From assembly GCA_001873435.1 (NCBI GenBank), contig MNZB01000004.1, positions 307,004 through 371,003 of the forward strand: a stretch of DNA of 64,000 nucleotides, given 5' to 3'. A model generated the notes under the pieces. The model worked only from the letters and a program-made list of their open reading frames with translations. It did no database searches and had not been told where the DNA came from. This stretch comes from Candidatus Pacebacteria bacterium CG2_30_36_39 (lineage in GTDB: Bacteria; Patescibacteriota; Microgenomatia; UBA1400; PJMF01). Both the position numbers and the translations under genes were made by a program. Positions 1-64,000 of this stretch are shown here, piece by piece; positions within the stretch are counted from its first letter, which is position 1; every line of letters begins with the position of its first letter.

Positions 1-545
1 TTATCCAAATAAATGACTCTAAACTCTTCTCTAGCTCTAAATAAATCTGATTCTATAGATTTGACGGTTCTATCTAATAAAATTGAGATCTCTTTTACCC
101 TCATCTTATCTATGTATTTCAATAAAAGAAGTTCTCGATATTCCTTTTTCATTTCTGATAAAACAGAGTTGACTAATTTAGTGACATCCTCAGAACCATG
201 AAGTGGCTTTTGTAAAATTTCTTCAAACAGTGGAATTGTTTGCAAAGCCTTTTTAGCATATTTTTTACGATAAAAATCTGCTATTTCATGATGCAAAATA
301 CTAGTCATCCAAGTTTTTAAACTCGATTCTCCTCTAAAAAGAGGTAATTGACGCAAAGCATTGATAAACATTTCTTGAACTAGTTCTTCAGCGTCATTTG
401 TATTGGAGATTTTTTTTAGAGTTAAATTATAAAAATATGAAAAAAAATGGTTATACCAAGTTTTTACTGCATGCTTATCACCACCACGAAGCTTTATTAA
501 TAATTCTTTCTCCTCATCGCTAGTAAATGCTTGACTTATCCTCAT
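1..545 (-). CDS. RNA polymerase sigma factor, sigma-70/ECF family. The 3' end runs off the window start.
   Basis: Reverse-strand translation from the ATG at 545 gives MRISQAFTSDEEKELLIKLRGGDKHAVKTWYNHFFSYFYNLTLKKISNTNDAEELVQEMFINA..., a sigma region-2-like helix, then ...YRELLLLKYIDKMRVKEISILLDRTVKSIESDLFRAR..., a region-4 HTH. The frame is open to position 1. Confidence 0.75.
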   Translation of the reverse strand, partial: MRISQAFTSDEEKELLIKLRGGDKHAVKTWYNHFFSYFYNLTLKKISNTNDAEELVQEMFINALRQLPLFRGESSLKTWMTSILHHEIADFYRKKYAKKALQTIPLFEEILQKPLHGSEDVTKLVNSVLSEMKKEYRELLLLKYIDKMRVKEISILLDRTVKSIESDLFRAREEFRVIYLD

Positions 546-571
546 ACTTTTACTGATATAATACCATCGAC

Positions 572-904
572 ATGATTTATTCACTTCTTGCACAAAATGG
601 TGGTTCAGGTCTTGATCTAGGCTCAACCCTAACACTTCGAGGTGGAACCCCCGTTAAAGATATTTACAAAACACCAGGAGATTTGGTTAACCTAATTGTT
701 CCAAATATGTTTGTATTGGGAGGAATTGCTGTTTTTGCCATGATGTTGCTTGCTGGTTTTAAATTTATTAGTAACACATCCAAGGGCAAAGAAGAGTCGC
801 TGGTTATTTTTAAAAACGCTGTCATTGGTTTTTCTGTCATGTTTTGTGCTTACTGGGTAGTTCAGGTTATTAAACTTGTAACAGGAGCTGATATTCCTTT
901 ATAA
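572..904 (+). CDS. Small two-helix membrane protein, paralog 1 of a tandem VirB2/TrbC-like pilin family. It has no obvious signal peptide.
   Basis: 110 aa. Hydrophobic helix MFVLGGIAVFAMMLLAGFKFI, charged loop SNTSKGKEESLVIFKN, second helix AVIGFSVMFCAYWVV. The N-terminus LLAQN..DLG resembles paralog 3. Confidence 0.45.
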   Translation: MIYSLLAQNGGSGLDLGSTLTLRGGTPVKDIYKTPGDLVNLIVPNMFVLGGIAVFAMMLLAGFKFISNTSKGKEESLVIFKNAVIGFSVMFCAYWVVQVIKLVTGADIPL

Positions 905-924
905 AATCATATAAAAGTAATACA

Positions 925-1389
925 ATGCCAAATAGAAAAATGAATAAATTAACCAAAATATTATTAACAACACCAGTTTTTTTAAGTTTAGCTCGTTTTT
1001 CTAATGTTTTTGCCGTTTCACCAGTCCCATCATCTGGCGCTGGTTCAAATGTTTTTGGTACCATCAAAGCTCCAGCTGGAGTAGCAAAATATAATGCTGC
1101 CAGTGGGGGTGGAATTGGCATAATCTTATTTGTTTCCAACGGAATTCGTATTGTCACTGTTGTTGCTGGCGTATGGGTTATGCTCAACTTTATTTTGGCA
1201 GGATGGAAATACATTACATCTAGTGGAGACACCAAAGCCCACACAGAGGCTTCTTCAATGATGACTAATAGTGTTATGGGTTTGGCAATAATAGTTGGCT
1301 CCTATACTGTTGCTGCAATTTTTGGCCTGATTTTCTTTGGCGATGCCACATACATTCTCAATCCGAAATTAGAAGGTGTAGGAATTTAA
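925..1389 (+). CDS. VirB2/TrbC-like pilin-family membrane protein, paralog 2, with a signal peptide.
   Basis: 154 aa. N-terminal signal peptide MNKLTKILLTTPVFLSLARFSNVFA, then TM1-loop-TM2: WKYITSSGDTKAHTEASSMMTNSVMGLAIIVGSY. Confidence 0.5.
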   Translation: MPNRKMNKLTKILLTTPVFLSLARFSNVFAVSPVPSSGAGSNVFGTIKAPAGVAKYNAASGGGIGIILFVSNGIRIVTVVAGVWVMLNFILAGWKYITSSGDTKAHTEASSMMTNSVMGLAIIVGSYTVAAIFGLIFFGDATYILNPKLEGVGI

Positions 1390-1390
1390 T

Positions 1391-1792
1391 ATGTTATCAA
1401 TTTTGTCTTTAATCGCTCAAAACAACACCATTGATCTTGGAGGTTTTACCCCACCAACAGATGCTTATAGTAAAGGCTCTGGTAGTTCTGCCAATGGAGC
1501 TCAAGCGCTTAAAAACCTCGAGCTTTTCATTTCCAACATCATTGGCTTTATGACTGCTCTTGGTGGAATTTTCTTTGTTATTTATTTCGTGTTAGGAGCA
1601 TTTGAATGGATTAGTAGTGGTGGAGACAAAGGCAAAGTAGAAAAAGCTCGCAACCGAATGATGAATGGTGCCATTGGCTTGGTTTTAATGGTAGCTGCCT
1701 ACGGAATCATTGGTTTACTTGGCAGCTTTGTTGGTCTAGATTTACTCAACCCAGCTGAACAAATTAATCAAATATATAGCACTATTAAATAA
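1391..1792 (+). CDS. VirB2/TrbC-like pilin-family membrane protein, paralog 3.
   Basis: 133 aa. Core FEWISSGGDKGKVEKARNRMMNGAIGLVLMVAAY shared with paralogs 4-6. Tightly packed, 1 nt after paralog 2. Confidence 0.5.
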   Translation: MLSILSLIAQNNTIDLGGFTPPTDAYSKGSGSSANGAQALKNLELFISNIIGFMTALGGIFFVIYFVLGAFEWISSGGDKGKVEKARNRMMNGAIGLVLMVAAYGIIGLLGSFVGLDLLNPAEQINQIYSTIK

Positions 1793-1794
1793 AC

Positions 1795-2202
1795 ATGAAA
1801 AAATTAACCACTTCAATTTTAGCCGTTATCGCTGGATTATTACTCTCAACTGGTAATACTTATGCTGAATTAACAAACCCAGTTATTGGTGATTCTCTTG
1901 GTAGTGATGCAGACAAGGCAAATGAAGGTACTACTTTTGCTGAATACTTTATTTTCTTTTGGAATGCTTTGATAAGTATTGGTGCCATCATGGTACTTAT
2001 TTTCTTCATTTGGGGGGCATTGGAATGGATTAGTAGTGGTGGAGACAAAGGCAAAGTAGAAAATGCTCGCAACCGAATTACTCAAGCTTTTATTGGTCTA
2101 GTTGTCTTAGTTGGTTCTTATGTAATTATTGGTTTTGTAAGTGAAATCTTCTTTGGCGAATCATTTAACGTCTTACAAATTAATATTCCAGAGCCAAAAT
2201 AA
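1795..2202 (+). CDS. VirB2/TrbC-like pilin-family membrane protein, paralog 4, with a signal peptide.
   Basis: 135 aa. Signal MKKLTTSILAVIAGLLLSTGNTYA; core LEWISSGGDKGKVENARNRITQAFIGLVVLVGSY. Confidence 0.5.
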   Translation: MKKLTTSILAVIAGLLLSTGNTYAELTNPVIGDSLGSDADKANEGTTFAEYFIFFWNALISIGAIMVLIFFIWGALEWISSGGDKGKVENARNRITQAFIGLVVLVGSYVIIGFVSEIFFGESFNVLQINIPEPK

Positions 2203-2203
2203 T

Positions 2204-2551
2204 ATGTCACAAAAACTCATTGCCGCTACTCTAGATCTTGCTAAATCAGCCAGCCAAGGGAACCTCCCTGGAGCTGGTAGTTCTGACCCTCAAAAAGGAT
2301 TTGGAGATTTTTTAAGTGGTCTAATGGGTGGAATTATGGTTTTGGCGGCAATCATGGTTTTGCTTTTTCTCATTTGGGGAGCAATTGATTGGATTACTAG
2401 CGCTGGTGACAAAGGAAAACTCGAAGCTGCTCGCAACAAAATCACTAATTCTCTTATCGGATTAGTTGTCTTAGCAGCTACTACAGCCATATTTATGTTG
2501 ATTCAAAGTTTGCTAGGTATTTGTGTTTTAAGCTTTGGAAACGGCTGTTAA
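2204..2551 (+). CDS. VirB2/TrbC-like pilin-family membrane protein, paralog 5.
   Basis: Track ORF 2141..2551 overlaps paralog 4. The likely start is the Met of MSQKLIAAT at 2204. Core IDWITSAGDKGKLEAARNKITNSLIGLVVLAAT. Confidence 0.45.
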   Translation: MSQKLIAATLDLAKSASQGNLPGAGSSDPQKGFGDFLSGLMGGIMVLAAIMVLLFLIWGAIDWITSAGDKGKLEAARNKITNSLIGLVVLAATTAIFMLIQSLLGICVLSFGNGC

Positions 2552-2564
2552 AAAAAACGTTTTT

Positions 2565-2593
2565 GACGTAGGACAGCAAAACTTGATACAATA
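2565..2593 (+). promoter_or_regulatory. Sigma-70-like promoter upstream of paralog 6.
   Basis: TTGACG at 2565-2570, a 17-nt spacer, then TACAAT at 2588-2593. Confidence 0.4.
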
Positions 2594-2645
2594 ACAAAGA
2601 ATTTAGGTTTAATAGTAAAAAAAGTAAACGTAAAAAAAGGAAAAT

Positions 2646-3050
2646 ATGAACAAAGTTCAAAAATTCGCCATTTCTACAGGAATGACCTTAAGCGGCTTAG
2701 CTTCTGCTGTTATGCCTGTTGCTGCTGCTACAAAAATTACTGACACCAACGTCGACCCTGGAAAAGGTTTTGCTACCGATTTTGGTGGCTTAATTAATGG
2801 TGTCTTGAGTTTTGTAATGGTAATTGCCGCTCTTTTAGTATTCTTGTACCTCATTTGGGGTGGTATTGAATGGATTACAAGTGGTGGCGATAAGGGTAAA
2901 ACAGAATCTGCTCGCAACAAAATCACTTCAGCCATTATTGGTTTGGTGGTCGTAGCTGCTTCTTACGCAATTCTCACTCTAGCCCTCAACTTCTTAGGCT
3001 TCACTGACCTCAATGATGTCTTCACAACCAGAAGTATTCAAGGTAAATAA
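2646..3050 (+). CDS. VirB2/TrbC-like pilin-family membrane protein, paralog 6, with a signal peptide.
   Basis: 134 aa. Signal ...GLASAVMPVAAA; core IEWITSGGDKGKTESARNKITSAIIGLVVVAASY. Confidence 0.5.
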   Translation: MNKVQKFAISTGMTLSGLASAVMPVAAATKITDTNVDPGKGFATDFGGLINGVLSFVMVIAALLVFLYLIWGGIEWITSGGDKGKTESARNKITSAIIGLVVVAASYAILTLALNFLGFTDLNDVFTTRSIQGK

Positions 3051-3069
3051 TCTCTCAATTTTGAGCATT

Positions 3070-3099
3070 AAAACCCCGTCGCAAGGCGGGGTTTTTGGT
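3070..3099 (+). terminator. Rho-independent terminator.
   Basis: AAAACCCCGUC-GCAA-GGCGGGGUUUUU: a 7-bp GC stem with a GCAA tetraloop and a U-run. Confidence 0.7.
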
Positions 3100-3123
3100 T
3101 ATATTCTCCAAAAGCATTAAGCC

Positions 3124-3567
3124 ATGTATAATGATCAAATCATGCCTTTAAGCAATTCACTTAAAAAAACTGTTAAAACCATCTCTAGCTCAATACTAAT
3201 GTTTTTCTTAGCTTTTTCCCCAGCCAATGCCCAAACACAAGCTTGGACTGGAGTTTGTGTCAGCACCAGAGATGAAACAGTCGCAACAATACAAGGTTTT
3301 CAATGTTTGTTGGCAAATGTTTTGAGTGGTTTTTTAACCCTAGTGGGAATGGCTGGTTTCATCACCCTAATCGTTGCTGGTATAAGAATTTTATTATCTG
3401 GTGGTAATAGTCAGGCATTAGAAAAATCAAAAAGTTCAATTACCTTTGCAATTCTTGGTTTAATTGTAGCTCTAAGTGCCTTTATGATTCTAAATTTGGT
3501 AGCAGAATTTACTGGTGTTAAAACCATTTTAAATTTTGTAATTCCAGACTCAAACCATCAGTGGTAA
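3124..3567 (+). CDS. VirB2/TrbC-like pilin-family membrane protein, paralog 7, divergent.
   Basis: 147 aa. Signal-like N-terminus, two hydrophobic helices flanking the loop LLSGGNSQALEKSKSS. A possible alternative start is at MPLSNSL (3142). Confidence 0.4.
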   Translation: MYNDQIMPLSNSLKKTVKTISSSILMFFLAFSPANAQTQAWTGVCVSTRDETVATIQGFQCLLANVLSGFLTLVGMAGFITLIVAGIRILLSGGNSQALEKSKSSITFAILGLIVALSAFMILNLVAEFTGVKTILNFVIPDSNHQW

Positions 3568-3573
3568 TAGCAT

Positions 3574-4296
3574 CTACTTACCAAAACGTCTTTTTCTATT
3601 ATTAAATTCTTCAATTGCTAAAGCAAATTCTTCTTCATCGAAATCTGGCATTAATACTTTGGGAAAATATAGTTCTGAATAGCAGTTCTGCCATAATAAA
3701 AATCCAGATAACCTCTGCTCTCCTCCTGGTCGAATAATCAACTCTGGATCTGGAATATTGGCAGTATCTAAAAATTTAGCAAACTCATCCTGGGTCATTT
3801 TTTTAATTTCAGTAGAATTTAACTTAGTATTTTTCATTATTTTCTCCACGACCCTTAGAATCTCATCTCTCCCCCCATAATTTAAAGCAAATTGAACGGT
3901 TAAATTTTTATTCTCTTTGGTTTTTTCCTTCCATTCGGCAATACTATCTTGGATGTCTTGATCAAAACGAGTTAAATCTCCAATAGTAGTAATTTTAACT
4001 CCCAATTCATCTAGTTCTTTGGCTTGAACTTTAAACAGTTCGCGAAACAACGACATTAAAGCAGCAATTTCTTTTGGATCTCTATTCCAATTCTCAGTAC
4101 TAAATGCCCAGAGGGTTAAATATTCAACTTTCCAATCAATGGCTGACTTAACTACTTTTTTAATTCCTTCTCTTGCCATTTTTTGATGTCCAACCACAGC
4201 CTCAAGTCCCCTTTCTCTAGCCCAACGACGATTTCCATCCATCACTATAGCTATATGACGAGGAACTTGGAGATTTTTATTAATTCCTTGAGGCAT
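3574..4296 (-). CDS. uppS: Undecaprenyl-diphosphate synthase (di-trans,poly-cis isoprenyl transferase).
   Basis: 240 aa. HIAIVMDGNRRWARERG and WAFSTENWNR motifs typical of the UPP synthase family. Confidence 0.9.
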   Translation of the reverse strand: MPQGINKNLQVPRHIAIVMDGNRRWARERGLEAVVGHQKMAREGIKKVVKSAIDWKVEYLTLWAFSTENWNRDPKEIAALMSLFRELFKVQAKELDELGVKITTIGDLTRFDQDIQDSIAEWKEKTKENKNLTVQFALNYGGRDEILRVVEKIMKNTKLNSTEIKKMTQDEFAKFLDTANIPDPELIIRPGGEQRLSGFLLWQNCYSELYFPKVLMPDFDEEEFALAIEEFNNRKRRFGK

Positions 4297-4377
4297 TTAT
4301 TCCTTTGTTTGTTTATTAAATAAAGACAACAAAGTCTTAGTCGTAAAAAAACAATAAATCATTCTCCAGAGTAAATC

Positions 4378-6612
4378 GTGATACAATTCTTCCTATCTAT
4401 GGACAGCCACTATGATCACATTTCAACTGAACCCAAGCTTTATGAAACCTGGGAAAAGTCTGGTGCTTTCTCACCAAAAAAAACTGATAAATCAGCAAAA
4501 ACATTCACTATAATGATGCCTCCTCCTAATGCCAATGATCCGCTGCATATAGGACACGCAATGTTTTTAACCGTCGAAGACATTCTAATTCGCTATCATC
4601 GCATGTTGGGTGACATAACTCTTTGGTTGCCAGGAACAGATCATGCTGGAATTGAGACGCAATTTGTTTTTGAAAAAAAACTTAAGAAAAAAAATCAGAG
4701 TAGATTTGAATTTGATCGAGAGACTCTTTACAAAATGATTTGGGATTATGTTCAAGAAAATTCTTCCGTAGCTGTCGAACAAATGAAAAAAATTGGTGCT
4801 AGTGCAGATTGGACTAGATTTACTTTTATGCTTGATGAAAAGGTTGTTAAGCAAGTTCTAGCTAGTTTCATCAAGCTCCATCAAGATTCTTTGCTATATA
4901 GAGACGAACAGCTGGTTAATTACTGTACTCAATGTGGAACTAGTTTTTCTGATCTGGAAGTAGTGTATGTTGACCAAAATTCACCACTTTATTACGTAAA
5001 ATATCCTTTGGTAGAAAATCCACGGGAATTTATAACTGTTGCTACAGTTAGACCAGAACCTATTTTTGCAGACACTCACCTAGCAGTTAACCCAGATGAT
5101 AAAAAACATAATTATTTAATTGGCAAAAAAGTTTTAAATCCCCTTACAAATGAAGAAATGGAAATTATTGCCGATGAATTTGTTGATCCAGAATTTGGAA
5201 CTGGTATTGTTAAACTAACTCCAGCCCATGATGCTAATGATTTTCAGGTGGCCAAAAAACACAATCTACCAATACATCAAGCTATAAACCTTGAGGGAAA
5301 AATAACTGCCAAAGGTGGAAAATATGCTGGTTTAAGAGTTAAAGCTGCAAGAGAAAGTGTTGTTAATGATCTACAAGAAAAAGGCTTAATAGAAAAAATT
5401 GATGATAAATATAACAATAGAGTGGCTGTTTGTTATCGCTGTCAAAAACCAATAGAACCATTATTGCTCCCACAGTTTTTTGTAAAAGTTAAACCCCTTG
5501 TTGAGCCAATTTTAAATGACTTAAAAAATGAAAAGTTTCATGTTTATGGAGCTGGACATGACAAAATCCTTAAACACTGGTTGGAAAACTTAAGAGACTG
5601 GAATATTTCTCGCCAAATTGTTTGGGGAATAAGAATTCCAGTTTGGTATTCAGTAACAGAAAATCCAGACATTGTGGTTAGTTTTCTAACAACAGATAAA
5701 AATAAAATAACTGGAAACATCAAAAGTGTTTTAGAACAAGGATTTACTGTTGAACAAATAAATAATGGCTTACAAGAATTAAGAGCTCCTATTCAAGCAA
5801 ATTTTGTTGTCAGCACCTCTAGCCCTGGTGTTGATTATTTACAAGAAACAGATACTTTTGACACTTGGTTTAGCTCTGCTCAATGGCCTTTTACAACTCT
5901 AAAAAAGAACGGAGATGAGGACTTTAAACAATTCTATCCCACCCAAGTGATGGAAACAGGATACGACATTCTCCCCTTCTGGGTTATGCGCATGCTCATG
6001 ATGGGAAAATATATTACTGGTGAACTGCCTTTTTCCAATATTTATCTCCATGGACTTGTTAGAGACCAAAAAGGACAGAAGATGAGTAAGAGTAAGGGAA
6101 ATGTGGTCAATCCCCTAGTTATAGCCGAAAAATATGGATCTGACGCTCTTAGAATGGCTCTAGTAATTCGTTCGTCAGCCGGTTTAGACAAATCAGTTGG
6201 AGAACCAGACTTTAAAGCTATGCGTAATTTCTCCAACAAGCTTTGGAATGCATCAAGATTTGTTCTTGAACATTTAGATCTTTCTCAAGAAGGAGATGTT
6301 AAAACAAACGAAAATTTCATTAATAAACTAAATGAAATTTCTAAAACTATTACTAAAAATTTAAATAACTTTCAAATTGGTTTGGCTGCAGAAACTAGCT
6401 ATAACGAATTTTGGCATTGGTTTTGTGATGAACAAATAGAAATTACTAAAACAGGAAAACTTGGGGGCAAAGAGCTTTTACATGGATTGAAAGTTTTTAT
6501 TGCCCTACTCCACCCATTTGTGCCATTCGTAACAGAAGCAGTCTGGCAAGAAATGAGACAAAAACAATTGGTTGAAACCGATTTATTAATTACTACTTCC
6601 TGGCCTAGTTAA
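4378..6612 (+). CDS. valS: Class I aminoacyl-tRNA synthetase, most likely valyl-tRNA synthetase. It is compact at 744 aa.
   Basis: HIGH motif PLHIGHA, KMSKS motif QKMSKSKGNV, and ValRS-like FWVMRM and GLVRDQKGQKMSKS segments. The real start may be the Met at about 4399. Confidence 0.7.
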   Translation: MIQFFLSMDSHYDHISTEPKLYETWEKSGAFSPKKTDKSAKTFTIMMPPPNANDPLHIGHAMFLTVEDILIRYHRMLGDITLWLPGTDHAGIETQFVFEKKLKKKNQSRFEFDRETLYKMIWDYVQENSSVAVEQMKKIGASADWTRFTFMLDEKVVKQVLASFIKLHQDSLLYRDEQLVNYCTQCGTSFSDLEVVYVDQNSPLYYVKYPLVENPREFITVATVRPEPIFADTHLAVNPDDKKHNYLIGKKVLNPLTNEEMEIIADEFVDPEFGTGIVKLTPAHDANDFQVAKKHNLPIHQAINLEGKITAKGGKYAGLRVKAARESVVNDLQEKGLIEKIDDKYNNRVAVCYRCQKPIEPLLLPQFFVKVKPLVEPILNDLKNEKFHVYGAGHDKILKHWLENLRDWNISRQIVWGIRIPVWYSVTENPDIVVSFLTTDKNKITGNIKSVLEQGFTVEQINNGLQELRAPIQANFVVSTSSPGVDYLQETDTFDTWFSSAQWPFTTLKKNGDEDFKQFYPTQVMETGYDILPFWVMRMLMMGKYITGELPFSNIYLHGLVRDQKGQKMSKSKGNVVNPLVIAEKYGSDALRMALVIRSSAGLDKSVGEPDFKAMRNFSNKLWNASRFVLEHLDLSQEGDVKTNENFINKLNEISKTITKNLNNFQIGLAAETSYNEFWHWFCDEQIEITKTGKLGGKELLHGLKVFIALLHPFVPFVTEAVWQEMRQKQLVETDLLITTSWPS

Positions 6613-6637
6613 AACTTGGCACAATAGACTAGTATTT

Positions 6638-7096
6638 ATGTTTCAATTCATTGCTCTTAATTGGTTAATTGTTAGGCTTATTTTCTCTCTCCTGAGTATG
6701 GGTTTAGGATTGGTTCTACGGCGCTTTTTTTTACATAAAAAGTTAGCTCCAGTAAATCTAGTTCTAACTTTTGGAGTGTTTTTCTTGGTTGTTTTCACAC
6801 TATTAACCCCAAGTTTTTCACCAAAAGACCAACCAATCCCAGATAATATCTTTTTGGGGAACAATTCAAATCAATCAACTCTACGCGGCCTTTCCTTAAC
6901 TAGTTTGGAGGCAAAATATTTATTAACTAAAAATGAAGATTTTTTATTAAATAATCAAATCTTTCCTCAAGATTTACTATTAAACTTATCAAGTTTGGCT
7001 AGAATTTCTTTAGAAAACGAAAAAGCGGACCAATTCTTAGAAATGGCCCGCTATATTTCACCTAATAATGAGGTTTTTAAACCTCGTTCTGAATAG
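6638..7096 (+). CDS. Hypothetical membrane protein.
   Basis: 152 aa ORF with an N-terminal hydrophobic segment. No recognisable motif. Confidence 0.3.
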   Translation: MFQFIALNWLIVRLIFSLLSMGLGLVLRRFFLHKKLAPVNLVLTFGVFFLVVFTLLTPSFSPKDQPIPDNIFLGNNSNQSTLRGLSLTSLEAKYLLTKNEDFLLNNQIFPQDLLLNLSSLARISLENEKADQFLEMARYISPNNEVFKPRSE

Positions 7097-7098
7097 TT

Positions 7099-7752
7099 TT
7101 ATTCAGTAGCTGTTTCTTCTGCTGGTTTATCTTCTGTTGAAGCGGCTTCAGAACCTTCTGTGCCCTCTTCTACAACCTCAGCAACTTCTTCTACTTCAGC
7201 TTTTTGTTCCTGCACAATGATTAAAGGTTCATCTTCACCTTCTTCACCTAAAACCAAAGATACTTTTGAACGATCAAAGCTAAGATCTTTGTAAGTAATT
7301 GTTTGACCAATTTCTTTAAGATTCTCTGCTAAAAACACAAATTTCTCTGGTAAATCGGTTGGTAAAGCTTCAACTTCAACAGTGTCTTTAACCAAAACCA
7401 TAACTCCACCTAAAACATTAAACTCACCTTCGATTTCAACTGGAATTTCTGCACTGATTTTTTCTTTCAAACTAACTTGGTGAAAAGATACATGAACAAA
7501 TTTTCCAGATAAAGAATCTGCTTGAGCTTCTTCAATCATTACTGGGTGTTTTTCTTTATCTCCCTCTAGAGTTAAATAAATTAAACCACTTTCTCCGGCC
7601 TGATTATAAAGCTTAACAAAATCTTGTTGTTTTAGTTGTACAGCAACTGATTTTCCTTCACCATAAATGTTAGCTGGAAGAATTCCAGCTGCTCTTAATT
7701 GGTTTGGTTTTTTATCTTCTCTTGCCTGTACTGTGGCAGTAATTTGAGTCAT
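7099..7752 (-). CDS. rplY: 50S ribosomal protein L25, general stress protein Ctc form.
   Basis: MTQITATVQAREDKKPNQLRAAGILPANIYGEGKS... followed by an acidic C-terminal tail. The start was chosen at the internal Met of track ORF 7099..7803. Confidence 0.8.
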   Translation of the reverse strand: MTQITATVQAREDKKPNQLRAAGILPANIYGEGKSVAVQLKQQDFVKLYNQAGESGLIYLTLEGDKEKHPVMIEEAQADSLSGKFVHVSFHQVSLKEKISAEIPVEIEGEFNVLGGVMVLVKDTVEVEALPTDLPEKFVFLAENLKEIGQTITYKDLSFDRSKVSLVLGEEGEDEPLIIVQEQKAEVEEVAEVVEEGTEGSEAASTEDKPAEETATE

Positions 7753-8200
7753 GTTTCCCTTTCCATAAATGGATATTCTTTGTTTTTTAAACCAGGCGTA
7801 CATTGTAACACACCAGTCTAATTATTTTTTTATAGTGAAAAAACTGTATCAAACTATAAAGTGATTTGTTATATATAAAAAACCACCTATTTAATTGATA
7901 TATTCGACTTATATTGATCTTATAAACAAAAAAACACGTGAAAATATCTATATCATAATATAAACAAGTGATAAACAAATTTTTAACATTAAAAAAAATG
8001 TCTCTAGATATAGATAATATTTACCCCCAAGTTTTCCACATTAATAAATTAAAATTGTTGTGTTTTTTTATCAACATTTATATTTAAAAAAAACAATAAA
8101 AATTTAATTTATTAGTCAAGACAATCGGCTTTATATAAAAAAATGGAAAAGAATAAGCCATTATTAAATGACAAACATTAATTAGTTATTCACGAAAAAA

Positions 8201-11128
8201 TTATTTATTTTGTAAACTAACCCCTACAAACGAGTGGGTGTTTTCTGGAGAAATAAACTCCAGAGTATCTCCAACAAGCTCCCCCTGTGGTGCTATGAGG
8301 GTGGCTTTTTTACCAGGGAAATATATGGTGGTTCTTCTATTTTCCACTTCTATTCCAGGTTGTTTTTGATCAAAAAATAAGAATGAAAATGGTTCATCTA
8401 AAACCTTACCAGTTTCATAGGTATATTGAACCGTAACTACAGAATCTTTTGGTACTTCTAGGGGGAAACCAACTACTTTTTTGTCTTTTTCGTTATAGAC
8501 ACTAGCAAGACCACCATCTATCTTTTTCCCATTAACCAAGACTTCTTTTGCTTGAGTATTCTTTCCTGAAATAAAGCGCAAATATAATTTATATGCTCCT
8601 AGTGGCCAGCCGTCAGATTTGGCTTTGTTCGAGAAAACAACAGTCCTAATATGCTTAATGTTTTTTTCTCCTAGTTCAATTCTTTCTTCAATTTTTCTTT
8701 CAATATAACCATTTACTTTATTGAGACCAATATTTGTTTCTACCTGATATGTTTGTTCAACAAAACAATTAGTCTGAGGGAATCTCTGTGGACACATTGG
8801 AGAAATTACTTCTCCATTCCAGCCAAGCTGCTGTAATATTTCTTGATTTTTTTGATCAAATAAAGAAATTAAGAGATCTTTACTTTCAAGACTCTGATAA
8901 AAAGCCCCTATTATTTTATTCATTTCCTCTGGTGAAGCTGTTTTTATTCTTTTAAATAATTGGCTAAAAACCAAGTGTGTATAGTCTTTATTTTGAGCAG
9001 CATTTTGTACAAATTCAGCATCAGAATGAAACTCTACTCTCTCAAATAAATTGTTTTTTGTTAATGTTTCCTGATGATCACTAATTTCAATTGTATCCAG
9101 AGCTTCGATTAAGTCTTGAGCTACATAAAAATTCATAGCTAAAACACCATCAACTTGTTTTTTTAAGGCTTCTTTAACAAACCAAGCAGCTCTTTGGGCG
9201 GTGGTTGGAAAATCTGGATCCCAATTACTATCTCTCATGAACCAATTCTTTTCTCCCAAGTATTTCTGTAATTCTGCTGGCGGAGCAACTAAACCTGGCA
9301 AAAGAGAGTCAACCTCTTGAGTGTTGAATGTCTGAGTGTCAATTAACATTCCTTTGTCAAAGGTAAGTAGTAAAAAATCTTGGATAAAACCACCAGTTGG
9401 TCTGATTTCTAGGTTGTTTTGCAATAAAACAAGATAGGTTTTTTTGCCTTCTCCCCCAAATAAACTAGAGAAAAATCCAGGCAATTGTTGAGTTAAAGAA
9501 AGATTTTCTTTTGTTTTTTCCAAATAGTCTATCCAGCGCTGTTGGGTTTCATTCTCTGTTTTATTTTCATTTGGATAAAGATAAAAAATAGATTCTTCAA
9601 TTAAAGAAATTTTTTCAGTAATTTTTGAACTCAAATCTACTATTTCTTGAGGAAACTCCTTATTAGTCTCCCCCACTCCTACAACACCGAGACCATAATT
9701 TGCTGTTTTTTCCTGTAAATATTTTTGTAATGATTGAAGCTCAACAAAACCATTAATTAATTGATCTACCACTGTTTTTTCAGTTATTAAATCACTCGCC
9801 ACTCCATTATAAATACCAACTTGTTTATTAAGAAACCCTGCCCAAACACCTGGTGAAAAATCTTGAGCGGTTTGTGGTGAATTTTTCTCAAAATATCCAA
9901 CTAATTCTTTTTTTGCAAAGAAAAAAGTCATTTCTAAAATCAACCACAAGGCCAGGGTCACACCGCCTAAAATCATTACCCCTACCCCACCAAAAAACAT
10001 GACTTTATTTTTCTTTGATTTTTCAGAAATCTTTTTTACAATTTTTACCTTCTTATCAATTCTTTCTTCATTTATTTTCGATCTTTTTTGATGAAACAAT
10101 CTAGATAATTCTCCCTCTATCTTCTCCTCTTCTATTTCAATAACTTCTTCTTTTGTCTTTTCTTGATCTTTAGATTGATGTATCGTTGTTTTATCTATGA
10201 TTATTTTTTCATCAACCTGTCGTTCTTCAATTGAAGTCTTTAAAGCCTGTTTTTGTGGCTTTAAAAGCCTTTGGTCTATTGTTTTGATTAACTCTAATGA
10301 ATCATCTTTTCTTTTAACGTCATTAAACAAGGAGGGGGAGGGAATGTTTAGTTTTTTCTCCCAGTTTTGTTTTTCTCTAACCAACTTGTCTAAAATGGGT
10401 CTGATTTCACAAGTAATTTTTACTTTCAAAAAATCCCCAATATCTGGAAAAACTCTTCTACCTTTTACCGCAAGAAGTTCTAGGGTAGAGGAGTAATAAG
10501 TTTGAAATAGATCCAAACAATAAACCAAATGATCGGTGCTTAAAACATTTTTACCCTGGATTAATATTTTTTGAGGTTGATGTGGTTTGAAAAATATTAA
10601 TTTTAAGTTGTCTATAACTCCAGAAAGGTTGGTTAAATAAATATCTTCTTCTGGATCAAATAAAACTTGTTTTTTGTGACCAGATAGAGATGTTTTAATA
10701 ATCTCTGGAAGATAATTTCCTTCTAAATAATCCCTAATAAAAAAGAATTGGGCTTGAGGAAAATTGTTAATTAAATTTTCAAAGTTAACATTTTTTTGTT
10801 CAAAAGCCATTTCTGAATCTAAAATATATTTTTCTGGTAAAACACCGATAATCATTACTGAAATTTCTGGAGAAACCTCAGTTAAAAATTTAGTTATAGT
10901 TTCCAGGGTTTTTATATTACTAAAATCAACCCACCAGATAATACGATAAATACTTTTTACGCTAAGACTTTTAACATCAAGATGGGGAAGTTGAGCTAGG
11001 GTTATTTTAAGAGTTTCAATTTCATAAACCCCAAATAAATCTTCAACTTTCGCTGAAAATTCATCATAATCTCCGAGAATAATAACTCGAGGACTTTCGT
11101 CAATAATTTGGGTATGAAGGGCAGGCAT
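8201..11128 (-). CDS. Large membrane-anchored DUF4012-family protein.
   Basis: 975 aa. Single central TM MFFGGVGVMILGGVTLALWLILE. The C-terminal domain carries the LEIRPTGGFIQDF motif, the RPTGGF signature of DUF4012. Confidence 0.5.
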   Translation of the reverse strand: MPALHTQIIDESPRVIILGDYDEFSAKVEDLFGVYEIETLKITLAQLPHLDVKSLSVKSIYRIIWWVDFSNIKTLETITKFLTEVSPEISVMIIGVLPEKYILDSEMAFEQKNVNFENLINNFPQAQFFFIRDYLEGNYLPEIIKTSLSGHKKQVLFDPEEDIYLTNLSGVIDNLKLIFFKPHQPQKILIQGKNVLSTDHLVYCLDLFQTYYSSTLELLAVKGRRVFPDIGDFLKVKITCEIRPILDKLVREKQNWEKKLNIPSPSLFNDVKRKDDSLELIKTIDQRLLKPQKQALKTSIEERQVDEKIIIDKTTIHQSKDQEKTKEEVIEIEEEKIEGELSRLFHQKRSKINEERIDKKVKIVKKISEKSKKNKVMFFGGVGVMILGGVTLALWLILEMTFFFAKKELVGYFEKNSPQTAQDFSPGVWAGFLNKQVGIYNGVASDLITEKTVVDQLINGFVELQSLQKYLQEKTANYGLGVVGVGETNKEFPQEIVDLSSKITEKISLIEESIFYLYPNENKTENETQQRWIDYLEKTKENLSLTQQLPGFFSSLFGGEGKKTYLVLLQNNLEIRPTGGFIQDFLLLTFDKGMLIDTQTFNTQEVDSLLPGLVAPPAELQKYLGEKNWFMRDSNWDPDFPTTAQRAAWFVKEALKKQVDGVLAMNFYVAQDLIEALDTIEISDHQETLTKNNLFERVEFHSDAEFVQNAAQNKDYTHLVFSQLFKRIKTASPEEMNKIIGAFYQSLESKDLLISLFDQKNQEILQQLGWNGEVISPMCPQRFPQTNCFVEQTYQVETNIGLNKVNGYIERKIEERIELGEKNIKHIRTVVFSNKAKSDGWPLGAYKLYLRFISGKNTQAKEVLVNGKKIDGGLASVYNEKDKKVVGFPLEVPKDSVVTVQYTYETGKVLDEPFSFLFFDQKQPGIEVENRRTTIYFPGKKATLIAPQGELVGDTLEFISPENTHSFVGVSLQNK

Positions 11129-11189
11129 ATAAAGATTATGCCCATTGTATGCAATATAAGACTACTTTGAAAGAAGAAGGCAAAATAAG

Positions 11190-11609
11190 CTATAAACCTT
11201 GACTATCCATAGCTTGATTTGCTAATAAATCAGCTTGAGTATTTTTATGACGTAATACATGGTGAAAAAAAACAGAGTAGGGGAGAGAGTTTATTATTTC
11301 CCAACCTTGTTGAGCTAATTCTCTCAGTCTTGGTTCTTTTATTTTCCAATTCTTTTGCATTTGTTCTACAACTAGTTTGGAATCTAAATAAAAATCAACT
11401 TGTTCAAGTTTGTTATTGTCAGAAAAATCTTTAAGCCAAGTCAGTGCATTTATTAAAGCAAGATATTCAGCTTCATTGTTGGTTTTTTCACCAAAATAAA
11501 TCGCTTTTTCAAAAATAACTTCAGCCAATTGATTTTCTACCACAACACCACCACCTGAAATACCAGGATTTCCTCTAGAACCACCGTCTGTGTGAATTGA
11601 AAGTTTCAT
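11190..11609 (-). CDS. rnhA: Ribonuclease HI.
   Basis: MKLSIHTDGGSRGNPGISGGGVVV...NNEAEYLALINAL: the RNase H catalytic motifs. Confidence 0.9.
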   Translation of the reverse strand: MKLSIHTDGGSRGNPGISGGGVVVENQLAEVIFEKAIYFGEKTNNEAEYLALINALTWLKDFSDNNKLEQVDFYLDSKLVVEQMQKNWKIKEPRLRELAQQGWEIINSLPYSVFFHHVLRHKNTQADLLANQAMDSQGL

Positions 11610-11618
11610 TTTAAAATC

Positions 11619-12080
11619 TTATTTTTTGCGAATTACTAACACTCTACCAAAGGTATCGTCTTCGGAAAAAGTTTCAATATCGCTAAAATCAGGATTTTCA
11701 CCAATTGCAGAATGAACTAAAAAACGCTCATAAGAATTTAGATCATTAAAAACATATTCTCTTCCAGATTCGCGAACTTTCTCAGCAATCTGTAGAGCTT
11801 TTTCTTGTAATCTATTTTCTCTTTCTTTTCTGTAGCCGTTAATATCAATTACCAAACGTTGATTTTCTTCAATTTCTTCTTGATGTGCCAGGCGAACTAA
11901 AATTTCTAAAGATTCTAGTGTTTCACCCTTGGCGCCAATAAAATGTTTGGCTTTTTCTTCTGGTAAAACAATATTTAAATATATTTTTTCACCTTCAGCT
12001 GTTTCTTCAAAATTAATTTCACTAGCTTCAACTCCATAGAAGTCGAAGATTCTAATAATTCTATCTTTCATTTTTTGCAT
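11619..12080 (-). CDS. jag: Jag/KhpB-like RNA-binding protein with KH and R3H domains.
   Basis: 153 aa. KH-like IGAKGETLESLE and C-terminal R3H-like LNSYERFLVHSAI. Lies immediately downstream of yidC and overlaps it by 20 nt. Confidence 0.75.
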   Translation of the reverse strand: MQKMKDRIIRIFDFYGVEASEINFEETAEGEKIYLNIVLPEEKAKHFIGAKGETLESLEILVRLAHQEEIEENQRLVIDINGYRKERENRLQEKALQIAEKVRESGREYVFNDLNSYERFLVHSAIGENPDFSDIETFSEDDTFGRVLVIRKK

Positions 12081-12819
12081 ATTTGCTCACCAATCTTTGA
12101 TAATAAATTTGTATTCCGCCCCAGCCAGAGACATAATATTGTTGAATGATACTAGTGACTGTACTGATAACCCAATAAAGTGCTAACCCAGAAGGAAAGC
12201 TGGCTGCTATTACACCCATCATGATAGGCATAATAAAAAGCATTTGTTGTTGCATTGTTGCAGCCATTTCTGCCGTGTTTTCTTCTTTTTTATTAGCTTC
12301 TTGGACTTTTTTAAGTTTACTTTTATTCGGCACTATATCTCTAACTTCGGCGCCAGGAGAGATCATTAAAGACAAAATAAGCTGAGTAACTCCAGATAGA
12401 ATTGGCAAAATATATGTTTTATCTGGCTGACTTACGTTAAACCACAAAAAATTGAGATTAAAACCATTAATTGTAGCTCCATCTAGAAAAGAGATCATTG
12501 CTCTATAAAGCACGATTATGACAAAAAATTGAATTAATTGAGGAATACATCCTGCGATTGGATTAGCGTTGTATCGTTTATAAAGCTCCATTTGAGCTTG
12601 TTGTAGGCCTTTTTTGTCTTTGCCAAACTTTTCTGTTAACTTTTTAAGTTCTGGTTGAAGTTTTTGTAATTGTTTTTGAGCTTTAATGGAAGAGTTTGTT
12701 AAGGGAAAAAGAGCAAACTTGGTTAATAGAGTAAAAGCAACAATTCCCCATCCAAGACTACCTAAGGTTTCGCTTAAAAAAATTAAAAATCGTACACTTT
12801 GTTCAATAAGATATCCCAT
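12061..12819 (-). CDS. yidC: Membrane protein insertase YidC/Oxa1, short form.
   Basis: 252 aa. Multi-pass. LTKFALFPLT...QKLQPELKKL...YKRYNANP: the YidC signature region. Confidence 0.85.
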   Translation of the reverse strand: MGYLIEQSVRFLIFLSETLGSLGWGIVAFTLLTKFALFPLTNSSIKAQKQLQKLQPELKKLTEKFGKDKKGLQQAQMELYKRYNANPIAGCIPQLIQFFVIIVLYRAMISFLDGATINGFNLNFLWFNVSQPDKTYILPILSGVTQLILSLMISPGAEVRDIVPNKSKLKKVQEANKKEENTAEMAATMQQQMLFIMPIMMGVIAASFPSGLALYWVISTVTSIIQQYYVSGWGGIQIYYQRLVSKYAKNER

Positions 12820-12828
12820 TAGATTCCT

Positions 12829-13035
12829 TTACCAACAAGTAATTAGGCGTAAAAACCCCTTTATCGATCCAACGATTGTACCATGTCTTTTAATTTCCGC
12901 TTGAGTATATCTACTACAGGTTGGAGTATGTTTACATTCACTACTAAAACCAAAAATAGTATATAAAATTTGATGTTTCCAAAAACCTACAATTTGATAA
13001 ATACCAAATATGCCAGGAGAATATTCTTTTTTCAT
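12829..13035 (-). CDS. yidD: Membrane protein insertion efficiency factor YidD.
   Basis: 68 aa with C..P.CS.Y...A...HG and a terminal ...RLITCW, as in the YidD family. Confidence 0.8.
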   Translation of the reverse strand: MKKEYSPGIFGIYQIVGFWKHQILYTIFGFSSECKHTPTCSRYTQAEIKRHGTIVGSIKGFLRLITCW

Positions 13036-13397
13036 TTTTGAGCTAAGACTTCTGTTTTGAAGTTTTTCATCTCTACTACAAAGACTTCTTTTTCTCTGGA
13101 AAAGTCTTTAAAAACTTTAATAATACAACGAAGTTTTAAATTTTGTAATAAATCCGAAGAAATCTCGTTATAAATCAATCTTTTGAGTTTATTTCTTTGG
13201 GTTGCCATTAAAATATTTTTTTTAGGAACAACGACAGAAAATTGATTGTTTTCTATTGAATTTTTAAAATCAAAATAAGCTGAAAAAAACTTTCCACGCC
13301 AGGTATTTCCTCGATAGACTTCTTTATTCGAGATATCTTTTAAATTTAACTTATTTTTTTTAGGTAACATAATAAAAGCCTGTAACTCAGACTTCAT
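13032..13397 (-). CDS. rnpA: Ribonuclease P protein component.
   Basis: 121 aa basic protein between rpmH and yidD, with 4-nt overlaps typical of this operon. Confidence 0.75.
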   Translation of the reverse strand: MKSELQAFIMLPKKNKLNLKDISNKEVYRGNTWRGKFFSAYFDFKNSIENNQFSVVVPKKNILMATQRNKLKRLIYNEISSDLLQNLKLRCIIKVFKDFSREKEVFVVEMKNFKTEVLAQK

Positions 13398-13425
13398 TGT
13401 ACAAAAGAAATAGAGAAGAATTAAA

Positions 13426-13581
13426 CTAAACTTTCTTAAGAACAGTGAGTTTTTTACGACCTTTATTGCGACGTCGTTTAAGTACTAAACGACCGTCATG
13501 AGAGGCCATTCTCTTTAAGAAGCCATGAGTGCGTAATCTTTTTTTCTTTTTAGGGTTCCAAGTGCGTTTTGTCTTTGCCAT
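13426..13581 (-). CDS. rpmH: 50S ribosomal protein L34.
   Basis: Not in the ORF track. Reverse translation gives [51 protein letters not shown], a textbook L34. Confidence 0.9.
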
Positions 13582-13604
13582 AGGCGAGGATTATATCATA
13601 GTTT

Positions 13605-14714
13605 TTAAGAGCTAGTTGTTCTGAAAGGCATAATTACATATAGGAAATTTGGCTCGTCAGGAATTTGAAAAGCAGCTGGTTTTAGACTCTCGTTCATTTT
13701 AAAGATTAATTCACCTTCTTTTTTCTTGTTTAAAAAATCCATTAGATAAACAGCATTAAAAGCTATCTCCTGACTTTCTCCAGAATATTTTACTATCATT
13801 TCCCCCTGGTAATCCCCAGTAGCTGGTGAATTAGCTTTAAATCTTAAAATATCTTTGTCTAGTTCTAGTTTTACGATATTTGAACTATCTTTAGCAAAAA
13901 GAAAGGCTCTTTTAATTTGAGTTTGGAATTCGCCAAAGTCAGTTTTTATTTCTATGGCAAATTCTTCAGGAATTATTTTTTTATATGGTGGATATTCTCC
14001 TTCTATCAAGCGAACGTAGATTTCTATTCCATCAATCATAAAAAGAACTTGTTTAAGCTCCTCAGCTACTCTGAAAGCAACTTTTTCTTGCTCTACTTGG
14101 TTCATCATCCTAAACACTTCATTTAGAGCTTTTACTGGTATTAAGAAGTTTTTATTTAAATTAGGAACTTCGCCTTCATAACTTAATGCTGCCAATCTAT
14201 AGCCATCAGTTGCAGCAATTTCTAGTTTTTTATCCTGAAAAGAGAAGAGTAACGAGGTTAAAACAGGTCTCGTTTGATCTTGTGCTGCAGCAAATGAAAT
14301 ATAAGTATCTACTTTTTGTAATAAATCTTTTGATAATGTAAATGTTTCCCCATTTACCTCTGGAAATTGAGGATATTCCTCAGCGCTTTGATAGGGGAGT
14401 GTACTTTTGCTTTTTTCATATTTAACTAAAATTGAGGTATCTGATTGAATAAATTCAACGTCTCCGGCTGAAAAAGAAAAAATTAAACTTTTAAATATTT
14501 CACCAGGAACGACACATTCACCAGTTTCTTCAACTATTGCTGGAATAGTACTTTTAATTCCTAAATATAAATCTGTTGCTGCTAAAGTTAATTGATTTCC
14601 TTTAACCTGTAAGTAAACCGATGAAAGAATTGGCAGTTGTGGTTTACTTGGAATTGCTTTTTGCAAACTAGTTAAAGCAGTTTTTAAATTTTCTTGTAAA
14701 ACTTTAAATTTCAT
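13605..14714 (-). CDS. dnaN: DNA polymerase III beta sliding clamp.
   Basis: 369 aa, MKFKVLQENLKTALTSLQKAIPSK.... Its position next to dnaA supports the call. Confidence 0.9.
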   Translation of the reverse strand: MKFKVLQENLKTALTSLQKAIPSKPQLPILSSVYLQVKGNQLTLAATDLYLGIKSTIPAIVEETGECVVPGEIFKSLIFSFSAGDVEFIQSDTSILVKYEKSKSTLPYQSAEEYPQFPEVNGETFTLSKDLLQKVDTYISFAAAQDQTRPVLTSLLFSFQDKKLEIAATDGYRLAALSYEGEVPNLNKNFLIPVKALNEVFRMMNQVEQEKVAFRVAEELKQVLFMIDGIEIYVRLIEGEYPPYKKIIPEEFAIEIKTDFGEFQTQIKRAFLFAKDSSNIVKLELDKDILRFKANSPATGDYQGEMIVKYSGESQEIAFNAVYLMDFLNKKKEGELIFKMNESLKPAAFQIPDEPNFLYVIMPFRTTSS

Positions 14715-14900
14715 ATTTTAGGTTCTGTCTTTACTATCTATATATATATGTTGTTGTAGTAATAATAGAAGCTGTTGATAAGTGGGAAAGCCGCAAATAA
14801 TACTCAAGTATTTTCATAAAAGTTAATGTTAATTAACTTGGCTAACCAGTTCTTCATAACTTTGTGTATTGTGCCGTAAAACTTTGTTAAAAGCGATAGG

Positions 14901-14974
14901 TTTTTCACAATAGCTCAAAGTTATTAATAGTTATCCAGAGCCTTTCCACAAAGTTATTAACTGAGTTATCCACA
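14901..14974. promoter_or_regulatory. Cluster of DnaA boxes in the dnaN-dnaA intergenic region, a candidate oriC element.
   Basis: Perfect TTATCCACA at 14966-14974. TTATCCAGA at 14931-39, CTTTCCACA at 14942-50 and TTTTTCACA at 14901-09 all lie in the same orientation within about 75 bp, amid AT-rich sequence. Confidence 0.6.
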
Positions 14975-14985
14975 ATTGTTGATAA

Positions 14986-16497
14986 CTATATCTTAGAGAT
15001 AGCAGTTAATGACATTCTAAGAGCTGAAATATCTTGTTGTGTCAAGCTTTCTTCTTTTATCTCACTCTCTATTTTATTAATAGCATGTAGAACACTAGTA
15101 TGATCTCTACCCGAGAACCACTTACCAATTTCTTCTAACGGCATATTAAGCTCTTTCCTCAAGAGATACATAGCAGTATGTCTAGCTCCAACAATGTCTT
15201 TAATTCTTCTTTTACCTTTAAGAGCACTTTGTTTGATTCGATAATGATCAGCCACTGTTTTGATAATATCTTGAGGCTTAACACGAAGATTTGGAGAAAT
15301 TGTAGGAGCTTCTGTTTTAAGTAATGATTGAATTAATTCTTCAGTAATTGTTCTTTGTTTTAATTCAACCTCTGATCTTAAAAGTTTAATAATACCCTCA
15401 ATTCTTCTAGCTCCATCTACTTTTGAAGAAATTAATTGTGCCAAATTCATTGGCAAATCTAAATGATTTGCTTGAGCTTTAATTAAAAGGATCGCGGTGC
15501 GAAGTTCAAAAGAGGGTTGTTGAATATCAATCATTAAACCAGCCTCAAATCGAGATCTTAATCTAGATTCTAGTAGATTGATTTCATGAGGAGGGCGGTC
15601 AGAAGTAAGAATAATCTGAGAAGCTTGTTTGGTTAGTGCATTAAAAGTGTGAAAGAATTCTTCTTGAACAGCATTTTTTCCAGCCAAAAACTGAACATCA
15701 TCGATTAAAAGTACCTGGGTATTTCTATATTTTTGTTTAAAATCAAAAGCTCTTTTCTTTTGGATAGCATTAACAATTTCATTTGTAAATTCTTCACCAG
15801 TGCAATAAATAACGTTTGTTTCTGGATTTTGTTTGAGAATATTGTTAGCAATCGCTTGCATTAAATGAGTTTTACCCACTCCAACTCCTCCATATAAGAA
15901 AAGTGGGTTGTAGGCAGCTCCAGGGTTGTTTGAAACGGCTGTGGCAGCAGCATGGGCCATCTCATTAGTAGTTGAAACAGCAAACGTTTTAAAGGTGTAA
16001 TCTAGTCTCAGGCCAATTCTTTTGGCTGCTGTTTTTGATCTATCTTGAAAGCTGGCTTGCAAAGTGTGGGCGGAAAAAAGCTCATCAACAGTAGGAGAGG
16101 TTGAGTTTCCAGAGCTAAAACCATGTAATTGCTGAGTTTTTACTGGCTGAGATGGCAATAAATGAGCTGTTTGACTCAAATTATCAACACTTGATGAAGC
16201 ATTGGGTGTAAATGGTGTGCCTACAATGAATTCTATTTCCACTTTTTTATTTAATTGAGCTTCTAATGTTTCCTTTATTTGGGTATAGAGATTTTTTTTG
16301 AGATTTGTAGCATGAAAAGCAGTGGGGCAAGTAATTGTAGCTAGTGCTTGATTTTGTTGATCAACCTCAACTTTTGTTAATGGATTAGAAACAATCCAGG
16401 TGTTAAAAACAGCGGGAGTAAGTTGTGTTTTTAGAGTTTCTTGAGTGGCCTTCCAGACAGTATTAATTTCATTTTCCTCTAACGTATGAGTAAACAT
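14986..16497 (-). CDS. dnaA: Chromosomal replication initiator protein DnaA.
   Basis: 503 aa. AAA+ Walker A GGVGVGKTHLMQAIAN, box VII, and a C-terminal DNA-binding domain LRKELNMPLEEIGKWFSGRDHTSVLHA. Confidence 0.95.
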   Translation of the reverse strand: MFTHTLEENEINTVWKATQETLKTQLTPAVFNTWIVSNPLTKVEVDQQNQALATITCPTAFHATNLKKNLYTQIKETLEAQLNKKVEIEFIVGTPFTPNASSSVDNLSQTAHLLPSQPVKTQQLHGFSSGNSTSPTVDELFSAHTLQASFQDRSKTAAKRIGLRLDYTFKTFAVSTTNEMAHAAATAVSNNPGAAYNPLFLYGGVGVGKTHLMQAIANNILKQNPETNVIYCTGEEFTNEIVNAIQKKRAFDFKQKYRNTQVLLIDDVQFLAGKNAVQEEFFHTFNALTKQASQIILTSDRPPHEINLLESRLRSRFEAGLMIDIQQPSFELRTAILLIKAQANHLDLPMNLAQLISSKVDGARRIEGIIKLLRSEVELKQRTITEELIQSLLKTEAPTISPNLRVKPQDIIKTVADHYRIKQSALKGKRRIKDIVGARHTAMYLLRKELNMPLEEIGKWFSGRDHTSVLHAINKIESEIKEESLTQQDISALRMSLTAISKI

Positions 16498-16580
16498 CTT
16501 TCCTTTTTTTTATTTTGGACAGAATATCTTTAACCTAATTAAAAAAAACAGCAGGGCAAGTTCGAGATTGTTTACTTAAG

Positions 16581-16602
16581 TTATACACCTAGTTTTCCAC
16601 AA
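16581..16602. promoter_or_regulatory. DnaA-box-like sites upstream of dnaA.
   Basis: TTATACACC at 16581-89 and TTTTCCACA at 16594-16602, in an AT-rich region upstream of dnaA. Confidence 0.4.
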
Positions 16603-16663
16603 GCTCTTAAGAGGAGTTTTAAAGTATTTTTATCTAAAGATCAAGCAGGAAAAAATATTTGTT

Positions 16664-18712
16664 CTATTCAGTTGGGGGAGAGTAGTCATTAATTGTGTAA
16701 TAACCAGCGTATTGTTTTTGTTTGGCTTTTTGTTCTGTTTCGGCTGCTAGTTTTTCATCTTCATCTTGAATTAGTTGCTTTTCTTGAGGAGCTTGAATAG
16801 GTTCTAACTGTTTTTCTTGTTTTGGTTTGAAAAGTGAAGAGAAGTCTTGTTTTTCTTTCTTTTTAACTTCATCTTCTGCTTCTTTTTGTAATTGAAATTG
16901 CTTGTTTTCCGCCCTTTGTTTGAGAACCTCTTCTGGATTTGTTGTAATAACTTCATGTTCTTCATCGCTAGCCACAACTCTTAAAGCTACGTGGTTTTGT
17001 CCTGCAAAAAATACACCCTCTCCAACGTCAGACGAAACCAGCAATTGTCTTTCTCCCTCAGATAAATAAAATGTTTCAGCTAAAACAGGGATTGAAGCGC
17101 TTGATTGCTTCATTAAAAATTGGATAGAAGCATTACTGACAATAGCTTTTCCATAATCATTATGTAAAAAGTCCTCAACATCTTGAGTAATAGTAGTAAT
17201 TCCTAAATAATATTTACGTGCTCTTTTAACCATAGAGTGAATAAAAGAGGCACTGTCTTTATGCTTCATAAAATACCAGGCTTCATCAATCACTAAAATT
17301 CTACGTTTTAAATTCTTTTTTACTCTAGTCCAAATAAAATCTAGGATAATAAACATAGCAATAGGCCTAAGAGCTTCTTCCATTTCTTTTACAGAAAATA
17401 CTGTAAAAGGATTGGTAATATTCATATTGGATGGTTTATCAAAAATACCTCTAAAGGAACCGGTGATAAACTTTTCAAGTCTAGCAGCAATATCATTAGC
17501 ATCATCATTTTCCATACCAATTAGTGCTTTATATAGATCTTCCATTAGAGGTGGTTCGTTTGTTTGAGTTACTGGATCTGGAGTAATGCCCTTGGCTTTA
17601 TAAGCAGCAATTAAAGCTCTATCTAATAAGGCTTCTTGTTGGGCAGTCATTTCTCCCAACATGACTTTTAGTAATCCGTGTAGGGTAATAACTTTTTGTC
17701 CAAGCTCATTTTCTCCCTCCTCATACATAGCAGAGAGATCAAATGGATTTAGTTTTGTTTCAGAACCAAAGGTGAAGTTAATATATTCTCCGCCAACTTT
17801 TTTAGCTAACTCCTCATATTCGTGTTCTGGGTCAAGAACAATTACTTCAGCATCAAACATTAATTGACGAATAATTTCCAATTTAACAGTATAAGACTTG
17901 CCTGCACCAGATTTAGCGAAAATAACCATGTTGGCATTTTCCATTTTAAAACGATCAAAAATTACCAATGAATCATTATGTTCATTAATTCCATAAAGAA
18001 TTCCAGTTTCCATGGTTAATTCTGAAGAAGTAAAAGGAAAGGTTGTGGCTAGTGACGTAGTATCCATGTTTCTAGTAATCATTAGCTTATCTTTACCCAT
18101 TGGAAGAGTGGTCTTAAAGCCTTCATCCATTTGCAAAGTTGCCTTTTTAGAAACAATAAGCAGAGAACCCAACATTGATTGAATGTTTTTGGTTATTTTA
18201 TCTAAAAACTCCATACTTGGAGCATTCAGAGTTATATATAGACCAAATTGAAAAAATCTCTCTGATCCAGCTGCTAGTTGTTCTCGAATGGACCTAGCAT
18301 CACTTAATTTAATCTCAGTATTAATATTACTAATTTTTCCAGATCTGATGTCAGATTGGATTTCTGCCTCCATCTCAGTAATTTTTCTTTTTAAGTTATC
18401 TAAAACCTCAGAAGAGTCAACGGGATAAACAAACATTGAGATGTTTGCTTGACTAGGAAAGTTAATAAGAGGAGATAACCAGTTGGCTGGAACTGTACGA
18501 GGGTAGCCGGCCACAAAAAGAGTACGGGTGTAAGTAGAGTTAATTTGTTGATAGGTAAAATCAACCTCAATTGCTTCAGGAGCAATAATGTCTTGAATTG
18601 TTACTAGACCTTGAGAAAACTCTTTGATCTTTTCCATCTCTTTTTGTTCTTGAGTTGGTTCTGAAGAGTTATTCGTGGTTTTTTTGCTAAAAAATGGCAA
18701 CTGAAAGGGCAT
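16664..18712 (-). CDS. VirB4/TrsE/PrgJ-family T4SS ATPase, core and C-terminal ATPase portion.
   Basis: 682 aa. ...TRTLFVAGYPRTVPANWLSPLINF...ISMFVYPVD...LKRKITEMEA; Walker A FAKSGAGKSYTVK; Walker B ILVIDEAWYFM. Matches the Gram-positive conjugative VirB4 layout. Confidence 0.85.
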   Translation of the reverse strand: MPFQLPFFSKKTTNNSSEPTQEQKEMEKIKEFSQGLVTIQDIIAPEAIEVDFTYQQINSTYTRTLFVAGYPRTVPANWLSPLINFPSQANISMFVYPVDSSEVLDNLKRKITEMEAEIQSDIRSGKISNINTEIKLSDARSIREQLAAGSERFFQFGLYITLNAPSMEFLDKITKNIQSMLGSLLIVSKKATLQMDEGFKTTLPMGKDKLMITRNMDTTSLATTFPFTSSELTMETGILYGINEHNDSLVIFDRFKMENANMVIFAKSGAGKSYTVKLEIIRQLMFDAEVIVLDPEHEYEELAKKVGGEYINFTFGSETKLNPFDLSAMYEEGENELGQKVITLHGLLKVMLGEMTAQQEALLDRALIAAYKAKGITPDPVTQTNEPPLMEDLYKALIGMENDDANDIAARLEKFITGSFRGIFDKPSNMNITNPFTVFSVKEMEEALRPIAMFIILDFIWTRVKKNLKRRILVIDEAWYFMKHKDSASFIHSMVKRARKYYLGITTITQDVEDFLHNDYGKAIVSNASIQFLMKQSSASIPVLAETFYLSEGERQLLVSSDVGEGVFFAGQNHVALRVVASDEEHEVITTNPEEVLKQRAENKQFQLQKEAEDEVKKKEKQDFSSLFKPKQEKQLEPIQAPQEKQLIQDEDEKLAAETEQKAKQKQYAGYYTINDYSPPTE

Positions 18713-18758
18713 TGTTCTCTATTGTAACCATATTTTTACTAAGACTTGTAGTGCAGAA

Positions 18759-19817
18759 CTATAATTCTGCCACAGGTGGTAATGTTTGATCTACTTTTGG
18801 TTGATTTTGCACCACAATTGGAGCTACTTCAATTTCTTTTTTTACTTCGTTTGGTTGTAAAACTTGATTATTTGCAGTTTTTGCTGCCTCAAAGACTGTT
18901 TGGGTTTGAATTTGAGTAGGTGTTTGTTTTGGAATTTCAACAGGAGTAGTTTGATTTTGCGGGACAACCTGTAAATTTGGTCTTGGAGCAGCTTCTTCTG
19001 GCATTTCCTTTGGTACTACCGCCGAAGCTGCTATTTCAGCAGTTCCTGCTTCCGGCACATCTTTGACGGACTGAATGTTTTCTTTCTTAGAATCATTATC
19101 TTTAGTGAGACTGATTAATGAATTTAAGTCTGGAGCTGTTTGAGCCTGAACAGTCATTGTTTCATAATCTTGACTGTTGGTAATTTGCTGACCCTCATAG
19201 GCCTCTGGGTTATAGCTATTATAGAAAAACTCAATTATTTCTTGAGTTAAGATTTGTCTAGCGAATAAGCCAATTCTATTAAATTGAGCAATTAAGTGAT
19301 CTCTTCTTGGTTCCAGAACTCCAAGGCCCTTTTCTATTACTGCGGCTTTTTGTTCTTTGGTTAGACTAGGAGCACTACTGCCGGGAAGAACACTCTGTGG
19401 TGTAACCATGCCAACCTCTGCAGGAGAAGCAGGAATAGTTACATAGAATTTTTTATCAAGAACATTTCTTTCTTTGATTAATTGACCAACAAAACCCTGA
19501 TATCTTTGAATTAACGCTCTCTTTTCATTAGTAGTGGCTTTTTCAGCTTGAATATCTAATAAACGAAGATAAGCAGTCGCGTCTTTTGTTTTAGAACTAA
19601 TAATAATTTGAATTGGAAAGTTTAGTGAATTAAGGAGTGCGGCGTAGGCATAAATAATTGCATCTTGTTCTTGCTCTGCTAATAAGCCGAAATTCATTGC
19701 ACTGACCATTAAAGTCATGGAAACAGTTCCATCTTTTAAAATAGCTACGTCATTAGAAATATCAAAAATATCTAAAAACTTTTGTGTTGTGGAAGAAATA
19801 TCATCGCCAGCAGACAT
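18759..19817 (-). CDS. VirB4 N-terminal-domain-like protein, encoded separately upstream of the ATPase and carrying a long disordered tail.
   Basis: 352 aa. DISNDVAILKDGTVSMTLMVSAMNFGLLAEQEQDAIIYAYAALLNSLNFPIQIIISSKTKD...KKFYVTIPA resembles the first roughly 150 aa of TrsE/PrgJ-type VirB4. The C-terminal roughly 170 aa is Q/P/T-rich low complexity. Confidence 0.55.
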   Translation of the reverse strand: MSAGDDISSTTQKFLDIFDISNDVAILKDGTVSMTLMVSAMNFGLLAEQEQDAIIYAYAALLNSLNFPIQIIISSKTKDATAYLRLLDIQAEKATTNEKRALIQRYQGFVGQLIKERNVLDKKFYVTIPASPAEVGMVTPQSVLPGSSAPSLTKEQKAAVIEKGLGVLEPRRDHLIAQFNRIGLFARQILTQEIIEFFYNSYNPEAYEGQQITNSQDYETMTVQAQTAPDLNSLISLTKDNDSKKENIQSVKDVPEAGTAEIAASAVVPKEMPEEAAPRPNLQVVPQNQTTPVEIPKQTPTQIQTQTVFEAAKTANNQVLQPNEVKKEIEVAPIVVQNQPKVDQTLPPVAEL

Positions 19818-19869
19818 ATCTGTCTATCGTACAGGAAAAGAAGATCACCTCGCAACTTGTAAACAAAAT

Positions 19870-20889
19870 TTAAACGGATCTTATTTCCAATGGTGTAATG
19901 ATTTTGCCGCTTAAAGTTAAAGTTTTTTCAGTAAATTGAAAATCTGTTTTTTCGACAGAAATAATATAAGTGCCATTAGGAAGGGCAGTGCTCAAACTAA
20001 ATTGTCCCAATAAATTAGTTTTTAATGAGGAGACAACCTGTCCCTGGGTTGTTTTTATTGTTATCACTGCTTGATCAACCAACTTATTGTCTTGAGTTAA
20101 AACCATACCAACAATAGTATTTGGAGTAGTTGGTTGTTTTGGAAAAGGAAGACTTTCGTTGGTGGAGATTGTTTCTTTTGGAATTTCTATCGTTTTGTTA
20201 ATAGGGATTGTTTCTGGAACTGGCTGCAGGATTGTTTTGTCTGCTGAGGCAATCTCAATTTTTTTATTAGTTTGTTGTTGCTGTTGAAAAATAATGTTTT
20301 CAGAGTTTTCAACCATGTCTTGACTTTTTTTAGCCAAATTTCTTACTTTTGGTACTAAATTTGGTTTTACTTTTCTTGGCGTTGCAGTTATTTCTGTTAC
20401 CTGAACATTTTCATAAAGAGCCAAAACATCTCTAATTTTTATGTTTTCTTCATCATCAAAGGAGTCGGTGGGTTTTTGATCTCCTACAGAACTAAGGTAT
20501 TCTTTAATTCTTTGTCTACGAGCTGGGGTTAAATCAATTTCAAAAGCTTCCTCTTCCTTGGTTTTTTCTCTTTTTTGGTGAGTAAAGGCAAATGGAATTT
20601 CTGTTTCTTTTTTCCAATAATATTTAGTTGGGTTATAAATAATCTTAAAAAATGTAGTAATCCAGTGATCCAAAGGTCTTTCTTCTATTGGAACAAAGGC
20701 GATAATTACACCAAATCCAGCCGAGAGAATAATAAGAGTCCATTTAACAATGCCTATTAAATTGGTGTTGTAAATAATTACAGCAATCACCACACCCAAA
20801 GCAACCTCTGCAAATTGCTTTAAGGTCATATTGCCAACAATATGAAATTTATATCCCACAACGTCTTGTGGAATTGGATGATCACGCAT
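19870..20889 (-). CDS. PrgI/VirB3-like T4SS membrane protein with a C-terminal carboxypeptidase-regulatory-like beta-sandwich domain.
   Basis: N-terminus IPQDVVGYKFHIVGNMTLKQF followed by two TM helices, a PrgI-family pattern. The C-terminus TIVGMVLTQDNKLVDQAVITIKTTQGQ...GQFSLS.LPNGTYIISVEKTDF fits the CarboxypepD_reg-like motif. Confidence 0.5.
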   Translation of the reverse strand: MRDHPIPQDVVGYKFHIVGNMTLKQFAEVALGVVIAVIIYNTNLIGIVKWTLIILSAGFGVIIAFVPIEERPLDHWITTFFKIIYNPTKYYWKKETEIPFAFTHQKREKTKEEEAFEIDLTPARRQRIKEYLSSVGDQKPTDSFDDEENIKIRDVLALYENVQVTEITATPRKVKPNLVPKVRNLAKKSQDMVENSENIIFQQQQQTNKKIEIASADKTILQPVPETIPINKTIEIPKETISTNESLPFPKQPTTPNTIVGMVLTQDNKLVDQAVITIKTTQGQVVSSLKTNLLGQFSLSTALPNGTYIISVEKTDFQFTEKTLTLSGKIITPLEIRSV

Positions 20890-20964
20890 GCTGTGTATAT
20901 CTTAGCGTGTCTCAATGACTGATGCTAGAGTTATGTTGAAAGAAAAAGAAAAAATCAGGGTAAA

Positions 20965-21972
20965 CTATTCAACTTTTACTGCTGGAGTGATAATTTCAGC
21001 GTCTATTATTTTTCCTTCATTGCTAAACAACTTTCCCACAAAGTGATAGAAAGGGTAAGCAATTTTTTGATTTAAGTCAGCTCGATATTCAATAGTAACA
21101 CTAGTTAAATCTCCAGATTCTATTTCTTTTAAAGAGATGGTTCCAGTTTCTTTATTATATGCGGAGATGATTGAAGCTTCTTGTCTATTATTTATATTGT
21201 CTATTGCCTCATTAATTGGAATGGTGGTCAAGTTTTTTTCGGTTAATAGCGGATAAATAAATTTATCTTGGAAAACTATTTTTTGAACTTCATAATCACT
21301 GTTTATTAATACTGATATAGCAGCCTGTTTTTGATGTTCTAGAAACAAGGGGATATTATTAATTGTATAGATGAAAGGTACTTCAATAATTGTTGTTTCA
21401 CCAAAAGATACTTCTCTAAGTTCTCCAATTCCATAAAAACGCTTAATTCCACCTTTGTACATAGTTAAAGGAAGGCTGTTAAAAACAGTTTTTACAAAGT
21501 CTTGAGCAACTTTTGTTGCTTTGTTTGTTTCAGAAATAAGATTGTCTTTTGGTGAGAAATTGGAATAAAAAAGATATGAATCATCTTGAGTATTATATGA
21601 GAGAGTAAACTTCTCACCTTTCCAAAGACCTGGTACATCAGGCACTATTTTTAGTGAATGCTCTTTTATTAATTGATCCTTTAGATATTCAGCTGTAATA
21701 GTGCTGGGACTAATTGTTGCTAACGGATATTTTGGTTTTGCTTCTGGAACTTCACCTGTAAAACGAATATTTTTAAATCTGGTTTGATCTCCGCCATTAT
21801 TTGTTATTACAAAATCTGTTTTGGGAATTATTGTTTCTTTTGGAGTAAAAATAGTAAAGAGTGTTGTTAAAACTAAGCCAACAACACTAATTCCAATCAA
21901 TATCACATACCATTTTTTTTCAGCTAAAAATGTTTTTTGAGTTTTATTCATAACATGTCCTAACTGGATCAT
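20965..21972 (-). CDS. Bitopic membrane protein; a possible VirB8-like T4SS component.
   Basis: 335 aa. Single N-terminal TM WYVILIGISVVGLVLTTLFTIF with a large extracytoplasmic domain. The call rests on position in the cluster only. Confidence 0.3.
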   Translation of the reverse strand: MIQLGHVMNKTQKTFLAEKKWYVILIGISVVGLVLTTLFTIFTPKETIIPKTDFVITNNGGDQTRFKNIRFTGEVPEAKPKYPLATISPSTITAEYLKDQLIKEHSLKIVPDVPGLWKGEKFTLSYNTQDDSYLFYSNFSPKDNLISETNKATKVAQDFVKTVFNSLPLTMYKGGIKRFYGIGELREVSFGETTIIEVPFIYTINNIPLFLEHQKQAAISVLINSDYEVQKIVFQDKFIYPLLTEKNLTTIPINEAIDNINNRQEASIISAYNKETGTISLKEIESGDLTSVTIEYRADLNQKIAYPFYHFVGKLFSNEGKIIDAEIITPAVKVE

Positions 21973-24900
21973 TTACTTTAACACTTGCTCCGTCTGGCAT
22001 TAAAGATGGTAAAGTTCCAGAATTTGGTGGACTACCAATTAAACCAAAATGTAGGTGAGGGCCAGAAGAATTACCAGTATTTCCCATGACTCCTAAAATT
22101 TCTCCAGCAGAAACACTTTTGCAAGAAAGAGTGTTTGAAGATCTCATGTGAGCTAATACAAAACTACCTTCAGCAGATTTTAAAACCACATGAATTCCAT
22201 AGCCTGGATCCATATTTCCAGGACAGGCTTCTCCATCAAAAGGAGCAAAAATTGGTGTACCTTCGCTATTAGCAATGTCAAAAGCATCAACTCTCTGATG
22301 TGAATAACTACCACCTGGTAGCTGAGTAATAGTTCCACTGGCGGGCCAACAACCAGCACCTTGAGAATAATCACCGATATAAACTACTTCACCAGTAATA
22401 GCGTTATCAGTGCCTTCCACACCCGTTTCTGGATCCTTAGCGAAGATTTTTAAATCAAAAGTATTTAAAATTGAGGCATTATCATATTTTTCATCAAATG
22501 TTTCTGAATAAGAGAGAACAACCGACTCTCCTGGAGTAATAACCATTTCCTCATATAATTCTGGAAAGTCAGTTAAATTTTTTATTCTATCTGGAATTGT
22601 TGGGGGAGTTTTGCCCTCCTCTTCCCAAGCCTTTTTGCTGTGGTTAACTTTTAAGGTGTCTTTGGCATCTAAAACTTGTAAAGTAAAGTTTCCTTTTGGA
22701 GTAATAGTGATCGTGTATTCAACTTTTAAAGGAAAGGCTGGGTTTTCACATTTGTTTTCTGGACAACCAGCAATAAATGCTCTTTTTTCAATAGTGACAT
22801 ATTCTGACTCTTTGCCCGGAGTAGAACCAGAAACAGTACTTAGAGGATCAACAATGGGGAAGTTGGCTAATAGAGCACCAGATTGAACGGCGTGTAAAAG
22901 TAGATTTCCCCCAGTAATTAAACCAGCTGATGTTAATACTGCTTGGGTTGCGATGTGGGTTACTGATTTGGTTACAATTAAATTTGAATGGGGAATGGCA
23001 TTGTTGATTGCTGCTTTTTTTGCCAAAGCGCTATTTGCAGCCGAGATCGATGAACTAGTGCTTGGAACATGAATGGCTGACGCACTTTTGGCACCACTAA
23101 ATAAATCACCAAACCATTTTTCTGCACCATATCCAAGCCAACCTCCACCAATGGCTCCAGCCAAGGCTCCGCCTGGGCCTCCAAAAATACCTCCCAAAAC
23201 TCCACCAAGGGTTGCACCAATACGACCACCCCATGTTAGTAGTGGAACAATCAAAGATCCAAGTCCTAAGCCACCACCAATTAATAAGGCCTGGCGACCC
23301 TTTTTTGTGGTAGCTATTTTTGCAAAGAAACCAAGAGCTGGGTGAATAGCTGTTCCAGCAGCAGCAGCTCCACTGCTCAAACCAGCTTCTGCAGCCTTTT
23401 CAGCCGCTTTAGCAGCTGCCTTTTTACTTAGTCTTGAGCTAACACCATTAATTCCTCTTTTGAGTTTGTTTCCCAATCCAGCCGTTTGTTTTCTAAAAGA
23501 TTTAATACTAGATAGTGGAGACCTAATAACTCCAGCTTGGGGAATGTATTGAGATTCATAGCCGTTGGCTTGAGATTGATCGTAAGATGCTGCGGCTCCG
23601 CCAATTAGAGGAGCTAAATCATGAATTGCTAACTCTCGTGGAACAAAATTAACATCATTGGCAATGTTTTTAACTGCATTGCCACCGGCTTCTCCATACC
23701 CCAAAGCAACGAGAATTTGTTCTCTTTCTTCGTATTGTATGTTTTCCCAGACACTTTTTAAAAAAGCTTCTTTTTTCTTACTATCTATTAGTGGGCTTTT
23801 ACCGTTGGTTAGTTCAACTATTTCTCCTGGGTTGGAAGAAATAGCTTTTGCTCCAACCATGGTTTTGTTAGTTGGAGCTGCTACTCCTCTAGCAAAAACC
23901 TGATTACTTTTACTAGCTGATATCTCGCCCTTGCTTTTATCTAGTAAATCTAGGGCTTCTCTAGTAGCAAATCTAGCTTCATTGTGTAATAAGATTTGTC
24001 CAGTTTTTCGGCCAAGAATTGATCTGCGAGCAATCCAAATTTCTTGTAATGATTCATAAATATCTGGTCTAAAAGGTATTTCATCACCAAAAATCAAGCG
24101 AAAGCGACCTTCATCAATGTATTTTAATAGTTCAATTGGGTAGGCCTGATCAATCCAGGAATCAATTACGTTAACAACGTTTGTTTTTGAAAGTGCCAAA
24201 CGATCGTCTCTAACACCAATTCTTCGAAGCTCTGTTTCAAGTAGCTTGTCTGTTTCTTTGGTTAGATAGTCAACGTCTCCGCTAGCAAGTTTGTCTCCAG
24301 AGAGACTAGTTAAGATTTCTTGTTCTTTAGAATTTTCAAAAACCCCAGAAAAACTTTGAATAAGGGGGCTTATATCTTCTCCCTGAGAGGCTCTTTCAAT
24401 TGCATTTTCTATTTGTTCTTTAATTTTGGGGTCGGTATTTCCTTTAACTATGTCTTCTAGTCTGTTTGAGATTAAAGAAGTGGTACGAAAATCGTTTTGT
24501 ACCATCCAAATATATTCTCGAATGAGAGTTAGTCTAGTTTCTGGATCAAGTAGGTTTTTATGTTTTCCATCTCCAATTACGGTAAGGAAAAAACCAGTTG
24601 TTTTTTGTGAAAGTAACTCACGAAGTTCTCTAGAATTCTGTAGGGTTCCAGGCGGTAATTTATGAAAAATTTCTAATTGAACAAGGGCTATTTCAGTAAA
24701 ATTAACAGACTGCTCTCTTAAAGCCGGACTAAATAGTTGGCTTTTAATATCAAGTAATTCTTCTGGTTTTGTTTCTTTTTTTTCTTCTAGTGGTCTATTT
24801 TCTTCGTCTTTACCTTCGTTTTCAGCGTTTTCTTCCTCGTTTTCTTGAGCCTGAGTAGTTCCGGTTGCAACCACTGCTGTATCCACCGATTGGGTTTCTT

Positions 24901-25450
24901 CTTCGTCCTCCTCTTTTTCTTCTTCTTCCTCTTTTTTTTCTGTTTTTTCTAAAGCGGCGATTAAAAATCTGGCTACTGGTTTAATATAGTCAGTTAATAA
25001 TGAGTTGAGATAGCGATCATCGTCTTTTGAAATTTCTAGATCAAAATCATGTGATTTACAGTAATCAATAATGGCAGTGGCTTTTTTTAGAACATCCGTT
25101 GGGGCTTCTTTTGTATAAAAAGATAGGATTGTTTGTGGATCGCCGCCTATTAATTTGTAATAAATGTCAGCGAATAAAAAAGCTAAATCGCTTTTATATA
25201 AAAAGAAGCCGGGATCTTCTTTGTCTTTCTCATCAGTGTCTTTTCTGTTTTTAGTTGTGTAATAGAGAGTGTCTAGGGAATAACTTTTAAAGAGTTGTGC
25301 ATACGAAAAATTGATTTGGGCTTCTTCTTTAATGTCTGTGTTGAGAATTAGTTTTAAAAAACCAATTGCTGATTCTTTGGTTAAACCATCAACAGCTCTT
25401 TTTAAAGCATAACGACCATTAGCTAGTGTGTATGAAGCATCATCAGCCAT
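21944..25450 (-). CDS. Giant transmembrane protein with a C-terminal M23 (LytM) peptidoglycan endopeptidase domain; a T4SS-associated cell-wall hydrolase of the PrgK/TraG class.
   Basis: 1168 aa. C-terminus GSYSHQRVDAFDI...GIHVVLKSAEGSFVLAHM...MGNTGNSSGPHLHFGL, the M23 HxxxD / HxH motifs. Central Gly-rich TM region GGGLGLGSLIVPLLTWGG...GGIFGGPGGALAGAIGGGWLGYG. Acidic N-terminal cytoplasmic part of about 700 aa. Confidence 0.7.
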   Translation of the reverse strand: MADDASYTLANGRYALKRAVDGLTKESAIGFLKLILNTDIKEEAQINFSYAQLFKSYSLDTLYYTTKNRKDTDEKDKEDPGFFLYKSDLAFLFADIYYKLIGGDPQTILSFYTKEAPTDVLKKATAIIDYCKSHDFDLEISKDDDRYLNSLLTDYIKPVARFLIAALEKTEKKEEEEEKEEDEEETQSVDTAVVATGTTQAQENEEENAENEGKDEENRPLEEKKETKPEELLDIKSQLFSPALREQSVNFTEIALVQLEIFHKLPPGTLQNSRELRELLSQKTTGFFLTVIGDGKHKNLLDPETRLTLIREYIWMVQNDFRTTSLISNRLEDIVKGNTDPKIKEQIENAIERASQGEDISPLIQSFSGVFENSKEQEILTSLSGDKLASGDVDYLTKETDKLLETELRRIGVRDDRLALSKTNVVNVIDSWIDQAYPIELLKYIDEGRFRLIFGDEIPFRPDIYESLQEIWIARRSILGRKTGQILLHNEARFATREALDLLDKSKGEISASKSNQVFARGVAAPTNKTMVGAKAISSNPGEIVELTNGKSPLIDSKKKEAFLKSVWENIQYEEREQILVALGYGEAGGNAVKNIANDVNFVPRELAIHDLAPLIGGAAASYDQSQANGYESQYIPQAGVIRSPLSSIKSFRKQTAGLGNKLKRGINGVSSRLSKKAAAKAAEKAAEAGLSSGAAAAGTAIHPALGFFAKIATTKKGRQALLIGGGLGLGSLIVPLLTWGGRIGATLGGVLGGIFGGPGGALAGAIGGGWLGYGAEKWFGDLFSGAKSASAIHVPSTSSSISAANSALAKKAAINNAIPHSNLIVTKSVTHIATQAVLTSAGLITGGNLLLHAVQSGALLANFPIVDPLSTVSGSTPGKESEYVTIEKRAFIAGCPENKCENPAFPLKVEYTITITPKGNFTLQVLDAKDTLKVNHSKKAWEEEGKTPPTIPDRIKNLTDFPELYEEMVITPGESVVLSYSETFDEKYDNASILNTFDLKIFAKDPETGVEGTDNAITGEVVYIGDYSQGAGCWPASGTITQLPGGSYSHQRVDAFDIANSEGTPIFAPFDGEACPGNMDPGYGIHVVLKSAEGSFVLAHMRSSNTLSCKSVSAGEILGVMGNTGNSSGPHLHFGLIGSPPNSGTLPSLMPDGASVKVNDPVRTCYE

Positions 25451-25497
25451 TGTTATTTATTATAGCTGTAATCTGGTTGAAACGCACGAGAAGTCAT

Positions 25498-27228
25498 CTA
25501 GATTAGATTGGCTATAAAACCACCTAGTGTTTCTGCTGGTTTGTTAATTATTGGCATGGTTTTTTTGGGAAAACTAGGGTTTATAGGAGAGCTATTTTTA
25601 GTAGAACTAGCATAATTTGGTGGTGATTTGTAATTCATTTCGCAACTCAAGCACCAATCACATTCTCCAATCCAAGTATTTAATGATCCACATCTCACGC
25701 AACTTCCCATACTCCAATCTTTAGCTCTGTCTGATCCAATGTATTTAGCCAAATCTTTTCTAGATAAACTTGCAAAATCAAAACTTCCCCTTAATTTAAT
25801 TAATTGCTGAACGCTTCCAATTGGACTTAGGGCAACACATTCAATTAGTGAAGTATTGAATGCTTTGGTGGCTGATGAAAAATTAAGATTTTTTGCAAGA
25901 GAAAGAGCAAAAGCTTCTTCACCTAAATTACCATATTTTTTGAAGTGTTCAAAAATTGAAACGCGTTTTTTACTTGATATTTTTTTGACATCCAGTATTC
26001 CAGCTAAAACAACTCTTTTAATAAATATTCCCAATTTGTTAACAGTATTAGTTTCCAGGTTTGGGTCGTTTTTTAATTCGTCTGAAAAAGTATCTAATAC
26101 TAATTCAGCATATTCCTTGAGAGCTGGTTCCATTTTTTCTATTTTTTTACGAGTGATTTTTTGTCTTATTTTTTTAAAGAATTTATTTTCTGGGAAAATT
26201 TCCAAAAATGTGTCAGAGGCAGTTTTTTCTTGAAAATTATTTGGTAAAGTTATTAGCTGTTCCATTACAAATTTTTCTTTGGCTTTGAAATCTAAATCAC
26301 TAAAGTTTTCAGGAACAGATATCCCTAATTTGGTAAATAGTTTTTTATGATCTGACCAATCTCTTGGCGCCATGTGTTGATCATGTAAAAGAATAAAGCG
26401 GTTTAGACTGGGAATAAATATTGGTTGAGCAATTACCATGACGCTTAGGTTGCCTTCATGTACTTCTGATTGTGGCATTAGATAGAGGTATTTTGGGCCA
26501 ATAGTAATTGGTTCTATTTGTTCAGTTAAACCCATTTTTCTTCTAACTTCAGGGCGAATAAATTGAAAAGAATCGGTTGGTGATAAGGTTTTCCAGCCTT
26601 TATTTTCCAGGATTTTTTGAGTTTTATTTTCTGGATTTCTGTTTGTTTTGACTTCTTTTTTATCTTCACTTATTAAAGCTATCCAGGCGTGTGGGGATTG
26701 ATTGAATAAGTCTCTGATGTTTAAAAGTAGCTGTTCTATTTGTTGTTTTTCCAATAAATAACGGTCTTTTTCTGCTTGATTGATGACTAAGGATTGAACA
26801 GCATCTTCACAGATTTGAAGTAAGTCTGGCCTGAGTTTGTATACATCGTCATAGAGAGCAATTTCCCCGGATTCTTTTTGAGCGATGTCATAGGCTAGGT
26901 GAGTAATTGGCAGTCTTTGGGTTTCAGATAATATGGAGCGAAAAAAATAGATTAGTAGATCGATTTGTTGTTGGCGATTTTTTATTGGTAGAACTTCTTT
27001 GATTAAAAAATTTAATATGACAATGATCTTGTCTTGTTCTGGGTTGGGGATTTCTTTGGTTGTTAAGTTTTCAGTTTCTGGTTTTTCCAACCTAGAAAGA
27101 TCGCTTAATTCATTGACTAAAGAAGCCGAAAAAATACCTCCTGTGTCAATAGAGCTTAATTCTTTAAAGCCAAATGTTGGTAAAAGTTGGTCGGTTGTGG
27201 TTGGTGTAAATGTTTGTTCTGATAACAC
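25498..27228 (-). CDS. Hypothetical protein with a C-terminal Cys4 zinc-ribbon. GTG start.
   Basis: 576 aa. ...CVRCGSLNTWIGECDWCLSCE. No other motif recognised. The start codon is GTG at 27228-27226. Confidence 0.35.
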   Translation of the reverse strand: MLSEQTFTPTTTDQLLPTFGFKELSSIDTGGIFSASLVNELSDLSRLEKPETENLTTKEIPNPEQDKIIVILNFLIKEVLPIKNRQQQIDLLIYFFRSILSETQRLPITHLAYDIAQKESGEIALYDDVYKLRPDLLQICEDAVQSLVINQAEKDRYLLEKQQIEQLLLNIRDLFNQSPHAWIALISEDKKEVKTNRNPENKTQKILENKGWKTLSPTDSFQFIRPEVRRKMGLTEQIEPITIGPKYLYLMPQSEVHEGNLSVMVIAQPIFIPSLNRFILLHDQHMAPRDWSDHKKLFTKLGISVPENFSDLDFKAKEKFVMEQLITLPNNFQEKTASDTFLEIFPENKFFKKIRQKITRKKIEKMEPALKEYAELVLDTFSDELKNDPNLETNTVNKLGIFIKRVVLAGILDVKKISSKKRVSIFEHFKKYGNLGEEAFALSLAKNLNFSSATKAFNTSLIECVALSPIGSVQQLIKLRGSFDFASLSRKDLAKYIGSDRAKDWSMGSCVRCGSLNTWIGECDWCLSCEMNYKSPPNYASSTKNSSPINPSFPKKTMPIINKPAETLGGFIANLI

Positions 27229-27440
27229 AAAAGCTCCTCGTTAGAGGAGCATCGGGTAAGACAATGAATATCCCGATGCTCGTCGGAAAAGTAATTTTAT
27301 TTGTTACTTTTCTTCTAGTTTTCCAGAGGAAAACTAGGTTACTCTGACCGGACTTGTCTTTGAAAAAGCTTCACCGTTGCGGCACAGTCCTCGAATTAAA
27401 CGAGACTTCCGAGTAATGGGGAAGTTATAGCATGCATGGG
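27229..27440 (-). ncRNA. GC-rich structured RNA element, either a small RNA or a cis-regulatory leader, ending in an intrinsic-terminator hairpin that abuts the downstream GTG start.
   Basis: About 50% GC in a roughly 33% GC genome. Multiple stable hairpins: CUAGUUUUCC-AGA-GGAAAACUAG, AUCGGG...CCCGAU, CUCG-AAUUAAA-CGAG. On the minus strand, GCUCCUC-UAAC-GAGGAGC plus UUUU lies immediately 5' of the GTG. The RNA class is unknown. Confidence 0.4.
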
Positions 27441-27511
27441 TGTTTATTGTCTACCAAACTAAAAATAGTTTTTTTTGAGATTTTTTTGAGTAAAAATGAT
27501 AGAATATAGTC

Positions 27512-30500
27512 ATGGTAGAAGCTGGAAAATTTGCTCCACTAAAAGAAGTTATTAAAAAAGTTGAAAAATACTTTTCGTTAAGTGAGCTTTTTATTTCTCT
27601 AGAAGGATTTCCCAAAGAACAAAACTTGGTCAAGATATTGACTAGTATTGAAGATCGTATCTTTGATGAAGATGGGGAATTAACTGATAGGGCTGATGAC
27701 GAGACATATATATTATTGGTTTCAAAAATTTGCAAAGAAGCGCTGGCTGTTTTTACTCAGATAGAAGAAACAGCTAGAAGAAATGCTGAAAAAGAAGCAA
27801 TGGCTGGTCTTACCGGAGCCAAATTTAAAATGGAAGCTATTGTTGGTATTAAGAAAACCACAAAAAATAAAGAGGTCATGGTTGTTGCAGATTTAATGAG
27901 AGGTGTAATTTATACATACCTAAATAAGTTGGCTGAAGAAGGATTGTTGACGACTGAAGATATGACTGAGCTAGGTTTTACAAAGAATGATGTTGATGTT
28001 ATTTCCAAAAATTTAATAGAAAAATCAAAAGAAGAAATGGATGCTTGGAAAAATGGTGAAGCAGAAGTTCAATTTCCAATACTAACTGAATTAAGAGATA
28101 TCATTCTAGAAACTCCAACAACAAAGGATGAAATATTGGATTTACAACAGAGGATAACTGATTTGAGTAGTGAAACAAAAAGCCAATTGGTGGCTGCAGG
28201 AGTTGTTGGTGATAAATATCAATTTATAGAAACTACATTTTTTGTTCCGGCTGAACAAAAAATGATGGAATTGACTAAAGAAAAGACAAGACTAGAAGAA
28301 GAAGAAGCATCTGAAGAAAAAAATAGAGAAACTCAAGAAGCTATTGCTGAGTTTCGATCAAAGACAGCTTTATTTGAAGCTGCAATTAAAAATATTCCCC
28401 TAGAGAGAAAAGATCTAACTACTATCTGGGAACCAAGATCACCAGGTAGTCCTGAATTAATTGAAAAACCATTTAATCCAATTGATCAAAAAGATAATAA
28501 GCGTTTTTCCAAACAATTAAAAGAATTGGAAAGAAGAAGAAATATTCTTTTGGAAGAAAAACAAAAATTAGAAAATGCTGATGCTTTTAAAAAAGCTGAT
28601 GCAGACAAACTTGGTTCTACTGAAATAAACAAGGTTATTGATGAGATGCTTCGTAGGTTTGAAGAGGTTTCTAGAAGAGTTAATTCATTAATTGAAGAAG
28701 CAAAAAAACCTCCCATTGAAGAAATGACTATTACCGACTTGGCAGACGAGTTGATTAGGGAAAGAAGAGATCCCTTTTTCTGGAAAGAATTTAAATCATC
28801 TGCGGTTGGTTCAGATAGAATTAATCAGGTAATTAATGCTTTCATTGGTGAGATTGGTAAAAGAAAAGAAAATGATCCAGAAGCTGAAATAAACAGAATT
28901 GTTCAAAAAGTAAGAGTACAGTTATCTACTTTAAGTAACGAACTACAACATGAGGATGAAAAGGCTTCTCGTGATAGAAGTAGATTATGGACAGAGGCAG
29001 CAAAAAGAATTTTAACTCGTAGAGAGTTACTTATTGCCACAACATATAACCCAAAATGGGGCAATCAAATAAGAGAAATGTTGGAGTGGGCTACTAGAAC
29101 TGCAGCATTAAATCCTGGGGAAGTTGTAGTGAAAAGGAATGGAAAATTAGTTGTTATTCCTACTGACGGGACAGTTGTAGTGGATGAGAATGGAGTGGTA
29201 AATAAGATTCCTAACCCTGTCAAAGATGGAAATGAGGGTTGGCCGGAATTAAAACCAGGTGAAAAAATATTATACTCATATGATCGATCAATGGACTACA
29301 ACGAGTTGGCTGGTGAAAATGGTTCTACTAATTTAACAAAAAAACTTAAAGAGAAGTTTAAAGATTACGCAGAAGACCCAGAGATGGCCTATGCAATGCA
29401 GTTTGCTTTTGATTTATTTGTATCTTTTGATTTGTTAACTATTTCTCTCGGAGAACTGCAAAAAAGAACCAGAACAAGAGCTCACAATGGTGCTGTTAAA
29501 GATAAAGATCGCATCATGTTCCATGATCCTTTGGCATCAGCAATCCATAGAGCCTATAGATATGGTGGAAATAAATATGACTGGTCATTGAGAATTCTTG
29601 TATTTTTTGAAAAATTTGGAAAAAGTGGCCAATTCCAATATGGTAAAGACAAATCAAAGGTAAGTAAAAAAGTTAGAGAGAGCAAACATTATCAAAGTGA
29701 TCATGAAAAAATCATTGAATTACAAGATATGTTGGTAGATCATCAAGATATTTTTTATGATGCAAGCGCTTTTGCTGGGAAAATTCCACTTCCCGGATTT
29801 TGTGAAACAGTTGGTATTAGTACCTATGACTTTTTAACCCTTCATGGACCAGAGGATACTCAAGGCACTGGTGGAAAGGGAGAAAAATTGTGGTTATTTG
29901 ATCATTTAATTGATTATCAAAATAGAACCATTCCTGGTAGCGAAAAGGATGCAGAAGATCCAGATGCTGTCGATTTGGCTTCTGATTTGGATGAAATTGA
30001 AGATTTGACAGAAGAAACAAAGGAAATTCTCAGGTCAATAAACCTAACAAATATATTCTTGTTAAAAGCACGTCGAGCAGACTTAATTGAGGATGAAATT
30101 TTCAAAAATTTAAGTGAAGATCAACAGAAAATAATTCTTAAAGCAACTGAGGAAGCAGTAAAAATTCCAGATGGAGAGAAAGTTGACAAGGCAGCAAGTA
30201 TAGAACTTTATGCATTGGCTGAGGAAAATGGCTTTGCTCAATTGCTTGAGTTAACTTTCAAAAAAATGGGGCCTGTAACTGAAGAGCACATTTTACGTAA
30301 AACAAAAGATGGCGGTAAAGGTGGATTGCTTGGAGAATGGTTGCAAACAGCTGGAAGAGCAAAGATGTTTCCATCAAGTCAACTTAGATTATTTTTAGCT
30401 CCCTTATTAACTAATTTTGTAATGAGACTTTTTCAAAATTTTGAAGGAAAAGGTAATGAGGCAGAAAGAGAAACTCTTTTCAAAGATGTTGTTGATGAAC

Positions 30501-30943
30501 TAAGAGACTCAATGGAAGCTGGTGGACTTTCTTCATATAAAAGAGAAGTTACTAGCGTAATCAATGCAATTTGTGAACGTCCAATTTATGAGGCTGTACC
30601 AAGAGATAAATCAAATCCATATGGAAGTTATGACATAGTTGAGACTGGGAACAAACAAAAACAATCCAAATCAATCCAACCTTACGAAAATTGGAGGTTA
30701 CATAAAAGAGATAATTATCTTAAAAAATGGTATCCACATGAGCATCATGGCGAGGCTCCTCCAGCCACAGTTCTCGGGTTGAGTGCAGAAGCAATAGTTC
30801 ATCCACTAAAAACCTTAAAAAAGAGTTTGAGGGGTAAAAATCCAGCGGAAGCTGAATTTTTGAAAATGATGGCTGGTGAAGAAGAAATTCCTGATTTAGT
30901 TGAGAGATCTGGCAGTTTAATTCAAACAAGCAGTGAAGAATAA
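27512..30943 (+). CDS. Large soluble E/K-rich coiled-coil protein of unknown function.
   Basis: 1143 aa. No TM and no signal peptide. Highly charged with long predicted coiled-coil stretches. Embedded in the T4SS-like locus. Confidence 0.35.
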   Translation: MVEAGKFAPLKEVIKKVEKYFSLSELFISLEGFPKEQNLVKILTSIEDRIFDEDGELTDRADDETYILLVSKICKEALAVFTQIEETARRNAEKEAMAGLTGAKFKMEAIVGIKKTTKNKEVMVVADLMRGVIYTYLNKLAEEGLLTTEDMTELGFTKNDVDVISKNLIEKSKEEMDAWKNGEAEVQFPILTELRDIILETPTTKDEILDLQQRITDLSSETKSQLVAAGVVGDKYQFIETTFFVPAEQKMMELTKEKTRLEEEEASEEKNRETQEAIAEFRSKTALFEAAIKNIPLERKDLTTIWEPRSPGSPELIEKPFNPIDQKDNKRFSKQLKELERRRNILLEEKQKLENADAFKKADADKLGSTEINKVIDEMLRRFEEVSRRVNSLIEEAKKPPIEEMTITDLADELIRERRDPFFWKEFKSSAVGSDRINQVINAFIGEIGKRKENDPEAEINRIVQKVRVQLSTLSNELQHEDEKASRDRSRLWTEAAKRILTRRELLIATTYNPKWGNQIREMLEWATRTAALNPGEVVVKRNGKLVVIPTDGTVVVDENGVVNKIPNPVKDGNEGWPELKPGEKILYSYDRSMDYNELAGENGSTNLTKKLKEKFKDYAEDPEMAYAMQFAFDLFVSFDLLTISLGELQKRTRTRAHNGAVKDKDRIMFHDPLASAIHRAYRYGGNKYDWSLRILVFFEKFGKSGQFQYGKDKSKVSKKVRESKHYQSDHEKIIELQDMLVDHQDIFYDASAFAGKIPLPGFCETVGISTYDFLTLHGPEDTQGTGGKGEKLWLFDHLIDYQNRTIPGSEKDAEDPDAVDLASDLDEIEDLTEETKEILRSINLTNIFLLKARRADLIEDEIFKNLSEDQQKIILKATEEAVKIPDGEKVDKAASIELYALAEENGFAQLLELTFKKMGPVTEEHILRKTKDGGKGGLLGEWLQTAGRAKMFPSSQLRLFLAPLLTNFVMRLFQNFEGKGNEAERETLFKDVVDELRDSMEAGGLSSYKREVTSVINAICERPIYEAVPRDKSNPYGSYDIVETGNKQKQSKSIQPYENWRLHKRDNYLKKWYPHEHHGEAPPATVLGLSAEAIVHPLKTLKKSLRGKNPAEAEFLKMMAGEEEIPDLVERSGSLIQTSSEE

Positions 30944-31007
30944 AAACAGTCAGCTTAATTAGTTTTTTTAGCGAAAAAAATCTTACTAGGCAATTAGAAT
31001 ATTTATA

Positions 31008-32732
31008 TTAGTCAACTGCTTTATCAGTTGCTCTTGGATGTGGCTTAGTAGTTCCGCCCTCTTTTTTATTAAGAAGTTTATCAAGTATTTTGGTTGAATC
31101 TTGAGGGTCAAATAAATTTCCACTTCTTGCTTGATCAAAAAATACACGACCCTTTTTGCCTGTTTCAACATCGCCGCTCCATCCTTGTAGAACTCCACCG
31201 GCTCTAATGTCTCGGCCATTCTCATCTTTCTCTCCAGTCTTAGCTCCTCGCCATAAGCTATCTGTAAGAAATGCTCTTGGGTTTTGTCTACCATACGACA
31301 TAATTCCAGCCTTTGCTGCACCTCCAACCGCACCAATTGCACCCGTTGCCAATGGCAAAGCAGGTTCTCCAGCTGCCATATTTTTAACAGCTTTAAAGGC
31401 CAAGGTTTCCCAAATACCACCATCAATTTTCATGGCTTTTTTCATTTCAACAATCAACTCTGGAATTACCAAAATAATACCTATGCCAACCAAAGTCATA
31501 ATAACTCCTCCGGACCCGCGACCAATTAAATATGGAGGTAAGAATCCACCACTATTAATATCTCCCTTGGTAAACAATTCATAGAGAATTAGAGAAAATA
31601 AAACCATTGGAAAAGCCATTAGGTTGCCAAAAACAATCTTTATCCAATAACCAAAATTACTTTTTCCTGGTAAAGCTCCCATCATTAATAAAACTGGAGC
31701 AACAACTATAGCAATAATTATGGTGATATAAATTTTGAGAAGATCAAAGAATAATTTGAATACGCCAATTAAAATAGCAACGGAGACGATTAAACCCAAT
31801 GTAAGACCCCCCAGCCATCCCAAAACATCTCCAACAGCGCCCGTATCAATGGCACCAGCAAAGCTCTTAACTGCTTCATTCATATTAGCAAAAGCACCAC
31901 TGCCATTAACTCCAGTTACCAAATCCCAGCCAATTTGTAAGAAGTTTTTACTAAGCAAATCAACACCACTATCTGGTCTGAATAAACCAATCATTAAATA
32001 CATAATTAAATACATCAAATCAATTAAAAATCCAGCGATGGCATAAGAAAAAGTGACGAAAATTAAAGAAACAATAATTCCAGGAATAGCTTGTTGAGCC
32101 GTAACCACGGTTTGTCCACCAAGATTTTGACGGAACATGATCATAAAACCAATAACCAGGAAAATTACTACAAAAAAGAAATAAGCAATGTTGCGGAACA
32201 CTTTCCAAGCCTCAAGTACTGGATCAAGTGAAGAGAAGCCCAATCCCTGAGCATGTGCTTGAGGAATAATATGAGCATCTTCCAATAAAGTGGCCACATA
32301 GGTAACTCCAGAGGCTGGAGGATTATAAAGCATGGCCAAAGCTTGAGTTGTTTCACCAATCGCTCCGCGTCCATATTTAGCATAAACAATCTTTTTTTGT
32401 TCATCAGTCATTTTTTGCACAGTTGGAGAATTTTCTGGCACGCCATTTAATTTTAAATAAGCATCTGCCTCCCAAGCATTTGATGTTTCTGGAACAAAAG
32501 AATTGAGTGAGACAGCTCCTGTTTCATCGGCGGCAACCTGTGCCTCAAGAGTATTGCTGGTATTTTGTTCAATGCCAGTAACCTCCATAAACCACTGGAC
32601 TAAGTCAAGGGCTTTAACAGGTTTAGCAGTCAAAAAAGATGCTGTAATAAAGAAGGCTATGAGAATAATTAACCGGGTGAGGCTTTTCATTGCTTTTATA
32701 TTGTACGTCAAGAAAACAAAAAGCAAAACCAT
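31008..32732 (-). CDS. VirB6/TrbL-like polytopic membrane protein.
   Basis: 574 aa. Signal peptide MKSLTRLIILIAFFITASFLTA (the likely true start is this Met, about 32690), a periplasmic domain of about 150 aa, at least 6 TM helices, and a hydrophilic C-terminal tail. The architecture resembles the VirB6, TraL or PrgH class. Confidence 0.45.
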   Translation of the reverse strand: MVLLFVFLTYNIKAMKSLTRLIILIAFFITASFLTAKPVKALDLVQWFMEVTGIEQNTSNTLEAQVAADETGAVSLNSFVPETSNAWEADAYLKLNGVPENSPTVQKMTDEQKKIVYAKYGRGAIGETTQALAMLYNPPASGVTYVATLLEDAHIIPQAHAQGLGFSSLDPVLEAWKVFRNIAYFFFVVIFLVIGFMIMFRQNLGGQTVVTAQQAIPGIIVSLIFVTFSYAIAGFLIDLMYLIMYLMIGLFRPDSGVDLLSKNFLQIGWDLVTGVNGSGAFANMNEAVKSFAGAIDTGAVGDVLGWLGGLTLGLIVSVAILIGVFKLFFDLLKIYITIIIAIVVAPVLLMMGALPGKSNFGYWIKIVFGNLMAFPMVLFSLILYELFTKGDINSGGFLPPYLIGRGSGGVIMTLVGIGIILVIPELIVEMKKAMKIDGGIWETLAFKAVKNMAAGEPALPLATGAIGAVGGAAKAGIMSYGRQNPRAFLTDSLWRGAKTGEKDENGRDIRAGGVLQGWSGDVETGKKGRVFFDQARSGNLFDPQDSTKILDKLLNKKEGGTTKPHPRATDKAVD

Positions 32733-32787
32733 TAAAAGATTAATTAAATACTACAAAATAACTCATAAATGATCTATACTACTCATA

Positions 32788-33609
32788 ATGATCGCGCTAG
32801 AGCAAATAAATTCTCTAAAAGAATATTTTCAATCCGCTGAAACCATTGCGGTAATATTGGGTGCCAAACCTTCGGTTGATCAAATTGCTTTAGCTAGTGC
32901 TTTATTTGAAGGTTGTAAAAACCTTAATAAAGAAGTTGGCTTCTACGCTCCAAGAAAAATTCAAGACGAATACTTTTCTTCTCTCAACGAATTACAAACA
33001 GAACTAGGAAAACAAAACCTAGTAGTTTCATTTGACTATGATGAAACAGCTGTCGATAAAGTTAGTTATCATATTGGCGAAGATACCAAGAAATTTTATT
33101 TAACAGTGAAACCAAAAAGAGGTCAGAAACCCCTTGATGCCAAATCAGTTGAATTTTCTTATGCAGGAGCCGAATTTGATTTAGTATTTCTAATTGGAGT
33201 TCATGATCTAGACTCATTAGAGCAACTATATTATGGCTATGAATCTTTTTATGATAATACCTATGTAGTTACCCTACACAACTTTAAAACCGAAATAGGC
33301 ACAGCTCAACTGGACTTATCTGGGTTCAGTAGTCTTTGTGAAGGCTCAATGGCTTTACTTGAAAACATTGGCATTGAATTAACAGAATCAGTTGCGACCC
33401 CATTACTAATGGGATTAGATGCTGCTACTCAAAACCTTCAATCTTTTACTGCCACTGCCGATACATTTGATAATGTTGCCAAGCTTTTAAGAACCGGAGC
33501 AAGAAGAATTAAACGCAAAGAATCTCCATCTATTTCTATAAAAGAAGACAAAAAACTTGGTCGCCCAAGAAAAAAGAGAATTACTAAAATTGAAATTAGT
33601 AAATCTTAA
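32788..33609 (+). CDS. Hypothetical protein with a basic AT-hook-like C-terminus.
   Basis: 273 aa. C-terminal KKLGRPRKKRITK. No confident family assignment. Confidence 0.3.
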   Translation: MIALEQINSLKEYFQSAETIAVILGAKPSVDQIALASALFEGCKNLNKEVGFYAPRKIQDEYFSSLNELQTELGKQNLVVSFDYDETAVDKVSYHIGEDTKKFYLTVKPKRGQKPLDAKSVEFSYAGAEFDLVFLIGVHDLDSLEQLYYGYESFYDNTYVVTLHNFKTEIGTAQLDLSGFSSLCEGSMALLENIGIELTESVATPLLMGLDAATQNLQSFTATADTFDNVAKLLRTGARRIKRKESPSISIKEDKKLGRPRKKRITKIEISKS

Positions 33610-33626
33610 TTAATTTCCCAAAAAAA

Positions 33627-36272
33627 TTAACGAATATTGCCACAATCTAACTTGAATGTGTCCATCGTACAAACACAGTAGTTTGCGCCGCCACAACCAT
33701 CAACTTCCTCGTAACCAGCGCAAGCGTCAGTTGTAAGATATTCTGTTGGCACACCATAGTTCCTACCAGCCATCATATAATATAGTTGTTGGGTAGATGG
33801 GGTAGTGCCATGAACGGCTTTGTATTGTTCTACTAGCCAACCTCTTTCTGATTTTCTTTTACGAAGCACATATTCCATTGAAGTTTTAATGTCGCAACCA
33901 ATGTCTGGATTATTTCTTGCCTCTTGAACCCATGGATCAGAAGTATCATCAGCAATGTATGCTGCTTGTGGACAGCCAGCTTTATCAATGCATTGGGGGA
34001 TAAGGACACCAACAATTCCTGAAGCGCCACAGGCATTGGTAATTATTTCTCCACAACTCATTTCTTTTTCTCCAGCCAAAATCTTTCTTAACATAGGACT
34101 TCCCTCGATTTGTAAAAAGCCCCAAAGCATCTGCGCATCATTTGGATCATTGCCAGCTACACTACAAGTCATTTTCATTAATTCATTCATAGTTGGTAGC
34201 TTCGTTGTTCTTCCCTTAATCTCATCACAAGATTCTTCTTCTCCAGTACCAGGCTCCTCATTGTTTCGATCATATCCTTTGCAGCGACCTAAGAATAAGT
34301 CTTCAGTTCTTTCACAAGAAGTAACATATTCATAAGTTTTTGATCCCATCTCACGGAAATACTCTTGAATTTTTCTAATTGTCCAACCAAGTTCAGCCCC
34401 CAAAATTCTCATTGGCTCATCTGGATGCTCAACTGTTACACCAGTAAACTGTTTTCTTTCACAAGGAATACAGTCACCCTCATCTTCATCTTTTTTATTA
34501 CAACTCTCAGAACAACCGGGTGGTTGGTGGTAAATAAAGCTAAAGGTATCTGTTTTACTTTTTAAATTAGCGCTAGTATTTATAAACGTTAGATATTCAG
34601 GAATAATTCCGCAGGCTCCATTAAAATCTGGTACACAGTTGTTTTCGACGATTGTTTTGAATTGTTCAGTAGTAAATAGTTGCTGTAAAGTTTTATTAAT
34701 GTATTCCATATCAGCTCCATATGGAGTAATGAGATGGCCTCTAACAGCAATTGGATCAGCATCGAGATCACCGTTAACTACGGTGTCTTTAACAATAATA
34801 TTCCAATCAAAGGTATATTTATTATCAGAGGGGAAAGTGAAAGAGAAGAAAGGATCTCTTAACTCTCTTTGTTCTGGGTCGACAATGGCCATAGAACCCA
34901 ATTCACTAACAATTTCATAAGAACCATTGAAGCCAGCACAGTCTAAACCACTACCATTAACCTGATCTATTAAAGATCTCATGAGGATTTTGTCTGGAGC
35001 ACCGCCAATACATTGAGGCAATCCGCCACAATTAATAATGGCATCTTTTTTTCCTTCTCGAACAGCCAAGATATCACCCAAAAATTCTTTACGATCTTTT
35101 TTCATTTCATCAATGTGAGCTTGGATTCTGTCTGGCTCACTATATAGATAGCTGGTTAGTCTTGCCGAATCCATAAGCCCAGGCATCGAAAAAATCATAT
35201 TGGTTGCTGTCATTGGAACTTTGAAGCCAATAACAATTGGAGCATGTTTTTTAACTGGCATTCTTGGATGCTGAGCTGGGTTTGGCTCTGGTTTAATGAT
35301 TTGTAAAAAGTCAAAAATATCAGCATTAGATTCAAATAGAGCAGGATTGACCAACTCATTCCCTTCCATAACATTTTGTTTGATAGAAACAATTAAGAAA
35401 GCCAGGCGATACATGCCATCTAGATTTAAAGGAGCAGCTGTAATAGCGCTTCTCACTGGAGACACATCTGTTTTGTAATCGTTTTCGCTAATCCCAAACT
35501 CTTCTTCCATTTCTGGATTCCAGACACCCATGATTTCTGTACAGCTAAAGTTTTTATCTGGATTGGTTTTGCTTTTAATGTTTAACAATCCATGCATTTC
35601 AGCAAAAAGCACTAATCCACCATAATCAGTTCCTGGAATTTCTACTTGATTAACATAACAAGGGGAGCCAGGATCTTTAAATTTGTCACAAAAATATCTG
35701 TTATAGATACTATATAAATTATTGTATTTCACTATACATTGCTGACTTGGAGACATAAGTGATGTAGCTGCTCCAGCAGAGTTTAGTTCGGCTGGCTGAG
35801 TTTGTTGGTTATTAGCTCCAAAAAAACCATCATATGAAGAAACCTTTGTTGTGTTAGGAAAATCTTCATCTCCTTGAAACAGAGGAATTTTGCCTTCTGC
35901 AAATCTTCCATCATAAACAGCTTCAGCAGTCAGTCGAACTGGTTTGTCATATTCTTCAAAATATTCTTCAATTGCTCCGTGAACTTGGCCATTAATCCAC
36001 CATTTTGGTTTAACACACTGAACTTCATATCCTTGGTTGTAAGCCATTTGATAAGTAATAGTATCTTGAACAGTGCCAGTATCTCCAAGAGAATAGCCTT
36101 CTTCTAAAACGAGGGGTAAGTAGTTATATATTTCTGGATTTTTTCTAGCGTAATTAACAGCATCATCACTAGAAGCTGCTTGAATTTGTGAAACTCTACC
36201 AACGAGTAAATATCCTGTTAGGAAAAACAAAAACAATGGTCTTAACATTGAAGATTTTGATTTCACAATCAT
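33627..36272 (-). CDS. Secreted Cys-rich large protein with a C-terminal lytic-transglycosylase (SLT/VirB1-like) region.
   Basis: 881 aa. Signal peptide ...FLFFLTGYLLVGRVSQIQA. More than 40 Cys residues. C-terminal LWGFLQIEGSP...ACGASGIVGVLIPQ resembles the SLT E-S...GA.GLMQ catalytic motif. Confidence 0.4.
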   Translation of the reverse strand: MIVKSKSSMLRPLFLFFLTGYLLVGRVSQIQAASSDDAVNYARKNPEIYNYLPLVLEEGYSLGDTGTVQDTITYQMAYNQGYEVQCVKPKWWINGQVHGAIEEYFEEYDKPVRLTAEAVYDGRFAEGKIPLFQGDEDFPNTTKVSSYDGFFGANNQQTQPAELNSAGAATSLMSPSQQCIVKYNNLYSIYNRYFCDKFKDPGSPCYVNQVEIPGTDYGGLVLFAEMHGLLNIKSKTNPDKNFSCTEIMGVWNPEMEEEFGISENDYKTDVSPVRSAITAAPLNLDGMYRLAFLIVSIKQNVMEGNELVNPALFESNADIFDFLQIIKPEPNPAQHPRMPVKKHAPIVIGFKVPMTATNMIFSMPGLMDSARLTSYLYSEPDRIQAHIDEMKKDRKEFLGDILAVREGKKDAIINCGGLPQCIGGAPDKILMRSLIDQVNGSGLDCAGFNGSYEIVSELGSMAIVDPEQRELRDPFFSFTFPSDNKYTFDWNIIVKDTVVNGDLDADPIAVRGHLITPYGADMEYINKTLQQLFTTEQFKTIVENNCVPDFNGACGIIPEYLTFINTSANLKSKTDTFSFIYHQPPGCSESCNKKDEDEGDCIPCERKQFTGVTVEHPDEPMRILGAELGWTIRKIQEYFREMGSKTYEYVTSCERTEDLFLGRCKGYDRNNEEPGTGEEESCDEIKGRTTKLPTMNELMKMTCSVAGNDPNDAQMLWGFLQIEGSPMLRKILAGEKEMSCGEIITNACGASGIVGVLIPQCIDKAGCPQAAYIADDTSDPWVQEARNNPDIGCDIKTSMEYVLRKRKSERGWLVEQYKAVHGTTPSTQQLYYMMAGRNYGVPTEYLTTDACAGYEEVDGCGGANYCVCTMDTFKLDCGNIR

Positions 36273-36309
36273 TATTATACCCTGAAAAACGACTGTTTTT
36301 TTTGAAAAA

Positions 36310-36738
36310 TTATAGAATTTTTAATCCGAAGATAGCTTCGAGTATTTGAGCTATCCAATATGAGGCAAAAAGCAGGATAAATCCCAAAATTGCCATAGTA
36401 ACTCTTTGTTTTCCAGCATCAAGGCTTTTGCCATTTGAGGCTCCGGCTAATATTTGCAATCCTCCTGCCACGATCATGACAAAAAGAGCTAGGCCAGCTA
36501 TTGGAAATACAAAGCTTAAGGCTCTGGAAATAATGCCTCCTGGAGTAGAGAGTTCTGCTGCATGGGGAGAGTTTTCTGTTTGTAGAGGATCAAAAGTATT
36601 GAGTACATCAGAAGTAACTTCAAAAGTATCAGCGTCTGGCAAACCACCATTGCCTTGGGCATTAATTATGGTTGGAGTAATAAAAGAAAAAACACCAACT
36701 AAAAAAGCAGTGGAAAGAAATAGAAGAGATTTTTTCAT
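36310..36738 (-). CDS. VirB2/TrbC-like pilin-family membrane protein, paralog 8.
   Basis: 142 aa. Signal MKKSLLFLSTAFLVGVFSFITPTIINA. TM1, loop ASNGKSLDAGKQRVTMA, TM2 ILGFILLFASYWIAQIL: the same architecture as the 572-3567 array. Confidence 0.45.
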   Translation of the reverse strand: MKKSLLFLSTAFLVGVFSFITPTIINAQGNGGLPDADTFEVTSDVLNTFDPLQTENSPHAAELSTPGGIISRALSFVFPIAGLALFVMIVAGGLQILAGASNGKSLDAGKQRVTMAILGFILLFASYWIAQILEAIFGLKIL

Positions 36739-36741
36739 AAT

Positions 36742-37989
36742 TTAGGTTCCAAATCCTGGAATATGGAAGAAGTTAACTCCTATAAATCTTAATAGGGTAA
36801 TAGACATAATGATAAAAATTAGACCAATGAGCGCCGCTGTAATTTGTTCCTTTGCATCTTTGGTGGCCTGAGGATCACCTTGAGATACGGACAATCTAAA
36901 TGCTCCAGCTAGAATTAATAGAAAGGTAGCACCTCCACCAATACTAATACCTATAGTAATAAAGGTTTTAATAATATTTTCTGGTTTGGCTGGAATACAG
37001 CCAATAGCAGTCCAAACTCCAGGTGTTCCACTTGATGTTCCGCCAAAACAGGCTTCACATTTACCGCGTTCAGCACCATCATTTATTTGTTCACAAAGTT
37101 CAAAGTCTCTAATGGTGGCATTTTGAGAAATATCAGTTCGAACATCAACACACATGTTTGTATCGCAGTAAGCTTCTAGGTTAAAAATAGCTTCACAGCC
37201 AGGAAATTTGAAGTTTGAGCCAGCCCTAACTTCTTCAACAAAAACAGTGTGTTTTCCAGTGTCGTCAGAAGTAAATTCTACTGAAGCCTTGCCTCCACTA
37301 GCATTAGTTTTTTTGTCTTGAACAACTTTGAACCATCCATCTACACCAACAACAAATCTAACTTCTCCGTTAAATGGGGTGCCGTCTGCCGCTTCTAGTC
37401 CTTCAACTTCGACGGTGGCTGTGTTTGAAGTAACATCCATACATCCTGGGGCATAACATTTTTTGCTGTTTTTAGTTTGATAAACATAGAGACTGCATTG
37501 ACCACCAGTGTTGTTTTTACTAGTTACATAAGTACCAACATCACAAAGTCTATTGCTTCCAGACAAGCCACTGTCATAGAGAAATACATAATGAATATCA
37601 TCTTCACCAGCCATTGGAGCAGCAGTTAGAGCTTCATTATCAGTAACAGTCCAAGTAACTACCTTATTGCTTACGGATATTCCACCAGGATAAGTTTTAT
37701 TTTGGTCAATTCTAAAGGAACTAGTTTGAGCCTCATCATCAGTGTTGGAAGTTGCTTTAATTTTTAGGTAGTATTCAGAATTTGGGTTGTAACCACTAGA
37801 CATGTCGATTTTAATAACATGAGAGCTGGTTCCAATGGGAAGTTTTTCTCCACCAGCTCCGGAAATAACTCCTTGGCAGGAAGAAGCATAAACATTATTT
37901 GTTGTGTTCAGAAATAGAGCCATGACAAGAAGGATCACTGATGTTTTTCGGAAAGCTGAAACTAAAAACAATGCCCAAGTGTTTTTCAT
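36742..37989 (-). CDS. Secreted Cys-containing domain of about 320 aa fused to a C-terminal VirB2-like pilin module; a candidate pilus-associated adhesin.
   Basis: 415 aa. Signal peptide. C-terminus ...GISIGGGATFLLILAGAFRLSVSQGDPQATKDAKEQITAALIGLIFIIMSITLL reproduces the two-helix plus charged-loop pilin core. Confidence 0.45.
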   Translation of the reverse strand: MKNTWALFLVSAFRKTSVILLVMALFLNTTNNVYASSCQGVISGAGGEKLPIGTSSHVIKIDMSSGYNPNSEYYLKIKATSNTDDEAQTSSFRIDQNKTYPGGISVSNKVVTWTVTDNEALTAAPMAGEDDIHYVFLYDSGLSGSNRLCDVGTYVTSKNNTGGQCSLYVYQTKNSKKCYAPGCMDVTSNTATVEVEGLEAADGTPFNGEVRFVVGVDGWFKVVQDKKTNASGGKASVEFTSDDTGKHTVFVEEVRAGSNFKFPGCEAIFNLEAYCDTNMCVDVRTDISQNATIRDFELCEQINDGAERGKCEACFGGTSSGTPGVWTAIGCIPAKPENIIKTFITIGISIGGGATFLLILAGAFRLSVSQGDPQATKDAKEQITAALIGLIFIIMSITLLRFIGVNFFHIPGFGT

Positions 37990-38143
37990 GGTTTGAATTT
38001 TGTCTTTTCAGACATGAGATATTCTATCACGATTTCTTGAGCTAAAACTAGTCTTATAGCAACTAATTTAGCTATTAATTAGTTAAAAACATGTTTTCAT
38101 AAGTTTCCCTCGATTTCAGCAATGGTTTCTATATAATGAAGGA

Positions 38144-39898
38144 ATGTTGTTTAAGCACAGCAAATTACTCGTGCTGTTTTTACTGTTCTCAGTATTTTTT
38201 TTAGTCGGCGGCTTTCCTGGCTTTTTGGCAATGGCAACTGATCCTGTGGCTGATTTACAACAGCAAATCGATGAGTTGGAGCGGATGAAGCAAATGTCAG
38301 AAAGCGCGACGAAACCACTTGAACAAGAACTCACTTCTTTACAGAAAAAGATTTCTAATGCTCAACAAGGGATTATTGCTGCTGAAAAACAAACTAAAGA
38401 ATTGGAACAAAATATTATTAATAGGGAAGATGATTTAGCAGTGCAGTACATAATTTTTACTCATCGTATTGCTCAGCAGTACAAACGATCAAGAACTTTT
38501 TCTCCGTTGATGCTATTTTTCAATAGTACTGATGCCAGTAAATTAACTAAGAACCTCGCCTATAGCTCTTCGGTTCAAGCTCAAGATAATCATCTTATTC
38601 ATTCTTTAACACAAGAGATTTCTTCTTTGGAAGTAGACAAAAAGAAGCTTGAAAAAGACCAAATTACTTTGGCTTCATTACAAAAGCAACTATCTAGTCA
38701 AGCTGTTTTTTTTCAAGTAGAGATTAATAAAGCAAAGGATTATCAACAAGATTTAGCTGGAAAGATTGCCAATCTTTCTGCTCAGCAACAAGCAATTATT
38801 AGTGCTCGTTCTGGCACATCCATTACTTCAGTAGGAGAGGTTCCATTGGCCGATGATTTTAATGCTTCTATCGCTTATAAGTCTCAAGCTCCTGGCAATT
38901 CATTTGCTGTTTTTAGTTTTGGAGCTTATACCCACCGCAATGGTATGAGCCAGTATGGCGCCAAGGCCAGAGCAGAGGCCAATCAATCAGTGGAAGAAAT
39001 TTTGGCAGCATACTATCCAGGTACTTCAATTAAAAAAGATTATTCAGAAATGGGGGATATTTCTGTTCAAGGAGTTGGCTCTATTTCTTTTGAAGGACAA
39101 TATTTACAAGGAATCTATGAAATGCCAGGTTCTTGGCATATTAACGCTCTTAAAGCTCAAGCCATTGCAGCTCGTACTTTTGCGATCAAATATACTGATA
39201 ATGGTAGTAAATCAATTTGTACTACAGAGAGTTGTCAAGTTTTTAAAAATTCACCAAAGGGTGGGGATTGGGAAAAGGCTGTTAATGAAACAAAAAACTG
39301 GGTTTTGGTTGATGGCTCTGGTAATCCAGTTTCTACTCAATATGCTTCTACTCATGGTGGTTTTAGTAAGACTAGCGGTTGGGATACGACTGATAAATCA
39401 GGATCAAACGATTGGTCTACTAGAGCTTGGGAAAACAAAGCTGGTAGCCCATGGTTTTATAAAGCTTGGTATAGATCTGGATATTCAGCTAGCGGAGCTA
39501 GCTGTGGCAAATCACATCCGTGGCTATCGCAAGAAGAATTTACAGACATCATTAATGCTTGGATTGTACGTAAAAACCCCAATGGTGCAGACGTAAATAG
39601 AATTACTCCTACTACTATTAATGATTGTAATATTGGTGGCCAGGGAGGCAATCCATATTCAATTTCAGAACTAAGAGATAAGGCCAATGCATCTGGCGGA
39701 GCTGTAACAAATATTTCTGCTGTTTCTGTGAGTCATAGTGATAATGGTCAGACTTCAACAGTGAATTTTAGTACCAATAGGGGAGACATTTCTATTTCTG
39801 GCAGCGAATTTAAGGAAAGTTTTAACTTGAGAGCTCCTGGATATTTACGCATACCACAGAGTAGTTTTGCTTTCTTTAACATTGAACATAAAAACTAA
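38144..39898 (+). CDS. SpoIID/LytB-domain protein with an N-terminal coiled coil.
   Basis: 584 aa. N-terminal TM, a coiled coil of about 200 aa, then AYTHRNGMSQYGAKARAEANQSVEEILAAYYPGT: the GMSQYGA motif of SpoIID/LytB. Confidence 0.7.
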   Translation: MLFKHSKLLVLFLLFSVFFLVGGFPGFLAMATDPVADLQQQIDELERMKQMSESATKPLEQELTSLQKKISNAQQGIIAAEKQTKELEQNIINREDDLAVQYIIFTHRIAQQYKRSRTFSPLMLFFNSTDASKLTKNLAYSSSVQAQDNHLIHSLTQEISSLEVDKKKLEKDQITLASLQKQLSSQAVFFQVEINKAKDYQQDLAGKIANLSAQQQAIISARSGTSITSVGEVPLADDFNASIAYKSQAPGNSFAVFSFGAYTHRNGMSQYGAKARAEANQSVEEILAAYYPGTSIKKDYSEMGDISVQGVGSISFEGQYLQGIYEMPGSWHINALKAQAIAARTFAIKYTDNGSKSICTTESCQVFKNSPKGGDWEKAVNETKNWVLVDGSGNPVSTQYASTHGGFSKTSGWDTTDKSGSNDWSTRAWENKAGSPWFYKAWYRSGYSASGASCGKSHPWLSQEEFTDIINAWIVRKNPNGADVNRITPTTINDCNIGGQGGNPYSISELRDKANASGGAVTNISAVSVSHSDNGQTSTVNFSTNRGDISISGSEFKESFNLRAPGYLRIPQSSFAFFNIEHKN

Positions 39899-39900
39899 TT

Positions 39901-40245
39901 TTAAGAAAAGAATTTTTTAATTCCAAATTTATCTAGAGCTTTTTGTTTTGGTGGCAGTTGAGGGAGTGAAGGGGCTTCAATAGCGATTTTTTGTGGCTCA
40001 GGCAGGGTACGAAGAGGTTTTACCTCAGGAAGTAATGGCTTTGTTTGGCTTGGCATGAGCAAATTAGCATCTGTCTCTGCAGCATAGGGACGAATGATGC
40101 CTAGCGGTTTTGAACGATACATGAGCATGAAGCTTTCTCCTTTTTCAAGAGCTTTGCGAATCGGGTTGAATTTCTCCCGTAATTGCTTCATGGAAATAAT
40201 TTTCACGATATATCCAGTGTACTTAAAAACAATAGAAGCAGTCAA
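39901..40245 (-). CDS. Hypothetical small protein, possibly a Phd/YefM-like antitoxin fold.
   Basis: 114 aa. ...MKQLREKFNPIRKALEKGESFMLMYRSKPLGIIRPY loosely resembles the antitoxin N-terminal pattern. Weak. Confidence 0.2.
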   Translation of the reverse strand: MTASIVFKYTGYIVKIISMKQLREKFNPIRKALEKGESFMLMYRSKPLGIIRPYAAETDANLLMPSQTKPLLPEVKPLRTLPEPQKIAIEAPSLPQLPPKQKALDKFGIKKFFS

Positions 40246-40284
40246 ACGAACTTACTGGTACAAACCATACTCAATAATGAGTTT

Positions 40285-42183
40285 TTAAACTCCTTGTAGA
40301 TATTTTGCCGACCAGGGTTTGTAATTTGAGTAATAGGTTTTTTGTCTAATTGTTTCTCCATTTTTATCTTTTATTGTGTGAACAAACTGAGCTTTAATAC
40401 CACTAGCTGACCAGTCTATTTGTTTTAGTTTTCCAGGTGGCAACGAAGGATCTGGAACATATTCTGTTGGCAGAGGATCTCGATAATCCCATGATTTATA
40501 ATCAGAAATTTCCGTAGTACGACCATCACTAGTACCATAAAGTTCAACCTTCATATACAAATCATTGCTATTTGTTTCGGTATAAATTAACACATAGTTT
40601 TCAGTGTCATTAATAAAACGAAAATCAACATTACCAGCATAAACAGTGGCATCAAATCCAGGCTTATTATCTAATTCATAATAACTAACACGGTAACTAT
40701 GAGGCAATCTTAGAGTAACTTCTAAGCCAGCATCCAAAATTGAGCGAAAAAGAGTTGTACTAACCTGGCAAACTCCACCACCATCACCCAAAACAGTCTG
40801 TCCATCTTTAATTACATAAGCCGGTTGATAACCAGTTTGAGCAGAGACATCACCGATAGTTTTGTTAAACGAAAACTCTTTTCCCGGACCCACCAAAGCC
40901 AAATTGACTTTTTTAGCAGTTAAAGCAACATTATGGATTCTACTTGGAATTGAATGGGCATAATAACTTTCACCAAAACCTATTCTTTCTTTAATCCCCA
41001 AATCATTGGTTTTTTCTAGAGTTTTCTCTGGTAGGGTGGTAATAAATTTAAGCTCATTATTTATTTCTTTTTTATCCTCATTAGTAGTCATCAACTCTTG
41101 AATACCATTTTTTATTAAAGAGCTTACATTATTTGTATCTAGCGCCAATCCTTCTCGATGCGGAGCAAAATTTGTTACAACAAAGTTTTGTTTATCAAAA
41201 TCAAAAACTGCGTTTTGAGCTGGTCTATCTAATTTTGAACGCCACTCATTTATAGTTGTGGCTATTTTTTCTTCATAAAAACCATCAGGAAACCTTAGGA
41301 AAGAAATCATATCTTGATCATTAAGAGTTCTATTTAGCTCTTGATAGGTAAAAGTAATTTTTTTATCAACAAGCTTACTTGCTGCAGCTAGGGCTTGTTG
41401 TTTTTGTTCTGTGGTTAAAGCAGTACTTTCCAAATATGTTACTGGTGTAAAAACCAAACTCTCAGGCTTTTCTTTTATGGTTAAGTAAGTGCTTTCTACA
41501 TTTAAACTCTCAACAATATTGTTTAGGGTTTTTTCTTGGTCAACATAATCTACATTTTCACCCAAAAAGACAGACAGAGTTTGTGGTTTACCAGTTTGAC
41601 CCAGGGCAGCAGTGGGATATTTTGGCTCAACATCAAATTTCTCTGCAAACGCTGCTACAAAATTTTTGAGTTTTTCTTCTTCATAACTAATATGAAGTTC
41701 ATATCTTGTTGGAGAGTTGGGTGAAAAAAATAGTTTTTTTAACCATTCTAGAGAGTTTTTTTGTTGTTGCTGAAAAACATCTTCAGCAATTTCCTGATAT
41801 GAATAAAAAGCACCCAAATCAGCAGATGAGGAGCTTTCTTCTACTAATAGGGAATTATTTTCAATTTCACTAGTAATTTTTAATATATGATCTGGTGGAG
41901 TAGAGTGGTGTTGGCTAATTTTAGCAACTGCTTCTTCTGGGGTGAGCCCACCAATTCTCACTTCTTCAACATATGTTTCTGGTAAAAACTTAGAAGTAGA
42001 GTAAGCTATAAAGAGTATTAAAGTGCCAAAAGCCACTCCTAAAGAAATTAAGCTAATAAGCTGAGTGTTCGAAAGTCTTCTTTTTTCAAATGGATTTAGT
42101 TTTTCTTCAATAAAAACAGTTTTTTGACCAGTTTTATGAGGAAATGAAAAAAACGACTTGATAGGGTGAGTAAAAGGCTCCAT
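40285..42183 (-). CDS. VanW-family protein.
   Basis: 632 aa. N-terminal TM. GDGGGVCQVSTTLFRSILDAGLEVTLRLPHSYRVSYY matches the VanW domain core. Confidence 0.75.
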   Translation of the reverse strand: MEPFTHPIKSFFSFPHKTGQKTVFIEEKLNPFEKRRLSNTQLISLISLGVAFGTLILFIAYSTSKFLPETYVEEVRIGGLTPEEAVAKISQHHSTPPDHILKITSEIENNSLLVEESSSSADLGAFYSYQEIAEDVFQQQQKNSLEWLKKLFFSPNSPTRYELHISYEEEKLKNFVAAFAEKFDVEPKYPTAALGQTGKPQTLSVFLGENVDYVDQEKTLNNIVESLNVESTYLTIKEKPESLVFTPVTYLESTALTTEQKQQALAAASKLVDKKITFTYQELNRTLNDQDMISFLRFPDGFYEEKIATTINEWRSKLDRPAQNAVFDFDKQNFVVTNFAPHREGLALDTNNVSSLIKNGIQELMTTNEDKKEINNELKFITTLPEKTLEKTNDLGIKERIGFGESYYAHSIPSRIHNVALTAKKVNLALVGPGKEFSFNKTIGDVSAQTGYQPAYVIKDGQTVLGDGGGVCQVSTTLFRSILDAGLEVTLRLPHSYRVSYYELDNKPGFDATVYAGNVDFRFINDTENYVLIYTETNSNDLYMKVELYGTSDGRTTEISDYKSWDYRDPLPTEYVPDPSLPPGKLKQIDWSASGIKAQFVHTIKDKNGETIRQKTYYSNYKPWSAKYLQGV

Positions 42184-42210
42184 AATAAGACAGCTTATTG
42201 TAGCTGATTT

Positions 42211-43905
42211 ATGAATTCATCACTACCGAAACCAACCGATCCAAAACAAGATATGCCAACACCGGCCAAGATTGGTCGTTCCGTTGCCCCAACTGGAGTT
42301 CCTAAATTAGAAGGAATCAATCCAGCTTTGGCACCAAAAAACACAGTCCCACCAGCGGCTCCAGCTCCAGTTGAAGCAGCTAATCCTATCCCTGCTCCAA
42401 ATATTGGTTTGCAAACTGCTCCGACCGCCCCAAAATTACAAACTCCACCACCTCCTTCTTTGGGAACTAATCCAGGAAAACCCAATATTCCTCCTTTGCC
42501 AGTCAAGCAACAAACAACTGCTGGCGGAGTAAAACCACAAGTAGTTCAAGCCAAAAAAGACCCAAAAAAACTCATTATGATTATTGCTGCAGTCTTAATT
42601 GGATTGGGAATAATAGGTAGTCTTTGGTCGACTTTTTTTGGTGGTGAAAAAACAACAACAGCTGGCACAACAAACACTACCAATACTACAAAAACCCCTC
42701 AGCAACCAGTAAAACAAACAGTTTTAACTTATTGGGGTCTATGGGAACCTTCAACAGTTTTGGAAGAGGTGATTAAGGATTATGAAGATAAAAACCCAGG
42801 AATAAAAATCGATTACAGAATTCAATCACACAAAGATTACCGAGAGCGCTTACAAACAGCTATCGCTTCTGGTAATGGACCAGATATTTTCCGTTATCAC
42901 TCTGCTTGGGTACCAATGCTAAGTGGTGATTTGGCTGTTTTACCAGCAAGCGTAATGAGCGCTAATGATTTTAAAACCACTTTTTATCCATCGGCATCTC
43001 AGTTACTGCAAATAGATGGCAAAATTGTAGGCCTACCTCTAATGTATGAGGGATTAGGTCTTTATTACAATGAGGATATTTTGCAGACAGCTGGAGTTCA
43101 AGCTCCAACCACTTGGGCTGAGCTTAAAAAATTGGCCGGTGAATTAAGTGTCCCAGCGGATAAAAATGCTAGAAAAAATGGTACTATTACCAGAGGAGGA
43201 TTGGCAATTGGTAATGCAACAAATGTTGATCATTTCTCTGATATTCTGGCTTTATTAATTTTACAAAATGGTGGTGATCCAGCAGAGCCAGCTTACACAG
43301 AAGTCAGAGATGCTCTTGTTTTCTATACCAACTTTATTGCTGAAGATGGAGTCTGGAGTAGCTCATTACCAAGTTCCACAGTGGCTTTTGCCAAAGGTGA
43401 TGTAGCTATGATGTTTGCTCCAACTTGGAGAGCTCATGAAGTTAAAGAATTAAATCCCAAACTTAAATTTGGAATTGCTCCTGTTCCTCAACTTTCTGAT
43501 GAGCATATTGCTTGGGCTAACTATTGGGCTGAGGGTGTCAATGAAAAAAGCGCTAATAAAGAAGCTTCTTGGGCATTCTTAAAATATATGACCAGTGCTG
43601 AAGTAATGAAAAAACTTTACTCTGCTGAGAGTAATGTCAGATCTTTTGGTGAGCCATACTCTAGAACGGATATTGCCTCTGAATTAGCTAAAGATCCTTA
43701 TGTCGCTGGAGTTTTGCAAGACGCTCCAATTGCAACCGGTTGGCACATGAGCTCAGCAACTCATGATAATGGACTTAATGATCAAATTATCAACTATTAC
43801 GCAGCAGCAATTAGCTCTACTTTAAATAGTGAAGATGAAGAAGATATTTTGAAAGCCTTAGAAGCTGGAGTAAAGCAAGTTCTTCGTCAGTATTCAGTCA
43901 AATAA
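42211..43905 (+). CDS. Extracellular solute-binding protein (ABC transporter, family 1, sugar type) with an N-terminal Pro-rich linker and membrane anchor.
   Basis: 564 aa. LTYWGLWEPSTVLEEVIKDYEDKNPGIKIDY...GNGPDIFRYHSAWVPML, typical of SBP_bac_1. The Pro/Ala-rich N-terminal region precedes the TM. Confidence 0.65.
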   Translation: MNSSLPKPTDPKQDMPTPAKIGRSVAPTGVPKLEGINPALAPKNTVPPAAPAPVEAANPIPAPNIGLQTAPTAPKLQTPPPPSLGTNPGKPNIPPLPVKQQTTAGGVKPQVVQAKKDPKKLIMIIAAVLIGLGIIGSLWSTFFGGEKTTTAGTTNTTNTTKTPQQPVKQTVLTYWGLWEPSTVLEEVIKDYEDKNPGIKIDYRIQSHKDYRERLQTAIASGNGPDIFRYHSAWVPMLSGDLAVLPASVMSANDFKTTFYPSASQLLQIDGKIVGLPLMYEGLGLYYNEDILQTAGVQAPTTWAELKKLAGELSVPADKNARKNGTITRGGLAIGNATNVDHFSDILALLILQNGGDPAEPAYTEVRDALVFYTNFIAEDGVWSSSLPSSTVAFAKGDVAMMFAPTWRAHEVKELNPKLKFGIAPVPQLSDEHIAWANYWAEGVNEKSANKEASWAFLKYMTSAEVMKKLYSAESNVRSFGEPYSRTDIASELAKDPYVAGVLQDAPIATGWHMSSATHDNGLNDQIINYYAAAISSTLNSEDEEDILKALEAGVKQVLRQYSVK

Positions 43906-43915
43906 TACTGATTAA

Positions 43916-44923
43916 TTACATTATTTTTTTTAATACTTTTGTTAGTTCTTGATAGTCATGTCTCAATAAACTTCTGGCAATTTTGTCATGTTCACTTTGC
44001 ATAGCTATAACTTTGGAAACTAATTTGGCACGAATTATTTGTTTATTAATTGGCAAATCATCAACCACCGGATATTCTTTCTCGTTTTCGTATAAAGCAA
44101 GAATATTGTCTGGTATTTTTTCTGAATTAACTATTACATAATCTGGTTTTCGACCGAAGTACTCTTCTATGGTTGCTACGTGTTCTTGGGCAGATAACTC
44201 ATGAGTTTGTGAATAATGTGTCATTAGGTTAACAATATAGATAAACTTGCCTTTTGCCTTTATTAAGCTATCTTTGACACCACTGACTAGAGAATGGGGC
44301 AATAGGCTACCATACAAGTCTCCAGGGCCAACAATTATTAAATCAGCTGTTTCTATTGCCTTTTTTGCTTGAGGATAAATTTTTGCTGGAGCAGTAAGTT
44401 CTAGAGAGGTAATTTTTTTACCACCCTTTGAATGATCATCCAAAAAATGCTCTCCAACAAGCTTTGTGCCGTCTTCATAGGTAATAACTAGATTGGTATC
44501 AACTTCAGTAATTGGAAAAACCTTGCCTTTAATACGAAATATTTTGCTTGCTAGCGAAATGGCTTCTCCTGGAGAACTTTTAATATCTTCAAGTGCAGTT
44601 AAAATTAAATTACCTAGGTTATGACCTTCTAAACCATTTCCTTTTTTAAATCTATATAACAACAAATTACGAATATCTTTTTGATTAGCATCATCAGCTA
44701 GGGCCACTAAACATTGACGCAAATCTCCAACTGGTAAAAACCCAAACTCATCTCGTAGACGACCAGTAGAACCCCCAGAGTCTGTGACAACAGAAAGAGC
44801 AGTGAGTTCTAATTGGGGCAAATTTTTTAAGGCAGTAATTACCACCGAAGATCCAGTTCCTCCACCAATGACAACGACTTTCTTCATGTTATTGAGCGTA
44901 TATGCAAATGCTTTTCTTGGCAA
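43916..44923 (-). CDS. YvcK/CofD-like gluconeogenesis factor (UPF0052).
   Basis: MKKVVVIGGGTGSSVVITALK...LSVVTDSGGSTGRLRDEFGFLPVGDLRQCLVAL. The likely start is the Met of MKKVVVIGGG, about 44884. Confidence 0.8.
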   Translation of the reverse strand: MPRKAFAYTLNNMKKVVVIGGGTGSSVVITALKNLPQLELTALSVVTDSGGSTGRLRDEFGFLPVGDLRQCLVALADDANQKDIRNLLLYRFKKGNGLEGHNLGNLILTALEDIKSSPGEAISLASKIFRIKGKVFPITEVDTNLVITYEDGTKLVGEHFLDDHSKGGKKITSLELTAPAKIYPQAKKAIETADLIIVGPGDLYGSLLPHSLVSGVKDSLIKAKGKFIYIVNLMTHYSQTHELSAQEHVATIEEYFGRKPDYVIVNSEKIPDNILALYENEKEYPVVDDLPINKQIIRAKLVSKVIAMQSEHDKIARSLLRHDYQELTKVLKKIM

Positions 44924-44938
44924 GCTGTTTTTCTTTGA

Positions 44939-46264
44939 TTGGGTATAATACCTCTTATGGCTTTATCTGATTCAGAAAAGATTGTTTTGGCAGCTGTTGC
45001 ATATAGCGCTCAGTTTTCTCATCCTTTGACTCAAGAAGAAATCATTAAACGTTGTTATAAGCCAGGTAATATTTCTCAAAAAAAACTAGAATTAGCAATA
45101 GAAAAACTCCTCAAACTTAAAAAGCTTGTTAAGCAAAACAACTATTATACTTTGGCTATTACTCCCTGGGCTTTTAGAAATCGTGACCAAGTAAGCAAAA
45201 AGTATTTAGCAATTAAAAAATATAAAGAAGAAATTATTAGTGAACTAGTTTTATTGGCTAATAAAATTCCTTGGGTGTTGGGAGTGGTGATTACTGGTTC
45301 TTATGCTGCCGGAGTTGTTCAAGAAAAACATGATTTGGATTTTTTAATCATTACCAAAAAAAATAGACTCTGGCTTACTAGATTAATATTTTTATTTCTT
45401 TCTGCAATCAAAGGAAGAAGGCCGCATTTACCTGGTGGCGACATTAGTCATAGTTGGGATTTTAATTTTTGGTTGGATGAAACCAGATTAAAAATGACAA
45501 AAGATAGTAAAACCATGTACGAGGCTTATGAGGCATTGCAAACTCGTTGGGTTGTTAATAAAGAGAATATAAAAACAAGATTTTATCAAGAAAACGCTTG
45601 GATTAAAGAGTGCTTTCCTTTTGCAGATTTTTCTTTATCTAATAGTAATCAAGATTTAATTTATGACGAGCAAGTTAGTTCCGGTTTTGGAAATTATTGC
45701 GATTGGTTGTCGATGATGTTGCAACTCAAATATCGGGAGATACGCCATGGCAAGCAACGAGCTGATGTTCATAGCGCCTTTCTTCACTCCAATCATACAA
45801 GACAACAAATTTTAGCTACTTGGAAAGCTCTTTATCAATTGGTTTTAAATAAGCAAAAGATTGTTTTAGCGACTGGAGTATTCGATGTTCTTCATCAGGA
45901 ACACATGGCTTTTTTAAAGGCTGCAAAAATAGAGGGAACAATGTTGGTTGTTGGATTAGAGTCAGATTTAAGAGTTAAGTCTATGAAAGGTAGTTCAAGA
46001 CCAGTTTATTCTGAACAAGAAAGAAAAAGGAATCTTGAACAACTTAAAATAGCTGATTTGGTTTTTGTTTTACCAGAAGAGTTTAGTACTCCAACTGATC
46101 ATTTGAATTTATTGAAACAAATAAAACCAGCAGTTTTGGCAGTTTCTTCTCATACAGCATATCTGGATACCAAAAAGAAATTAATGTCTAAGGTGGGTGG
46201 AGAAGTTAGGGTAGTTCGTGAATATAATCCTGATTTTTCTACCACCAAACTACTCCAACAATAG
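44939..46264 (+). CDS. Fusion of a Pol-beta-type nucleotidyltransferase domain and a cytidylyltransferase-like domain.
   Basis: 441 aa. N-terminal half GVVITGSYAAGVVQEKHDLDFLII, a GS...DxD nucleotidyltransferase motif. C-terminal half LATGVFDVLHQEHMAFLKAAK...LVVGLESD...KG..RPV, cytidylyltransferase HxxH-like. Confidence 0.55.
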   Translation: MGIIPLMALSDSEKIVLAAVAYSAQFSHPLTQEEIIKRCYKPGNISQKKLELAIEKLLKLKKLVKQNNYYTLAITPWAFRNRDQVSKKYLAIKKYKEEIISELVLLANKIPWVLGVVITGSYAAGVVQEKHDLDFLIITKKNRLWLTRLIFLFLSAIKGRRPHLPGGDISHSWDFNFWLDETRLKMTKDSKTMYEAYEALQTRWVVNKENIKTRFYQENAWIKECFPFADFSLSNSNQDLIYDEQVSSGFGNYCDWLSMMLQLKYREIRHGKQRADVHSAFLHSNHTRQQILATWKALYQLVLNKQKIVLATGVFDVLHQEHMAFLKAAKIEGTMLVVGLESDLRVKSMKGSSRPVYSEQERKRNLEQLKIADLVFVLPEEFSTPTDHLNLLKQIKPAVLAVSSHTAYLDTKKKLMSKVGGEVRVVREYNPDFSTTKLLQQ

Positions 46265-46301
46265 AGTTAAGTTCTGTATACTTAATACTAGAAAGGGTCT
46301 T

Positions 46302-46598
46302 ATGAAGAAATTTATTTTGGTCTCTTTAGTTGGTGTTGCTGGTTTAATTTTTGCTGGTTGTATTCAGCAGACAGCTCCAGTTCAGCCCACTCAGCAAAAA
46401 GCAGTAGAAAAGGTTGGTGATACTACCAAAAAAGGCATAATTAGTGCTTCTGGAGGTAGATATTATTTAGCTGAATCAGGACAAACTCCTAAAGAAATAG
46501 ATAGTTATGCAGTAGATCTTTCTGCCTATGTTGGCAAAACAGTAACGGTTACTGGCCAGTATAGTGGTGATACTTTGTTTGTTGGCAGCATAGAGTAA
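46302..46598 (+). CDS. Small lipoprotein.
   Basis: MKKFILVSLVGVAGLIFAGC: signal peptide with a lipobox Cys. The track ORF starts at 46218, but the Met at 46302 fits better. Confidence 0.55.
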   Translation: MKKFILVSLVGVAGLIFAGCIQQTAPVQPTQQKAVEKVGDTTKKGIISASGGRYYLAESGQTPKEIDSYAVDLSAYVGKTVTVTGQYSGDTLFVGSIE

Positions 46599-46608
46599 GA
46601 TACAACTA

Positions 46609-48075
46609 GTGCCTAAAAAACATTCTCAATTTGTCTGCCAACAGTGTGAGGCGGCTTTTCCTAAATGGCAAGGTCAGTGTAGTGCTTGTGGGGCTTGGAA
46701 TACTTTAGTTGAAGAAGCTATTGAAGTAACTGTGAATGCTAAGGGAAAAACTACAACCCTAAGAAATGAAACAGATTTTTTAATTAGTTATCCAGAAGTA
46801 GAGCTGTCAGAAACCGCCAAAAACCGTTTTTCTACAACTTTGTCTGAGTTGGATAGGGTGTTGGGTGGAGGATTGGTTCCAGGAATGGTTTCTTTGGTTG
46901 GCGGAGAACCAGGAATTGGTAAGTCCACATTGCTAACACAGGTGGTGGTTGGTTTATTAAACAAAGATATTGCTTTTGCAGAACAAAACTTAACCCAAAA
47001 ATCTACTAAATCTTCTATGACTGGAAAACCGAAAACTTGGTTGAGTGAGGCGCCAATAGTGTATGTTGCTGGTGAAGAAAGTCCATCTCAAATATCACTT
47101 AGAATCAATCGATATTTACAAAAAGAACATAAAAATAGTTCAATAGATAAAGTCAAAATAGACCCGAAGAATATTTTAAATAAATTGTTGTTCGTAACAT
47201 CCACTCAGGTAGAAGAGATTGTTCAGGTTATGGCAAAACATAAACCAAGATTGGTAATCATTGATAGTATCCAGACTATCACTACCAATGAGCTAACAGG
47301 AGCCAGTGGAAGTGTAGGTCAGATTAGAGAATCAGCAGAAAAAATAACTCAAATGGCTAAGGCTTTTCATATTCCAGTCTTTTTTATTGGTCATGTAACC
47401 AAGGATGGCATTATTGCTGGACCCAAGGTTCTTGAACATATTGTTGATGCAGTAGTTGAAATTAGTGGTGAAAGATCAGGACAATTAAGACTAGTTAGAG
47501 CTTTAAAAAATCGCTTTGGTGCCACTGACGAGGTTGGTGTTTTTCAACATGATGATTATGGTTTGGCTGAAGTAACTAATCCTAGCGAGCTATTTTTGGA
47601 ACAAACTGAGCTTGGAGTTCCAGGTAGTGCAACTGTTGGAGTTATGGAAGGAACTAGGCCACTATTGGTTGAAGTTCAGGCTTTGGTTACATATTCTCAA
47701 CTAGCAATGCCTCGTAGAGTGGGTAGAGGAATAGAATTATCTAGAATTCAAATTTTGGCTGCTATCTTACAAAAACATGCCAGGTTACCATTGGAATCAA
47801 ATGATGTGTTTTTGAATGCTGCAGGTGGATTTACTATTAAAGAACCAGCGGTTGATCTTGGTTTGGCAGTGGCAATTGCTAGCTCATTAAAGAACAAGAA
47901 AATATCACAAAAAGCTATTTTTATCGGTGAAGTAGGGCTTTTAGGTGAGATAAGAAAAGTTAGTTTTTTGGAGAAAAGAATCAAAGAAGCCAAACGTTTA
48001 GGCTTTACAGAAATATATTCAAGAGAAACACACAAAACTGTTAGAGAAGTATTGAAAGATTTGGATTTACTTTAG
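46609..48075 (+). CDS. radA: DNA repair protein RadA/Sms.
   Basis: N-terminal C4 zinc finger CQQCEAAFPKWQGQCSACGAWNT, RecA-like Walker A LVGGEPGIGKSTLLTQV, and a Lon-protease-like C-terminal domain. Confidence 0.9.
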   Translation: MPKKHSQFVCQQCEAAFPKWQGQCSACGAWNTLVEEAIEVTVNAKGKTTTLRNETDFLISYPEVELSETAKNRFSTTLSELDRVLGGGLVPGMVSLVGGEPGIGKSTLLTQVVVGLLNKDIAFAEQNLTQKSTKSSMTGKPKTWLSEAPIVYVAGEESPSQISLRINRYLQKEHKNSSIDKVKIDPKNILNKLLFVTSTQVEEIVQVMAKHKPRLVIIDSIQTITTNELTGASGSVGQIRESAEKITQMAKAFHIPVFFIGHVTKDGIIAGPKVLEHIVDAVVEISGERSGQLRLVRALKNRFGATDEVGVFQHDDYGLAEVTNPSELFLEQTELGVPGSATVGVMEGTRPLLVEVQALVTYSQLAMPRRVGRGIELSRIQILAAILQKHARLPLESNDVFLNAAGGFTIKEPAVDLGLAVAIASSLKNKKISQKAIFIGEVGLLGEIRKVSFLEKRIKEAKRLGFTEIYSRETHKTVREVLKDLDLL

Positions 48076-50273
48076 TCTCGTTTTTTAGAATAGCGTTCGC
48101 GGCTTACTTTAATGACTTTGTCTTTATTCATATTACTACTCTTAGCTAAAGCTAAAGTATGGGCTGGAAATGGTTTTGAGATAACATTATCAATAGAGAT
48201 TCTATTAATAATTTGATGTTTTTCAAGAGAAACCAATTCTTCTGGAGTGTAATGTTCACCAAACTCTCGACTAAATACTTGGGCATCTTCTGAACCCATG
48301 ACAAAACTTGCAGTACTTCCACAGTTACCAAAAATAGCTTTTTGTACTTCTTCTGGAATCTGAGCAATATATTGATTTGCTAAGGTTAAGTTAAGACGAT
48401 ATTTACGAGCTTCGGAAAGAATTTTAATAAATGCTTCAGTAGCAAAGTTTTGGAATTCATCTACGTAAAGATAAAAATCTCGACGTTGTTCTTCTGGAAT
48501 ATTTACTCTGGCCATAGCAGCAAGTTGAATTTTAGTAATCATCATGGCGCCTAAAAGAGTAGCATTATCTTCACCCAATTTTCCTTGTGAAAGATTAACT
48601 AGGAGTATTTTTCCCTCATTCATAATGTCTTCAATATCAAAAGAACTTTTGTGAGCATTAACAACATTACGAATTAAAGGAGATGAGGTAAACTGTCCAA
48701 CTTTATTTAAGATAGAAGCGATTGATTCTGTACGCAATCTATCTTGCATCTTGTTGTATTCATCAACCCAATAACTTTTAAGAATGGGATCTTGAAGATT
48801 TTCAACATATTTTTCACGAAACTTAGGATTGGTTAAAAGCTCTAGGATGTCAGAAAGCCTGGCATTATCACTGGTTAAAAGAGTTAAAAGGGCATTGCGT
48901 AGGATATATTCCAAACGAGGACCCCAAGAATATCCGTAGAGTTTTTGAAAAATAGAGATGATTCCAGAAGCAATTAGTTCTCGATGAACTACATTTTTAC
49001 CTTCAAAAAGATTTATTTGAACTGTTCTCTCTGGATCACTAGGATCAAAATAAATAACGTCATTAATACGACGAGCTGGGATGTAGTTGAGAAGAGTTTC
49101 TACTAGATCTCCATGTGGATCAATAACACAAATACCAGCTCCATTTTTTAAGTCGTTGATAGCCATATTTGCTAGTAGGGTTGATTTACCAGTGCCTGTT
49201 TTGCCAATGACATACATATGGCGTCTACGGTCTACACTTCGTAGTCCATATTTAACACTACGATTTTTGAAAGTAGTTTCAGCAAAAACATTAGTGTTAT
49301 TTTTTAATTCAGGATCGGTGTCTTTGGTAATAATGGGTAGGTTTTCTGGTGGTTCGCCCAAGAGATTTTTACCCCAAGCAATGTTTGGGATAACCTCTAG
49401 ATCTTTGTTTGGTAAGTGATATAGAGTGGCTAATTCATCTAAGGCTAAGTGAAAGCGAGGGGAGCGCAAGAATGAGCGTTGTTGCATCATTTTTATAAAA
49501 TGGGTTTTGAAGACATAGTTTCGGCGCAGTACCAAGAGATTTCCTTCGCTTTTAGAAATTGCGTTATAGGTAGCAGCTAAGGTTTCTAAGATTAATTCAC
49601 TACGCTGGGTAGATTCAGTACGGATAGCAATTTTTATGCCAACTTTTAATGATTCTTTTTTGAGTTTTTCTTCAATAATAGATTTTTGGCGGTGATATCC
49701 AGATACGCTATCATCACTAGACTTATTCTCTATTTGTTGCCATCCTTTACGCTTCCATCCTTCTTTATCCTGAGAAGCTACATATTGAATGTGGATTACG
49801 TCATTTGGTTGGCTTTTGGAAAGAGAGGCTAATAGAGAGGCCAAGGGATCAACTTCTTTGAAGTCGGTGTAGGTTTTTAAGGGTAAATATTCTGCATTAG
49901 CAAGTTTTAAGTTGCCGGTTTTAACAAATGAAGGGGTAATGAGTTTGCCGTTAACATCAAAGAAATCTAAGAGAGGATCTTCTAGTGGTTCTGTTATCAA
50001 TGATTCTGGATAACTGGCAATTAAACTACCTCTGAGGTATTCAGCTAAACGTTCTGGAATATACATTAGAAATCTAATTACTTGATCACGAACTACAATT
50101 TCTAGGCTGAAATGTTCTTCTTTGCCAATGAGTTTATAAAAAATATTGTTATAAAGTTTTGGTAAAGTAGAATAAAGTTGAACAGCTGTTTCAGGAGTAT
50201 GTTCAGCATCGCGACCAGTTCGAATTTCAATTAATGTATGTGGCGTCATAAAACTAGCCTTCATTATATACAA
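48072..50273 (-). CDS. TraG/TraD/VirD4-family (T4SS coupling-protein-like) P-loop ATPase with no N-terminal membrane anchor.
   Basis: 733 aa. Walker A HMYVIGKTGTGKSTLLANMAINDL..ICVIDPHGD. C-terminal ...FYLYVDEFQNFATE...ARKYRLNLTLANQYIAQI...FGNCGSTASF resembles the TraG-D_C / TrwB-like region. No hydrophobic N-terminal helices. Confidence 0.55.
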   Translation of the reverse strand: MYIMKASFMTPHTLIEIRTGRDAEHTPETAVQLYSTLPKLYNNIFYKLIGKEEHFSLEIVVRDQVIRFLMYIPERLAEYLRGSLIASYPESLITEPLEDPLLDFFDVNGKLITPSFVKTGNLKLANAEYLPLKTYTDFKEVDPLASLLASLSKSQPNDVIHIQYVASQDKEGWKRKGWQQIENKSSDDSVSGYHRQKSIIEEKLKKESLKVGIKIAIRTESTQRSELILETLAATYNAISKSEGNLLVLRRNYVFKTHFIKMMQQRSFLRSPRFHLALDELATLYHLPNKDLEVIPNIAWGKNLLGEPPENLPIITKDTDPELKNNTNVFAETTFKNRSVKYGLRSVDRRRHMYVIGKTGTGKSTLLANMAINDLKNGAGICVIDPHGDLVETLLNYIPARRINDVIYFDPSDPERTVQINLFEGKNVVHRELIASGIISIFQKLYGYSWGPRLEYILRNALLTLLTSDNARLSDILELLTNPKFREKYVENLQDPILKSYWVDEYNKMQDRLRTESIASILNKVGQFTSSPLIRNVVNAHKSSFDIEDIMNEGKILLVNLSQGKLGEDNATLLGAMMITKIQLAAMARVNIPEEQRRDFYLYVDEFQNFATEAFIKILSEARKYRLNLTLANQYIAQIPEEVQKAIFGNCGSTASFVMGSEDAQVFSREFGEHYTPEELVSLEKHQIINRISIDNVISKPFPAHTLALAKSSNMNKDKVIKVSRERYSKKRD

Positions 50274-50307
50274 AGATCAGGTGCAAAGGGGAGAGCAGAG
50301 TCCAAAA

Positions 50308-50679
50308 TTAATGAATTTCAGCTTTGGTTAGCGCGTTTAGAAAGTCAGGCATTTCAGTGGAGATTGTTGATTGGACGCCAAAGATATCTCTAAAGATAGC
50401 CATGCGCATAATTTCATAAAGATACATGGGATCCCAGTAAATATTTAAGTATTTCAAAGCTAAATCAATCATTGTTTCAGCTTGTTCCAGATTTTGACCC
50501 ATTCCAAGTGGTTCCATGTTTGTGCCTGGTAGACCTTCTGTTTGGGGTAAGTGAAATAGATATTCTGCTTCTTGTCCATTTTCAGCCTCTCTTTCAATTA
50601 GCTGTACTTTGACGCCATTTTTTTCTATTTCTTTGATAATTTTTCCAAAAATTGGTTTTTCCATAAGCTTATTATACAC
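50308..50679 (-). CDS. Hypothetical small acidic protein, co-directional and adjacent upstream partner of the VirD4-like ATPase.
   Basis: 123 aa ORF. The likely start is MEKPIFGK. No motif recognised. Confidence 0.3.
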   Translation of the reverse strand: MYNKLMEKPIFGKIIKEIEKNGVKVQLIEREAENGQEAEYLFHLPQTEGLPGTNMEPLGMGQNLEQAETMIDLALKYLNIYWDPMYLYEIMRMAIFRDIFGVQSTISTEMPDFLNALTKAEIH

Positions 50680-50816
50680 GATTTGAGTTATTATCTAGTT
50701 TTCCTCATTATTTTTATGGTTGTTGAAAACTAATATATGTAGTCTGGTTATTCCTTAAATATATTGTTATGAGATATGAATAAATATGCATAAAAATAAC
50801 TATAAGATAGCAAATG

Positions 50817-50846
50817 TTGACAAAAATAGCTTAAAAGAGTTATAGT
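50817..50846 (+). promoter_or_regulatory. Strong sigma-70-like promoter that would drive the downstream non-coding region.
   Basis: TTGACA at 50817-22, a 17-18 nt spacer, then TTATAGT at 50840-46. Confidence 0.5.
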
Positions 50847-50851
50847 GAATT

Positions 50852-51205
50852 ACGTCAAAATAAATACCCGAAAGAGTTCAGATGGTTTTGGAAGAACATT
50901 TGGACATGGAAGATCGAGTAGGGGATTTAAAAGACCTTAAAATCGGAAGAAAAAAAATCCACCGATTTGTAGATTCCAGAACATGGCAGGCAGAACTACA
51001 AAACGGTGGATCACAGTGCAACATTACCGCTGGAAGACCACGAATAATATTGCTCAGGTATTTCTCACGTTACTCCTCAGAGTGTGTGAGAGATGATCTG
51101 AACATAGCATTTTCGTCGGGTACGGTAAACTAGATATTTATGATTATTACTATACTTTTCTATATAGTAATGATCGAGGTTGGTGTATAATACGGGTTAT
51201 ATTTG
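50852..51205 (+). ncRNA. Candidate RNase P RNA (rnpB) or other structured ncRNA.
   Basis: Region of higher GC. Contains CACAGUGCAACAUUACCGCU (compare the RNase P P8-P9/CR-II AGUGCAACAG...ACCGCC). About 100 nt downstream, UCGGGUACGGUAAACUAG (compare CR-III ACGGUAAACUCC). A 13-bp inverted repeat lies at 51141-51174. No convincing P4 AAGUCCGG sequence was seen. Bounded by a promoter upstream and a strong terminator downstream. Confidence 0.4.
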
Positions 51206-51207
51206 TG

Positions 51208-51275
51208 AAAAGCGTTGGGTTGAAGTTCGGTCGGTTGGGCAGGCTACCGAACTTCAGCTTAACGCTTTTTTTATT
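51208..51275 (+). terminator. Strong rho-independent terminator.
   Basis: AAGCGUUGGGUUGAAGUUCGGU-loop-ACCGAACUUCAGCUUAACGCUU followed by UUUUUUU: a stem of about 22 bp. Confidence 0.7.
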
Positions 51276-51452
51276 GACTAAATTTATTTTTTTTAAGCTC
51301 ATAATTTTTTTTATTTGACACAAATTGATATAATAACAACCTGTCTAGAAATCTTTAGGCACATTTGCTGTGTAAAATAAGATTTTTAGACATTTTTTAA
51401 GCTCGTTAACATGAGAAATTGTTTACAAAAATTAAGGAAACTTTAATTGATG

Positions 51453-51556
51453 CCTGGTCTATCTTAGATAGTCTTAGTCTGGAGAAATATATTTTTAATT
51501 CTTTAGACTGAGGCTATCTATTTGCTCTCACGTGAGTGAGAGGTTATAGCTGGTCT
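51453..51556. promoter_or_regulatory. Cluster of palindromic and direct repeats, a putative operator region, upstream of the GC-rich orphan gene.
   Basis: Perfect palindrome CTATCT-T-AGATAG at 51458-70. Inverted repeat CTCTCAC-GTGA-GTGAGAG at 51525-42 with a CACGTG core. Direct repeat CTGGTCTA at 51453-60 and 51549-56. Confidence 0.4.
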
Positions 51557-51576
51557 ACACCAATTCAAGGAGTTCA

Positions 51577-51882
51577 ATGATGAAAATTGTTGACATGCAA
51601 GATTTCTTCACCAGGCTTGTAAAAGATGTGGAGACAGTCGAAGCGCTACGCGCTAAGATTCGTCCCATGCTTGAGGATGAAGGATCAACCGACTACGTTC
51701 AGCCAGACGTCGAAACCAATTGCACCTGCGAGCGCAATCTACGTGCTCACCTTCAGGACATTATGGACGACGACCAGATTGCCCGGCTTGCGCTGGGGCT
51801 GGAAGAAGAGAACGAAGAAGGTTGGTTGGAGGATTTGCAGGCTCAATTCCCCAACTTAAAGATCTTTGTCATCGGCCCATAG
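51577..51882 (+). CDS. Orphan acidic protein encoded in an islet of about 50% GC; likely horizontally acquired.
   Basis: 101 aa, MMKIVDMQDFFTRLVKDVETVEALRAKIRPMLEDEG.... GC content is far above the flanks, so other frames are also open. Followed by a perfect 13-bp hairpin. Confidence 0.45.
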   Translation: MMKIVDMQDFFTRLVKDVETVEALRAKIRPMLEDEGSTDYVQPDVETNCTCERNLRAHLQDIMDDDQIARLALGLEEENEEGWLEDLQAQFPNLKIFVIGP

Positions 51883-51905
51883 CCAAAAGAATCGCGCTCT
51901 AACAC

Positions 51906-51945
51906 AATGGTGCACGGCTTGCCGTGCACCATTCCTTGATTGTTT
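51906..51945 (+). terminator. Hairpin terminator after the GC-rich orphan gene.
   Basis: AAUGGUGCACGGC-UU-GCCGUGCACCAUU: a perfect 13-bp stem followed by a U-rich tract (CCUUGAUUGUUU). Confidence 0.5.
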
Positions 51946-52022
51946 AAACATTCTCATGTTAACGACTTCCGCTTTTAAAGTTTTAGAAATATATTTTACT
52001 CAAGTAATTTATCCTATAACAT

Positions 52023-52050
52023 TGACTTTTAGCTAAATATAAGCTATAAT
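52023..52050 (+). promoter_or_regulatory. Sigma-70 consensus promoter for the sortase gene. It leaves a near-leaderless transcript.
   Basis: TTGACT at 52023-28, a 16-nt spacer, then TATAAT at 52045-50. The ATG is at 52061, only about 4-5 nt after the predicted transcription start, with no Shine-Dalgarno sequence. Confidence 0.5.
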
Positions 52051-52060
52051 ACTTGATCTT

Positions 52061-52906
52061 ATGTCAAAACACATTAGTGCTAGACCAGTTACCAGATCTT
52101 TAACCTTTGCCAAGGCTTTGTTTCTTGGCGAATTAACAGGTAAAGTAGATGGCAACTTGGCTAAAAACATGTTGACTAAAAAACAACAACGTCGTCAAAA
52201 ACCAAATAAAAAACGATCTTTATTCAAAAACTTATTAAAAGGATTTTTGAATTTGATTATTGTTATTAGCTTTGGTGGATTATTGCTATGGCAAGGACCC
52301 AGCCTTCTTTATACTTTCTTTCCAAGAACTACTGAAAAACCAATAGCTCAAGCAACTGAGCTAAAAGGTGATTTTAATTTAAATTTTAACCTACTAGATG
52401 AAGCTGCTACTAAACGCAAACTTTTGCCTTCTAAGAGAAGTTATAAACCTCCATTTAATCCTAATTTACCCACAGGTAATTGGTTAATTATTCCTCGCAT
52501 TGGAGTTCGTTCAGAATTACAGCAAACCGAAAACTATGAAGAAGCTCTCAATACTGGAATTTGGTGGGTACCTGAGTTTGGTGGTCCAGGTGATCGCTCA
52601 AAACCAATGATTGTCGCTGGACATCGCTATGGCTTTGATTGGTGGTGGAAAGATGACTATTGGAAATACCATTCTTTCTATAATTTACCTGACCTAGAGC
52701 CAGGTGATAGAATCGAAATTATTGCCGATCAACGCAAGTGGGTTTATGAAATCTACGCAGGCGAAGAAGGCGAGGAAATTTCAGATTACCAAGCAGATTT
52801 AATTCTTTATACCTGCAAACACCTGGATTCTCCTATTCGCATTTTCCGTTATGCTAAACTGGTAGAGATTGAAGGAGAAAGTGCTTTAGGTGTACTTTCT
52901 GAATAA
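52061..52906 (+). CDS. Sortase-family transpeptidase.
   Basis: 281 aa. N-terminal TM. Catalytic His MIVAGHRYG, Cys in LILYTCKH (TLxTC-like), Arg in RIFRYAKLV. Confidence 0.7.
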   Translation: MSKHISARPVTRSLTFAKALFLGELTGKVDGNLAKNMLTKKQQRRQKPNKKRSLFKNLLKGFLNLIIVISFGGLLLWQGPSLLYTFFPRTTEKPIAQATELKGDFNLNFNLLDEAATKRKLLPSKRSYKPPFNPNLPTGNWLIIPRIGVRSELQQTENYEEALNTGIWWVPEFGGPGDRSKPMIVAGHRYGFDWWWKDDYWKYHSFYNLPDLEPGDRIEIIADQRKWVYEIYAGEEGEEISDYQADLILYTCKHLDSPIRIFRYAKLVEIEGESALGVLSE

Positions 52907-53008
52907 ACCTATTTTTTGAGCATTACCAATTGCTCTTATAAATGTAAATGAATTTGTAACATTCATCATCTTTTTTGTTTTTAGATCGATGTAAAATAAC
53001 TAACTTTT

Positions 53009-53755
53009 ATGCAACATAACAACTCAGCAAAACTAGCTGCATTTGATATTGATGGAACCCTAAGCACTGGAGTCCTATCATTGGCTTTGTTGGAAGAATT
53101 AGTTAAAAGAGGTTTATTTAGCGGTCAGGTTTTACGTTTTCTTCAGGGCATAGAAAATGATTATGCTCAAGGAAAATTGGGCCGTGAAGAAATGTCAGAG
53201 TTATGGCTACAGACTTATTTAAAAGAAATGACTGGCAAGGATTCTGAGCAATATGTTCTTGCTGCTCAAAAAGTTTGGGAAACAGCAAAAGCCAATACTT
53301 TTTCTTTTGTAAAACCATTGCTCAATGAATTAAATAATAGTGGTTTTACTACTCTTGTAATTAGCGCCAGCCCAAAAGAAATTGTGAGTTGTTTTTGTCA
53401 GGATAACTATTTTTCTGCTGAAAGATTTCGCGCTACTTCCGTGAAAGTAGACGAGCTGGGAAAGTATAGTGGAGAAGCAGAGATTGTTCTTTCATTAGCA
53501 AAACACAAACTAGAACAACTCAATGATTTGGTTGAAAAATTATATCCAGAAAAACAAATTGATTGGGAAAATTCTTTGGCAATGGGAGATTCCTTTTCTG
53601 ATGTTGAGATGTTGAGGGCTATGGGTAAACCAATTGTTATGAAAGAAGCCAATCGTACAGAAAATGATTTAGTACGAATTGCTAAGGAAAAAGGTTGGAC
53701 AGTTGTTGATGAGAATAATGCTTTGGAAAAGATAACTGCATTGATTGCTGAATAA
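53009..53755 (+). CDS. HAD-superfamily hydrolase, subfamily IB, phosphoserine-phosphatase-like.
   Basis: 248 aa. Motif I AAFDIDGTL. Motif IV GDSFSDVEM. Confidence 0.7.
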   Translation: MQHNNSAKLAAFDIDGTLSTGVLSLALLEELVKRGLFSGQVLRFLQGIENDYAQGKLGREEMSELWLQTYLKEMTGKDSEQYVLAAQKVWETAKANTFSFVKPLLNELNNSGFTTLVISASPKEIVSCFCQDNYFSAERFRATSVKVDELGKYSGEAEIVLSLAKHKLEQLNDLVEKLYPEKQIDWENSLAMGDSFSDVEMLRAMGKPIVMKEANRTENDLVRIAKEKGWTVVDENNALEKITALIAE

Positions 53756-53760
53756 AAATT

Positions 53761-53789
53761 TTGACAAATCTGCCTTTGTTTGGCATAAT
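53761..53789 (+). promoter_or_regulatory. Sigma-70-like promoter upstream of rho, with a long 5' UTR.
   Basis: TTGACA at 53761-66, a 17-nt spacer, then CATAAT at 53784-89. A leader of about 120 nt precedes the rho ATG. Confidence 0.45.
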
Positions 53790-53913
53790 GTACGAATTCT
53801 CTTTGAGAATTATAGATATTCTCCAAAAGAAACTCTCCCAAAAACTATTTTATATGGACTGTTTATTAGATATTTTTTTGTCATAAGTAATTAAGAAAGG
53901 AAACAGAAGCTGT

Positions 53914-55290
53914 ATGCCAGCCAAAACTGTTACTACTGCGGATAAAGCTGCAGAAGAATTAAAGGTAAAACCTAGCGAAGTTGCTAGTGAACCAACCATC
54001 ACCGAAGAGGCTGATGTAGAAAAATCAGAAGCTCCAGAAGTTTCGAATAATAATTTCAGTAGAACTGAAGAAAACAGAAACCAATATTCTAGAGGTAGAA
54101 TTTCTGTTTCTCCTCGTAGAACTGTGATTTCTCGTAAGCCAATCCACGAAAGAGAAGAAGACATCATAGAAACTATTACCGGTTCTTTGGATAACTCCAG
54201 AGAAGGTCATGGTATTTTGCGCGTATCTTTTTCTGAAGATGAGCGAGATACCTATATTTCCAATGCTCAAATTCGTAGATTAAAATTGAGACCTGGCGAT
54301 GTAGTCACTGGTCCTGCTAGAAAACCTAAAGAAAACGAACGTTATTGGGGTCTATTACAGGTAGATGCGGTAAACGGCAAAACTGTTGAAGAATTTCTTA
54401 AAGAAAATCGTCCATTTTTCAAGAATTTGACTCCGGTTTATCCAGATGAACAAATTATTCTTGAAACTGGAACAGAACCTTTGTCTTTGCGTATGATCGA
54501 TATGATCGCACCAATTGGTAAGGGTCAGAGAAGTTTAATTGTTTCTCCTCCAAAAGCTGGTAAAACCACTTTATTAAAAAACATTGCCACTGGTGTAGCT
54601 GCTAATAATCCAGAAATTCATCAAATTGCAGTTTTAGTAGGTGAGAGGCCTGAGGAAGTGACTGATATTCGTCGTCATATTGCTACCATTACTGATGGAA
54701 AAGGCGAAGTTGCTGCAAGTAACTTTGATGAGTCGGCTCAAGATCAAGTTAGAGTTGCTGAATTAGCATTGGAAAGAGCTAAACGCATGGTGGAAAGCGG
54801 TCGAGATGTAATTATCTTGCTTGATTCCATCACTCGTCTTGCTCGTGCCTATAACTTGGCAATGCCTACTTCTGGTAGAACCCTATCTGGTGGTTTTGAT
54901 CCAGCAGCCTTGTTTCCACCAAAAAAATTCTTTGGTGCAGCTCGTAACTTTGAAATTCCTGGGTCATTAACTATTATTGGTACAGCCTTGGTTGATACTG
55001 GTTCTAGAATGGATGACTTGGTTTATGAAGAATTTAAGGGTACTGGTAATCAAGAGGTGCACTTGGATCGTACGATGGCTGAGCGTCGTATCCACCCAGC
55101 TATTGATGTACAAAAATCTGGTACACGTCGCGACGATTTAATGGTCGAGCCTATGACTTATCAATCAATTATTACTTTGCATCGTATGTTGGATATGCTC
55201 AATAAAGATGACCGTACTCAAACTTTGATCGATAAGCTTAAACGCTCTAAATCAAACAAAGAGTTTTTGGCTTCATTAAAAACAGGTTAA
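53914..55290 (+). CDS. rho: Transcription termination factor Rho.
   Basis: 458 aa. Acidic N-terminal extension, CSD-like RNA-binding GILRVSFSEDERDTYISNAQIRRLKLRPGDVVTG, Walker A APIGKGQRSLIVSPPKAGKTTLL. Confidence 0.9.
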   Translation: MPAKTVTTADKAAEELKVKPSEVASEPTITEEADVEKSEAPEVSNNNFSRTEENRNQYSRGRISVSPRRTVISRKPIHEREEDIIETITGSLDNSREGHGILRVSFSEDERDTYISNAQIRRLKLRPGDVVTGPARKPKENERYWGLLQVDAVNGKTVEEFLKENRPFFKNLTPVYPDEQIILETGTEPLSLRMIDMIAPIGKGQRSLIVSPPKAGKTTLLKNIATGVAANNPEIHQIAVLVGERPEEVTDIRRHIATITDGKGEVAASNFDESAQDQVRVAELALERAKRMVESGRDVIILLDSITRLARAYNLAMPTSGRTLSGGFDPAALFPPKKFFGAARNFEIPGSLTIIGTALVDTGSRMDDLVYEEFKGTGNQEVHLDRTMAERRIHPAIDVQKSGTRRDDLMVEPMTYQSIITLHRMLDMLNKDDRTQTLIDKLKRSKSNKEFLASLKTG

Positions 55291-55409
55291 TAAAAAGATA
55301 AAAAAAGAAAATCCTCATTCTCTTTAAGAGTGAGGATTTTTTTATGGACTTAAGCAAACTATTAGATCATTTTATTGTCTGGTAGAATGAATGGTAACTT
55401 AATCGAATT

Positions 55410-56537
55410 ATGCAGGAAAAAAAGATCAGCTTTCGTGAACGATTAATAGTCAAGGATATCCAAGACTACTTTCTTTTTTTGCGTGCCTATGTCAAGTATC
55501 GAGGTTATGGTTGGTTTTCTCGTTTTGAAGGAGGAAAAGACTTCTTAGTTGACTTGCTTTATAAAAAACGCGGTCGTTACGCTCGACCATTTTTGCATTT
55601 TGGCACTATTGGCCTGGTATTTTTATTGATTACTGTAGGTCCAGTTATTCTTAATGACGCAGAAAAACAGCAAGCAGGAAATATTGGTCCTATTCTAAGC
55701 ACTGCTACTGCTTATGCTCCTGATTTTTATACCCTTCAAGCAGAAGAAGTTCGTCAATATCGTGGTGGTGAAATCATTGACCACATAGTTTCTGATGGAG
55801 AAACTCTTTCTAGCATTGCTCAGCGCTACGGCTTACAAGTTAGTACTATTCTTTGGGAAAATAATTTAACTGAAAAATCTAAAATTAAAGCTGGTGATGA
55901 GCTAAGAATCTTACCAGTTGATGGAATAAGGCATAAAGTTGCTAGAGGTGAAACAATTTATTCCATAGGTAGAAAATATGGTTTAGAAGACTCTCAATTG
56001 CAGGTAATCGTTGACTATCCTTTTAATGAATTTCTTAATGATGAAGATTTTGATGTAGTAGCCGGTCAGTATCTTATGGTTCCAAATGGAGTTATGCCAA
56101 GAGCAATTGCCTCAGGAACTACCAATGCTACTCGCTATGGTGTTTTAACACCTGACGCTGGTAGTGTTTCTGCATCTGGATCATTTATTTGGCCAGCATC
56201 TGGTAGAATCACCCAGGGTTATAGTTTTTACCATAAAGCATTTGATATCGCAAATAAAGCAGGAGGACAAATTTTGGCTACTGATGCTGGAGTTGTCACT
56301 GTGGCAGGTTGGCTTGATAACACTGGATATGGCAATCGTGTCATGATAGATCATGGCAATGGCTTTGTTACCCTCTATGCCCACATGAGCGTTATTCAAG
56401 TTAAGGCCGGCCAAAGAGTAAAGCGCGGAGATGTTTTGGGTCAAATGGGAAATACTGGTAGATCAACTGGTACTCATTTACATTTTGAAATTCGTCAGGG
56501 TGGAGCTTTATTGAACCCAAGTAATTATCTTAGATAA
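55410..56537 (+). CDS. LysM-domain M23 peptidoglycan endopeptidase.
   Basis: 375 aa. N-terminal TM. Two LysM repeats (GETLSSIAQRYGL..., GETIYSIGRKYGL...). C-terminal M23 HAKAFDI...GNTGRSTGTHLHFEI. Confidence 0.85.
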   Translation: MQEKKISFRERLIVKDIQDYFLFLRAYVKYRGYGWFSRFEGGKDFLVDLLYKKRGRYARPFLHFGTIGLVFLLITVGPVILNDAEKQQAGNIGPILSTATAYAPDFYTLQAEEVRQYRGGEIIDHIVSDGETLSSIAQRYGLQVSTILWENNLTEKSKIKAGDELRILPVDGIRHKVARGETIYSIGRKYGLEDSQLQVIVDYPFNEFLNDEDFDVVAGQYLMVPNGVMPRAIASGTTNATRYGVLTPDAGSVSASGSFIWPASGRITQGYSFYHKAFDIANKAGGQILATDAGVVTVAGWLDNTGYGNRVMIDHGNGFVTLYAHMSVIQVKAGQRVKRGDVLGQMGNTGRSTGTHLHFEIRQGGALLNPSNYLR

Positions 56538-56581
56538 AATACATAAATTAATTACGAAAATAATTTTGTAAGACAGGAAAA

Positions 56582-57757
56582 ATGATAGATTTAGTCAAAT
56601 TAACTTTAATAGCAGGAGATGGTGGACACGGACGCATCTCTTTTCGTCATGAGAAATATGCTCCAAAAGGTGGTCCGGATGGAGGTCATGGTGGTGATGG
56701 TGGCAATATTGTTTTGCGTGCATCTGGGCATTTTAATACTCTAAAACATTACATGGGCAAAAAGGAGATTACTGCGGGTGTTGGTGAAACTGGTGGTCGT
56801 CGTCAAAAAACAGGTGAAAGAGGTGAGGACATAATTTTGGAAGTACCGCTAGGCACTGTTGTTTTTTTGGAAAATGAAAATCACCAGGGTCTTATTCGCA
56901 GAAAAAAATATGGCGTTAGTCATTTGCTCAATAGAAATGAAATTGAATTTGATAAATATTTTACTGAAAAAGAAGGACAAGGAATTCCTTTTAGAGATGC
57001 AGACAGTCTACTGGGTCTAGATGAGGGAAAATTAGAGTTAGTTACTTTTACCGAAGCTGGTCAAGAAGTTGTAATTTGCCAAGGAGGTTTTGGTGGCAGA
57101 GGAAATACTTCTTTCAAAGGTTCTACTAATACCACTCCATTAGAGGCAGAATATGGAACTTTTGGTGAAAAGAAGGTAATTACCCTAGAGTTGAAGTTAT
57201 TGGCTGATATTGGCCTGGTAGGTTACCCCAACGCAGGTAAAAGTACTTTGCTTTCGAAAATTACTAAGGCAAATCCTAAAACAGCCAATTATCCCTTTAC
57301 AACAATTGAACCAAATCTAGGTGTTTTGAGCTTAGCTGATGGTAGAGATGTTGTGGTTGCTGATATTCCAGGTTTAATAGAAGGGGCTAGCGAAGGCAAG
57401 GGTCTGGGTTTGGATTTTTTACGTCATATTGAAAATAGTAAAATGTTGCTTTTTATTTTGTTCTTACCAGAAGAAGTGGTTTCAGATACCAATTTGAGTG
57501 ATGAAGAAAAAGCGGATCAAGTTTGGAATCAATATCAAGCTTTGCGTCAGGAGCTAAAACAGTATCACCCAGCTTTACTTGAAAAACCATTTTTGGTTAG
57601 TTTAAATAAGATTGATATTTATAGCGATGAGCTTCGTCAGGCTATTGTTAATAAATTTGTCAAAGAAAAACAAACCTTACAGATTTTCAGTGGTTTTACT
57701 GGTGATGGATTAAGTGAAATTAAACAACAGATTGCTGATTTGGTTTTTGTTAAATAA
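56582..57757 (+). CDS. obg: GTPase Obg/CgtA.
   Basis: Obg-fold N-terminal Gly-rich GDGGHGRISFRHEKYAPKGGPDGGHGGDGG. G1 GYPNAGKST. 391 aa. Confidence 0.9.
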   Translation: MIDLVKLTLIAGDGGHGRISFRHEKYAPKGGPDGGHGGDGGNIVLRASGHFNTLKHYMGKKEITAGVGETGGRRQKTGERGEDIILEVPLGTVVFLENENHQGLIRRKKYGVSHLLNRNEIEFDKYFTEKEGQGIPFRDADSLLGLDEGKLELVTFTEAGQEVVICQGGFGGRGNTSFKGSTNTTPLEAEYGTFGEKKVITLELKLLADIGLVGYPNAGKSTLLSKITKANPKTANYPFTTIEPNLGVLSLADGRDVVVADIPGLIEGASEGKGLGLDFLRHIENSKMLLFILFLPEEVVSDTNLSDEEKADQVWNQYQALRQELKQYHPALLEKPFLVSLNKIDIYSDELRQAIVNKFVKEKQTLQIFSGFTGDGLSEIKQQIADLVFVK

Positions 57758-57780
57758 TTAGTAATTAAAACTGTGTAAAT

Positions 57781-57808
57781 AAAAACCCCACCATATGGTG
57801 GGGTTTTT
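57781..57808. terminator. Bidirectional rho-independent terminator between convergent genes.
   Basis: AAAAACCCCACC-AUAU-GGUGGGGUUUUU: a perfect 8-bp GC-rich stem flanked by an A-run and a U-run. Confidence 0.75.
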
Positions 57809-57828
57809 AGGTTCTTTGTAATTTTTAA

Positions 57829-59889
57829 TTACTGCACAATGGCTGGATCTAACGGAGCATCTAATCCTGGATTTAAGATATCAGCTTCTTGCTGTTGTAC
57901 GTTCTGCTGAGTAATTCCTGGTTGTTGAGTGCCAGTTGGAGCAGGTGGTACTTCAGGAGCTGTGGTTGTCTCTTGAGTGCCAGTTGGGTTAGATTTAATG
58001 ACCTCTTCCAATTGAGCGAGTTGTTGGCTCAAAGTAATGTAATCACTTGAGTCATTCTCTAGCAATAGTAATGCTCTTTGCCATGCCTTTTTAGTATCTT
58101 CTGGCTGGTTCATCTGTTGGAAAGCCAAGCCTAGGTGATAATAAGCGGCAGCCATGTCAGGTTTCAATTCAGCTGCTTGAGCAAAGAAAGTTAGAGCATC
58201 TTGTGACTTTTTGTCGGCCAAAGCAAGTCTTCCAATCTCTAAACGTAAGTTAGGGTTAATTGGATTGACTTGCACTGCGCTTACCAAGCTACTGACTGCC
58301 CAGTTACTAGCTTCAGCTGAAGTACCAATTAAGTTGCGGTAGATTTCAGCTAGAGTGGTCCAGTTGTCTACATCAGCTGGATCAAGTAAGGTAGCAGCCT
58401 TGCCGTCTCTAATTGCTTGGCTGACTAATTGAATAGCTTGTTGCTTTTCTTCTTCAGTGATATCTGCATTATTTGAAAGTGCGATGGCAATTTGAAGATT
58501 GGTTAAAGCATATTCTCTACGGAAAGTATCGAGATAGCGGTTGGTAGCAACTGCTTTTCTTTGATTCTCATAGAGCTGAACAATATCTTTTTTAGCTAGA
58601 GCGTTATTAGCTCGGTACATATAGTGTTGAGCAATGTATGACATTCCCACTAAGTATGTTGTTCCCAAAGAAGCAACAGCTAATAATATGGCAGTAAGGT
58701 TCAAGAACCAATTCTTTTTGCCAAAGATACGTTGAATGAATTCAAGTTTCTTTGGGAAAGATCTAACTTTCCAGGTTCTAAATTGAAGCAAGGAGAAGTG
58801 GTTTTGATTGGCAGCAACCCAGAAGACAAATAGGGCTGCTTGAATTGAGACCATAACTACGTTGGCTGGAACAGCTAGTTGAATAATATAAGTAGCCAAA
58901 AGCATCATTAGTAATGGCTTACTTTCTTTACTTGAAAGTTTGGTTTGTAAGAAAACTTTACCAACTAAGAATAACCAACTAATTAAGCCCAAAAGTCCAA
59001 CTGTGACAACTAAAGTAAGTGGTACGTCACTAGCTGAACCAAAATTAAACTGCCAGTAGGATTGGCCATTGGTCCATAGAGGTTTGAAGCGAGTGTACAT
59101 GTTTACATATGAAGCAGGTCCGTGGCCAATGATGGCGCTTTGTAATGATTCCAAGCTACGGAGCACTACTGTCCAACTTGCTTGGAATGGAGTGAGGGTG
59201 ACTGCAGCAATTTTTCCTGGCAACATTGACCAGCCAGCTAGAAGTAGGCCGAGCAAGTTAACAATGCCCAACCCAAGATCTGTCGTGGTTAGGTTTTTCT
59301 TATTAAGTACACCAGCAACTATGCCAACTAGGGCAATTAGCATTACCTGAGCAGCTACAAAAGAGGAGCCGCTGAGGTTGAACAGCAAGCTGTGAGGCAG
59401 GTCGAATGCGGAGATGGAGTTAATTAATCTAGAAGGTCCATAGCCGAATTGTTCCAGCACCATACTGATGGCAAGTAATCCTCCAGAAATTCCCAGGAGT
59501 TTGGTAACTTTTTCAGTGTAGTTACCTTTGACCATGGAGCTACCAAAGATGCCGATTAAAGCTAGAGAGATATAGACTCCACCCATGCCCAATAGTGATT
59601 CGACTGGATATTTCTGTGAAAGAAAGCTAGAAATTAAAACTGAGCCACCAAATAAGGCCAACGGAAGAGTTAAAGGGGAGACAGCCAATTCCCATTTTTT
59701 CTTACTGAATGTTTTAATAGCAAATCCTAGGGTAACTAAAAGAGCAATTAGAAAAAGGAAAAGTGATTTGGTATCAACAATTAAGTTTCTGGTGTAAGGC
59801 ACGACTAATAGAGGGGCAATGACTAGTAAAGCTTGAAGCAGGATTGCGGTGCTACTTTGAACAAAAGAGAGGGCAGAATTGTTTTTCAT
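57829..59889 (-). CDS. Polytopic membrane protein, O-antigen-ligase/Wzy_C-like, with C-terminal TPR repeats.
   Basis: 686 aa. About 10 TM helices in the N-terminal 400 aa. TPR-like repeats (AAYYHLGLAFQQMNQPEDTKKAWQRALLL). Pro/Thr/Gln-rich tail. Confidence 0.45.
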   Translation of the reverse strand: MKNNSALSFVQSSTAILLQALLVIAPLLVVPYTRNLIVDTKSLFLFLIALLVTLGFAIKTFSKKKWELAVSPLTLPLALFGGSVLISSFLSQKYPVESLLGMGGVYISLALIGIFGSSMVKGNYTEKVTKLLGISGGLLAISMVLEQFGYGPSRLINSISAFDLPHSLLFNLSGSSFVAAQVMLIALVGIVAGVLNKKNLTTTDLGLGIVNLLGLLLAGWSMLPGKIAAVTLTPFQASWTVVLRSLESLQSAIIGHGPASYVNMYTRFKPLWTNGQSYWQFNFGSASDVPLTLVVTVGLLGLISWLFLVGKVFLQTKLSSKESKPLLMMLLATYIIQLAVPANVVMVSIQAALFVFWVAANQNHFSLLQFRTWKVRSFPKKLEFIQRIFGKKNWFLNLTAILLAVASLGTTYLVGMSYIAQHYMYRANNALAKKDIVQLYENQRKAVATNRYLDTFRREYALTNLQIAIALSNNADITEEEKQQAIQLVSQAIRDGKAATLLDPADVDNWTTLAEIYRNLIGTSAEASNWAVSSLVSAVQVNPINPNLRLEIGRLALADKKSQDALTFFAQAAELKPDMAAAYYHLGLAFQQMNQPEDTKKAWQRALLLLENDSSDYITLSQQLAQLEEVIKSNPTGTQETTTAPEVPPAPTGTQQPGITQQNVQQQEADILNPGLDAPLDPAIVQ

Positions 59890-59972
59890 ATGTACTTCCA
59901 GTATAGTTACTTCTTGGTACTAAGAGTAGTAGAAAAATGCTTTTGAAGAAAGGGGAACTTTTCCCGAAATAA

Positions 59973-60725
59973 ATGTCATTTTCCTGGCTAAAAAAATCAA
60001 AAAATATCAGTCGGCATCGCTTTGATACAAAGGGTGTTAGTGGTATGTCGATGATTGAGATTTTAATCGTAGTTACGATCATTGGAATTTTATCTATTGC
60101 TCTATTTGTTGGTTACAATCGTCAGATTAGTAGAGCAAGAGATGCCCAACGCAAAGATGATTTAGAAGATTTAAGAATAGCTTTTGAAGACTACTATAAT
60201 GATAACGAGTGTTATCCAGATTTAACGATGTTGAATAATTGTGGTGGCGCTGATTTACAGCCATATCTTAAAGAGATTCCCTGTGATCCTCAAGATGAAT
60301 TGCCGTATTTAGGCTTTTCATTTGAAGGTGATTGGTGCGCTGGATATCGAGTTTTAGCTCAACTAGAAAATCTTAATGACCCAAGTATTGAGGATGTGGG
60401 TTGCGACCAAGTAAATGGTTGCTACTATCAAGACACTAGTTACAACTATGCCATTGCCATGGGTGCACCGATGACTGCTGGTTGGAATCAGGTTGCTGGT
60501 CCAACACCTTTGCCAACAGCAACTTCTGCACCAACTCCGACTTTAGAACCAGGGTCATGGGTAATTGCTCCCGATGGTACTTGTGATCATTATACTTTTG
60601 CTTATTTACCAACAGCTGGGTGTCCTGATACTTATAATTCTTATGATGAGTGTTTTGTGATCAGCGGTTGTACTGGCAGCTGTACAGAAGATGATGTTCC
60701 ATTAGCTATACGTTGTGCTCGTTAG
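59973..60725 (+). CDS. Type IV pilin / pseudopilin-like protein with a class III signal.
   Basis: ...KGVSG|MSMIEILIVVTIIGILSIALFVGY: Gly at -1 and Glu at +5. The true start may be a downstream GTG or ATG at about 60036-60045. Confidence 0.6.
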   Translation: MSFSWLKKSKNISRHRFDTKGVSGMSMIEILIVVTIIGILSIALFVGYNRQISRARDAQRKDDLEDLRIAFEDYYNDNECYPDLTMLNNCGGADLQPYLKEIPCDPQDELPYLGFSFEGDWCAGYRVLAQLENLNDPSIEDVGCDQVNGCYYQDTSYNYAIAMGAPMTAGWNQVAGPTPLPTATSAPTPTLEPGSWVIAPDGTCDHYTFAYLPTAGCPDTYNSYDECFVISGCTGSCTEDDVPLAIRCAR

Positions 60726-60733
60726 GATAAAAT

Positions 60734-61261
60734 ATGAATATGTTTAAGAAAAAATTAACTGGTTTCACCATGATTGAACTATTAATTGTTATGGTGATTT
60801 TGGCTTTGCTATTAGTAATTGGTTTGGGTTCTTTTACTAGTTCTCAAAGAAAATCTAGAGATTCTGCCCGCAAAACTGACTTACAAAATATTGCTAGAGC
60901 ACTTGAGCTTTATTACAACGATAAGGGTTCTTATCCTATTTATACTGGTAAGAATGGTATTGGTACACAGGATTGGGGAGAGCCTTTTGTGGATCCAGCT
61001 AATCCATCGACTCTTTATATGAATTTACTACCAGAAGATCCTGGTGGCGGAACCTACTACTACACTTCTCAGGATGGTACCAATTTTGAATTATATGCTA
61101 ATCTCGAAAATGAAAATGATGGTGACCTGAATAAGTCAGGTAGCGACATTATGGTTTATACGGGCACAGACTGTGCTATTAATACAATTTCTACTTGTAA
61201 TTATGGTATTGCTAGTACAAATATTGATCCATCTTTTGGACATGCATTGACAGTAGAATAA
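60734..61261 (+). CDS. Type IV pilin (prepilin).
   Basis: MNMFKKKLTG|FTMIELLIVMVILALL: a classic prepilin peptidase site, followed by SQRKSRDS... Confidence 0.75.
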   Translation: MNMFKKKLTGFTMIELLIVMVILALLLVIGLGSFTSSQRKSRDSARKTDLQNIARALELYYNDKGSYPIYTGKNGIGTQDWGEPFVDPANPSTLYMNLLPEDPGGGTYYYTSQDGTNFELYANLENENDGDLNKSGSDIMVYTGTDCAINTISTCNYGIASTNIDPSFGHALTVE

Positions 61262-61277
61262 TTAGTTAAAGGTTCAA

Positions 61278-61745
61278 ATGAAAAATTACTATAAAGCAGG
61301 TTTTACTTTGGTTGAGTTATTAGTAGTAATTGCCATTATTGGTGTTTTAGCAGCTATTGCCTTACCAAACTTATTAGGTGCTCGTGAGAGAGCTCGAGAT
61401 TCAAGAGCAAAAAATTCTTTAATTAATTTACGTAATGCGCTGCGTTTGTATTACAACGATTATCAGGTTTATCCAACAGCATCTGGCGGAGCAATTTTGG
61501 GTTGCGGCGATGCTTCTGCTCCTGGAACAGCAGCGTGTTCTAATGACTTTGAAACTTCTGGAGCCAATGGAACTCTTTATATGAAGGATTTACCTGAGAG
61601 TTTTGTTTATGCTCAAACACAAAGTGGAGATGCATATGAGCTTTATGTGGTGTTAGAAAATGGTTCAGACGCCGAGATTGCAGCGAGCGCTACTCGTTGT
61701 GGAATTGCTAGTCCAGTAGCTAGTGCATATTACACTTGTGAATAA
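61278..61745 (+). CDS. Type IV pilin (prepilin).
   Basis: MKNYYKAG|FTLVELLVVIAIIGVLAAIALPN. Confidence 0.8.
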   Translation: MKNYYKAGFTLVELLVVIAIIGVLAAIALPNLLGARERARDSRAKNSLINLRNALRLYYNDYQVYPTASGGAILGCGDASAPGTAACSNDFETSGANGTLYMKDLPESFVYAQTQSGDAYELYVVLENGSDAEIAASATRCGIASPVASAYYTCE

Positions 61746-61748
61746 ACT

Positions 61749-64000
61749 TTAGTCTATTCTTACGCCTTGAATTTTTAGACCCTCTATCTGGGCATTGCCA
61801 GTTCTCATATCTATGACTTGAGTGCCACACCAATCTCCGGTAGCACCATCATCTCCGCGTTTTCTTACTCTATACCTATAAATGTTGCCGGCAGCAACAT
61901 CCGTGTCACTATATGATTGGGCATTTGGTGTAGTGATATCAACAAATTGCCATTCTTCTGCATTGTTAATTTGTTTTTCAATTTCATAACCGATTTCATC
62001 GGTAGCACCATCAGTCCAATGTAATGTTACAGAGTTATCAAGGCGAGATTCTTCCAAATAACAGCTAGAAGCTCCCTGTACTCCTCCAGTATCTCCATCG
62101 TAGGCTGGCATTGGAGTTGGGGTTAGATATGGAGTTGGTCCTGTTGTAGCCGCAAAGGAAACCATCGATAGGCTTGGGGAAACGAATGGGTCAAAACTAC
62201 TAAAGATAGCTCGATATTGTAGATATTGTCTGCCCAATGATGAGGTTAAAGTTGATCCTGCTGGGTTGGTTAAATAGTTTCCTGAACGGAAGCTATCCAA
62301 CCAAATAGTTCTACCTTCTTGGCCATCAGTTTGTTTAAGAGTAAGAGTATTGATGCCATCCATGTGAGATGAAATTGTGTTGTTGGTGAGAGGCCAGTAT
62401 TCTTGTTGCCATTTGAAGAAGTCAGCGTTTTCTGTAAAGCCTCCGGCTGGGAAAGTGCTGGCAGCGTCCCAACTAGAGACGGTGATTGCGCCGATTGATG
62501 GGGTAACGCTCCTAACTGTTCCTTGAGCTATGTATTCAGTGCCGTTGTAGTTTTCACGGACAATTATTTTATCTCCCTTATATATTCCTGAGCCTTTTGA
62601 GCTTAATCCATATGCAGTGGCGTCAATGTTGAAGCTAGTATCAGTGCTACTGGAAATTACATTACTAACTGCTCCAATAGCAGCAAAATCAATAGTGATT
62701 GGGTGAGATCTCAGTCCTACTTCATAGGCTTGACGTATTTCAGATGCAGAGCGAGCGATATTGCTGATGCGAACTTCATCAAGACTTCCATTGAAATAGG
62801 CAGATCCACAAACAGATACTCCAGAATAGCAGCCCATGTTCATGATATTTGCAGTAGATGTTAGTGCTCCACCAAATGATTTTGAAGCTTTTTCTACGCC
62901 ATTTAGGTATATTTTTACAGTGCCACCAGTCTTTGTGAAAGCAAGATGTTGCCAATTTCCAGTTGTTAATCCAATGTTAGTTGCGCCAAAGGCAGCATAA
63001 TTCCAGTTTGAGCTGTCAGCCCACGAGACTTGTCCTGAAGTATTGATTTGAAATGAATACTGAGAATCTTTGTGGATTGGAGTGGCTGCGGCTGCAAAAG
63101 AGTTTGGTTTAATCCACATGTCCAAAGTAATATCTCCAGTCACATTGGCATTTGAGCCGCTGCTCAGTGCGATAGAACTATTGCTAAATAATCTTCCTTT
63201 ACCAATTTTTCCCTCCACATGTGTTGTTGAAGTAGTTGAGCCATTGTTTGCATTATCACTGCTATCTTTGATATATGCCCCAGAACCTGATCTTTCATCT
63301 AAATGCCACAGAGCTACCGTGTTTGCATCTGGTTGATAATTAGCAAAATTTGATTCACCAATAGTTGCAGTTAAATATGTTCCTGGCCTATCAGCAGCGA
63401 TATAGAAGGGGAGTGAGGCTTTGCTGGAAAGGTCGGTTGCTGAAAAATTATTTAAACTAATATATTTATCTCGACCAGCCCTGTAGCTTTCCGCAATTTC
63501 TTCTGCTGACCTACCTACGTTGGAAATTTTTACCTCATCAATTTTGCCATTAAAGAAATAACTAGTGCCACTACCATAGGCACCAATAATGGCTGTGCCA
63601 GCAGGGTTAGTTTGCAGGGTTTGGGTATAGGCTTTAGTGGCTGCTTCAGCTCCATTTACATATACCTTTTTATTTACGCCATCATAAGTACAAGCTACAT
63701 GGTTCCAGCTGCCATTTACAAAATATGAGTTAGTGGTAAGGGTAAGATCGTCTTGGGTAGGAGTTGTATTGTGGGTTCTAAAATAAAAGGTGTTAGTGTT
63801 ATTAAAGAAGCAAGAATATTGGGTGTTTACCAAGCCGTTAGTAGTTTTTTCAAAGATAAAACCGCTTTGATTGAAGTTGTCAGAATAAACCCACGCTTCA
63901 ATGGTTAGATTTTGGACATCTAAATTTGAGGAAGCGGGGATTAAGACAAAGTCACTACTGCCATTAAAACTTCTTGCTTTGCCAGAAATTCCATTGGTAA
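61749..64000 (-). CDS. Large LamG (concanavalin-A-like lectin) repeat protein. The 5' end extends beyond the window.
   Basis: Repeated LamG_3-like motifs: FNGKIDEVKISNVGRSAEEI, FNGSLDEVRISNIARSASEI, WNHVACTYDG. The reading frame stays open upstream of the track start (TTG at 63833) to position 64000. Confidence 0.6.
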   Translation of the reverse strand, partial: TNGISGKARSFNGSSDFVLIPASSNLDVQNLTIEAWVYSDNFNQSGFIFEKTTNGLVNTQYSCFFNNTNTFYFRTHNTTPTQDDLTLTTNSYFVNGSWNHVACTYDGVNKKVYVNGAEAATKAYTQTLQTNPAGTAIIGAYGSGTSYFFNGKIDEVKISNVGRSAEEIAESYRAGRDKYISLNNFSATDLSSKASLPFYIAADRPGTYLTATIGESNFANYQPDANTVALWHLDERSGSGAYIKDSSDNANNGSTTSTTHVEGKIGKGRLFSNSSIALSSGSNANVTGDITLDMWIKPNSFAAAATPIHKDSQYSFQINTSGQVSWADSSNWNYAAFGATNIGLTTGNWQHLAFTKTGGTVKIYLNGVEKASKSFGGALTSTANIMNMGCYSGVSVCGSAYFNGSLDEVRISNIARSASEIRQAYEVGLRSHPITIDFAAIGAVSNVISSSTDTSFNIDATAYGLSSKGSGIYKGDKIIVRENYNGTEYIAQGTVRSVTPSIGAITVSSWDAASTFPAGGFTENADFFKWQQEYWPLTNNTISSHMDGINTLTLKQTDGQEGRTIWLDSFRSGNYLTNPAGSTLTSSLGRQYLQYRAIFSSFDPFVSPSLSMVSFAATTGPTPYLTPTPMPAYDGDTGGVQGASSCYLEESRLDNSVTLHWTDGATDEIGYEIEKQINNAEEWQFVDITTPNAQSYSDTDVAAGNIYRYRVRKRGDDGATGDWCGTQVIDMRTGNAQIEGLKIQGVRID

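Follow-up and report, generated by a model that had tools for sequence, protein, structure and literature searches.

The window, a 64,000-nucleotide stretch of Candidatus Pacebacteria DNA that forms the genome's origin region, with dnaA and dnaN nearby, carries seven consecutive plus-strand open reading frames of 110-154 aa at positions 572-3567, a tandem run already recognized in the initial annotation, whose products we call p1 to p7. The first, p1 (572..904, 110 aa), has a divergent loop and lacks a Sec-like leader, and its positional orthologues in the relatives L001, L003, L004 and L005 are 75, 56, 48 and 44% identical, the order in which we give all such values. It is followed by p2 (925..1389, 154 aa; 78, 55, 52 and 43%), with a Sec-like leader and the degenerate loop SSGDTKAH; p3 (1391..1792, 133 aa; 83, 59, 49 and 39%), with the short conserved N-terminus MLSILSLIAQN and the full loop motif; p4 (1795..2202, 135 aa; 73, 55, 47 and 46%), which combines a Sec-like leader with the full motif; and p5 (2204..2551, 115 aa; 70, 61, 48 and 42%), with the loop SAGDKGK. 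The orthologues, which begin MSQK, place the p5 start at the ATG at 2204 rather than at the GTG at 2141 of the open reading frame list. The run ends with p6 (2646..3050, 134 aa) and p7 (3142..3567, 141 aa; 59, 60, 47 and 43%), the latter with a Sec-like leader, a divergent loop and a start at the ATG at 3142, as against 3124 (147 aa) in the list. Two further members lie on the minus strand: p8 (36310..36738, 142 aa), which shares 55% identity with the C-terminal portion of L005 1439-2191, and p9 (36742..37989, 415 aa), in which the pilin module is C-terminal, bearing out the earlier claim that one extra member carries a large secreted domain. When every six-frame open reading frame of at least 50 aa across the whole window was scanned locally with an HMM, exactly nine family members emerged, the number originally counted, and no tenth.

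The copies share a layout of variable N-terminal part, helix, short polar loop and second helix, and Kyte-Doolittle profiles place two hydrophobic stretches in every one. The common architecture first proposed thus stands for the helices but not for the loop: the motif W-I-S/T-S-G-G-D-K-G-K-x-E-x-A-R-N is confined to genes 3-6, with SAGD in gene 5, and the loops of genes 1, 2, 7, 8 and 9 are clearly unlike it. The loops are net basic and so fit the positive-inside rule. Inspection by eye identified Sec-like leaders in genes 2, 4, 6, 7, 8 and 9 and no recognizable signal peptide in genes 1, 3 and 5. An AlphaFold2 model of p6 is a helical hairpin (H46-78 and H83-116, pLDDT > 90), and the p9 model (mean pLDDT 78.8) starts with a signal peptide, continues with two Ig/FN3-like beta-sandwich domains (strands across residues 41-272) and a Cys-rich linker, and ends in a pilin hairpin (helices 336-368 and 373-407); Foldseek matches it, at E ~1e-5, to tandem FN3, intimin and invasin-like domains.

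PF18895 (T4SS_pilin) is the best Pfam match of all seven array proteins, and for each of the nine it is the highest-scoring Pfam family or the only one. Against a gathering score of 26.6 bits, five of the seven array genes score above (p3 44.4, p6 42.2, p4 32.4, p7 31.1 and p5 29.4 bits), genes 1 and 2 reach 22.1 (E 1.6e-4) and 15.7 bits, and p8 and p9 score 26.9 and 25.3 bits (the latter over residues 348-402). Pairwise identity among copies is 18-46%, and a profile built from gene-6 orthologues alone recovers the other eight window copies (E 2e-30 to 4e-6; p1 4.4e-6, p2 7e-9). The canonical TrbC/VirB2 family PF04956, which the initial annotation had named beside T4SS pilin families as the search to run, is not reached by any window protein (16.9 bits at best, with the cut-off at 27.9), although some close p6 homologues (P0047, P0054 and P0114) match it too. 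p6 also matches NCBIfam NF045849 (E 2.6e-8), every score (33.4 bits) lying below the equivalog cut-off of 40 bits. A further match, at 100% identity, is to a protein from Candidatus Pacebacteria, which agrees with the source genome. We assign the nine proteins to the VirB2/TrbC-like T4SS pilin family as members of PF18895, a sister to PF04956 rather than PF04956 proper, and the original pilin call is borne out in this form.

That these are instead unrelated small membrane proteins (holins, bacteriocin immunity or YtxH-like proteins) or secreted T4SS substrates resembling pilins is a reading to which we give very little credence. As a fold the helical hairpin is generic; a Foldseek search of it against the PDB gave non-specific matches, every one with E of at least 2 and the conjugative pilus 8dfu only at rank 10; a sequence profile compared with solved structures likewise recovered no pilin. 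Yet PF18895 leads for all nine proteins, and searches of Pfam and PHROGs found neither a holin nor an immunity family, nor any other unrelated one: PHROGs returned nothing for the seven array genes, and p8 alone weakly matched a single, functionally uncharacterized family. Synteny with a VirB6-like gene is conserved, and homologues lie inside T4SS clusters on a plasmid. The single plasmid tblastn match outside Patescibacteria, a 'Mbov_0395 family pilin-like conjugal transfer protein' of Pontibacillus (34% identity), is encoded in a T4SS cluster together with VirB4 and an M23 peptidase.

The window also holds other genes of T4SS context, all but one on the minus strand. They encode a VirB4-like ATPase (16664..18712; Pfam P-loop_TraG 7e-25, AAA_10, CagE_TrbE_VirB 6.6e-6), a PrgI/VirB3-like protein fused to CarboxypepD_reg (19870..20889; 27.2 bits for PrgI against a cut-off of 27, and 33.4 bits for CarboxypepD_reg), a 1168-aa protein with a C-terminal M23 peptidase (21944..25450; Peptidase_M23 1.5e-14), a cell-wall hydrolase with a putative VirB1-like role, and a VirD4/T4CP-like coupling ATPase (48072..50273; TrwB_AAD_bind 2.1e-10, TraG-D_C 2.3e-8). 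A 574-aa polytopic membrane protein (31008..32732) is a VirB6-like candidate through weak NCBIfam matches to the mycoplasma ICE families Mbov_0396 (E 2e-4) and MMCAP2_0566 (E 5e-4), and in L004 and L005 its homologues, 43-46% identical, directly follow the arrays. Beside it, on the plus strand, is a conserved 273-aa partner gene (32788..33609), whose 43-47% identical counterparts in L004 and L005 stand between a large secreted protein and the VirB6-like gene; an 881-aa secreted Cys-rich protein (33627..36272), for which a Pfam search gave no match, adjoins p8 and has a homologue directly 3' of the pilin array in L005. The two extra pilin genes at 36.3-38 kb thus sit, as described, within T4SS-like surroundings, beside the VirB6-like cluster but not adjoining VirB4 at 16.7-18.7 kb. 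The seven-gene array lies ~13 kb from virB4, ~28 kb from the VirB6-like gene and 33 kb from p8 and p9. In L004 and L005 the array runs straight on into the VirB6-like gene and the 273-aa partner, and in L005 it also adjoins the 881-aa homologue, with p9 and p8 homologues beside it, whereas here a rearrangement separates it from virB4 and the two further pilin genes.

The initial annotation had suggested that a cassette of many paralogs serves antigenic or functional variation, and interchangeable pilins for antigenic variation or host-strain switching have also been considered in the literature (PMC12102498). The copies are indeed only 18-46% identical, their N-terminal, presumably exposed, parts diverge fastest, with N-part dN/dS up to 0.57 (p7), and L004 and L005 carry extra, lineage-specific, p6-like copies. 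Each copy, however, has a one-to-one orthologue at the same position in relatives down to ~40-60% identity, and a tandem run of 6-12 genes, with a mode of seven, recurs in all 45 loci with full flanks, each from a different species. Across all seven array genes dN/dS is 0.06-0.26, indicating purifying selection throughout. Neither silent nor partial cassettes turned up, nor did recombination repeats; the sole DNA repeats are the cores of genes 3-6, which are 62-75% identical. Proteins elsewhere that join several pilin modules in one chain include fusions of neighbours in array order, which implies that the copies are used together, and the pilin series is essential in the cultured Saccharibacterium Southlakia epibionticum (SEML1_0006-0019 region; Wang et al. 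2023, PMC10633639). Because one-to-one orthologues keep their order in dozens of species and every copy is under purifying selection, the array is, on sequence grounds, an old, fixed set; we consider a variation cassette improbable.

Regulatory signals single out one copy. Upstream of p6 lies the top promoter match of the region, a sigma-70-type promoter (2563..2592, plus strand; TTGACG, 18 nt, TACAAT, with TG; 10/12), both boxes of which are kept in L001, L003 and L005 and the -10 box in L004; downstream, a sequence scan detected an intrinsic terminator (3070..3103, plus strand; an 11-bp stem then a T-run) whose hairpin and T-run are kept, with compensatory changes, in five of five aligned relatives. 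p6 is also the best-conserved copy in every comparison (87, 79, 65 and 62%; core 94, 96, 81 and 83%) and shares the lowest dN/dS, 0.06, with p3, and the extra copies in L004 and L005 are p6-like as well. With a conserved promoter and terminator to itself and the highest conservation, p6 is probably the major subunit, an assignment drawn from regulatory signals and conservation.

An extended -10 box, TGATATAAT (554..562, plus strand), stands 9 nt 5' of the p1 ATG as a leaderless-type promoter and is kept in L001 and L003; a TATAAT-like box precedes the first ATG by 5-11 nt in most of 53 related loci and by at most 40 nt in 49 of them. p7 has TATAAT at 3127-3132, 9 nt 5' of its ATG, and its L003 orthologue is laid out alike. 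The ECF-type sigma factor gene that had been placed immediately upstream (181 aa, 1..545; Sigma70_r2 1.3e-11, Sigma70_r4_2 1.5e-10) does adjoin the array, the two start codons being only 26 bp apart, but it is divergent and on the minus strand, and so is not upstream in the array's orientation. A homologue lies on the opposite strand less than 400 bp from the first pilin gene in 37 of 45 species loci, and this factor might control the array; against this, the conserved elements preceding p1 and p6 are housekeeping boxes of TATAAT or TTGACG type, and the array promoter is a conserved leaderless-type TATAAT, not ECF-like.

We consider it rather likely that the nine genes encode VirB2-like (PF18895) subunits of a chromosomal Gram-positive-type (MPF-FATA-like) T4SS, assembled as follows. 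Each protein would insert into the membrane so that both termini lie outside and the basic loop (e.g. SGGDKGKxExARN) lies in the cytoplasm, and the VirB4 ATPase with the VirB3/PrgI-like and VirB6-like membrane proteins would extract and polymerize the subunits into one heteromeric pilus or wall-spanning conduit aimed at a host cell. In this scheme p6, with its own strong promoter and terminator, top conservation and the strongest purifying selection (equalled by p3), would be the major subunit; p1-p5, presumably co-transcribed from the leaderless-type promoter, would be specialized minor subunits together with p7 and p8; and p9, with two Ig-like domains, may be an adhesive or tip subunit. To our knowledge a pilus has not yet been seen in any Patescibacterium. 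Weighing against the scheme as well are the uninformative fold search, the sequence profile that retrieved no solved pilin, PF04956 scores below the cut-off, the three copies without a leader and the distance of the array from virB4 and the VirB6-like gene.

A less probable but serious alternative is that the proteins are membrane-embedded parts or lining of the T4SS translocon, perhaps like the Mbov_0395-type proteins of mollicute and Bacillota elements, and form no filament. Their nearest curated relatives outside Patescibacteria are 'pilin-like' proteins of mycoplasma ICEs and Bacillota T4SSs, and we know of no pili made by the Gram-positive and mollicute systems to which these belong. Three copies lack a signal peptide, and chains of up to 17 concatenated modules, known at protein level and possibly including frameshift artefacts, are more readily imagined as polytopic membrane proteins than as units of a filament. 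Against a channel part speak the ~300 aa of extracellular Ig-like domains borne by the p9 pilin module, the strong promoter and terminator of p6, which suggest a high-copy structural subunit, the large number, for a channel lining, of nine different small subunits, and the hairpin with basic loop, which is the VirB2 design.

Because such arrays were described in 2023-2025, the window holds a clear but ordinary example of a phenomenon already published (PMC12102498, PMC10633639, PMC12857230), pilus or conduit formation being speculation in the last of these. A survey of Patescibacteria counted 441 VirB2 arrays, each of 2-11 genes, across 383 assemblies, gave a mean identity of 25% and a maximum of 54% (Quinonero-Coronel et al. 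2025, PMC12102498), and reported the arrays as especially common in Microgenomatia, to which the names of our related loci (Pacebacteria, Woesebacteria, Microgenomates) also point. The window array agrees in its PF18895 membership, tandem same-strand genes, very low identity (18-46%) and VirB4/VirB3/VirB6 set near dnaA and dnaN, and differs in nothing essential, though it is split from virB4 (13 kb) and two pilin genes (33 kb). What this analysis adds to the published array work is the conserved order of the orthologues, the promoter and terminator flanking p6, the divergently oriented sigma gene and the multi-module fusions.

Among better-known systems, VirB2/TrbC/TraA (PF04956) and archaeal CedA1 are similar in build: small, with a leader, a pair of hydrophobic helices and a short loop of basic charge, and with genes that accompany VirB3, VirB4 and VirB6. 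The window differs from VirB2/TrbC/TraA in its monoderm host, its MPF-FATA-like machine and its nine paralogues in place of one, and any cyclisation or lipid binding would be hypothetical here. The Mbov_0395/MMCAP2_0565 proteins (NF045849) of mycoplasma ICEs and Bacillota share significant hairpin similarity with p6 and a setting with VirB4, an M23 hydrolase and a VirB6-like membrane protein, but occur in one or two copies on mobile, conjugative elements not known to make pili. Bartonella and Anaplasma phagocytophilum also carry several tandem VirB2-family genes beside a T4SS, and antigenic variation or host-strain switching has been proposed for these paralogues. Those amplifications are regarded as recent and variable, serving immune evasion or host range; the window array, by contrast, is ancient, keeps its order and gene number, and is under purifying selection.

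The nine window proteins are VirB2-like pilin-family subunits of a Patescibacteria T4SS. Seven of their genes follow one another on the plus strand with intergenic gaps of 1-95 bp, namely p1 (572-904, 110 aa), p2 (925-1389, 154 aa), p3 (1391-1792, 133 aa), p4 (1795-2202, 135 aa), p5 (2204-2551, 115 aa), p6 (2646-3050, 134 aa) and p7 (3124 or 3142-3567, 147 or 141 aa), and two further family members, p8 (36310-36738) and p9 (36742-37989, 415 aa with a C-terminal pilin module), lie on the minus strand. Mechanical ORF calling opens p5 within p4, at a GTG at 2141; its orthologues start with MSQK..., which corresponds to the ATG at 2204, one base past the p4 stop. For p7, a TATAAT at 3127-3132 precedes the ATG at 3142, and because the orthologue in the related contig L003 is arranged alike, the start at 3142 is the likelier one.

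The Pfam family PF18895 (T4SS_pilin; gathering threshold 26.6 bits) is the best match for all of p1-p7, five of which pass the gathering score (p3 44.4, p4 32.4, p5 29.4, p6 42.2 and p7 31.1 bits), as does p8 (26.9 bits). It is also the top match for the three proteins that score under the threshold, p1 (22.1), p2 (15.7) and p9 (25.3), whose membership is confirmed by positional orthology and by a profile built from p6 orthologues only (E of 4e-6, 7e-9 and 3e-6, respectively). That profile recovers all eight other copies at E values from 2e-30 to 4e-6, so membership is independent of including the copies themselves. Pairwise identity between copies is 18-46%. A local HMM scan of the window's six-frame ORFs of at least 50 aa returned exactly nine members and no tenth. 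Both the count and the VirB2-like interpretation of the initial annotation are upheld, with PF18895 rather than PF04956 as the family reached: none of the window proteins attains the 27.9-bit threshold of PF04956 (TrbC/VirB2), for which p6 scores best (16.9 bits, E 0.0077) followed by p7 (12.8), while some p6 orthologues elsewhere carry a precomputed PF04956 match. Against the NCBIfam model NF045849 (Mbov_0395 pilin-like; equivalog cut-off 40 bits), p6 (33.4 bits), p3 (25.6), p7 (22.8) and p9 (22.8) remain under the cut-off, so that the proteins are significant homologues without being equivalogs. The loop motif WI[ST]SGGDKGKxExARN, previously ascribed to all seven array proteins, holds for p3-p6, whereas the loops of p1, p2, p7, p8 and p9 differ. 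The family is very large, with 74,160 cluster representatives (50% identity clusters) reached at E <= 0.001 by the profile of alignment A2. A deposited hypothetical protein of Candidatus Pacebacteria bacterium CG10_big_fil_rev_8_21... is 100% identical to p6; Candidatus Pacebacteria is placed in Minisyncoccota (Patescibacteria, CPR).

Every copy contains two strongly hydrophobic stretches (Kyte-Doolittle), and AlphaFold2 models p6 as a helical hairpin (H46-78 and H83-116) with pLDDT above 90 and an N-terminal part of low confidence. Such a generic hairpin discriminates poorly in structural searches: every Foldseek match of the p6 model to the PDB was non-significant (E >= 2), including the Aeropyrum pernix conjugative pilus 8dfu at rank 10 (target-normalised TM 0.65, rmsd 2.7 over 70 columns). 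Among PDB sequences, a profile search returned no pilin, a PHROGs scan returned no holin-like family for the seven array genes, and p8 gave one weak PHROGs match to a family of unknown function. The p9 protein was modelled from 25 homologues as a signal peptide, two beta-sandwich domains (approximately 40-160 and 165-272), a Cys-rich linker and a C-terminal hairpin (H336-368 and H373-407), and its Foldseek matches are tandem FN3 or Ig-like domains, including those of intimin and invasin, at E of about 1e-5; the model fits a pilin module bearing an adhesin-like ectodomain. Sec-like leaders, as judged by eye, are present in p2, p4, p6, p7, p8 and p9 and absent from p1, p3 and p5. For p1 and p3 we considered an extended N-terminus, which is ruled out by in-frame stops 5 and 3 codons upstream of the respective start codons. 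Window p3 (1391-1423) and its orthologues in L003-L005 begin with a very short hydrophobic segment, M-L-x-I-[FL]-S-L-I-A-Q, instead of a complete signal peptide, and the p1 N-terminus, MIYSLLAQN, resembles this start.

The pilin genes share the window, a replication-origin region with dnaA, dnaN, rnpA, yidC and jag, with a Gram-positive-type T4SS gene set. This set comprises a VirB4-like ATPase (16664-18712), a PrgI/VirB3-like protein with a C-terminally fused CarboxypepD_reg (Ig-like) domain (19870-20889, minus strand), an M23 peptidase of 1168 aa (21944-25450) and a VirD4/T4CP-like ATPase (48072-50273). A polytopic membrane protein of 574 aa (31008-32732, minus strand) gives weak NCBIfam matches to VirB6-like families of mycoplasma ICEs but is conserved beside the pilin arrays of the related contigs L004 and L005, and is a candidate for VirB6, a component reported to be scarce in Microgenomatia; a literature search found no paper using the locus names of these ICE families. 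An 881-aa, very Cys-rich secreted protein (33627-36272, minus strand) belongs to no Pfam family, Pfam likewise gave no match for the neighbouring 574-aa, 1143-aa, 576-aa and 273-aa proteins, and none of the proteins scanned matched a Pfam relaxase family. Four large genes at 18759-19817, 20965-21972, 25498-27228 and 27512-30943 (352, 335, 576 and 1143 aa) are without Pfam matches, and the 1143-aa product is highly charged and probably cytoplasmic. The window also holds other envelope genes, for a sortase (52061-52906), a pseudopilin of the type IV pilus/T2SS type with an N-methylation motif (60734-61261) and a lectin-type protein of 694 aa with a laminin-G/ConA-like domain (61749-63833).

Comparison with relatives argues that the array is a fixed set. 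Five related contigs, L001-L005, carry the homologous array together with p6 homologues at 87% (L001/L002), 78% (L003), 69% (L004) and 63% (L005) identity, and the closest counterpart of each window gene is the gene in the same position, giving one-to-one positional orthologues across all five. Same-position identity to L001 is 75% for p1, 78% for p2, 83% for p3, 73% for p4, 70% for p5, 87% for p6 and 59% for p7, and to L005 it is still 44, 43, 39, 46, 42, 62 and 43% in the same order; values between different paralogues stay at about 15-45%. The duplications are therefore old and the p1-p7 order is fixed. When one genome from each GTDB species was scanned for the p6 loop peptide, 250 loci were confirmed, and all 45 kept loci with full flanks contain a same-strand run of 6-12 pilin ORFs, most often seven (22/45). 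Estimates of dN/dS between the window and L001, which are rough because dS is saturated, range from 0.06 to 0.26 across the seven genes and, with the same caveat, reach 0.57 in N-terminal parts (p7) compared with 0.03-0.18 in the hairpin cores. The earlier suggestion of a cassette for antigenic or functional variation finds no backing in the stable orthologues, the universal run of genes and the low dN/dS. The copy under the tightest conservation is p6, whose core is 81-96% identical across relatives. We also considered recent duplication or gene conversion among p3-p6, whose 150-nt cores are 62-75% identical, and rejected it, as each has its own distant orthologue.

The same relatives bear on the history of the locus. 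In L004 and L005, homologues of the 273-aa gene and of the VirB6-like gene lie downstream of the array; in L005 a homologue of the 881-aa protein (distant, 23% identity over 660 aa) sits between these genes and the array, and p9 and p8 homologues lie immediately upstream of it. This contiguous arrangement indicates that the ancestral state was a single pilin and VirB6 locus, of which the window is a rearranged version. In the closest relatives, L001 (5063-5917) and L002 (5051-5917), p5 and p6 are separated by a charged ORF of 284-288 aa that matches no family; the window has no counterpart in its 95-bp gap. Many clearly patescibacterial MAGs (L007, L008, L013 and others) bear the record title 'uncultured Pseudomonadales bacterium', and further ones carry 'Vitreimonas sp.', 'Limisphaerales' or 'TM6', titles that look like mislabelled taxonomy.

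The extended -10 box TGATATAAT (554..562, plus strand) ends 9 nt ahead of the p1 ATG with no Shine-Dalgarno sequence there, which is, as far as sequence can indicate, the layout of a leaderless mRNA from a housekeeping-type promoter; in most related loci a TATAAT-like box lies 5-11 nt ahead of the first ATG, and 49 of 53 have one within 40 nt. TATAAT boxes 5-11 nt ahead of starts that have no Shine-Dalgarno sequence, in the window (554-574 and 3127-3144) and in further species loci (L007-L086), point to leaderless transcripts in the lineage. Unlike p1 and p7, p6 is preceded by a leader that includes the Shine-Dalgarno sequence AAGGA, behind a promoter (TTGACG-18-TACAAT, with TG upstream and the -10 box at 2587-2592) that is the top match in the region and is kept in relatives, and it is followed 3' by a strong intrinsic terminator whose hairpin is maintained by compensatory changes in each of the five genomes aligned. 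On account of these promoter and terminator signals, p1-p5, p6 and p7 are probably three separate transcription units, and p6 has the predicted features of a highly expressed structural gene.

The initial annotation further placed an ECF sigma factor immediately upstream of the array, as its possible controller. The gene is real and adjoining (545..1, with Sigma70_r2 and r4_2 domains); it is, however, encoded on the minus strand and diverges from p1, the two start codons being 26 bp apart. In 37 of the 45 species loci a divergent homologue lies on the opposite strand, no more than 400 bp from the first pilin gene, so that the synteny of sigma gene and array is real and strong. ECF-type promoters carry an AAC motif at -35 and a CGT-like motif at -10. 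Neither of the conserved elements at the array, the p1 box and the p6 promoter, looks like this type, and control of the array by the sigma factor is not supported as proposed, despite the synteny. In L001-L004, one or two small ORFs (61-127 aa) come after the sigma gene and may encode an anti-sigma factor.

Of the best 150 representatives of the family, 66 carry 2-17 pilin hairpin modules in one polypeptide (for example the homologues P0153, P0155, P0157, P0167, P0172, P0178, P0209, P0214, P0228 and P0298), and some join neighbouring array genes in the order of the array (p2-p3, p3-p4, p4-p5, p5-p6 and p6-p7). These multi-module proteins may be real 'polypilins' or frameshift artefacts. Together with one-to-one orthology that is fixed, with the purifying selection acting on each copy and with the essential pilin series inside the T4SS cluster of S. 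epibionticum (Wang et al., 2023; PMC10633639), they argue that the parts are used together and are not alternative variants. We propose that each subunit would adopt an N-out, C-out topology with its basic loop in the cytoplasm, and that the VirB4, VirB3-like and VirB6-like proteins would extract and polymerise the subunits into one heteromeric pilus or a wall-spanning conduit towards a host cell, with p6 as the presumptive major subunit, p1-p5, p7 and p8 as minor subunits and p9 as the adhesive one. The main rival holds that the proteins remain in the membrane as channel parts. In its favour, the closest relatives known from outside Patescibacteria are the 'pilin-like' proteins found in mycoplasma ICEs and in a Pontibacillus plasmid T4SS, systems that are not known to make pili, and we know of no filament demonstrated in any Patescibacterium; we regard this alternative as rather unlikely. 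A tblastn search against plasmids gave one match only, so the family appears rare on plasmids of cultured bacteria. Returning to assembly into a common structure, its boldest form sees in the array an ancient operon system, fixed in order throughout Microgenomatia-type Patescibacteria, that builds a single heteromeric T4SS filament (p6 as major and at least six dedicated minor subunits), with the fusions as real covalent versions of the assembly and the divergent ECF sigma as a dedicated regulatory partner. We hold this form only tentatively, as a possibility that may well fail; if true, this would make it the first case of a monoderm with a multi-pilin, conjugative-type pilus.

Much of the bacterial diversity that is still uncultured belongs to Patescibacteria, which seem to live attached to other microbes. 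The locus is a clean Microgenomatia-type example that sharpens the working model towards a fixed set of parts rather than interchangeable variants, and it points to p6, probably the principal building block, as a target for cryo-ET, tagging and antibodies, and to p9 as a carrier of adhesin-like domains. Testable leads come from the divergent sigma gene, which is conserved, from the leaderless-type promoter and from the concatenated pilins. One species has been tested genetically, and its T4SS and pilin series are essential (PMC10633639).

The phenomenon itself is already known. Quinonero-Coronel et al. (2025; PMC12102498) used PF18895 and PF04956 to screen 3,035 Patescibacteria genomes and reported, from 383 assemblies, 441 arrays with 2-11 VirB2-like genes each, which are particularly frequent in Microgenomatia and Saccharimonadia, and a 2025 review discusses a possible pilus or conduit (PMC12857230); given these studies and that of S. 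epibionticum, we regard the window array as an instance of what they describe. What this analysis appears to add is that positional orthology is fixed, that p6 forms a unit with its promoter and terminator, that the array has a leaderless-type promoter, that a divergent sigma gene is conserved beside it, that the arrays of this group are linked to a VirB6-like candidate and that there are multi-module pilin proteins, all of which are refinements and no new kind of system. Term searches of PMC12102498 found sigma factors, promoters, leaderless mRNAs and orthologues unmentioned, and fusions mentioned solely for VirB3-VirB4. The VirB4 proteins that mark the published arrays belong to a Patescibacteria group that is sister to MPF-FATA, which the VirB4-like protein of the window may share. 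Variation cassettes of the Bartonella and Anaplasma type would be expected to show lineage-specific, fast-turnover copies without stable orthology, a pattern that the window array lacks. The published Patescibacteria arrays, in contrast, resemble it closely: they were defined by at least two pilin genes in tandem or with one non-pilin gene between them (PMC12102498), and the window has seven consecutive genes; their mean identity is 25% with a maximum of 54% (PMC12102498), a high divergence common to both; T4SS genes are frequently located close to dnaA in these bacteria (PMC12102498); and, as in PF18895 loci, T4SS machinery accompanies the pilins, with VirB4-like, PrgI-like, M23 and T4CP genes in the same window.

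Follow-up and report, generated by a model that had tools for sequence, protein, structure and literature searches.

The presence of T4SS-type genes directly next to a chromosomal dnaA gene raises the question of whether they belong to an integrated mobile element or to a resident machine of the cell, and of what such a machine would do. The case considered here comes from a Pacebacteria-type patescibacterium, within a stretch of 64 kb that was analysed as a whole (the window). The original prediction, concerned with the interval 16664-39898, had placed a T4SS-type locus against dnaA/oriC, and virB4 (16664-18712) indeed lies directly 5' of dnaA. The origin region contains the following features:

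13605-14714, minus strand, dnaN
14715-14985, no strand, spacer between dnaA and dnaN with clustered DnaA-box-like sites, probable oriC
14986-16497, minus strand, dnaA (Bac_DnaA, 8.7e-66)

Four of the 34 DnaA-box-like matches found in the window (at most one mismatch) fall in 14773-14985, the sole perfect match, TTATCCACA, being one of the four, and the minimum of the cumulative GC skew lies at about 13-16 kb. The system-type genes and their neighbours are:

572-3567, plus strand, seven divergent VirB2-type pilin genes in tandem (PF18895, 1.8e-11 to 1.6e-4)
16664-18712, minus strand, VirB4-type ATPase, 682 aa
18759-19817, minus strand, TrsD-like protein, 352 aa
19870-20889, minus strand, PrgI/VirB3-like membrane protein, 339 aa
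20965-21972, minus strand, bitopic protein, 335 aa
21944-25450, minus strand, M23 peptidase, 1168 aa (Peptidase_M23, 1.5e-14)
25498-27228, minus strand, 576-aa protein with homologues at the same position
27512-30943, plus strand, 1143-aa coiled-coil protein of a lineage-restricted family
31008-32732, minus strand, VirB6-like candidate, polytopic membrane protein, 574 aa
32788-33609, plus strand, 273-aa protein of conserved position with a faint RecJ-like/DHH resemblance
33627-36272, minus strand, exported Cys-rich protein, 881 aa, 28 Cys, lysozyme-like/lytic-transglycosylase fold
36310-36738, minus strand, VirB2-type T4SS pilin, 142 aa
36742-37989, minus strand, 415-aa pilin fusion
38144-39898, plus strand, SpoIID/LytB-domain protein, 584 aa
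48072-50273, minus strand, VirD4/TraD-like coupling-protein-family ATPase, 733 aa

The set had been described as co-directional, which holds for 10 of the 13 genes of the interval, whereas those for the 1143-aa, 273-aa and SpoIID/LytB proteins lie on the plus strand. At its core, VirB4 scores 390.5 bits (cut-off 325) against the NCBIfam model "VirB4-like conjugal transfer ATPase, CD1110 family" and 7.1e-25 against Pfam P-loop_TraG, its ATPase domain resembles the solved Thermoanaerobacter VirB4 (PDB 4ag5, 7.8e-48), and Walker A (AKSGAGKS) and Walker B (ILVIDE) motifs are found. The CD1110 match begins at model position 177 of 752, so that the N-terminal part is missing, and the adjoining TrsD-like protein, whose gene had been overlooked, resembles this absent domain. 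It was recognized by synteny, by weak NCBIfam matches to N-terminal VirB4 models (CD1110 positions 15-120, Mbov_0397 positions 115-233) and to TrsD/TraD (5.3e-5), and by a precomputed annotation as PF26593 TraC-like, and it bears a Pro/Gln-rich disordered tail. The PrgI/VirB3-like protein reaches 27.2 bits against Pfam PrgI (cut-off 27), therefore a borderline pass; it combines a hydrophobic N-terminal stretch (residues ~21-68) with a C-terminal CarboxypepD_reg beta-sandwich domain (6.1e-8). As predicted, the 335-aa protein is bitopic, a single N-terminal membrane helix being followed by three alpha/beta modules of the YycI/YycH/PepSY type. Its fold is YycI/PepSY-like and not clearly that of VirB8, which is new here, and no VirB8-fold protein was identified.

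The proposed VirB6-like protein is polytopic (several strongly hydrophobic segments, residues ~180 to 430), and its sequence matches are all sub-threshold, making the assignment weak: it scores 2.2e-4 and 20.8 bits (cut-off 70) against the ICE membrane protein Mbov_0396, matches to Mbov_0396 and MMCAP2_0566, both from Mycoplasma ICEs, are seen in two of six members of its family (2e-4 to 5e-4), and a PDB sequence search gave no match. The candidate is strongly conserved (1e-99 in the relative L086). The pilin-like genes were correctly recognized. The 142-aa protein, with a signal peptide and a two-helix hairpin, scores 26.9 bits against PF18895 T4SS_pilin (cut-off 26.6). The 415-aa protein (12 Cys), in which a VirB2-type pilin hairpin at the C-terminus is preceded by an exported, Cys-rich N-terminal domain, stays just under the cut-off with 25.3 bits and matches the pilin-like Mbov_0395 at 5.5e-5. 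On the other side of the origin, the seven array pilins align over a common hairpin at 15-24% identity, bringing the VirB2-type pilin genes of the window to nine. This array and the VirD4-like ATPase lie outside the interval first considered and are added here. The ATPase, the sole coupling-protein homologue in the window and 30 kb off, matches TrwB_AAD_bind (2.1e-10) and TraG-D_C (2.3e-8), reaches 56.8 bits against the CD1115 VirD4-like model (cut-off 250) and has Walker A and B motifs, with no predicted membrane or hydrophobic segment. Its membership in the secretion system is uncertain; the coupling-protein homologue of Southlakia has been reported as non-essential (PMC12102498).

The M23 protein agrees with the cell-wall hydrolase that had been proposed. 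It consists of a soluble N-terminal part of ~700 aa, a Gly-rich membrane segment at ~720-780 (hydrophobic segment, 721-739) and an exported C-terminal metallopeptidase domain with intact active-site motifs (HxxxD at 1051, HxH at 1132). The 881-aa protein, rightly described as SLT-like and Cys-rich, contains a C-terminal lysozyme-like/lytic-transglycosylase-fold domain (residues ~690-870) and is a predicted wall hydrolase. The SpoIID/LytB protein (SpoIID, 5.7e-15; TIGR02669, 110.6 bits versus a cut-off of 83.3) is anchored to the membrane by its N-terminus and contains a coiled coil; it may or may not form part of the system.

Three proteins of 576, 1143 and 881 aa had been listed as having no assigned function and as possible structural or effector components; the first description stands for the 576- and 1143-aa proteins but not for the 881-aa hydrolase. 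In the 576-aa protein, a zinc-ribbon-like motif (CxxC...CxxC) is located C-terminally and residues 263-281 form one weak hydrophobic segment; no signal peptide was predicted, and Pfam, NCBIfam and PDB searches gave no match. Its position is shared by homologues in six close relatives, in L087 and in L089. In the 1143-aa protein, a coiled coil occupies the N-terminal ~400 aa and the C-terminal region is conserved; the protein has neither membrane segment nor signal peptide, and its PDB matches are coiled coils only. Its family (77 clusters among 1.84 billion representatives) is lineage-restricted; its genes always lie within the T4SS locus but run in the opposite direction. They converge with the VirB6-like gene in 6/6 contexts and, in most, adjoin M23-like or 576-like genes. 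The 273-aa protein, with no Pfam match and no predicted membrane segment or signal peptide, faintly resembles RecJ-like PDB 8ioo (E 0.0027); in L086 (1.4e-64) and L090 (4.2e-61), its homologues occupy the equivalent position in the same orientation. The block from 16.6 to 38 kb keeps gene order and strands in L086, L087 and L090, despite merely 26-30% identity of the 1143-aa homologue. Since order and orientation are conserved at 26% identity, the case for the 576-, 1143- and 273-aa proteins as system components gains support, and they are conserved locus-embedded partners; this conservation and their lack of a signal peptide are new here. The original suggestion needs qualifying on two points: the 881-aa protein is a wall hydrolase, and the 576- and 1143-aa proteins have no signal peptide.

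With respect to mobility, the profile scan covered the long non-nested ORFs (100 aa or longer) of the window except 925-1389 and 2141-2551, which are pilin paralogues by alignment. In agreement with the original prediction, no relaxase, VirB11 or integrase was found among the scanned ORFs, nor any tRNA within the 64 kb. Flanking direct repeats, previously named as a sign of an ICE, were likewise not found in the window, and the GC content of the locus (0.359) falls between those of its flanks (0.334 and 0.373). The comparison of synteny in relatives that had been suggested was carried out on 80 species-representative genomes, mostly titled Pacebacteria, Paceibacterota or Patescibacteria, many others having titles that are plainly incorrect, for example "uncultured Pseudomonadales". 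In all loci with enough sequence (72/72), dnaA comes next after virB4 and has the same orientation; TrsD and PrgI lie upstream of virB4 in 64/64. The order M23 - bitopic - PrgI - TrsD - VirB4 - DnaA - DnaN - YidC - Jag - RNase H - DUF4012 is seen repeatedly among the 80 genomes, with M23-like ORFs at the same position (n=63) and the bitopic protein found in 52 cases. VirB4 shows 71-85% identity to the relatives (best tblastn segment), and its median identity exceeds that of DnaA (73.6% versus 58.3%), being higher in 72/72 genomes. The locus is real, strongly conserved and under very strong constraint, inherited with invariant synteny. Because of this synteny and of VirB4 conservation above that of DnaA, it represents a fixed, vertically inherited chromosomal machine, as the idea of a domesticated system without mobility marks had anticipated. 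Very probably, it is a chromosomal, relaxase-free Patescibacteria T4SS placed by dnaA, with MPF-FATA (monoderm) conjugation ancestry and no longer mobile.

Descriptions of this type of locus appeared in 2023 and 2025, which makes the finding a correct rediscovery, and the whole T4SS interpretation has been published (PMC10633639, PMC12102498; both reviewed in PMC12857230). Quinonero-Coronel (2025) reported a Patescibacteria T4SS of MPF-FATA origin lacking a relaxase, close to dnaA/dnaN, with pilin arrays, TrsD, PrgI and VirB6 (PMC12102498). Both that system and the present locus have an MPF-FATA VirB4 with adjoining TrsD and PrgI, VirB6-like proteins, VirB2-type pilins in arrays, no relaxase, a T4CP homologue far from virB4 and a dnaA/dnaN/rnpA neighbourhood, with no essential difference between them. 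Large neighbour genes were left unannotated in that survey, whereas here the neighbours are conserved in order and strand, two of them with a fold assignment. According to the same work, few VirB6 homologues occur in Microgenomatia, and those of VirB8 are nearly restricted to the ABY1 class. The suggested link to the CPR epibiosis apparatus is also supported, since Wang (2023) found the homologous locus SEML1_0006-0019 of Southlakia epibionticum ML1 to be essential for epibiotic growth, nearly all of its genes being essential by Tn-seq (PMC10633639). Both loci are origin-proximal and share a lysozyme-like hydrolase, a pilin array, a PrgI - 0009 - VirB4 order on one strand and several ~1000-aa proteins of no assigned function. 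In contrast to the virB4-dnaA junction seen here, recF and five other genes separate virB4 from dnaA in Southlakia. An NTF2-like protein (0012) is found there; the present locus has a YycI/PepSY-like bitopic protein, its hydrolases are of the M23 peptidase and lytic-transglycosylase-fold types, and its 1143-aa family is lineage-specific. Conjugative MPF-FATA systems of Firmicutes (pCF10 Prg, pGO1 Trs, C. difficile CD1110-type ICEs) share a CD1110-passing VirB4, TrsD, PrgI, a VirB1-type wall-hydrolase function and a VirD4-like (CD1115) relative. Unlike the present locus, they reside on plasmids or ICEs, carry a relaxase, a membrane coupling protein and an oriT, and as a rule have no VirB2-type pilins (PMC12102498). 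The adjacent Mycoplasma ICE families Mbov_0395 (pilin-like), 0396 (polytopic membrane) and 0397 (VirB4) all have counterparts here, below family cut-offs (pilins, 7e-6 and 5.5e-5; 574-aa protein, 2.2e-4; VirB4, 8.8e-81), although that module is part of a mobile ICE.

From the established roles of these families, VirB4 and TrsD, the latter supplying the N-terminal domain missing from VirB4, would dock on PrgI and the VirB6-like protein to form a membrane translocon. The bitopic protein may stand in for a VirB8-type scaffold. VirB4 would power pilin extraction and polymerisation into a pilus or conduit; the 881-aa protein and the exported M23 endopeptidase, perhaps together with SpoIID, would open peptidoglycan, either of the cell itself or of its host. 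The Southlakia Tn-seq data point to contact-dependent exchange with a host bacterium, in the form of protein export or some alternative capacity, and not to conjugation. This function is carried over from a model organism of the Saccharimonadia to a Pacebacteria-type lineage that is uncultured.

A different view is that the apparatus chiefly serves pilus assembly and adhesion, VirB4 polymerising VirB2-type pilins for host attachment without substrate translocation. The nine pilin genes, one fused to a Cys-rich exported domain that might act as a tip adhesin, the failure to find a membrane-anchored coupling protein in the window, and the essentiality of pilin arrays in Southlakia (PMC10633639, PMC12857230) are in line with it. 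However, type IV pili are the demonstrated adhesion and motility organelle of Saccharibacteria (PMC12857230), and adhesion alone does not account for the wall hydrolases and the conserved proteins lacking a signal peptide, which leaves this view a small chance of being correct. Type IV pilus pilin genes are also present in the window (59973-61745). A machine for DNA uptake or release comparable to H. pylori ComB or archaeal Ced, supplying nucleotides or genes to a cell unable to synthesise them, appears unlikely. VirB4 and the VirD4-like protein match the DNA-import ATPases CedB and CedD, but weakly and far under the cut-offs, reflecting general P-loop ATPase relatedness. T4SS loci of the ABY1 class have been reported beside comF, recG and radA (PMC12102498), and radA (46609-48075) abuts the VirD4-like gene here, yet the two are convergent and therefore not co-transcribed. 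Moreover, comEC deletion in Southlakia ends competence and leaves viability unaffected, whereas the T4SS is essential (PMC12857230). Finally, an ICE or recent remnant inserted by chance at dnaA and still moving DNA between cells, a reading to which the homology of the core proteins to Firmicute and Mycoplasma ICE conjugation proteins and the presence of a VirD4-like ATPase would lend themselves, is largely refuted and most improbable given the missing mobility marks, the flank-like GC content, a survey of 3,035 genomes with relaxases in 103 and near virB4 in 15 cases (PMC12102498), and a virB4-dnaA junction that is the same in every species-level relative compared.

The T4SS-type gene set lying 5' of dnaA is well supported as a genuine instance of a system already described in Patescibacteria (CPR), and both what the original prediction observed in it and how it interpreted the locus are correct and had already been published. 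A T4SS that lies close to the origin, carries pilins and lacks a relaxase was reported in Cell (2023), Microbial Genomics (2025) and FEMS Microbiology Reviews (2025). In a survey of 3,035 Patescibacteria genomes, VirB4 was found in 2,417 of them and formed a monophyletic clade nested in MPF-FATA, the monoderm conjugation-type class of T4SS (Quinonero-Coronel et al. 2025, PMC12102498). TrsD, PrgI, VirB6 and VirB2-type pilins were encoded near virB4, the pilins in arrays of 2-11 genes, while homologues of the VirD4-type coupling protein (T4CP) were mostly distant from it and relaxases occurred in 103 genomes only (PMC12102498). In the majority of classes, Microgenomatia and Paceibacteria among them, the genes most often next to virB4 were dnaA, dnaN and rnpA, a neighbourhood that the authors of the survey read as a gene-dosage effect. 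By means of Tn-seq, it was demonstrated that the homologous, likewise origin-proximal locus SEML1_0006-0019 of Southlakia epibionticum is essential for epibiotic growth (Wang et al. 2023, PMC10633639); it encodes six pilins, a lysozyme-like protein and ~1000-aa proteins without assigned function, and is without recognisable coupling and relaxase proteins. A 2025 review (PMC12857230) restates these findings and describes this T4SS as the only one reported essential to its bearer. About 80% of Patescibacteria genomes encode the system, which is probably central to the life of these ultrasmall bacteria on other cells.

The Southlakia locus and the one in the window are alike in their origin-proximal position, ~1000-aa unknowns, lysozyme-like protein and pilins. 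With the Patescibacteria-clade, MPF-FATA-derived T4SS the window shares a FATA-type VirB4, TrsD and PrgI next to virB4, VirB2-type pilins, the lack of a relaxase in 64 kb and the proximity to dnaA/dnaN. The map of the window, built from the ORF listing and profile scans, is as follows.

Genes of the origin-linked T4SS-type locus and its surroundings
Flank 1, housekeeping: uppS, class-I aminoacyl-tRNA synthetase, L25, DUF4012, RNase H, jag, yidC, rnpA, dnaN, dnaA
13605-14714, minus: dnaN
14986-16497, minus: dnaA
16664-18712, minus: VirB4
18759-19817, minus: TrsD-like protein
19870-20889, minus: PrgI/VirB3-like protein with a C-terminal CarboxypepD_reg domain
20965-21972, minus: bitopic 335-aa protein
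21944-25450, minus: 1168-aa protein with an M23 peptidase domain at its end
25498-27228, minus: 576-aa protein, no assigned family
27512-30943, plus: 1143-aa protein, no assigned family
31008-32732, minus: polytopic 574-aa protein, VirB6-like candidate
32788-33609, plus: 273-aa protein, no assigned family
33627-36272, minus: exported 881-aa protein with 28 cysteines
36310-36738, minus: T4SS_pilin protein, 142 aa
36742-37989, minus: T4SS_pilin protein, 415 aa
38144-39898, plus: SpoIID-domain protein
Flank 2, housekeeping: VanW, solute-binding protein, CofD, radA, rho, obg

All genes from dnaN through the 576-aa gene are on the minus strand and strands alternate from the 1143-aa gene (27512) onward. 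Only 166 bp separate the end of virB4 from dnaA, and a promoter and terminator scan of this spacer gave promoter-like sites at the shuffled expectation. The spacer between dnaA and dnaN holds a cluster of DnaA-box-like sites, among them the only perfect box, and the cumulative GC skew reaches its minimum at ~13-16 kb; therefore, the locus does sit at the probable origin and, as had been predicted, among housekeeping genes.

Among the core components, VirB4 passed the curated equivalog cut-off (390.5 bits against the CD1110-family model, cut-off 325), has Firmicute VirB4 4ag5 as its best solved relative (7.8e-48, R388 TrwK reaching only 3e-6) and carries Walker A and B motifs, so that its prediction was borne out and the ATPase can be assigned by sequence to the monoderm (FATA) type. 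The TrsD-like protein has matches to TrsD that are below threshold yet specific, and PF26593 in the precomputed annotation. The expected PrgI and pilin-like genes stood by narrow margins (PrgI 27.2 bits, cut-off 27; 142-aa pilin 26.9 bits, cut-off 26.6), with one pilin falling under its cut-off; in the whole window, nine VirB2-type (PF18895) pilin genes were counted, 5 at or above the Pfam cut-off, 2 just below it and 2 recognised by alignment alone. The 574-aa protein may be a VirB6-like polytopic channel protein, though the assignment is weak. Its many hydrophobic segments and conserved position fit this assignment, which rests mainly on them; matches to Mycoplasma ICE membrane proteins were sub-threshold and seen in 2 of 6 homologues, and a PDB sequence search gave no match. 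An NTF2-like (VirB8) fold was looked for in the extracytoplasmic domain of the 335-aa bitopic protein and was not found. The Mycoplasma ICE trio Mbov_0395/0396/0397 has its counterparts here in the pilins, the polytopic protein and VirB4, respectively, by mostly sub-threshold matches, and these counterparts fit the published MPF-FATA ancestry. Two proteins bear on the cell wall. The 1168-aa protein matches Peptidase M23 (Pfam 54.4 bits, cut-off 28.7) with its zinc-ligand motifs H1051-D1055 (HxxxD) and H1132-H1134 (HxH) intact, which confirms the anticipated hydrolase. The 881-aa protein has a lysozyme-like fold of GH23-type lytic transglycosylase/lysozyme kind, in which the first helix is followed by a catalytic acidic residue; the SLT Pfam model gave no match to it.

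From what is known of these families, it can be proposed that VirB4, TrsD (as a detached VirB4 N-terminal domain), PrgI and the polytopic protein would form a membrane platform that assembles VirB2-type pilins and/or a channel, and that the M23 and lytic-transglycosylase-fold proteins would breach the peptidoglycan. By extrapolation from Southlakia, the machine would mediate an essential contact-dependent exchange with the host bacterium and not conjugation. That it imports or exports DNA, or that it serves for adhesion only, are minority alternatives to such an exchange.

Genes of T4SS type also lie beyond the core. At 572-3567 (plus strand), seven VirB2-type pilin genes stand in tandem with a mutual identity of only 15-24%; this array and the T4SS core lie on opposite sides of dnaA/oriC, and therefore the system's genes straddle the origin. 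At 48072-50273 (minus strand) lies a gene for an ATPase of the VirD4/TraD-like coupling-protein family, with nucleotide-binding and TraG-D_C domains and Walker motifs, scoring 56.8 bits against CD1115, far under the cut-off of 250. No hydrophobic segment or membrane anchor is predicted in it, and its N-terminal domain of 340 aa is of no assigned type. Its gene is convergent with radA (46609-48075, plus strand), their 3' ends overlapping by 4 bp. In the 415-aa protein (36742-37989, minus strand), an exported Cys-rich domain of ~330 aa with 12 Cys is fused to a C-terminal VirB2-type pilin hairpin, so that this might be a variant pilin placed at the pilus tip or bearing an adhesin. Separately, three type IV pilus (N_methyl/T2SSG) pilin genes adjoin the gene of a 694-aa Laminin_G_3 (concanavalin-like lectin) protein at 59973-63833, and a sortase gene is found at 52061-52906; these represent further surface-adhesion functions near the origin.

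Synteny in relatives, a check advised in the original prediction, was assessed by a VirB4-seeded scan with one genome per species, in which 80 of 266 relatives were kept. Their best tblastn segments of VirB4 are 71-85% identical and their titles are mostly Pacebacteria, Paceibacterota, Woesebacteria or 'Patescibacteria group', consistent with membership of this VirB4 in the Patescibacteria clade. The window is itself identical to a JGI metagenome contig of 119.9 kb. In all 72 loci whose sequence continues for 1 kb or more downstream, virB4 is followed by dnaA on the same strand, and in all 64 with at least 3 kb upstream the TrsD-like and PrgI/VirB3-like genes adjoin virB4 ahead of it, as they do in the window. 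Iterative searches recovered 63 ORFs for the large M23-type protein and 52 for the bitopic one, at the same positions, and the run dnaN - yidC - jag - RNase H - DUF4012 downstream of dnaA is conserved as well. No other protein of the neighbourhood is as conserved as VirB4 (median identity over query length 73.6%, against 58.3% for DnaA, 54% for YidC and 44% for DnaN), which exceeds DnaA in each of 72 genomes. Such a pattern is characteristic of vertical inheritance under strong purifying selection and not of mobile-element cargo; that a secretion ATPase should be more conserved than DnaA is unusual and speaks for its being essential. What this locus adds to the published picture are such details for one under-studied lineage, namely a constraint on VirB4 above that on DnaA and a fixed virB4-dnaA junction. 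The same origin-proximal syntenic block includes the gene of a DUF4012 protein of 975 aa that has a single membrane helix (8201-11128, minus strand), found downstream of RNase H in 58 of the 80 related loci. Some record titles are evidently wrong, among them many 'uncultured Pseudomonadales' (L001, L003, L009 and others), TM6 (CP011212.1, a complete genome), 'Limisphaerales' and 'Pacearchaeota archaeon'; the mislabelled records (L001, L003, L009 and many more, L060, L044 and P0030) all bear the Pacebacteria-type virB4-dnaA locus, with VirB4 77-85% identical.

No relaxase, integrase or VirB11-type ATPase was found, in line with the prediction, among the scanned ORFs of the 64-kb window, which were the long non-nested ones of at least 100 aa, all but two (both pilin paralogues by alignment). 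The window holds no tRNA genes or Rfam families, and the search for flanking direct repeats gave nothing beyond short imperfect AT-rich matches typical of chance. In GC content, the locus (0.359) is intermediate between its flanks (0.334 and 0.373). An ICE was rejected on the lack of relaxase, integrase and attachment-site repeats in 64 kb and on the invariably kept dnaA junction, and the same evidence, together with the housekeeping flanks, supports the domesticated machine that had been proposed.

The large proteins of unknown function had been put forward as structural or effector candidates, and their conserved order was verified. The 576-, 1143- and 273-aa proteins are conserved, locus-embedded and without signal peptide, and their genes are interleaved with those of membrane components on alternating strands. 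In the 1143-aa protein no membrane segment or signal peptide is predicted, the N-terminal ~400 aa are coiled-coil-like (PDB matches to SMC-type coiled coils only), and the C-terminal region is conserved across the family, its Arg, Thr and Lys positions being invariant and its His positions nearly so. A word-indexed search gave two homologues, and an exhaustive HMMER search was needed to reveal the family, which comprises just 77 clusters among 1.84 billion representatives and so is restricted to this lineage. Its gene is convergent with the VirB6-like gene wherever 3'-side sequence exists (the window and the further loci L086, L087, L088, L089 and L090), and its 5' side usually faces 576-like/M23-like genes (the window, L086, L087, L089 and seven genome loci), the exceptions being an unrelated neighbour in L088 and an insertion of SAM-cycle genes in L081. 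In this latter locus (JBDRPH010000048.1, 1798-6157), four genes lie between the M23-type gene and the 1143-aa homologue in place of the 576-aa gene, encoding a 239-aa protein without assignment, SAM synthetase, a PfkB kinase and AdoHcy hydrolase. The homologue in L086 is 26% identical, yet the full order and strands of the block are kept: a large upstream gene (minus), a 632-aa gene (minus), the 1178-aa homologue (plus), VirB6-like (minus), 273-like (plus), 881-like (minus) and pilins (minus). The first two have no significant sequence match to the M23 and 576-aa proteins of the window and correspond to them by position and size only. The 576-aa protein carries a zinc-ribbon-like motif at its C-terminus and found nothing in PDB or Pfam with single sequences, profiles and permissive E-values; the 273-aa protein has a faint RecJ-like/DHH match. 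Conserved unannotated proteins of this kind might provide the substrate-handling parts that the system lacks, or might be its cargo. It is a tentative and rather doubtful proposal that the three make up a cytoplasmic module of the Pacebacteria-type T4SS that is specific to the lineage, with the 1143-aa family as a new class of T4SS component defined by its N-terminal coiled coil and conserved C-terminal region. Such a module might act as a substrate-recruitment platform substituting for the absent membrane coupling protein and relaxosome; another possibility is that the three proteins are dedicated translocated cargo. In the 283-bp divergent spacer common to the 576- and 1143-aa genes, a perfect 7-bp GC-rich stem-loop (GCTCCTC-TAAC-GAGGAGC, 27233-27250, minus strand) followed by Ts lies directly 5' of the GTG codon at which the 576-aa gene starts; the AGGAG within this stem-loop could be a sequestered ribosome-binding site.

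Follow-up and report, generated by a model that had tools for sequence, protein, structure and literature searches.

A VirB4 ATPase probably encoded by two genes in an origin-proximal, chromosomal type IV secretion system from a Patescibacteria genome

Among the ATPases of type IV secretion systems (T4SS), VirB4 is the only universal one. In Candidatus Pacebacteria bacterium CG2_30_36_39, this motor is very probably encoded by a conserved pair of genes within a chromosomal, origin-proximal T4SS, with a small upstream gene (ORF1) for a detached half of the VirB4 N-terminal domain and a larger downstream gene (ORF2) for the ATPase core. The Patescibacteria motor is here obligatorily two-piece, and its joint is marked by natural re-fusions. 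All positions below refer to the window, i.e., the whole stretch of 64,000 nt that was analysed (GCA_001873435.1, MNZB01000004.1:307,004-371,003).

Such a split is the conserved norm in Patescibacteria; it is not a defect, and it has been described before. In a survey of T4SS across Patescibacteria (Quinonero-Coronel et al. 2025, Microb Genom, PMC12102498), TrsD homologues are reported to be the most abundant component (2,272 found, 1,664 of them beside virB4), to share remote homology with the VirB4 N-terminus, and to be essential in Ca. Southlakia epibionticum; the T4SS itself has been reported as essential for the epibiotic life of Patescibacteria. Since the basic fact of TrsD beside VirB4 is already published, our analysis supports a known reading and confirms and sharpens existing knowledge. 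Its minor additions are the explicit complementarity of the two pieces, rare re-fused variants, and conserved terminal motifs around a disordered tail. No statement on an N-terminal deficit of the accompanying VirB4, fused variants, a disordered tail, or terminal motifs was found in the sections of the survey examined. Knowing that the motor comes in two pieces aids annotation because the small ORF1-type gene is labelled “hypothetical” in the public records examined; it also helps in designing constructs to express the proteins for structural work and in interpreting TrsD/TraD, to which no function has been assigned since the pGO1/pIP501 era.

Organization of the locus

An earlier note on this DNA had described ORFs of 352 and 682 aa with a 46-bp gap between them, and both are present as described on the minus strand; the peptide AILKDGTVSMTLMVSAMNFGLLAEQEQDAIIYAYAALLNSLNFPIQII quoted there is found in ORF1. 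The pair and its neighbours are:

21944-25450 (-): protein of 1168 aa whose C-terminal domain is an M23 peptidase (Peptidase_M23, residues 1056-1137), VirB1-like role
20965-21972 (-): 335-aa single-TM protein (TM prediction)
19870-20889 (-): PrgI/VirB3-like membrane protein of 339 aa, directly upstream of ORF1 (Pfam, TM prediction)
18759-19817 (-): ORF1, 352 aa, ATG start (ORF list); TrsD-like and candidate Pfam PF26593 “TraC-like” protein, putative VirB4 N-terminal piece (NCBIfam, precomputed PF26593 match)
18713-18758 (-): 46 bp separating ORF1 from ORF2; every relevant frame contains a stop (sequence reading)
16664-18712 (-): ORF2, 682 aa, ATG start (ORF list); VirB4 ATPase of CD1110 / MPF-FATA type with a short N-terminus (NCBIfam, Pfam)
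14986-16497 (-): dnaA, downstream of ORF2 (ORF translation; Pfam labels of the identical genes in L009 and L010)
13605-14714 (-): dnaN, downstream of ORF2 (same basis as dnaA)

The two ORFs lie in different frames because 46 mod 3 = 1. A TAG stands in the ORF2 frame 3 codons 5' of the ORF2 ATG and ORF1 is itself terminated by TAG, so that one indel cannot join the ORFs. Neither a terminator-like site on the minus strand nor a promoter signal above chance was found in the spacer, and ORF1 and ORF2 are probably co-transcribed.

The 339-aa protein upstream matches Pfam PrgI over residues 5-83 (27.2 bits, cut-off 27) and CarboxypepD_reg over residues 258-327, has 2 predicted TM helices (residues 21-40 and 43-70), and is likely the partner through which the N-terminal piece of VirB4 is anchored to the membrane. 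The order PrgI, TrsD-like, VirB4 is also seen in locus L008 and the order PrgI, fused VirB4 in locus L003, and the set of M23-protein and single-TM genes adjoins VirB4 in both of these as well as on a Pontibacillus megaplasmid (see below). With dnaA and dnaN directly downstream, the T4SS cluster is placed at the replication origin; the cumulative GC-skew minimum falls at about 13-15 kb in the window. A relaxase domain was not found among the neighbouring ORFs scanned. Having PrgI, ORF1, ORF2, the M23 protein, and dnaA/dnaN contiguous, the locus agrees with the description of the Patescibacteria chromosomal T4SS. It is an instance of the system surveyed in PMC12102498, sharing with it the phylum, the gene pair, and the neighbourhood of PrgI/VirB3-like protein, M23/VirB1-like protein, and dnaA.

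ORF1 and ORF2 cover complementary parts of VirB4

ORF2 clearly exceeds the cut-off of the NCBIfam model conju_CD1110 (NF045971; 390.5 bits, cut-off 325, E 1.5e-116) while covering only model positions 177-734 of 752, with ORF2 residues 1-28 unaligned. Other full-length models are matched over positions 272-893 of 894 (VirB4_plasma), 215-742 of 800 (TraC-F), and 233-726 of 792 (VirB4_CagE). Judged by these sequence models, ORF2 is a VirB4 ATPase without about the first 175 positions of the full-length protein. Its Pfam matches are P-loop_TraG, AAA_10, DUF87, and CagE_TrbE_VirB, the last of which (residues 56-204) represents the retained second half of the VirB4 N-terminal domain. The VirB4 core and Walker motifs had been assigned to the 682-aa ORF before, and both motifs could be located in it. 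The relevant features of the two proteins are:

19134-19817 (-): predicted folded domain of ORF1, residues 1-228, first half of the VirB4 N-terminal domain (conservation, AlphaFold, Foldseek)
17894-17917 (-): Walker A, AKSGAGKS, ORF2 residues 266-273 (computed position; inside the P-loop_TraG and DUF87 matches)
17276-17299 (-): Walker B, ILVIDEAW, ORF2 residues 472-479 (computed position)
16667-16879 (-): K/E/Q-rich C-terminal tail of ORF2, residues 612-682, beyond VirB4 homology

This C-terminal tail of ORF2 consists of 17% K, 15% E, and 14% Q, and the alignments to VirB4 models and to the fused protein P0319 (see below) stop near residue 611. ORF2 homologues of 626-755 aa show 71-87% identity across Patescibacteria, and the closest VirB4 homologues are all from Patescibacteria.

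ORF1, for which more than 2,500 cluster representatives were found as homologues, matches VirB4_plasma over model positions 115-233 of 894 (E 4e-7) and CD1110 over positions 15-120 of 752 (E 2e-3). It scores 23.1 bits with the NCBIfam TrsD model (NF041427; E 5.3e-5, positions 24-92 of 201) against a curated cut-off of 200 bits and is therefore a distant TrsD relative, not a member by the NCBI threshold. PF26593 appears in the precomputed matches for a protein identical to ORF1 (E<=1e-5), and our local Pfam copy gave no ORF1 match. In profile alignments with hhalign (alignment A3, 140 homologues), ORF1 matched S. aureus TraD, a bona fide NF041427 member (227.6 bits), with a probability of 94.6% (E 6.8e-8, 175 columns) and the 274-aa neighbour of a Pontibacillus VirB4 with 99.6% (E 2e-23). 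Against a single E. faecalis VirB4, the E-value was 0.012-0.074 at low probability; judged by this and by the CD1110 E-value, the direct sequence similarity of ORF1 to the N-termini of one-piece firmicute VirB4 is weak. Going by the VirB4_plasma and TrsD E-values and the number of homologues, the resemblance is well beyond chance.

The same relationship is suggested by structure prediction. The ORF1 domain shows about 60% identity among homologues with many invariant residues and is modelled by AlphaFold with pLDDT >90 across residues 11-210. In a Foldseek search of the PDB, the best 14 matches of this model were all R388 TrwK/VirB4 chains, with probabilities of 0.97-1.00 over about 190 aligned columns and an rmsd as low as 4.5 A, followed by matches with a probability below 0.3. 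The Foldseek E-values for TrwK are marginal (4e-3 to 5e-2) and the aligned TrwK residues are not given by the program, and an earlier, shallower structure model left the outcome unchanged. The predicted fold of the ORF1 domain thus resembles the solved VirB4 N-terminal domain. The earlier note had seen about 150 VirB4-like residues in ORF1 and had placed the VirB4 N-terminal domain there; the likeness holds, but the conserved part is longer (about 228 aa by conservation profile), and it is only the first half of the domain that ORF1 carries, the second being retained by ORF2.

Coverage of the NCBIfam models by ORF1 and ORF2 is complementary (15-120 and 177-734 for CD1110; 115-233 and 272-893 for VirB4_plasma), and natural fusions join the two parts in the same order. 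P0319 (MEK7091100.1), a 787-aa Patescibacteria MAG protein found in at least 3 independent assemblies, covers CD1110 positions 3-735 of 752 in one stretch. Its residues 6-199 are 50% identical to ORF1 residues 7-203 (E 1.8e-63 with the ORF1 profile) and are followed colinearly by a part with 62% identity to ORF2 residues 43-611. A second fused VirB4 lineage is represented by P0403/P0519 (772 aa, HKC14515.1). The linker between the ORF1-like and ORF2-like parts of fused variants measures only about 13 aa, and the ATPase domain of a fused relative matches 4AG5 with an E-value of 4e-52. Alignment to full-length VirB4, which had been suggested as a check, therefore finds ORF2 alone incomplete and ORF1 related to VirB4, and the proposal of a split VirB4 with an upstream N-terminal ORF and a disordered tail is borne out by the complementary coverage and the colinear P0319.

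Split and one-piece VirB4 in other systems

The same arrangement is known from staphylococcal plasmids of the pGO1/pSK41 type (CP051960.1), where TrsD/TraD, a 227-aa soluble protein, is encoded directly upstream of the 670-aa VirB4 TrsE/TraE. The CD1110 match of S. aureus TraE begins at position 183 and that of ORF2 at 177, i.e., at the same break point. TraD is about 22% identical to ORF1 and has neither a disordered tail nor the C-terminal LPPVAEL motif described below, and this plasmid-borne locus belongs to a true conjugation system with relaxase, unlike the window locus. On the megaplasmid of Pontibacillus sp. ALD_SL1 (NZ_CP062975.1), a VirB3-like gene is followed by genes for a 274-aa TrsD-like protein, a 621-aa VirB4, and a 1050-aa M23 peptidase; this VirB4 starts at CD1110 position 172, and no plasmid protein matched ORF2 better (36.5% identity). 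B. cereus pPER272 encodes PrgI, a 304-aa TrsD-like protein, and a 699-aa short VirB4 in this order. Firmicute plasmids of the pGO1, Pontibacillus, and pPER272 types share the split point with ORF1 and ORF2. Both loci differ from the window by their firmicute hosts, plasmid location, other gene order, and short tails.

One-piece VirB4 proteins such as those of E. faecalis pBE16_2 (793 aa, PrgJ/CD1110 family) and R388 (TrwK; PDB 7O41, 8RTB, 8RTD) span the full model length that ORF1 and ORF2 cover together, share the conserved ATPase domain, and are likewise encoded after VirB3/PrgI, but they are single polypeptides without a low-complexity insertion at the break point. The opposite event, VirB3 joined to VirB4, has occurred in some conjugative systems according to PMC12102498, in which none of these fusions were found in Patescibacteria. 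Such fusions imply that the contact chain of VirB3, VirB4 N-terminus, and VirB4 core tolerates varied gene boundaries.

Evolution might also have run the other way, with small protein and short ATPase ancestrally separate and one-piece VirB4 arising by fusion. “Fission” would then be a misnomer, and the functional picture would be the same; we consider this course improbable. In a rough, sparsely sampled NJ tree, split relatives surround at least 1 fused form from Patescibacteria (P0319), suggesting that the joint fuses readily, and the sampled near outgroups (Pontibacillus, B. cereus, and S. aureus) are all split. However, the fold predicted for ORF1 has its match in the N-terminal part of TrwK, a proteobacterial protein, and the NCBIfam VirB4 models of distant MPF classes (TraC-F, VirB4_CagE, CD1110, and mycoplasma) are all one-piece and reach about 175-270 positions N-terminal of the ORF2 start. 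A one-piece ancestor with fission in the branch of pGO1-like and Patescibacteria systems is thus more parsimonious.

Assembly of the two pieces and motifs at the break point

PrgI (VirB3-like), ORF1, and ORF2 form one apparent operon, in this order. The most likely mechanism is that ORF1 and ORF2 assemble non-covalently and thereby rebuild a complete VirB4 N-terminal domain, an association that we infer from their complementarity, the fused variants, and the R388 literature. VirB4 N-terminal domains mediate protomer pairing, membrane embedding, and VirB3/VirB8 contact (R388 TrwK; PMC12857230). ORF1 would then link the motor to the PrgI-like membrane protein whose gene lies directly upstream, in a VirB3-anchoring role. 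Three further features surround the break point:

18783-19133 (-): variable low-complexity tail of ORF1, residues 229-345, predicted disordered (low column conservation, composition, pLDDT)
18762-18782 (-): LPPVAEL-COOH, conserved C-terminal peptide of ORF1, residues 346-352 (homologue C-termini)
18680-18712 (-): MPFQLPFFSKK (LPF...KK motif), conserved N-terminal peptide of ORF2 (N-termini of 40 homologues)

The ORF1 tail had been described as Q/P/T-rich and about 170 aa long; it is indeed of low complexity, but measures about 124-140 aa and is rich in P, V, Q, E, A, and T (12%, 12%, 10%, 10%, 10%, and 8%). The AlphaFold model gives it a pLDDT of 42-67 and predicts no secondary structure in it, and no DNA tandem repeats were found there. 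Tail length varies from 18 to 480 aa among the orthologues measured and from 0 to 480 aa among relatives, with the L008 orthologue being a tail-less protein of 198 aa whose gene overlaps virB4 by 4 bp. Because they are missing in some functional-looking orthologues like this one, tail and motif are not essential to the core mechanism. We picture the tail as a lineage-variable disordered extension whose LPPVAEL end probably docks on a partner.

Motifs of the class P-x-[VILP][APV]E[LI] are present in 44 of 69 orthologous tails, compared to 0.07 expected from composition-preserving shuffles, and variants of the acidic-hydrophobic LPPVAEL peptide include LPPLPEI, PPIAEI, and PFVVEEL. The LPF...KK motif is present in 65 of 69 orthologues (2.5 expected by shuffling). 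The hydrophobic-basic peptide in question has the conserved form MPxxLPFxxKKK, and a Q/E-rich linker separates it from the VirB4 homology, which starts at about residues 29-43. Its conservation favours the ORF2 ATG at 18712 over a start at Met26 as found in one public annotation. The two motifs tend to be found together (counts 43/1/17/8; Fisher p 9e-4 without correction for phylogeny), and no mention of them was found in the papers examined. It is a tentative thought, and one that we rather doubt, that the break point has gained an interaction module of its own in which the two motifs regulate assembly of the VirB4 halves or recruit a third partner; candidates for the latter could be a substrate, the PrgI ectodomain protein, or the M23 hydrolase. 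If true, assembly of the Patescibacteria T4SS motor would be a controllable step and not constitutive.

Alternatively, ORF1 might be a homologue of the VirB4 N-terminus that now works independently in the T4SS, in an accessory or regulatory capacity, e.g., as an adaptor, substrate receptor, or assembly chaperone acting via its tail motif. Long, variable, disordered tails that end in a conserved peptide are typical of adaptor and tethering proteins, Gracilibacteria TrsD homologues are reported as unlinked to virB4 (PMC12102498), and TrsD has never been given a function. We nevertheless regard an independent role as quite unlikely: ORF1 carries exactly the segment that is missing from ORF2, the fused variants hold both in one chain across their short linker, and the tail-less L008 orthologue overlaps virB4, all of which is more easily reconciled with a stoichiometric structural partner than with a freely acting accessory factor.

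Conservation of the split across Patescibacteria

Proteins identical to ORF1 (OIP73891.1 and others) were found on 37 contigs and proteins identical to ORF2 on 30 (NCBI, JGI, ENA, and Logan). Of 80 GTDB species representatives, 74 were informative, and all 74 have the pair as separate neighbouring genes on one strand, with gaps from -20 to +576 bp that cover each of the three relative frames. The earlier note had weighed genuine gene fission against frameshift, pseudogenisation, and sequencing error and had proposed to compare orthologous loci; this comparison supports fission and excludes the other options because the split recurs in independent assemblies and species. That a single virB4 was broken by frameshift, an inserted linker, pseudogenisation, or sequencing or assembly error can thus practically be dismissed: although the ORFs are adjacent on the same strand in different frames and such artefacts do exist (an error-ridden public assembly, L007, has a related fused gene in fragments), the identical protein pair recurs on 30-37 independent contigs, gap lengths and frames vary among uniformly split species, both the ORF1 domain with its invariant residues and ORF2 are well conserved, the stop codons at the end of ORF1 and 5' of the ORF2 ATG preclude fusion by a single indel, and conserved terminal motifs flank the break on both sides.

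T4SS gene cluster and its genomic setting

Both genes lie where the earlier note had placed them, separated by a 46-bp spacer and in differing reading frames, within an all-minus gene order that runs from a 1168-aa protein over a 335-aa protein and a PrgI/VirB3-like protein to ORF1, ORF2, dnaA, and dnaN.

Features of the cluster and its flanks
minus strand, 1168-aa protein with an M23 peptidase domain at the C-terminus
minus strand, 335-aa protein with a single TM
19870-20889, minus strand, PrgI/VirB3-like protein of 339 aa with two TM helices (residues 21-40 and 43-70)
18759-19817, minus strand, ORF1 (352 aa)
16664-18712, minus strand, ORF2 (682 aa)
25498-27228, minus strand, flanking ORF of 576 aa
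27512-30943, plus strand, flanking ORF of 1143 aa
31008-32732, minus strand, flanking 8-TM ORF of 574 aa

ORF1 ends with TAG, and a further TAG stands 3 codons 5' of the ORF2 ATG in the ORF2 frame, so that no single indel could fuse the two. No terminator-like site was found on the minus strand between ORF1 and ORF2, promoter-like sites there occur at chance level only, and the two genes are likely co-transcribed. Public records file the identical proteins OIP73891.1 and OIP73890.1 as hypothetical in CG2_30_36_39 and relatives (37 contigs for ORF1, 30 for ORF2). Annotations of the ORF2 start differ between 682 aa (JGI; OIP73890.1) and 657 aa from Met26 (GCA_002772855.1; locus L009, 7181-9154), and we favor the longer form because a conserved N-terminal motif sits upstream of Met26.

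At 339 aa compared with ~117 aa for PrgI of pCF10, the PrgI/VirB3-like protein continues after its TM helices into an extended linker that leads to a C-terminal CarboxypepD_reg/transthyretin-like domain (residues 258-327), pointing to a VirB3 that carries an Ig-like module outside the cell. L008, a locus described below, encodes a 262-aa homologue with a matching weak domain hit. The cumulative GC skew reaches its minimum next to dnaA/dnaN (window ~13000-16500; rnpA and yidC follow downstream), which puts the T4SS cluster right beside the likely replication origin. An origin-proximal T4SS cluster is also reported for some Patescibacteria in a 2025 survey of T4SS genes in this group (Quinonero-Coronel et al. 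2025, PMC12102498). None of the three large flanking ORFs gives a Pfam match; the 8-TM protein may be a diverged VirB6-like component.

ORF1 matches the VirB4 region that ORF2 lacks

When both proteins were aligned to full-length VirB4 models, as the earlier note had suggested, ORF2 scored 390.5 bits against the NCBIfam CD1110 family of VirB4-like conjugal ATPases (cut-off 325), with an alignment that begins only at model position 177 of 752. Against VirB4_plasma (from 272/894), TraC-F (215/800), and VirB4_CagE (233/792), the N-terminal part is missing as well. Walker A and Walker B motifs are present, and Pfam CagE_TrbE_VirB is represented by its distal two-thirds. Since the closest homologues are all from Patescibacteria and measure 626-755 aa (71-87% identity), a short VirB4 is the rule in the phylum.

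ORF1, in turn, matches VirB4_plasma positions 115-233 (residues 22-128; E 4e-7), CD1110 positions 15-120 (residues 24-129; E 2e-3), and TrsD/TraD (residues 20-83; E 5e-5). At the level of these alignments, the VirB4 region matched by ORF1 is exactly the one missing from ORF2. ORF1 homologues number more than 1,975 in 90% clusters, and 2,539 cluster representatives of a 50% library match at E<=1e-3; among the matches listed, 149 of 150 representatives are stand-alone proteins of 133-715 aa that match at or near their N-terminus.

The earlier note had described ORF1 as roughly 150 VirB4-like residues followed by a low-complexity tail of about 170 aa. A folded VirB4-like part followed by a predicted disordered tail is indeed what we find, and its lengths require correction: residues 1-228 are conserved (~60% identity, dozens of invariant residues) and the rest is variable. 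In an AlphaFold model from a 140-sequence alignment, residues 11-210 reach pLDDT >90, and residues 211-352 (pLDDT 42-67) are without secondary structure. The top 14 Foldseek matches of this model in the PDB are TrwK/VirB4 chains of R388 (probability 0.97-1.00, ~185-192 aligned columns, rmsd down to 4.5 Å), with marginal E-values and target residue ranges not given; all matches beneath them have probability <0.3, and the ranking was unchanged from an earlier, shallower model. The ATPase domain of a fused relative begins around residue 400-430, which corresponds to TrwK 445 and the 4AG5 C-terminal domain. Together with the TrwK matches, this indicates that ORF1 accounts for approximately the first half of the N-terminal domain of VirB4, with the second half in ORF2.

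Searched against all PDB chains, the sequence profile of the ORF1 family gave no match even at E<=10. A local Pfam scan assigned no family to ORF1, S. aureus TraD, or the 304-aa protein of B. cereus, although PF26593 is listed in precomputed tables. Aligned by hhalign to a single one-piece VirB4 of E. faecalis, the ORF1 profiles found the correct region (residues 32-104) without significance (E 0.074 and 0.012), and the case therefore rests on the NCBIfam models, the natural fusions, and the predicted structure.

Natural fusions link both proteins to one-piece VirB4

The decisive bridge between ORF1 plus ORF2 and one-piece VirB4 is a natural fusion from Patescibacteria, P0319 (787 aa), seen in at least 3 independent assemblies. 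It matches CD1110 positions 3-735 in a single stretch and comprises a part with 50% identity to ORF1 residues 7-203, a 13-residue linker, and a part with 62% identity to ORF2 residues 43-611; PrgI is encoded directly before it and an M23 peptidase after it, with dnaA/dnaN near. A second fused lineage consists of P0403/P0519 (772 aa, HKC14515.1) and the partial P0407, P0411, and P0421. A rough neighbor-joining tree of VirB4 cores places P0319 within a group of split relatives and P0519 at the base. The cores nearest to P0319 (86% identity) belong to short VirB4 proteins, and in the one such locus inspected (L008) a tail-less 198-aa ORF1 homologue overlaps virB4 by 4 bp (ATGA). The best account of P0319 is therefore that a small deletion at the ATGA overlap secondarily joined the two genes again.

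The 324-aa P0399 was considered as a close relative of the fused form that had split recently, and was rejected: its assembly (ENA ERZ1286166 contig_2270) is frameshift-ridden and breaks virB4, dnaA, and dnaN each into several small ORFs. P0399 is thus a fragment of a fused VirB4 created by assembly error, and no split form.

The two-gene arrangement is conserved and older than Patescibacteria

When one genome was scanned for each GTDB species, 80 loci emerged, 74 of them with sufficient flanking sequence, and in all 74 a separate VirB4 gene follows the ORF1 homologue on the same strand, with no fused pair. The genes are spaced by -20 to +576 bp, and all three relative frames occur (median gap 16 bp for the 69 pairs cleanly re-extracted for motif analysis). 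The orthologues are divergent, with at most ~83% amino-acid identity. The earlier note had left open fission, a linker insertion with frameshift or pseudogenisation, and sequencing error; the orthologous loci, with their varied gaps and frames, speak against error and decay, and the split is not an artefact. Programmed frameshifting or stop read-through to a fused product was rejected as well because TAG read-through and a frame change would both be needed, and stops intervene.

Many of the surveyed loci, all from GTDB representatives, carry the Patescibacteria-type arrangement in MAG records titled “uncultured Pseudomonadales”, “Vitreimonas sp.”, “Methylococcaceae”, “Limisphaerales”, or “candidate division TM6” (CP011212.1) (L012, L013, L058, L073, L080, L086, and others). 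These titles probably reflect mistakes in the taxonomic labelling of the source records, and no true occurrence outside Patescibacteria.

The two-gene arrangement predates Patescibacteria. A staphylococcal pGO1-type plasmid (CP051960.1) encodes a 227-aa TraD, which is a bona fide TrsD (227.6 bits), followed immediately by a 670-aa TraE whose match to CD1110 begins at position 183; B. cereus pPER272 has PrgI, a 304-aa protein, and a 699-aa VirB4 in this order; and the Pontibacillus sp. ALD_SL1 megaplasmid (NZ_CP062975.1) has a VirB3/TraL-like protein, a 274-aa protein, a 621-aa VirB4 (from position 172), and a 1050-aa M23 peptidase. The ORF1 profile matches all three small proteins (staphylococcal TraD, E 6.8e-8, probability 94.6%; B. 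cereus, E 6.3e-5; Pontibacillus, E 2e-23). Split firmicute systems are the closest outgroups to the Patescibacteria clade in the tree of VirB4 cores, which is distance-based (neighbor-joining) and sparsely sampled; the direction of events at its base, fission or fusion, is an inference.

Relation to described T4SS and proposed assembly

In the 2025 survey, TrsD is the most abundant T4SS component of Patescibacteria (2,272 homologues, 1,664 beside virB4) and is described as a remote homologue of the VirB4 N-terminus, the TrsD homologue of Ca. Southlakia epibionticum ML1 is classed as essential, and T4SS clusters are often near dnaA and usually without relaxase (PMC12102498). The essential T4SS locus of Ca. 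Southlakia epibionticum was described by Wang et al. 2023. The locus in the window thus represents a pattern that is already published, and its novelty is low since the arrangement is already known as TrsD plus VirB4. The accessible text of the survey contains no explicit statement that the partner VirB4 is without its N-terminal segment and no mention of fused variants, the variable tail, or terminal motifs. “TrsD” is absent from the main text of Guglielmini et al. 2014, which the survey cites for TrsD–VirB4 homology; a figure or the supplement may contain the statement.

In the pGO1-type cluster, traD, the TrsD-type VirB4 piece, is directly upstream of traE, and the gene order of pIP501 is likewise traC-traD-traE. 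The translocon section of a 2025 FEMS review has traC (VirB3) of pIP501 immediately adjoining traE (VirB4) (PMC12857230); the small traD-type piece seems to have been overlooked in that discussion. According to the same review, virB3 usually adjoins virB4, and the VirB4 N-terminal domains of R388 hold the protomers within each dimer together, are embedded in the inner membrane, and make contact with VirB3 and VirB8 (PMC12857230). From the exact complementarity, the viable natural fusions, and the fixed order of PrgI, ORF1, and ORF2, we infer that the folded domain of ORF1 would bind ORF2 non-covalently and complete the VirB4 N-terminal domain, and that this ORF1 domain would then connect the ATPase with the PrgI-like membrane protein whose gene lies just upstream. 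ORF1/ORF2 is a neatly demonstrable feature of an important machine, and the terminal motifs described below are a modest unexplored lead.

Variable tails and terminal motifs

The ORF1 tail measures ~18-480 aa across orthologues and can be absent; an origin from tandem repeats was rejected, as there are no DNA-level repeats. In the window and close relatives it ends with an invariant LPPVAEL-COOH (18762-18782, minus strand), and 44 of the 69 orthologous tails contain the relaxed motif class, where shuffling predicts 0.07. A peptide of the form MPxxLPFxxKKK (18680-18712, minus strand) opens 65 of 69 ORF2 homologues (2.5 expected). The two motifs co-occur across loci L011-L090 with a Fisher p of 9e-4, a figure that ignores shared ancestry. 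A putative docking of the terminal motifs, with one another or with a third component, is the most interesting remaining reading. ORF2 itself carries at its C-terminus (16667-16879, minus strand) a 70-aa extension past the VirB4 homology that is rich in K (17%), E (15%), and Q (14%), a second low-complexity tail within the same secretion system.
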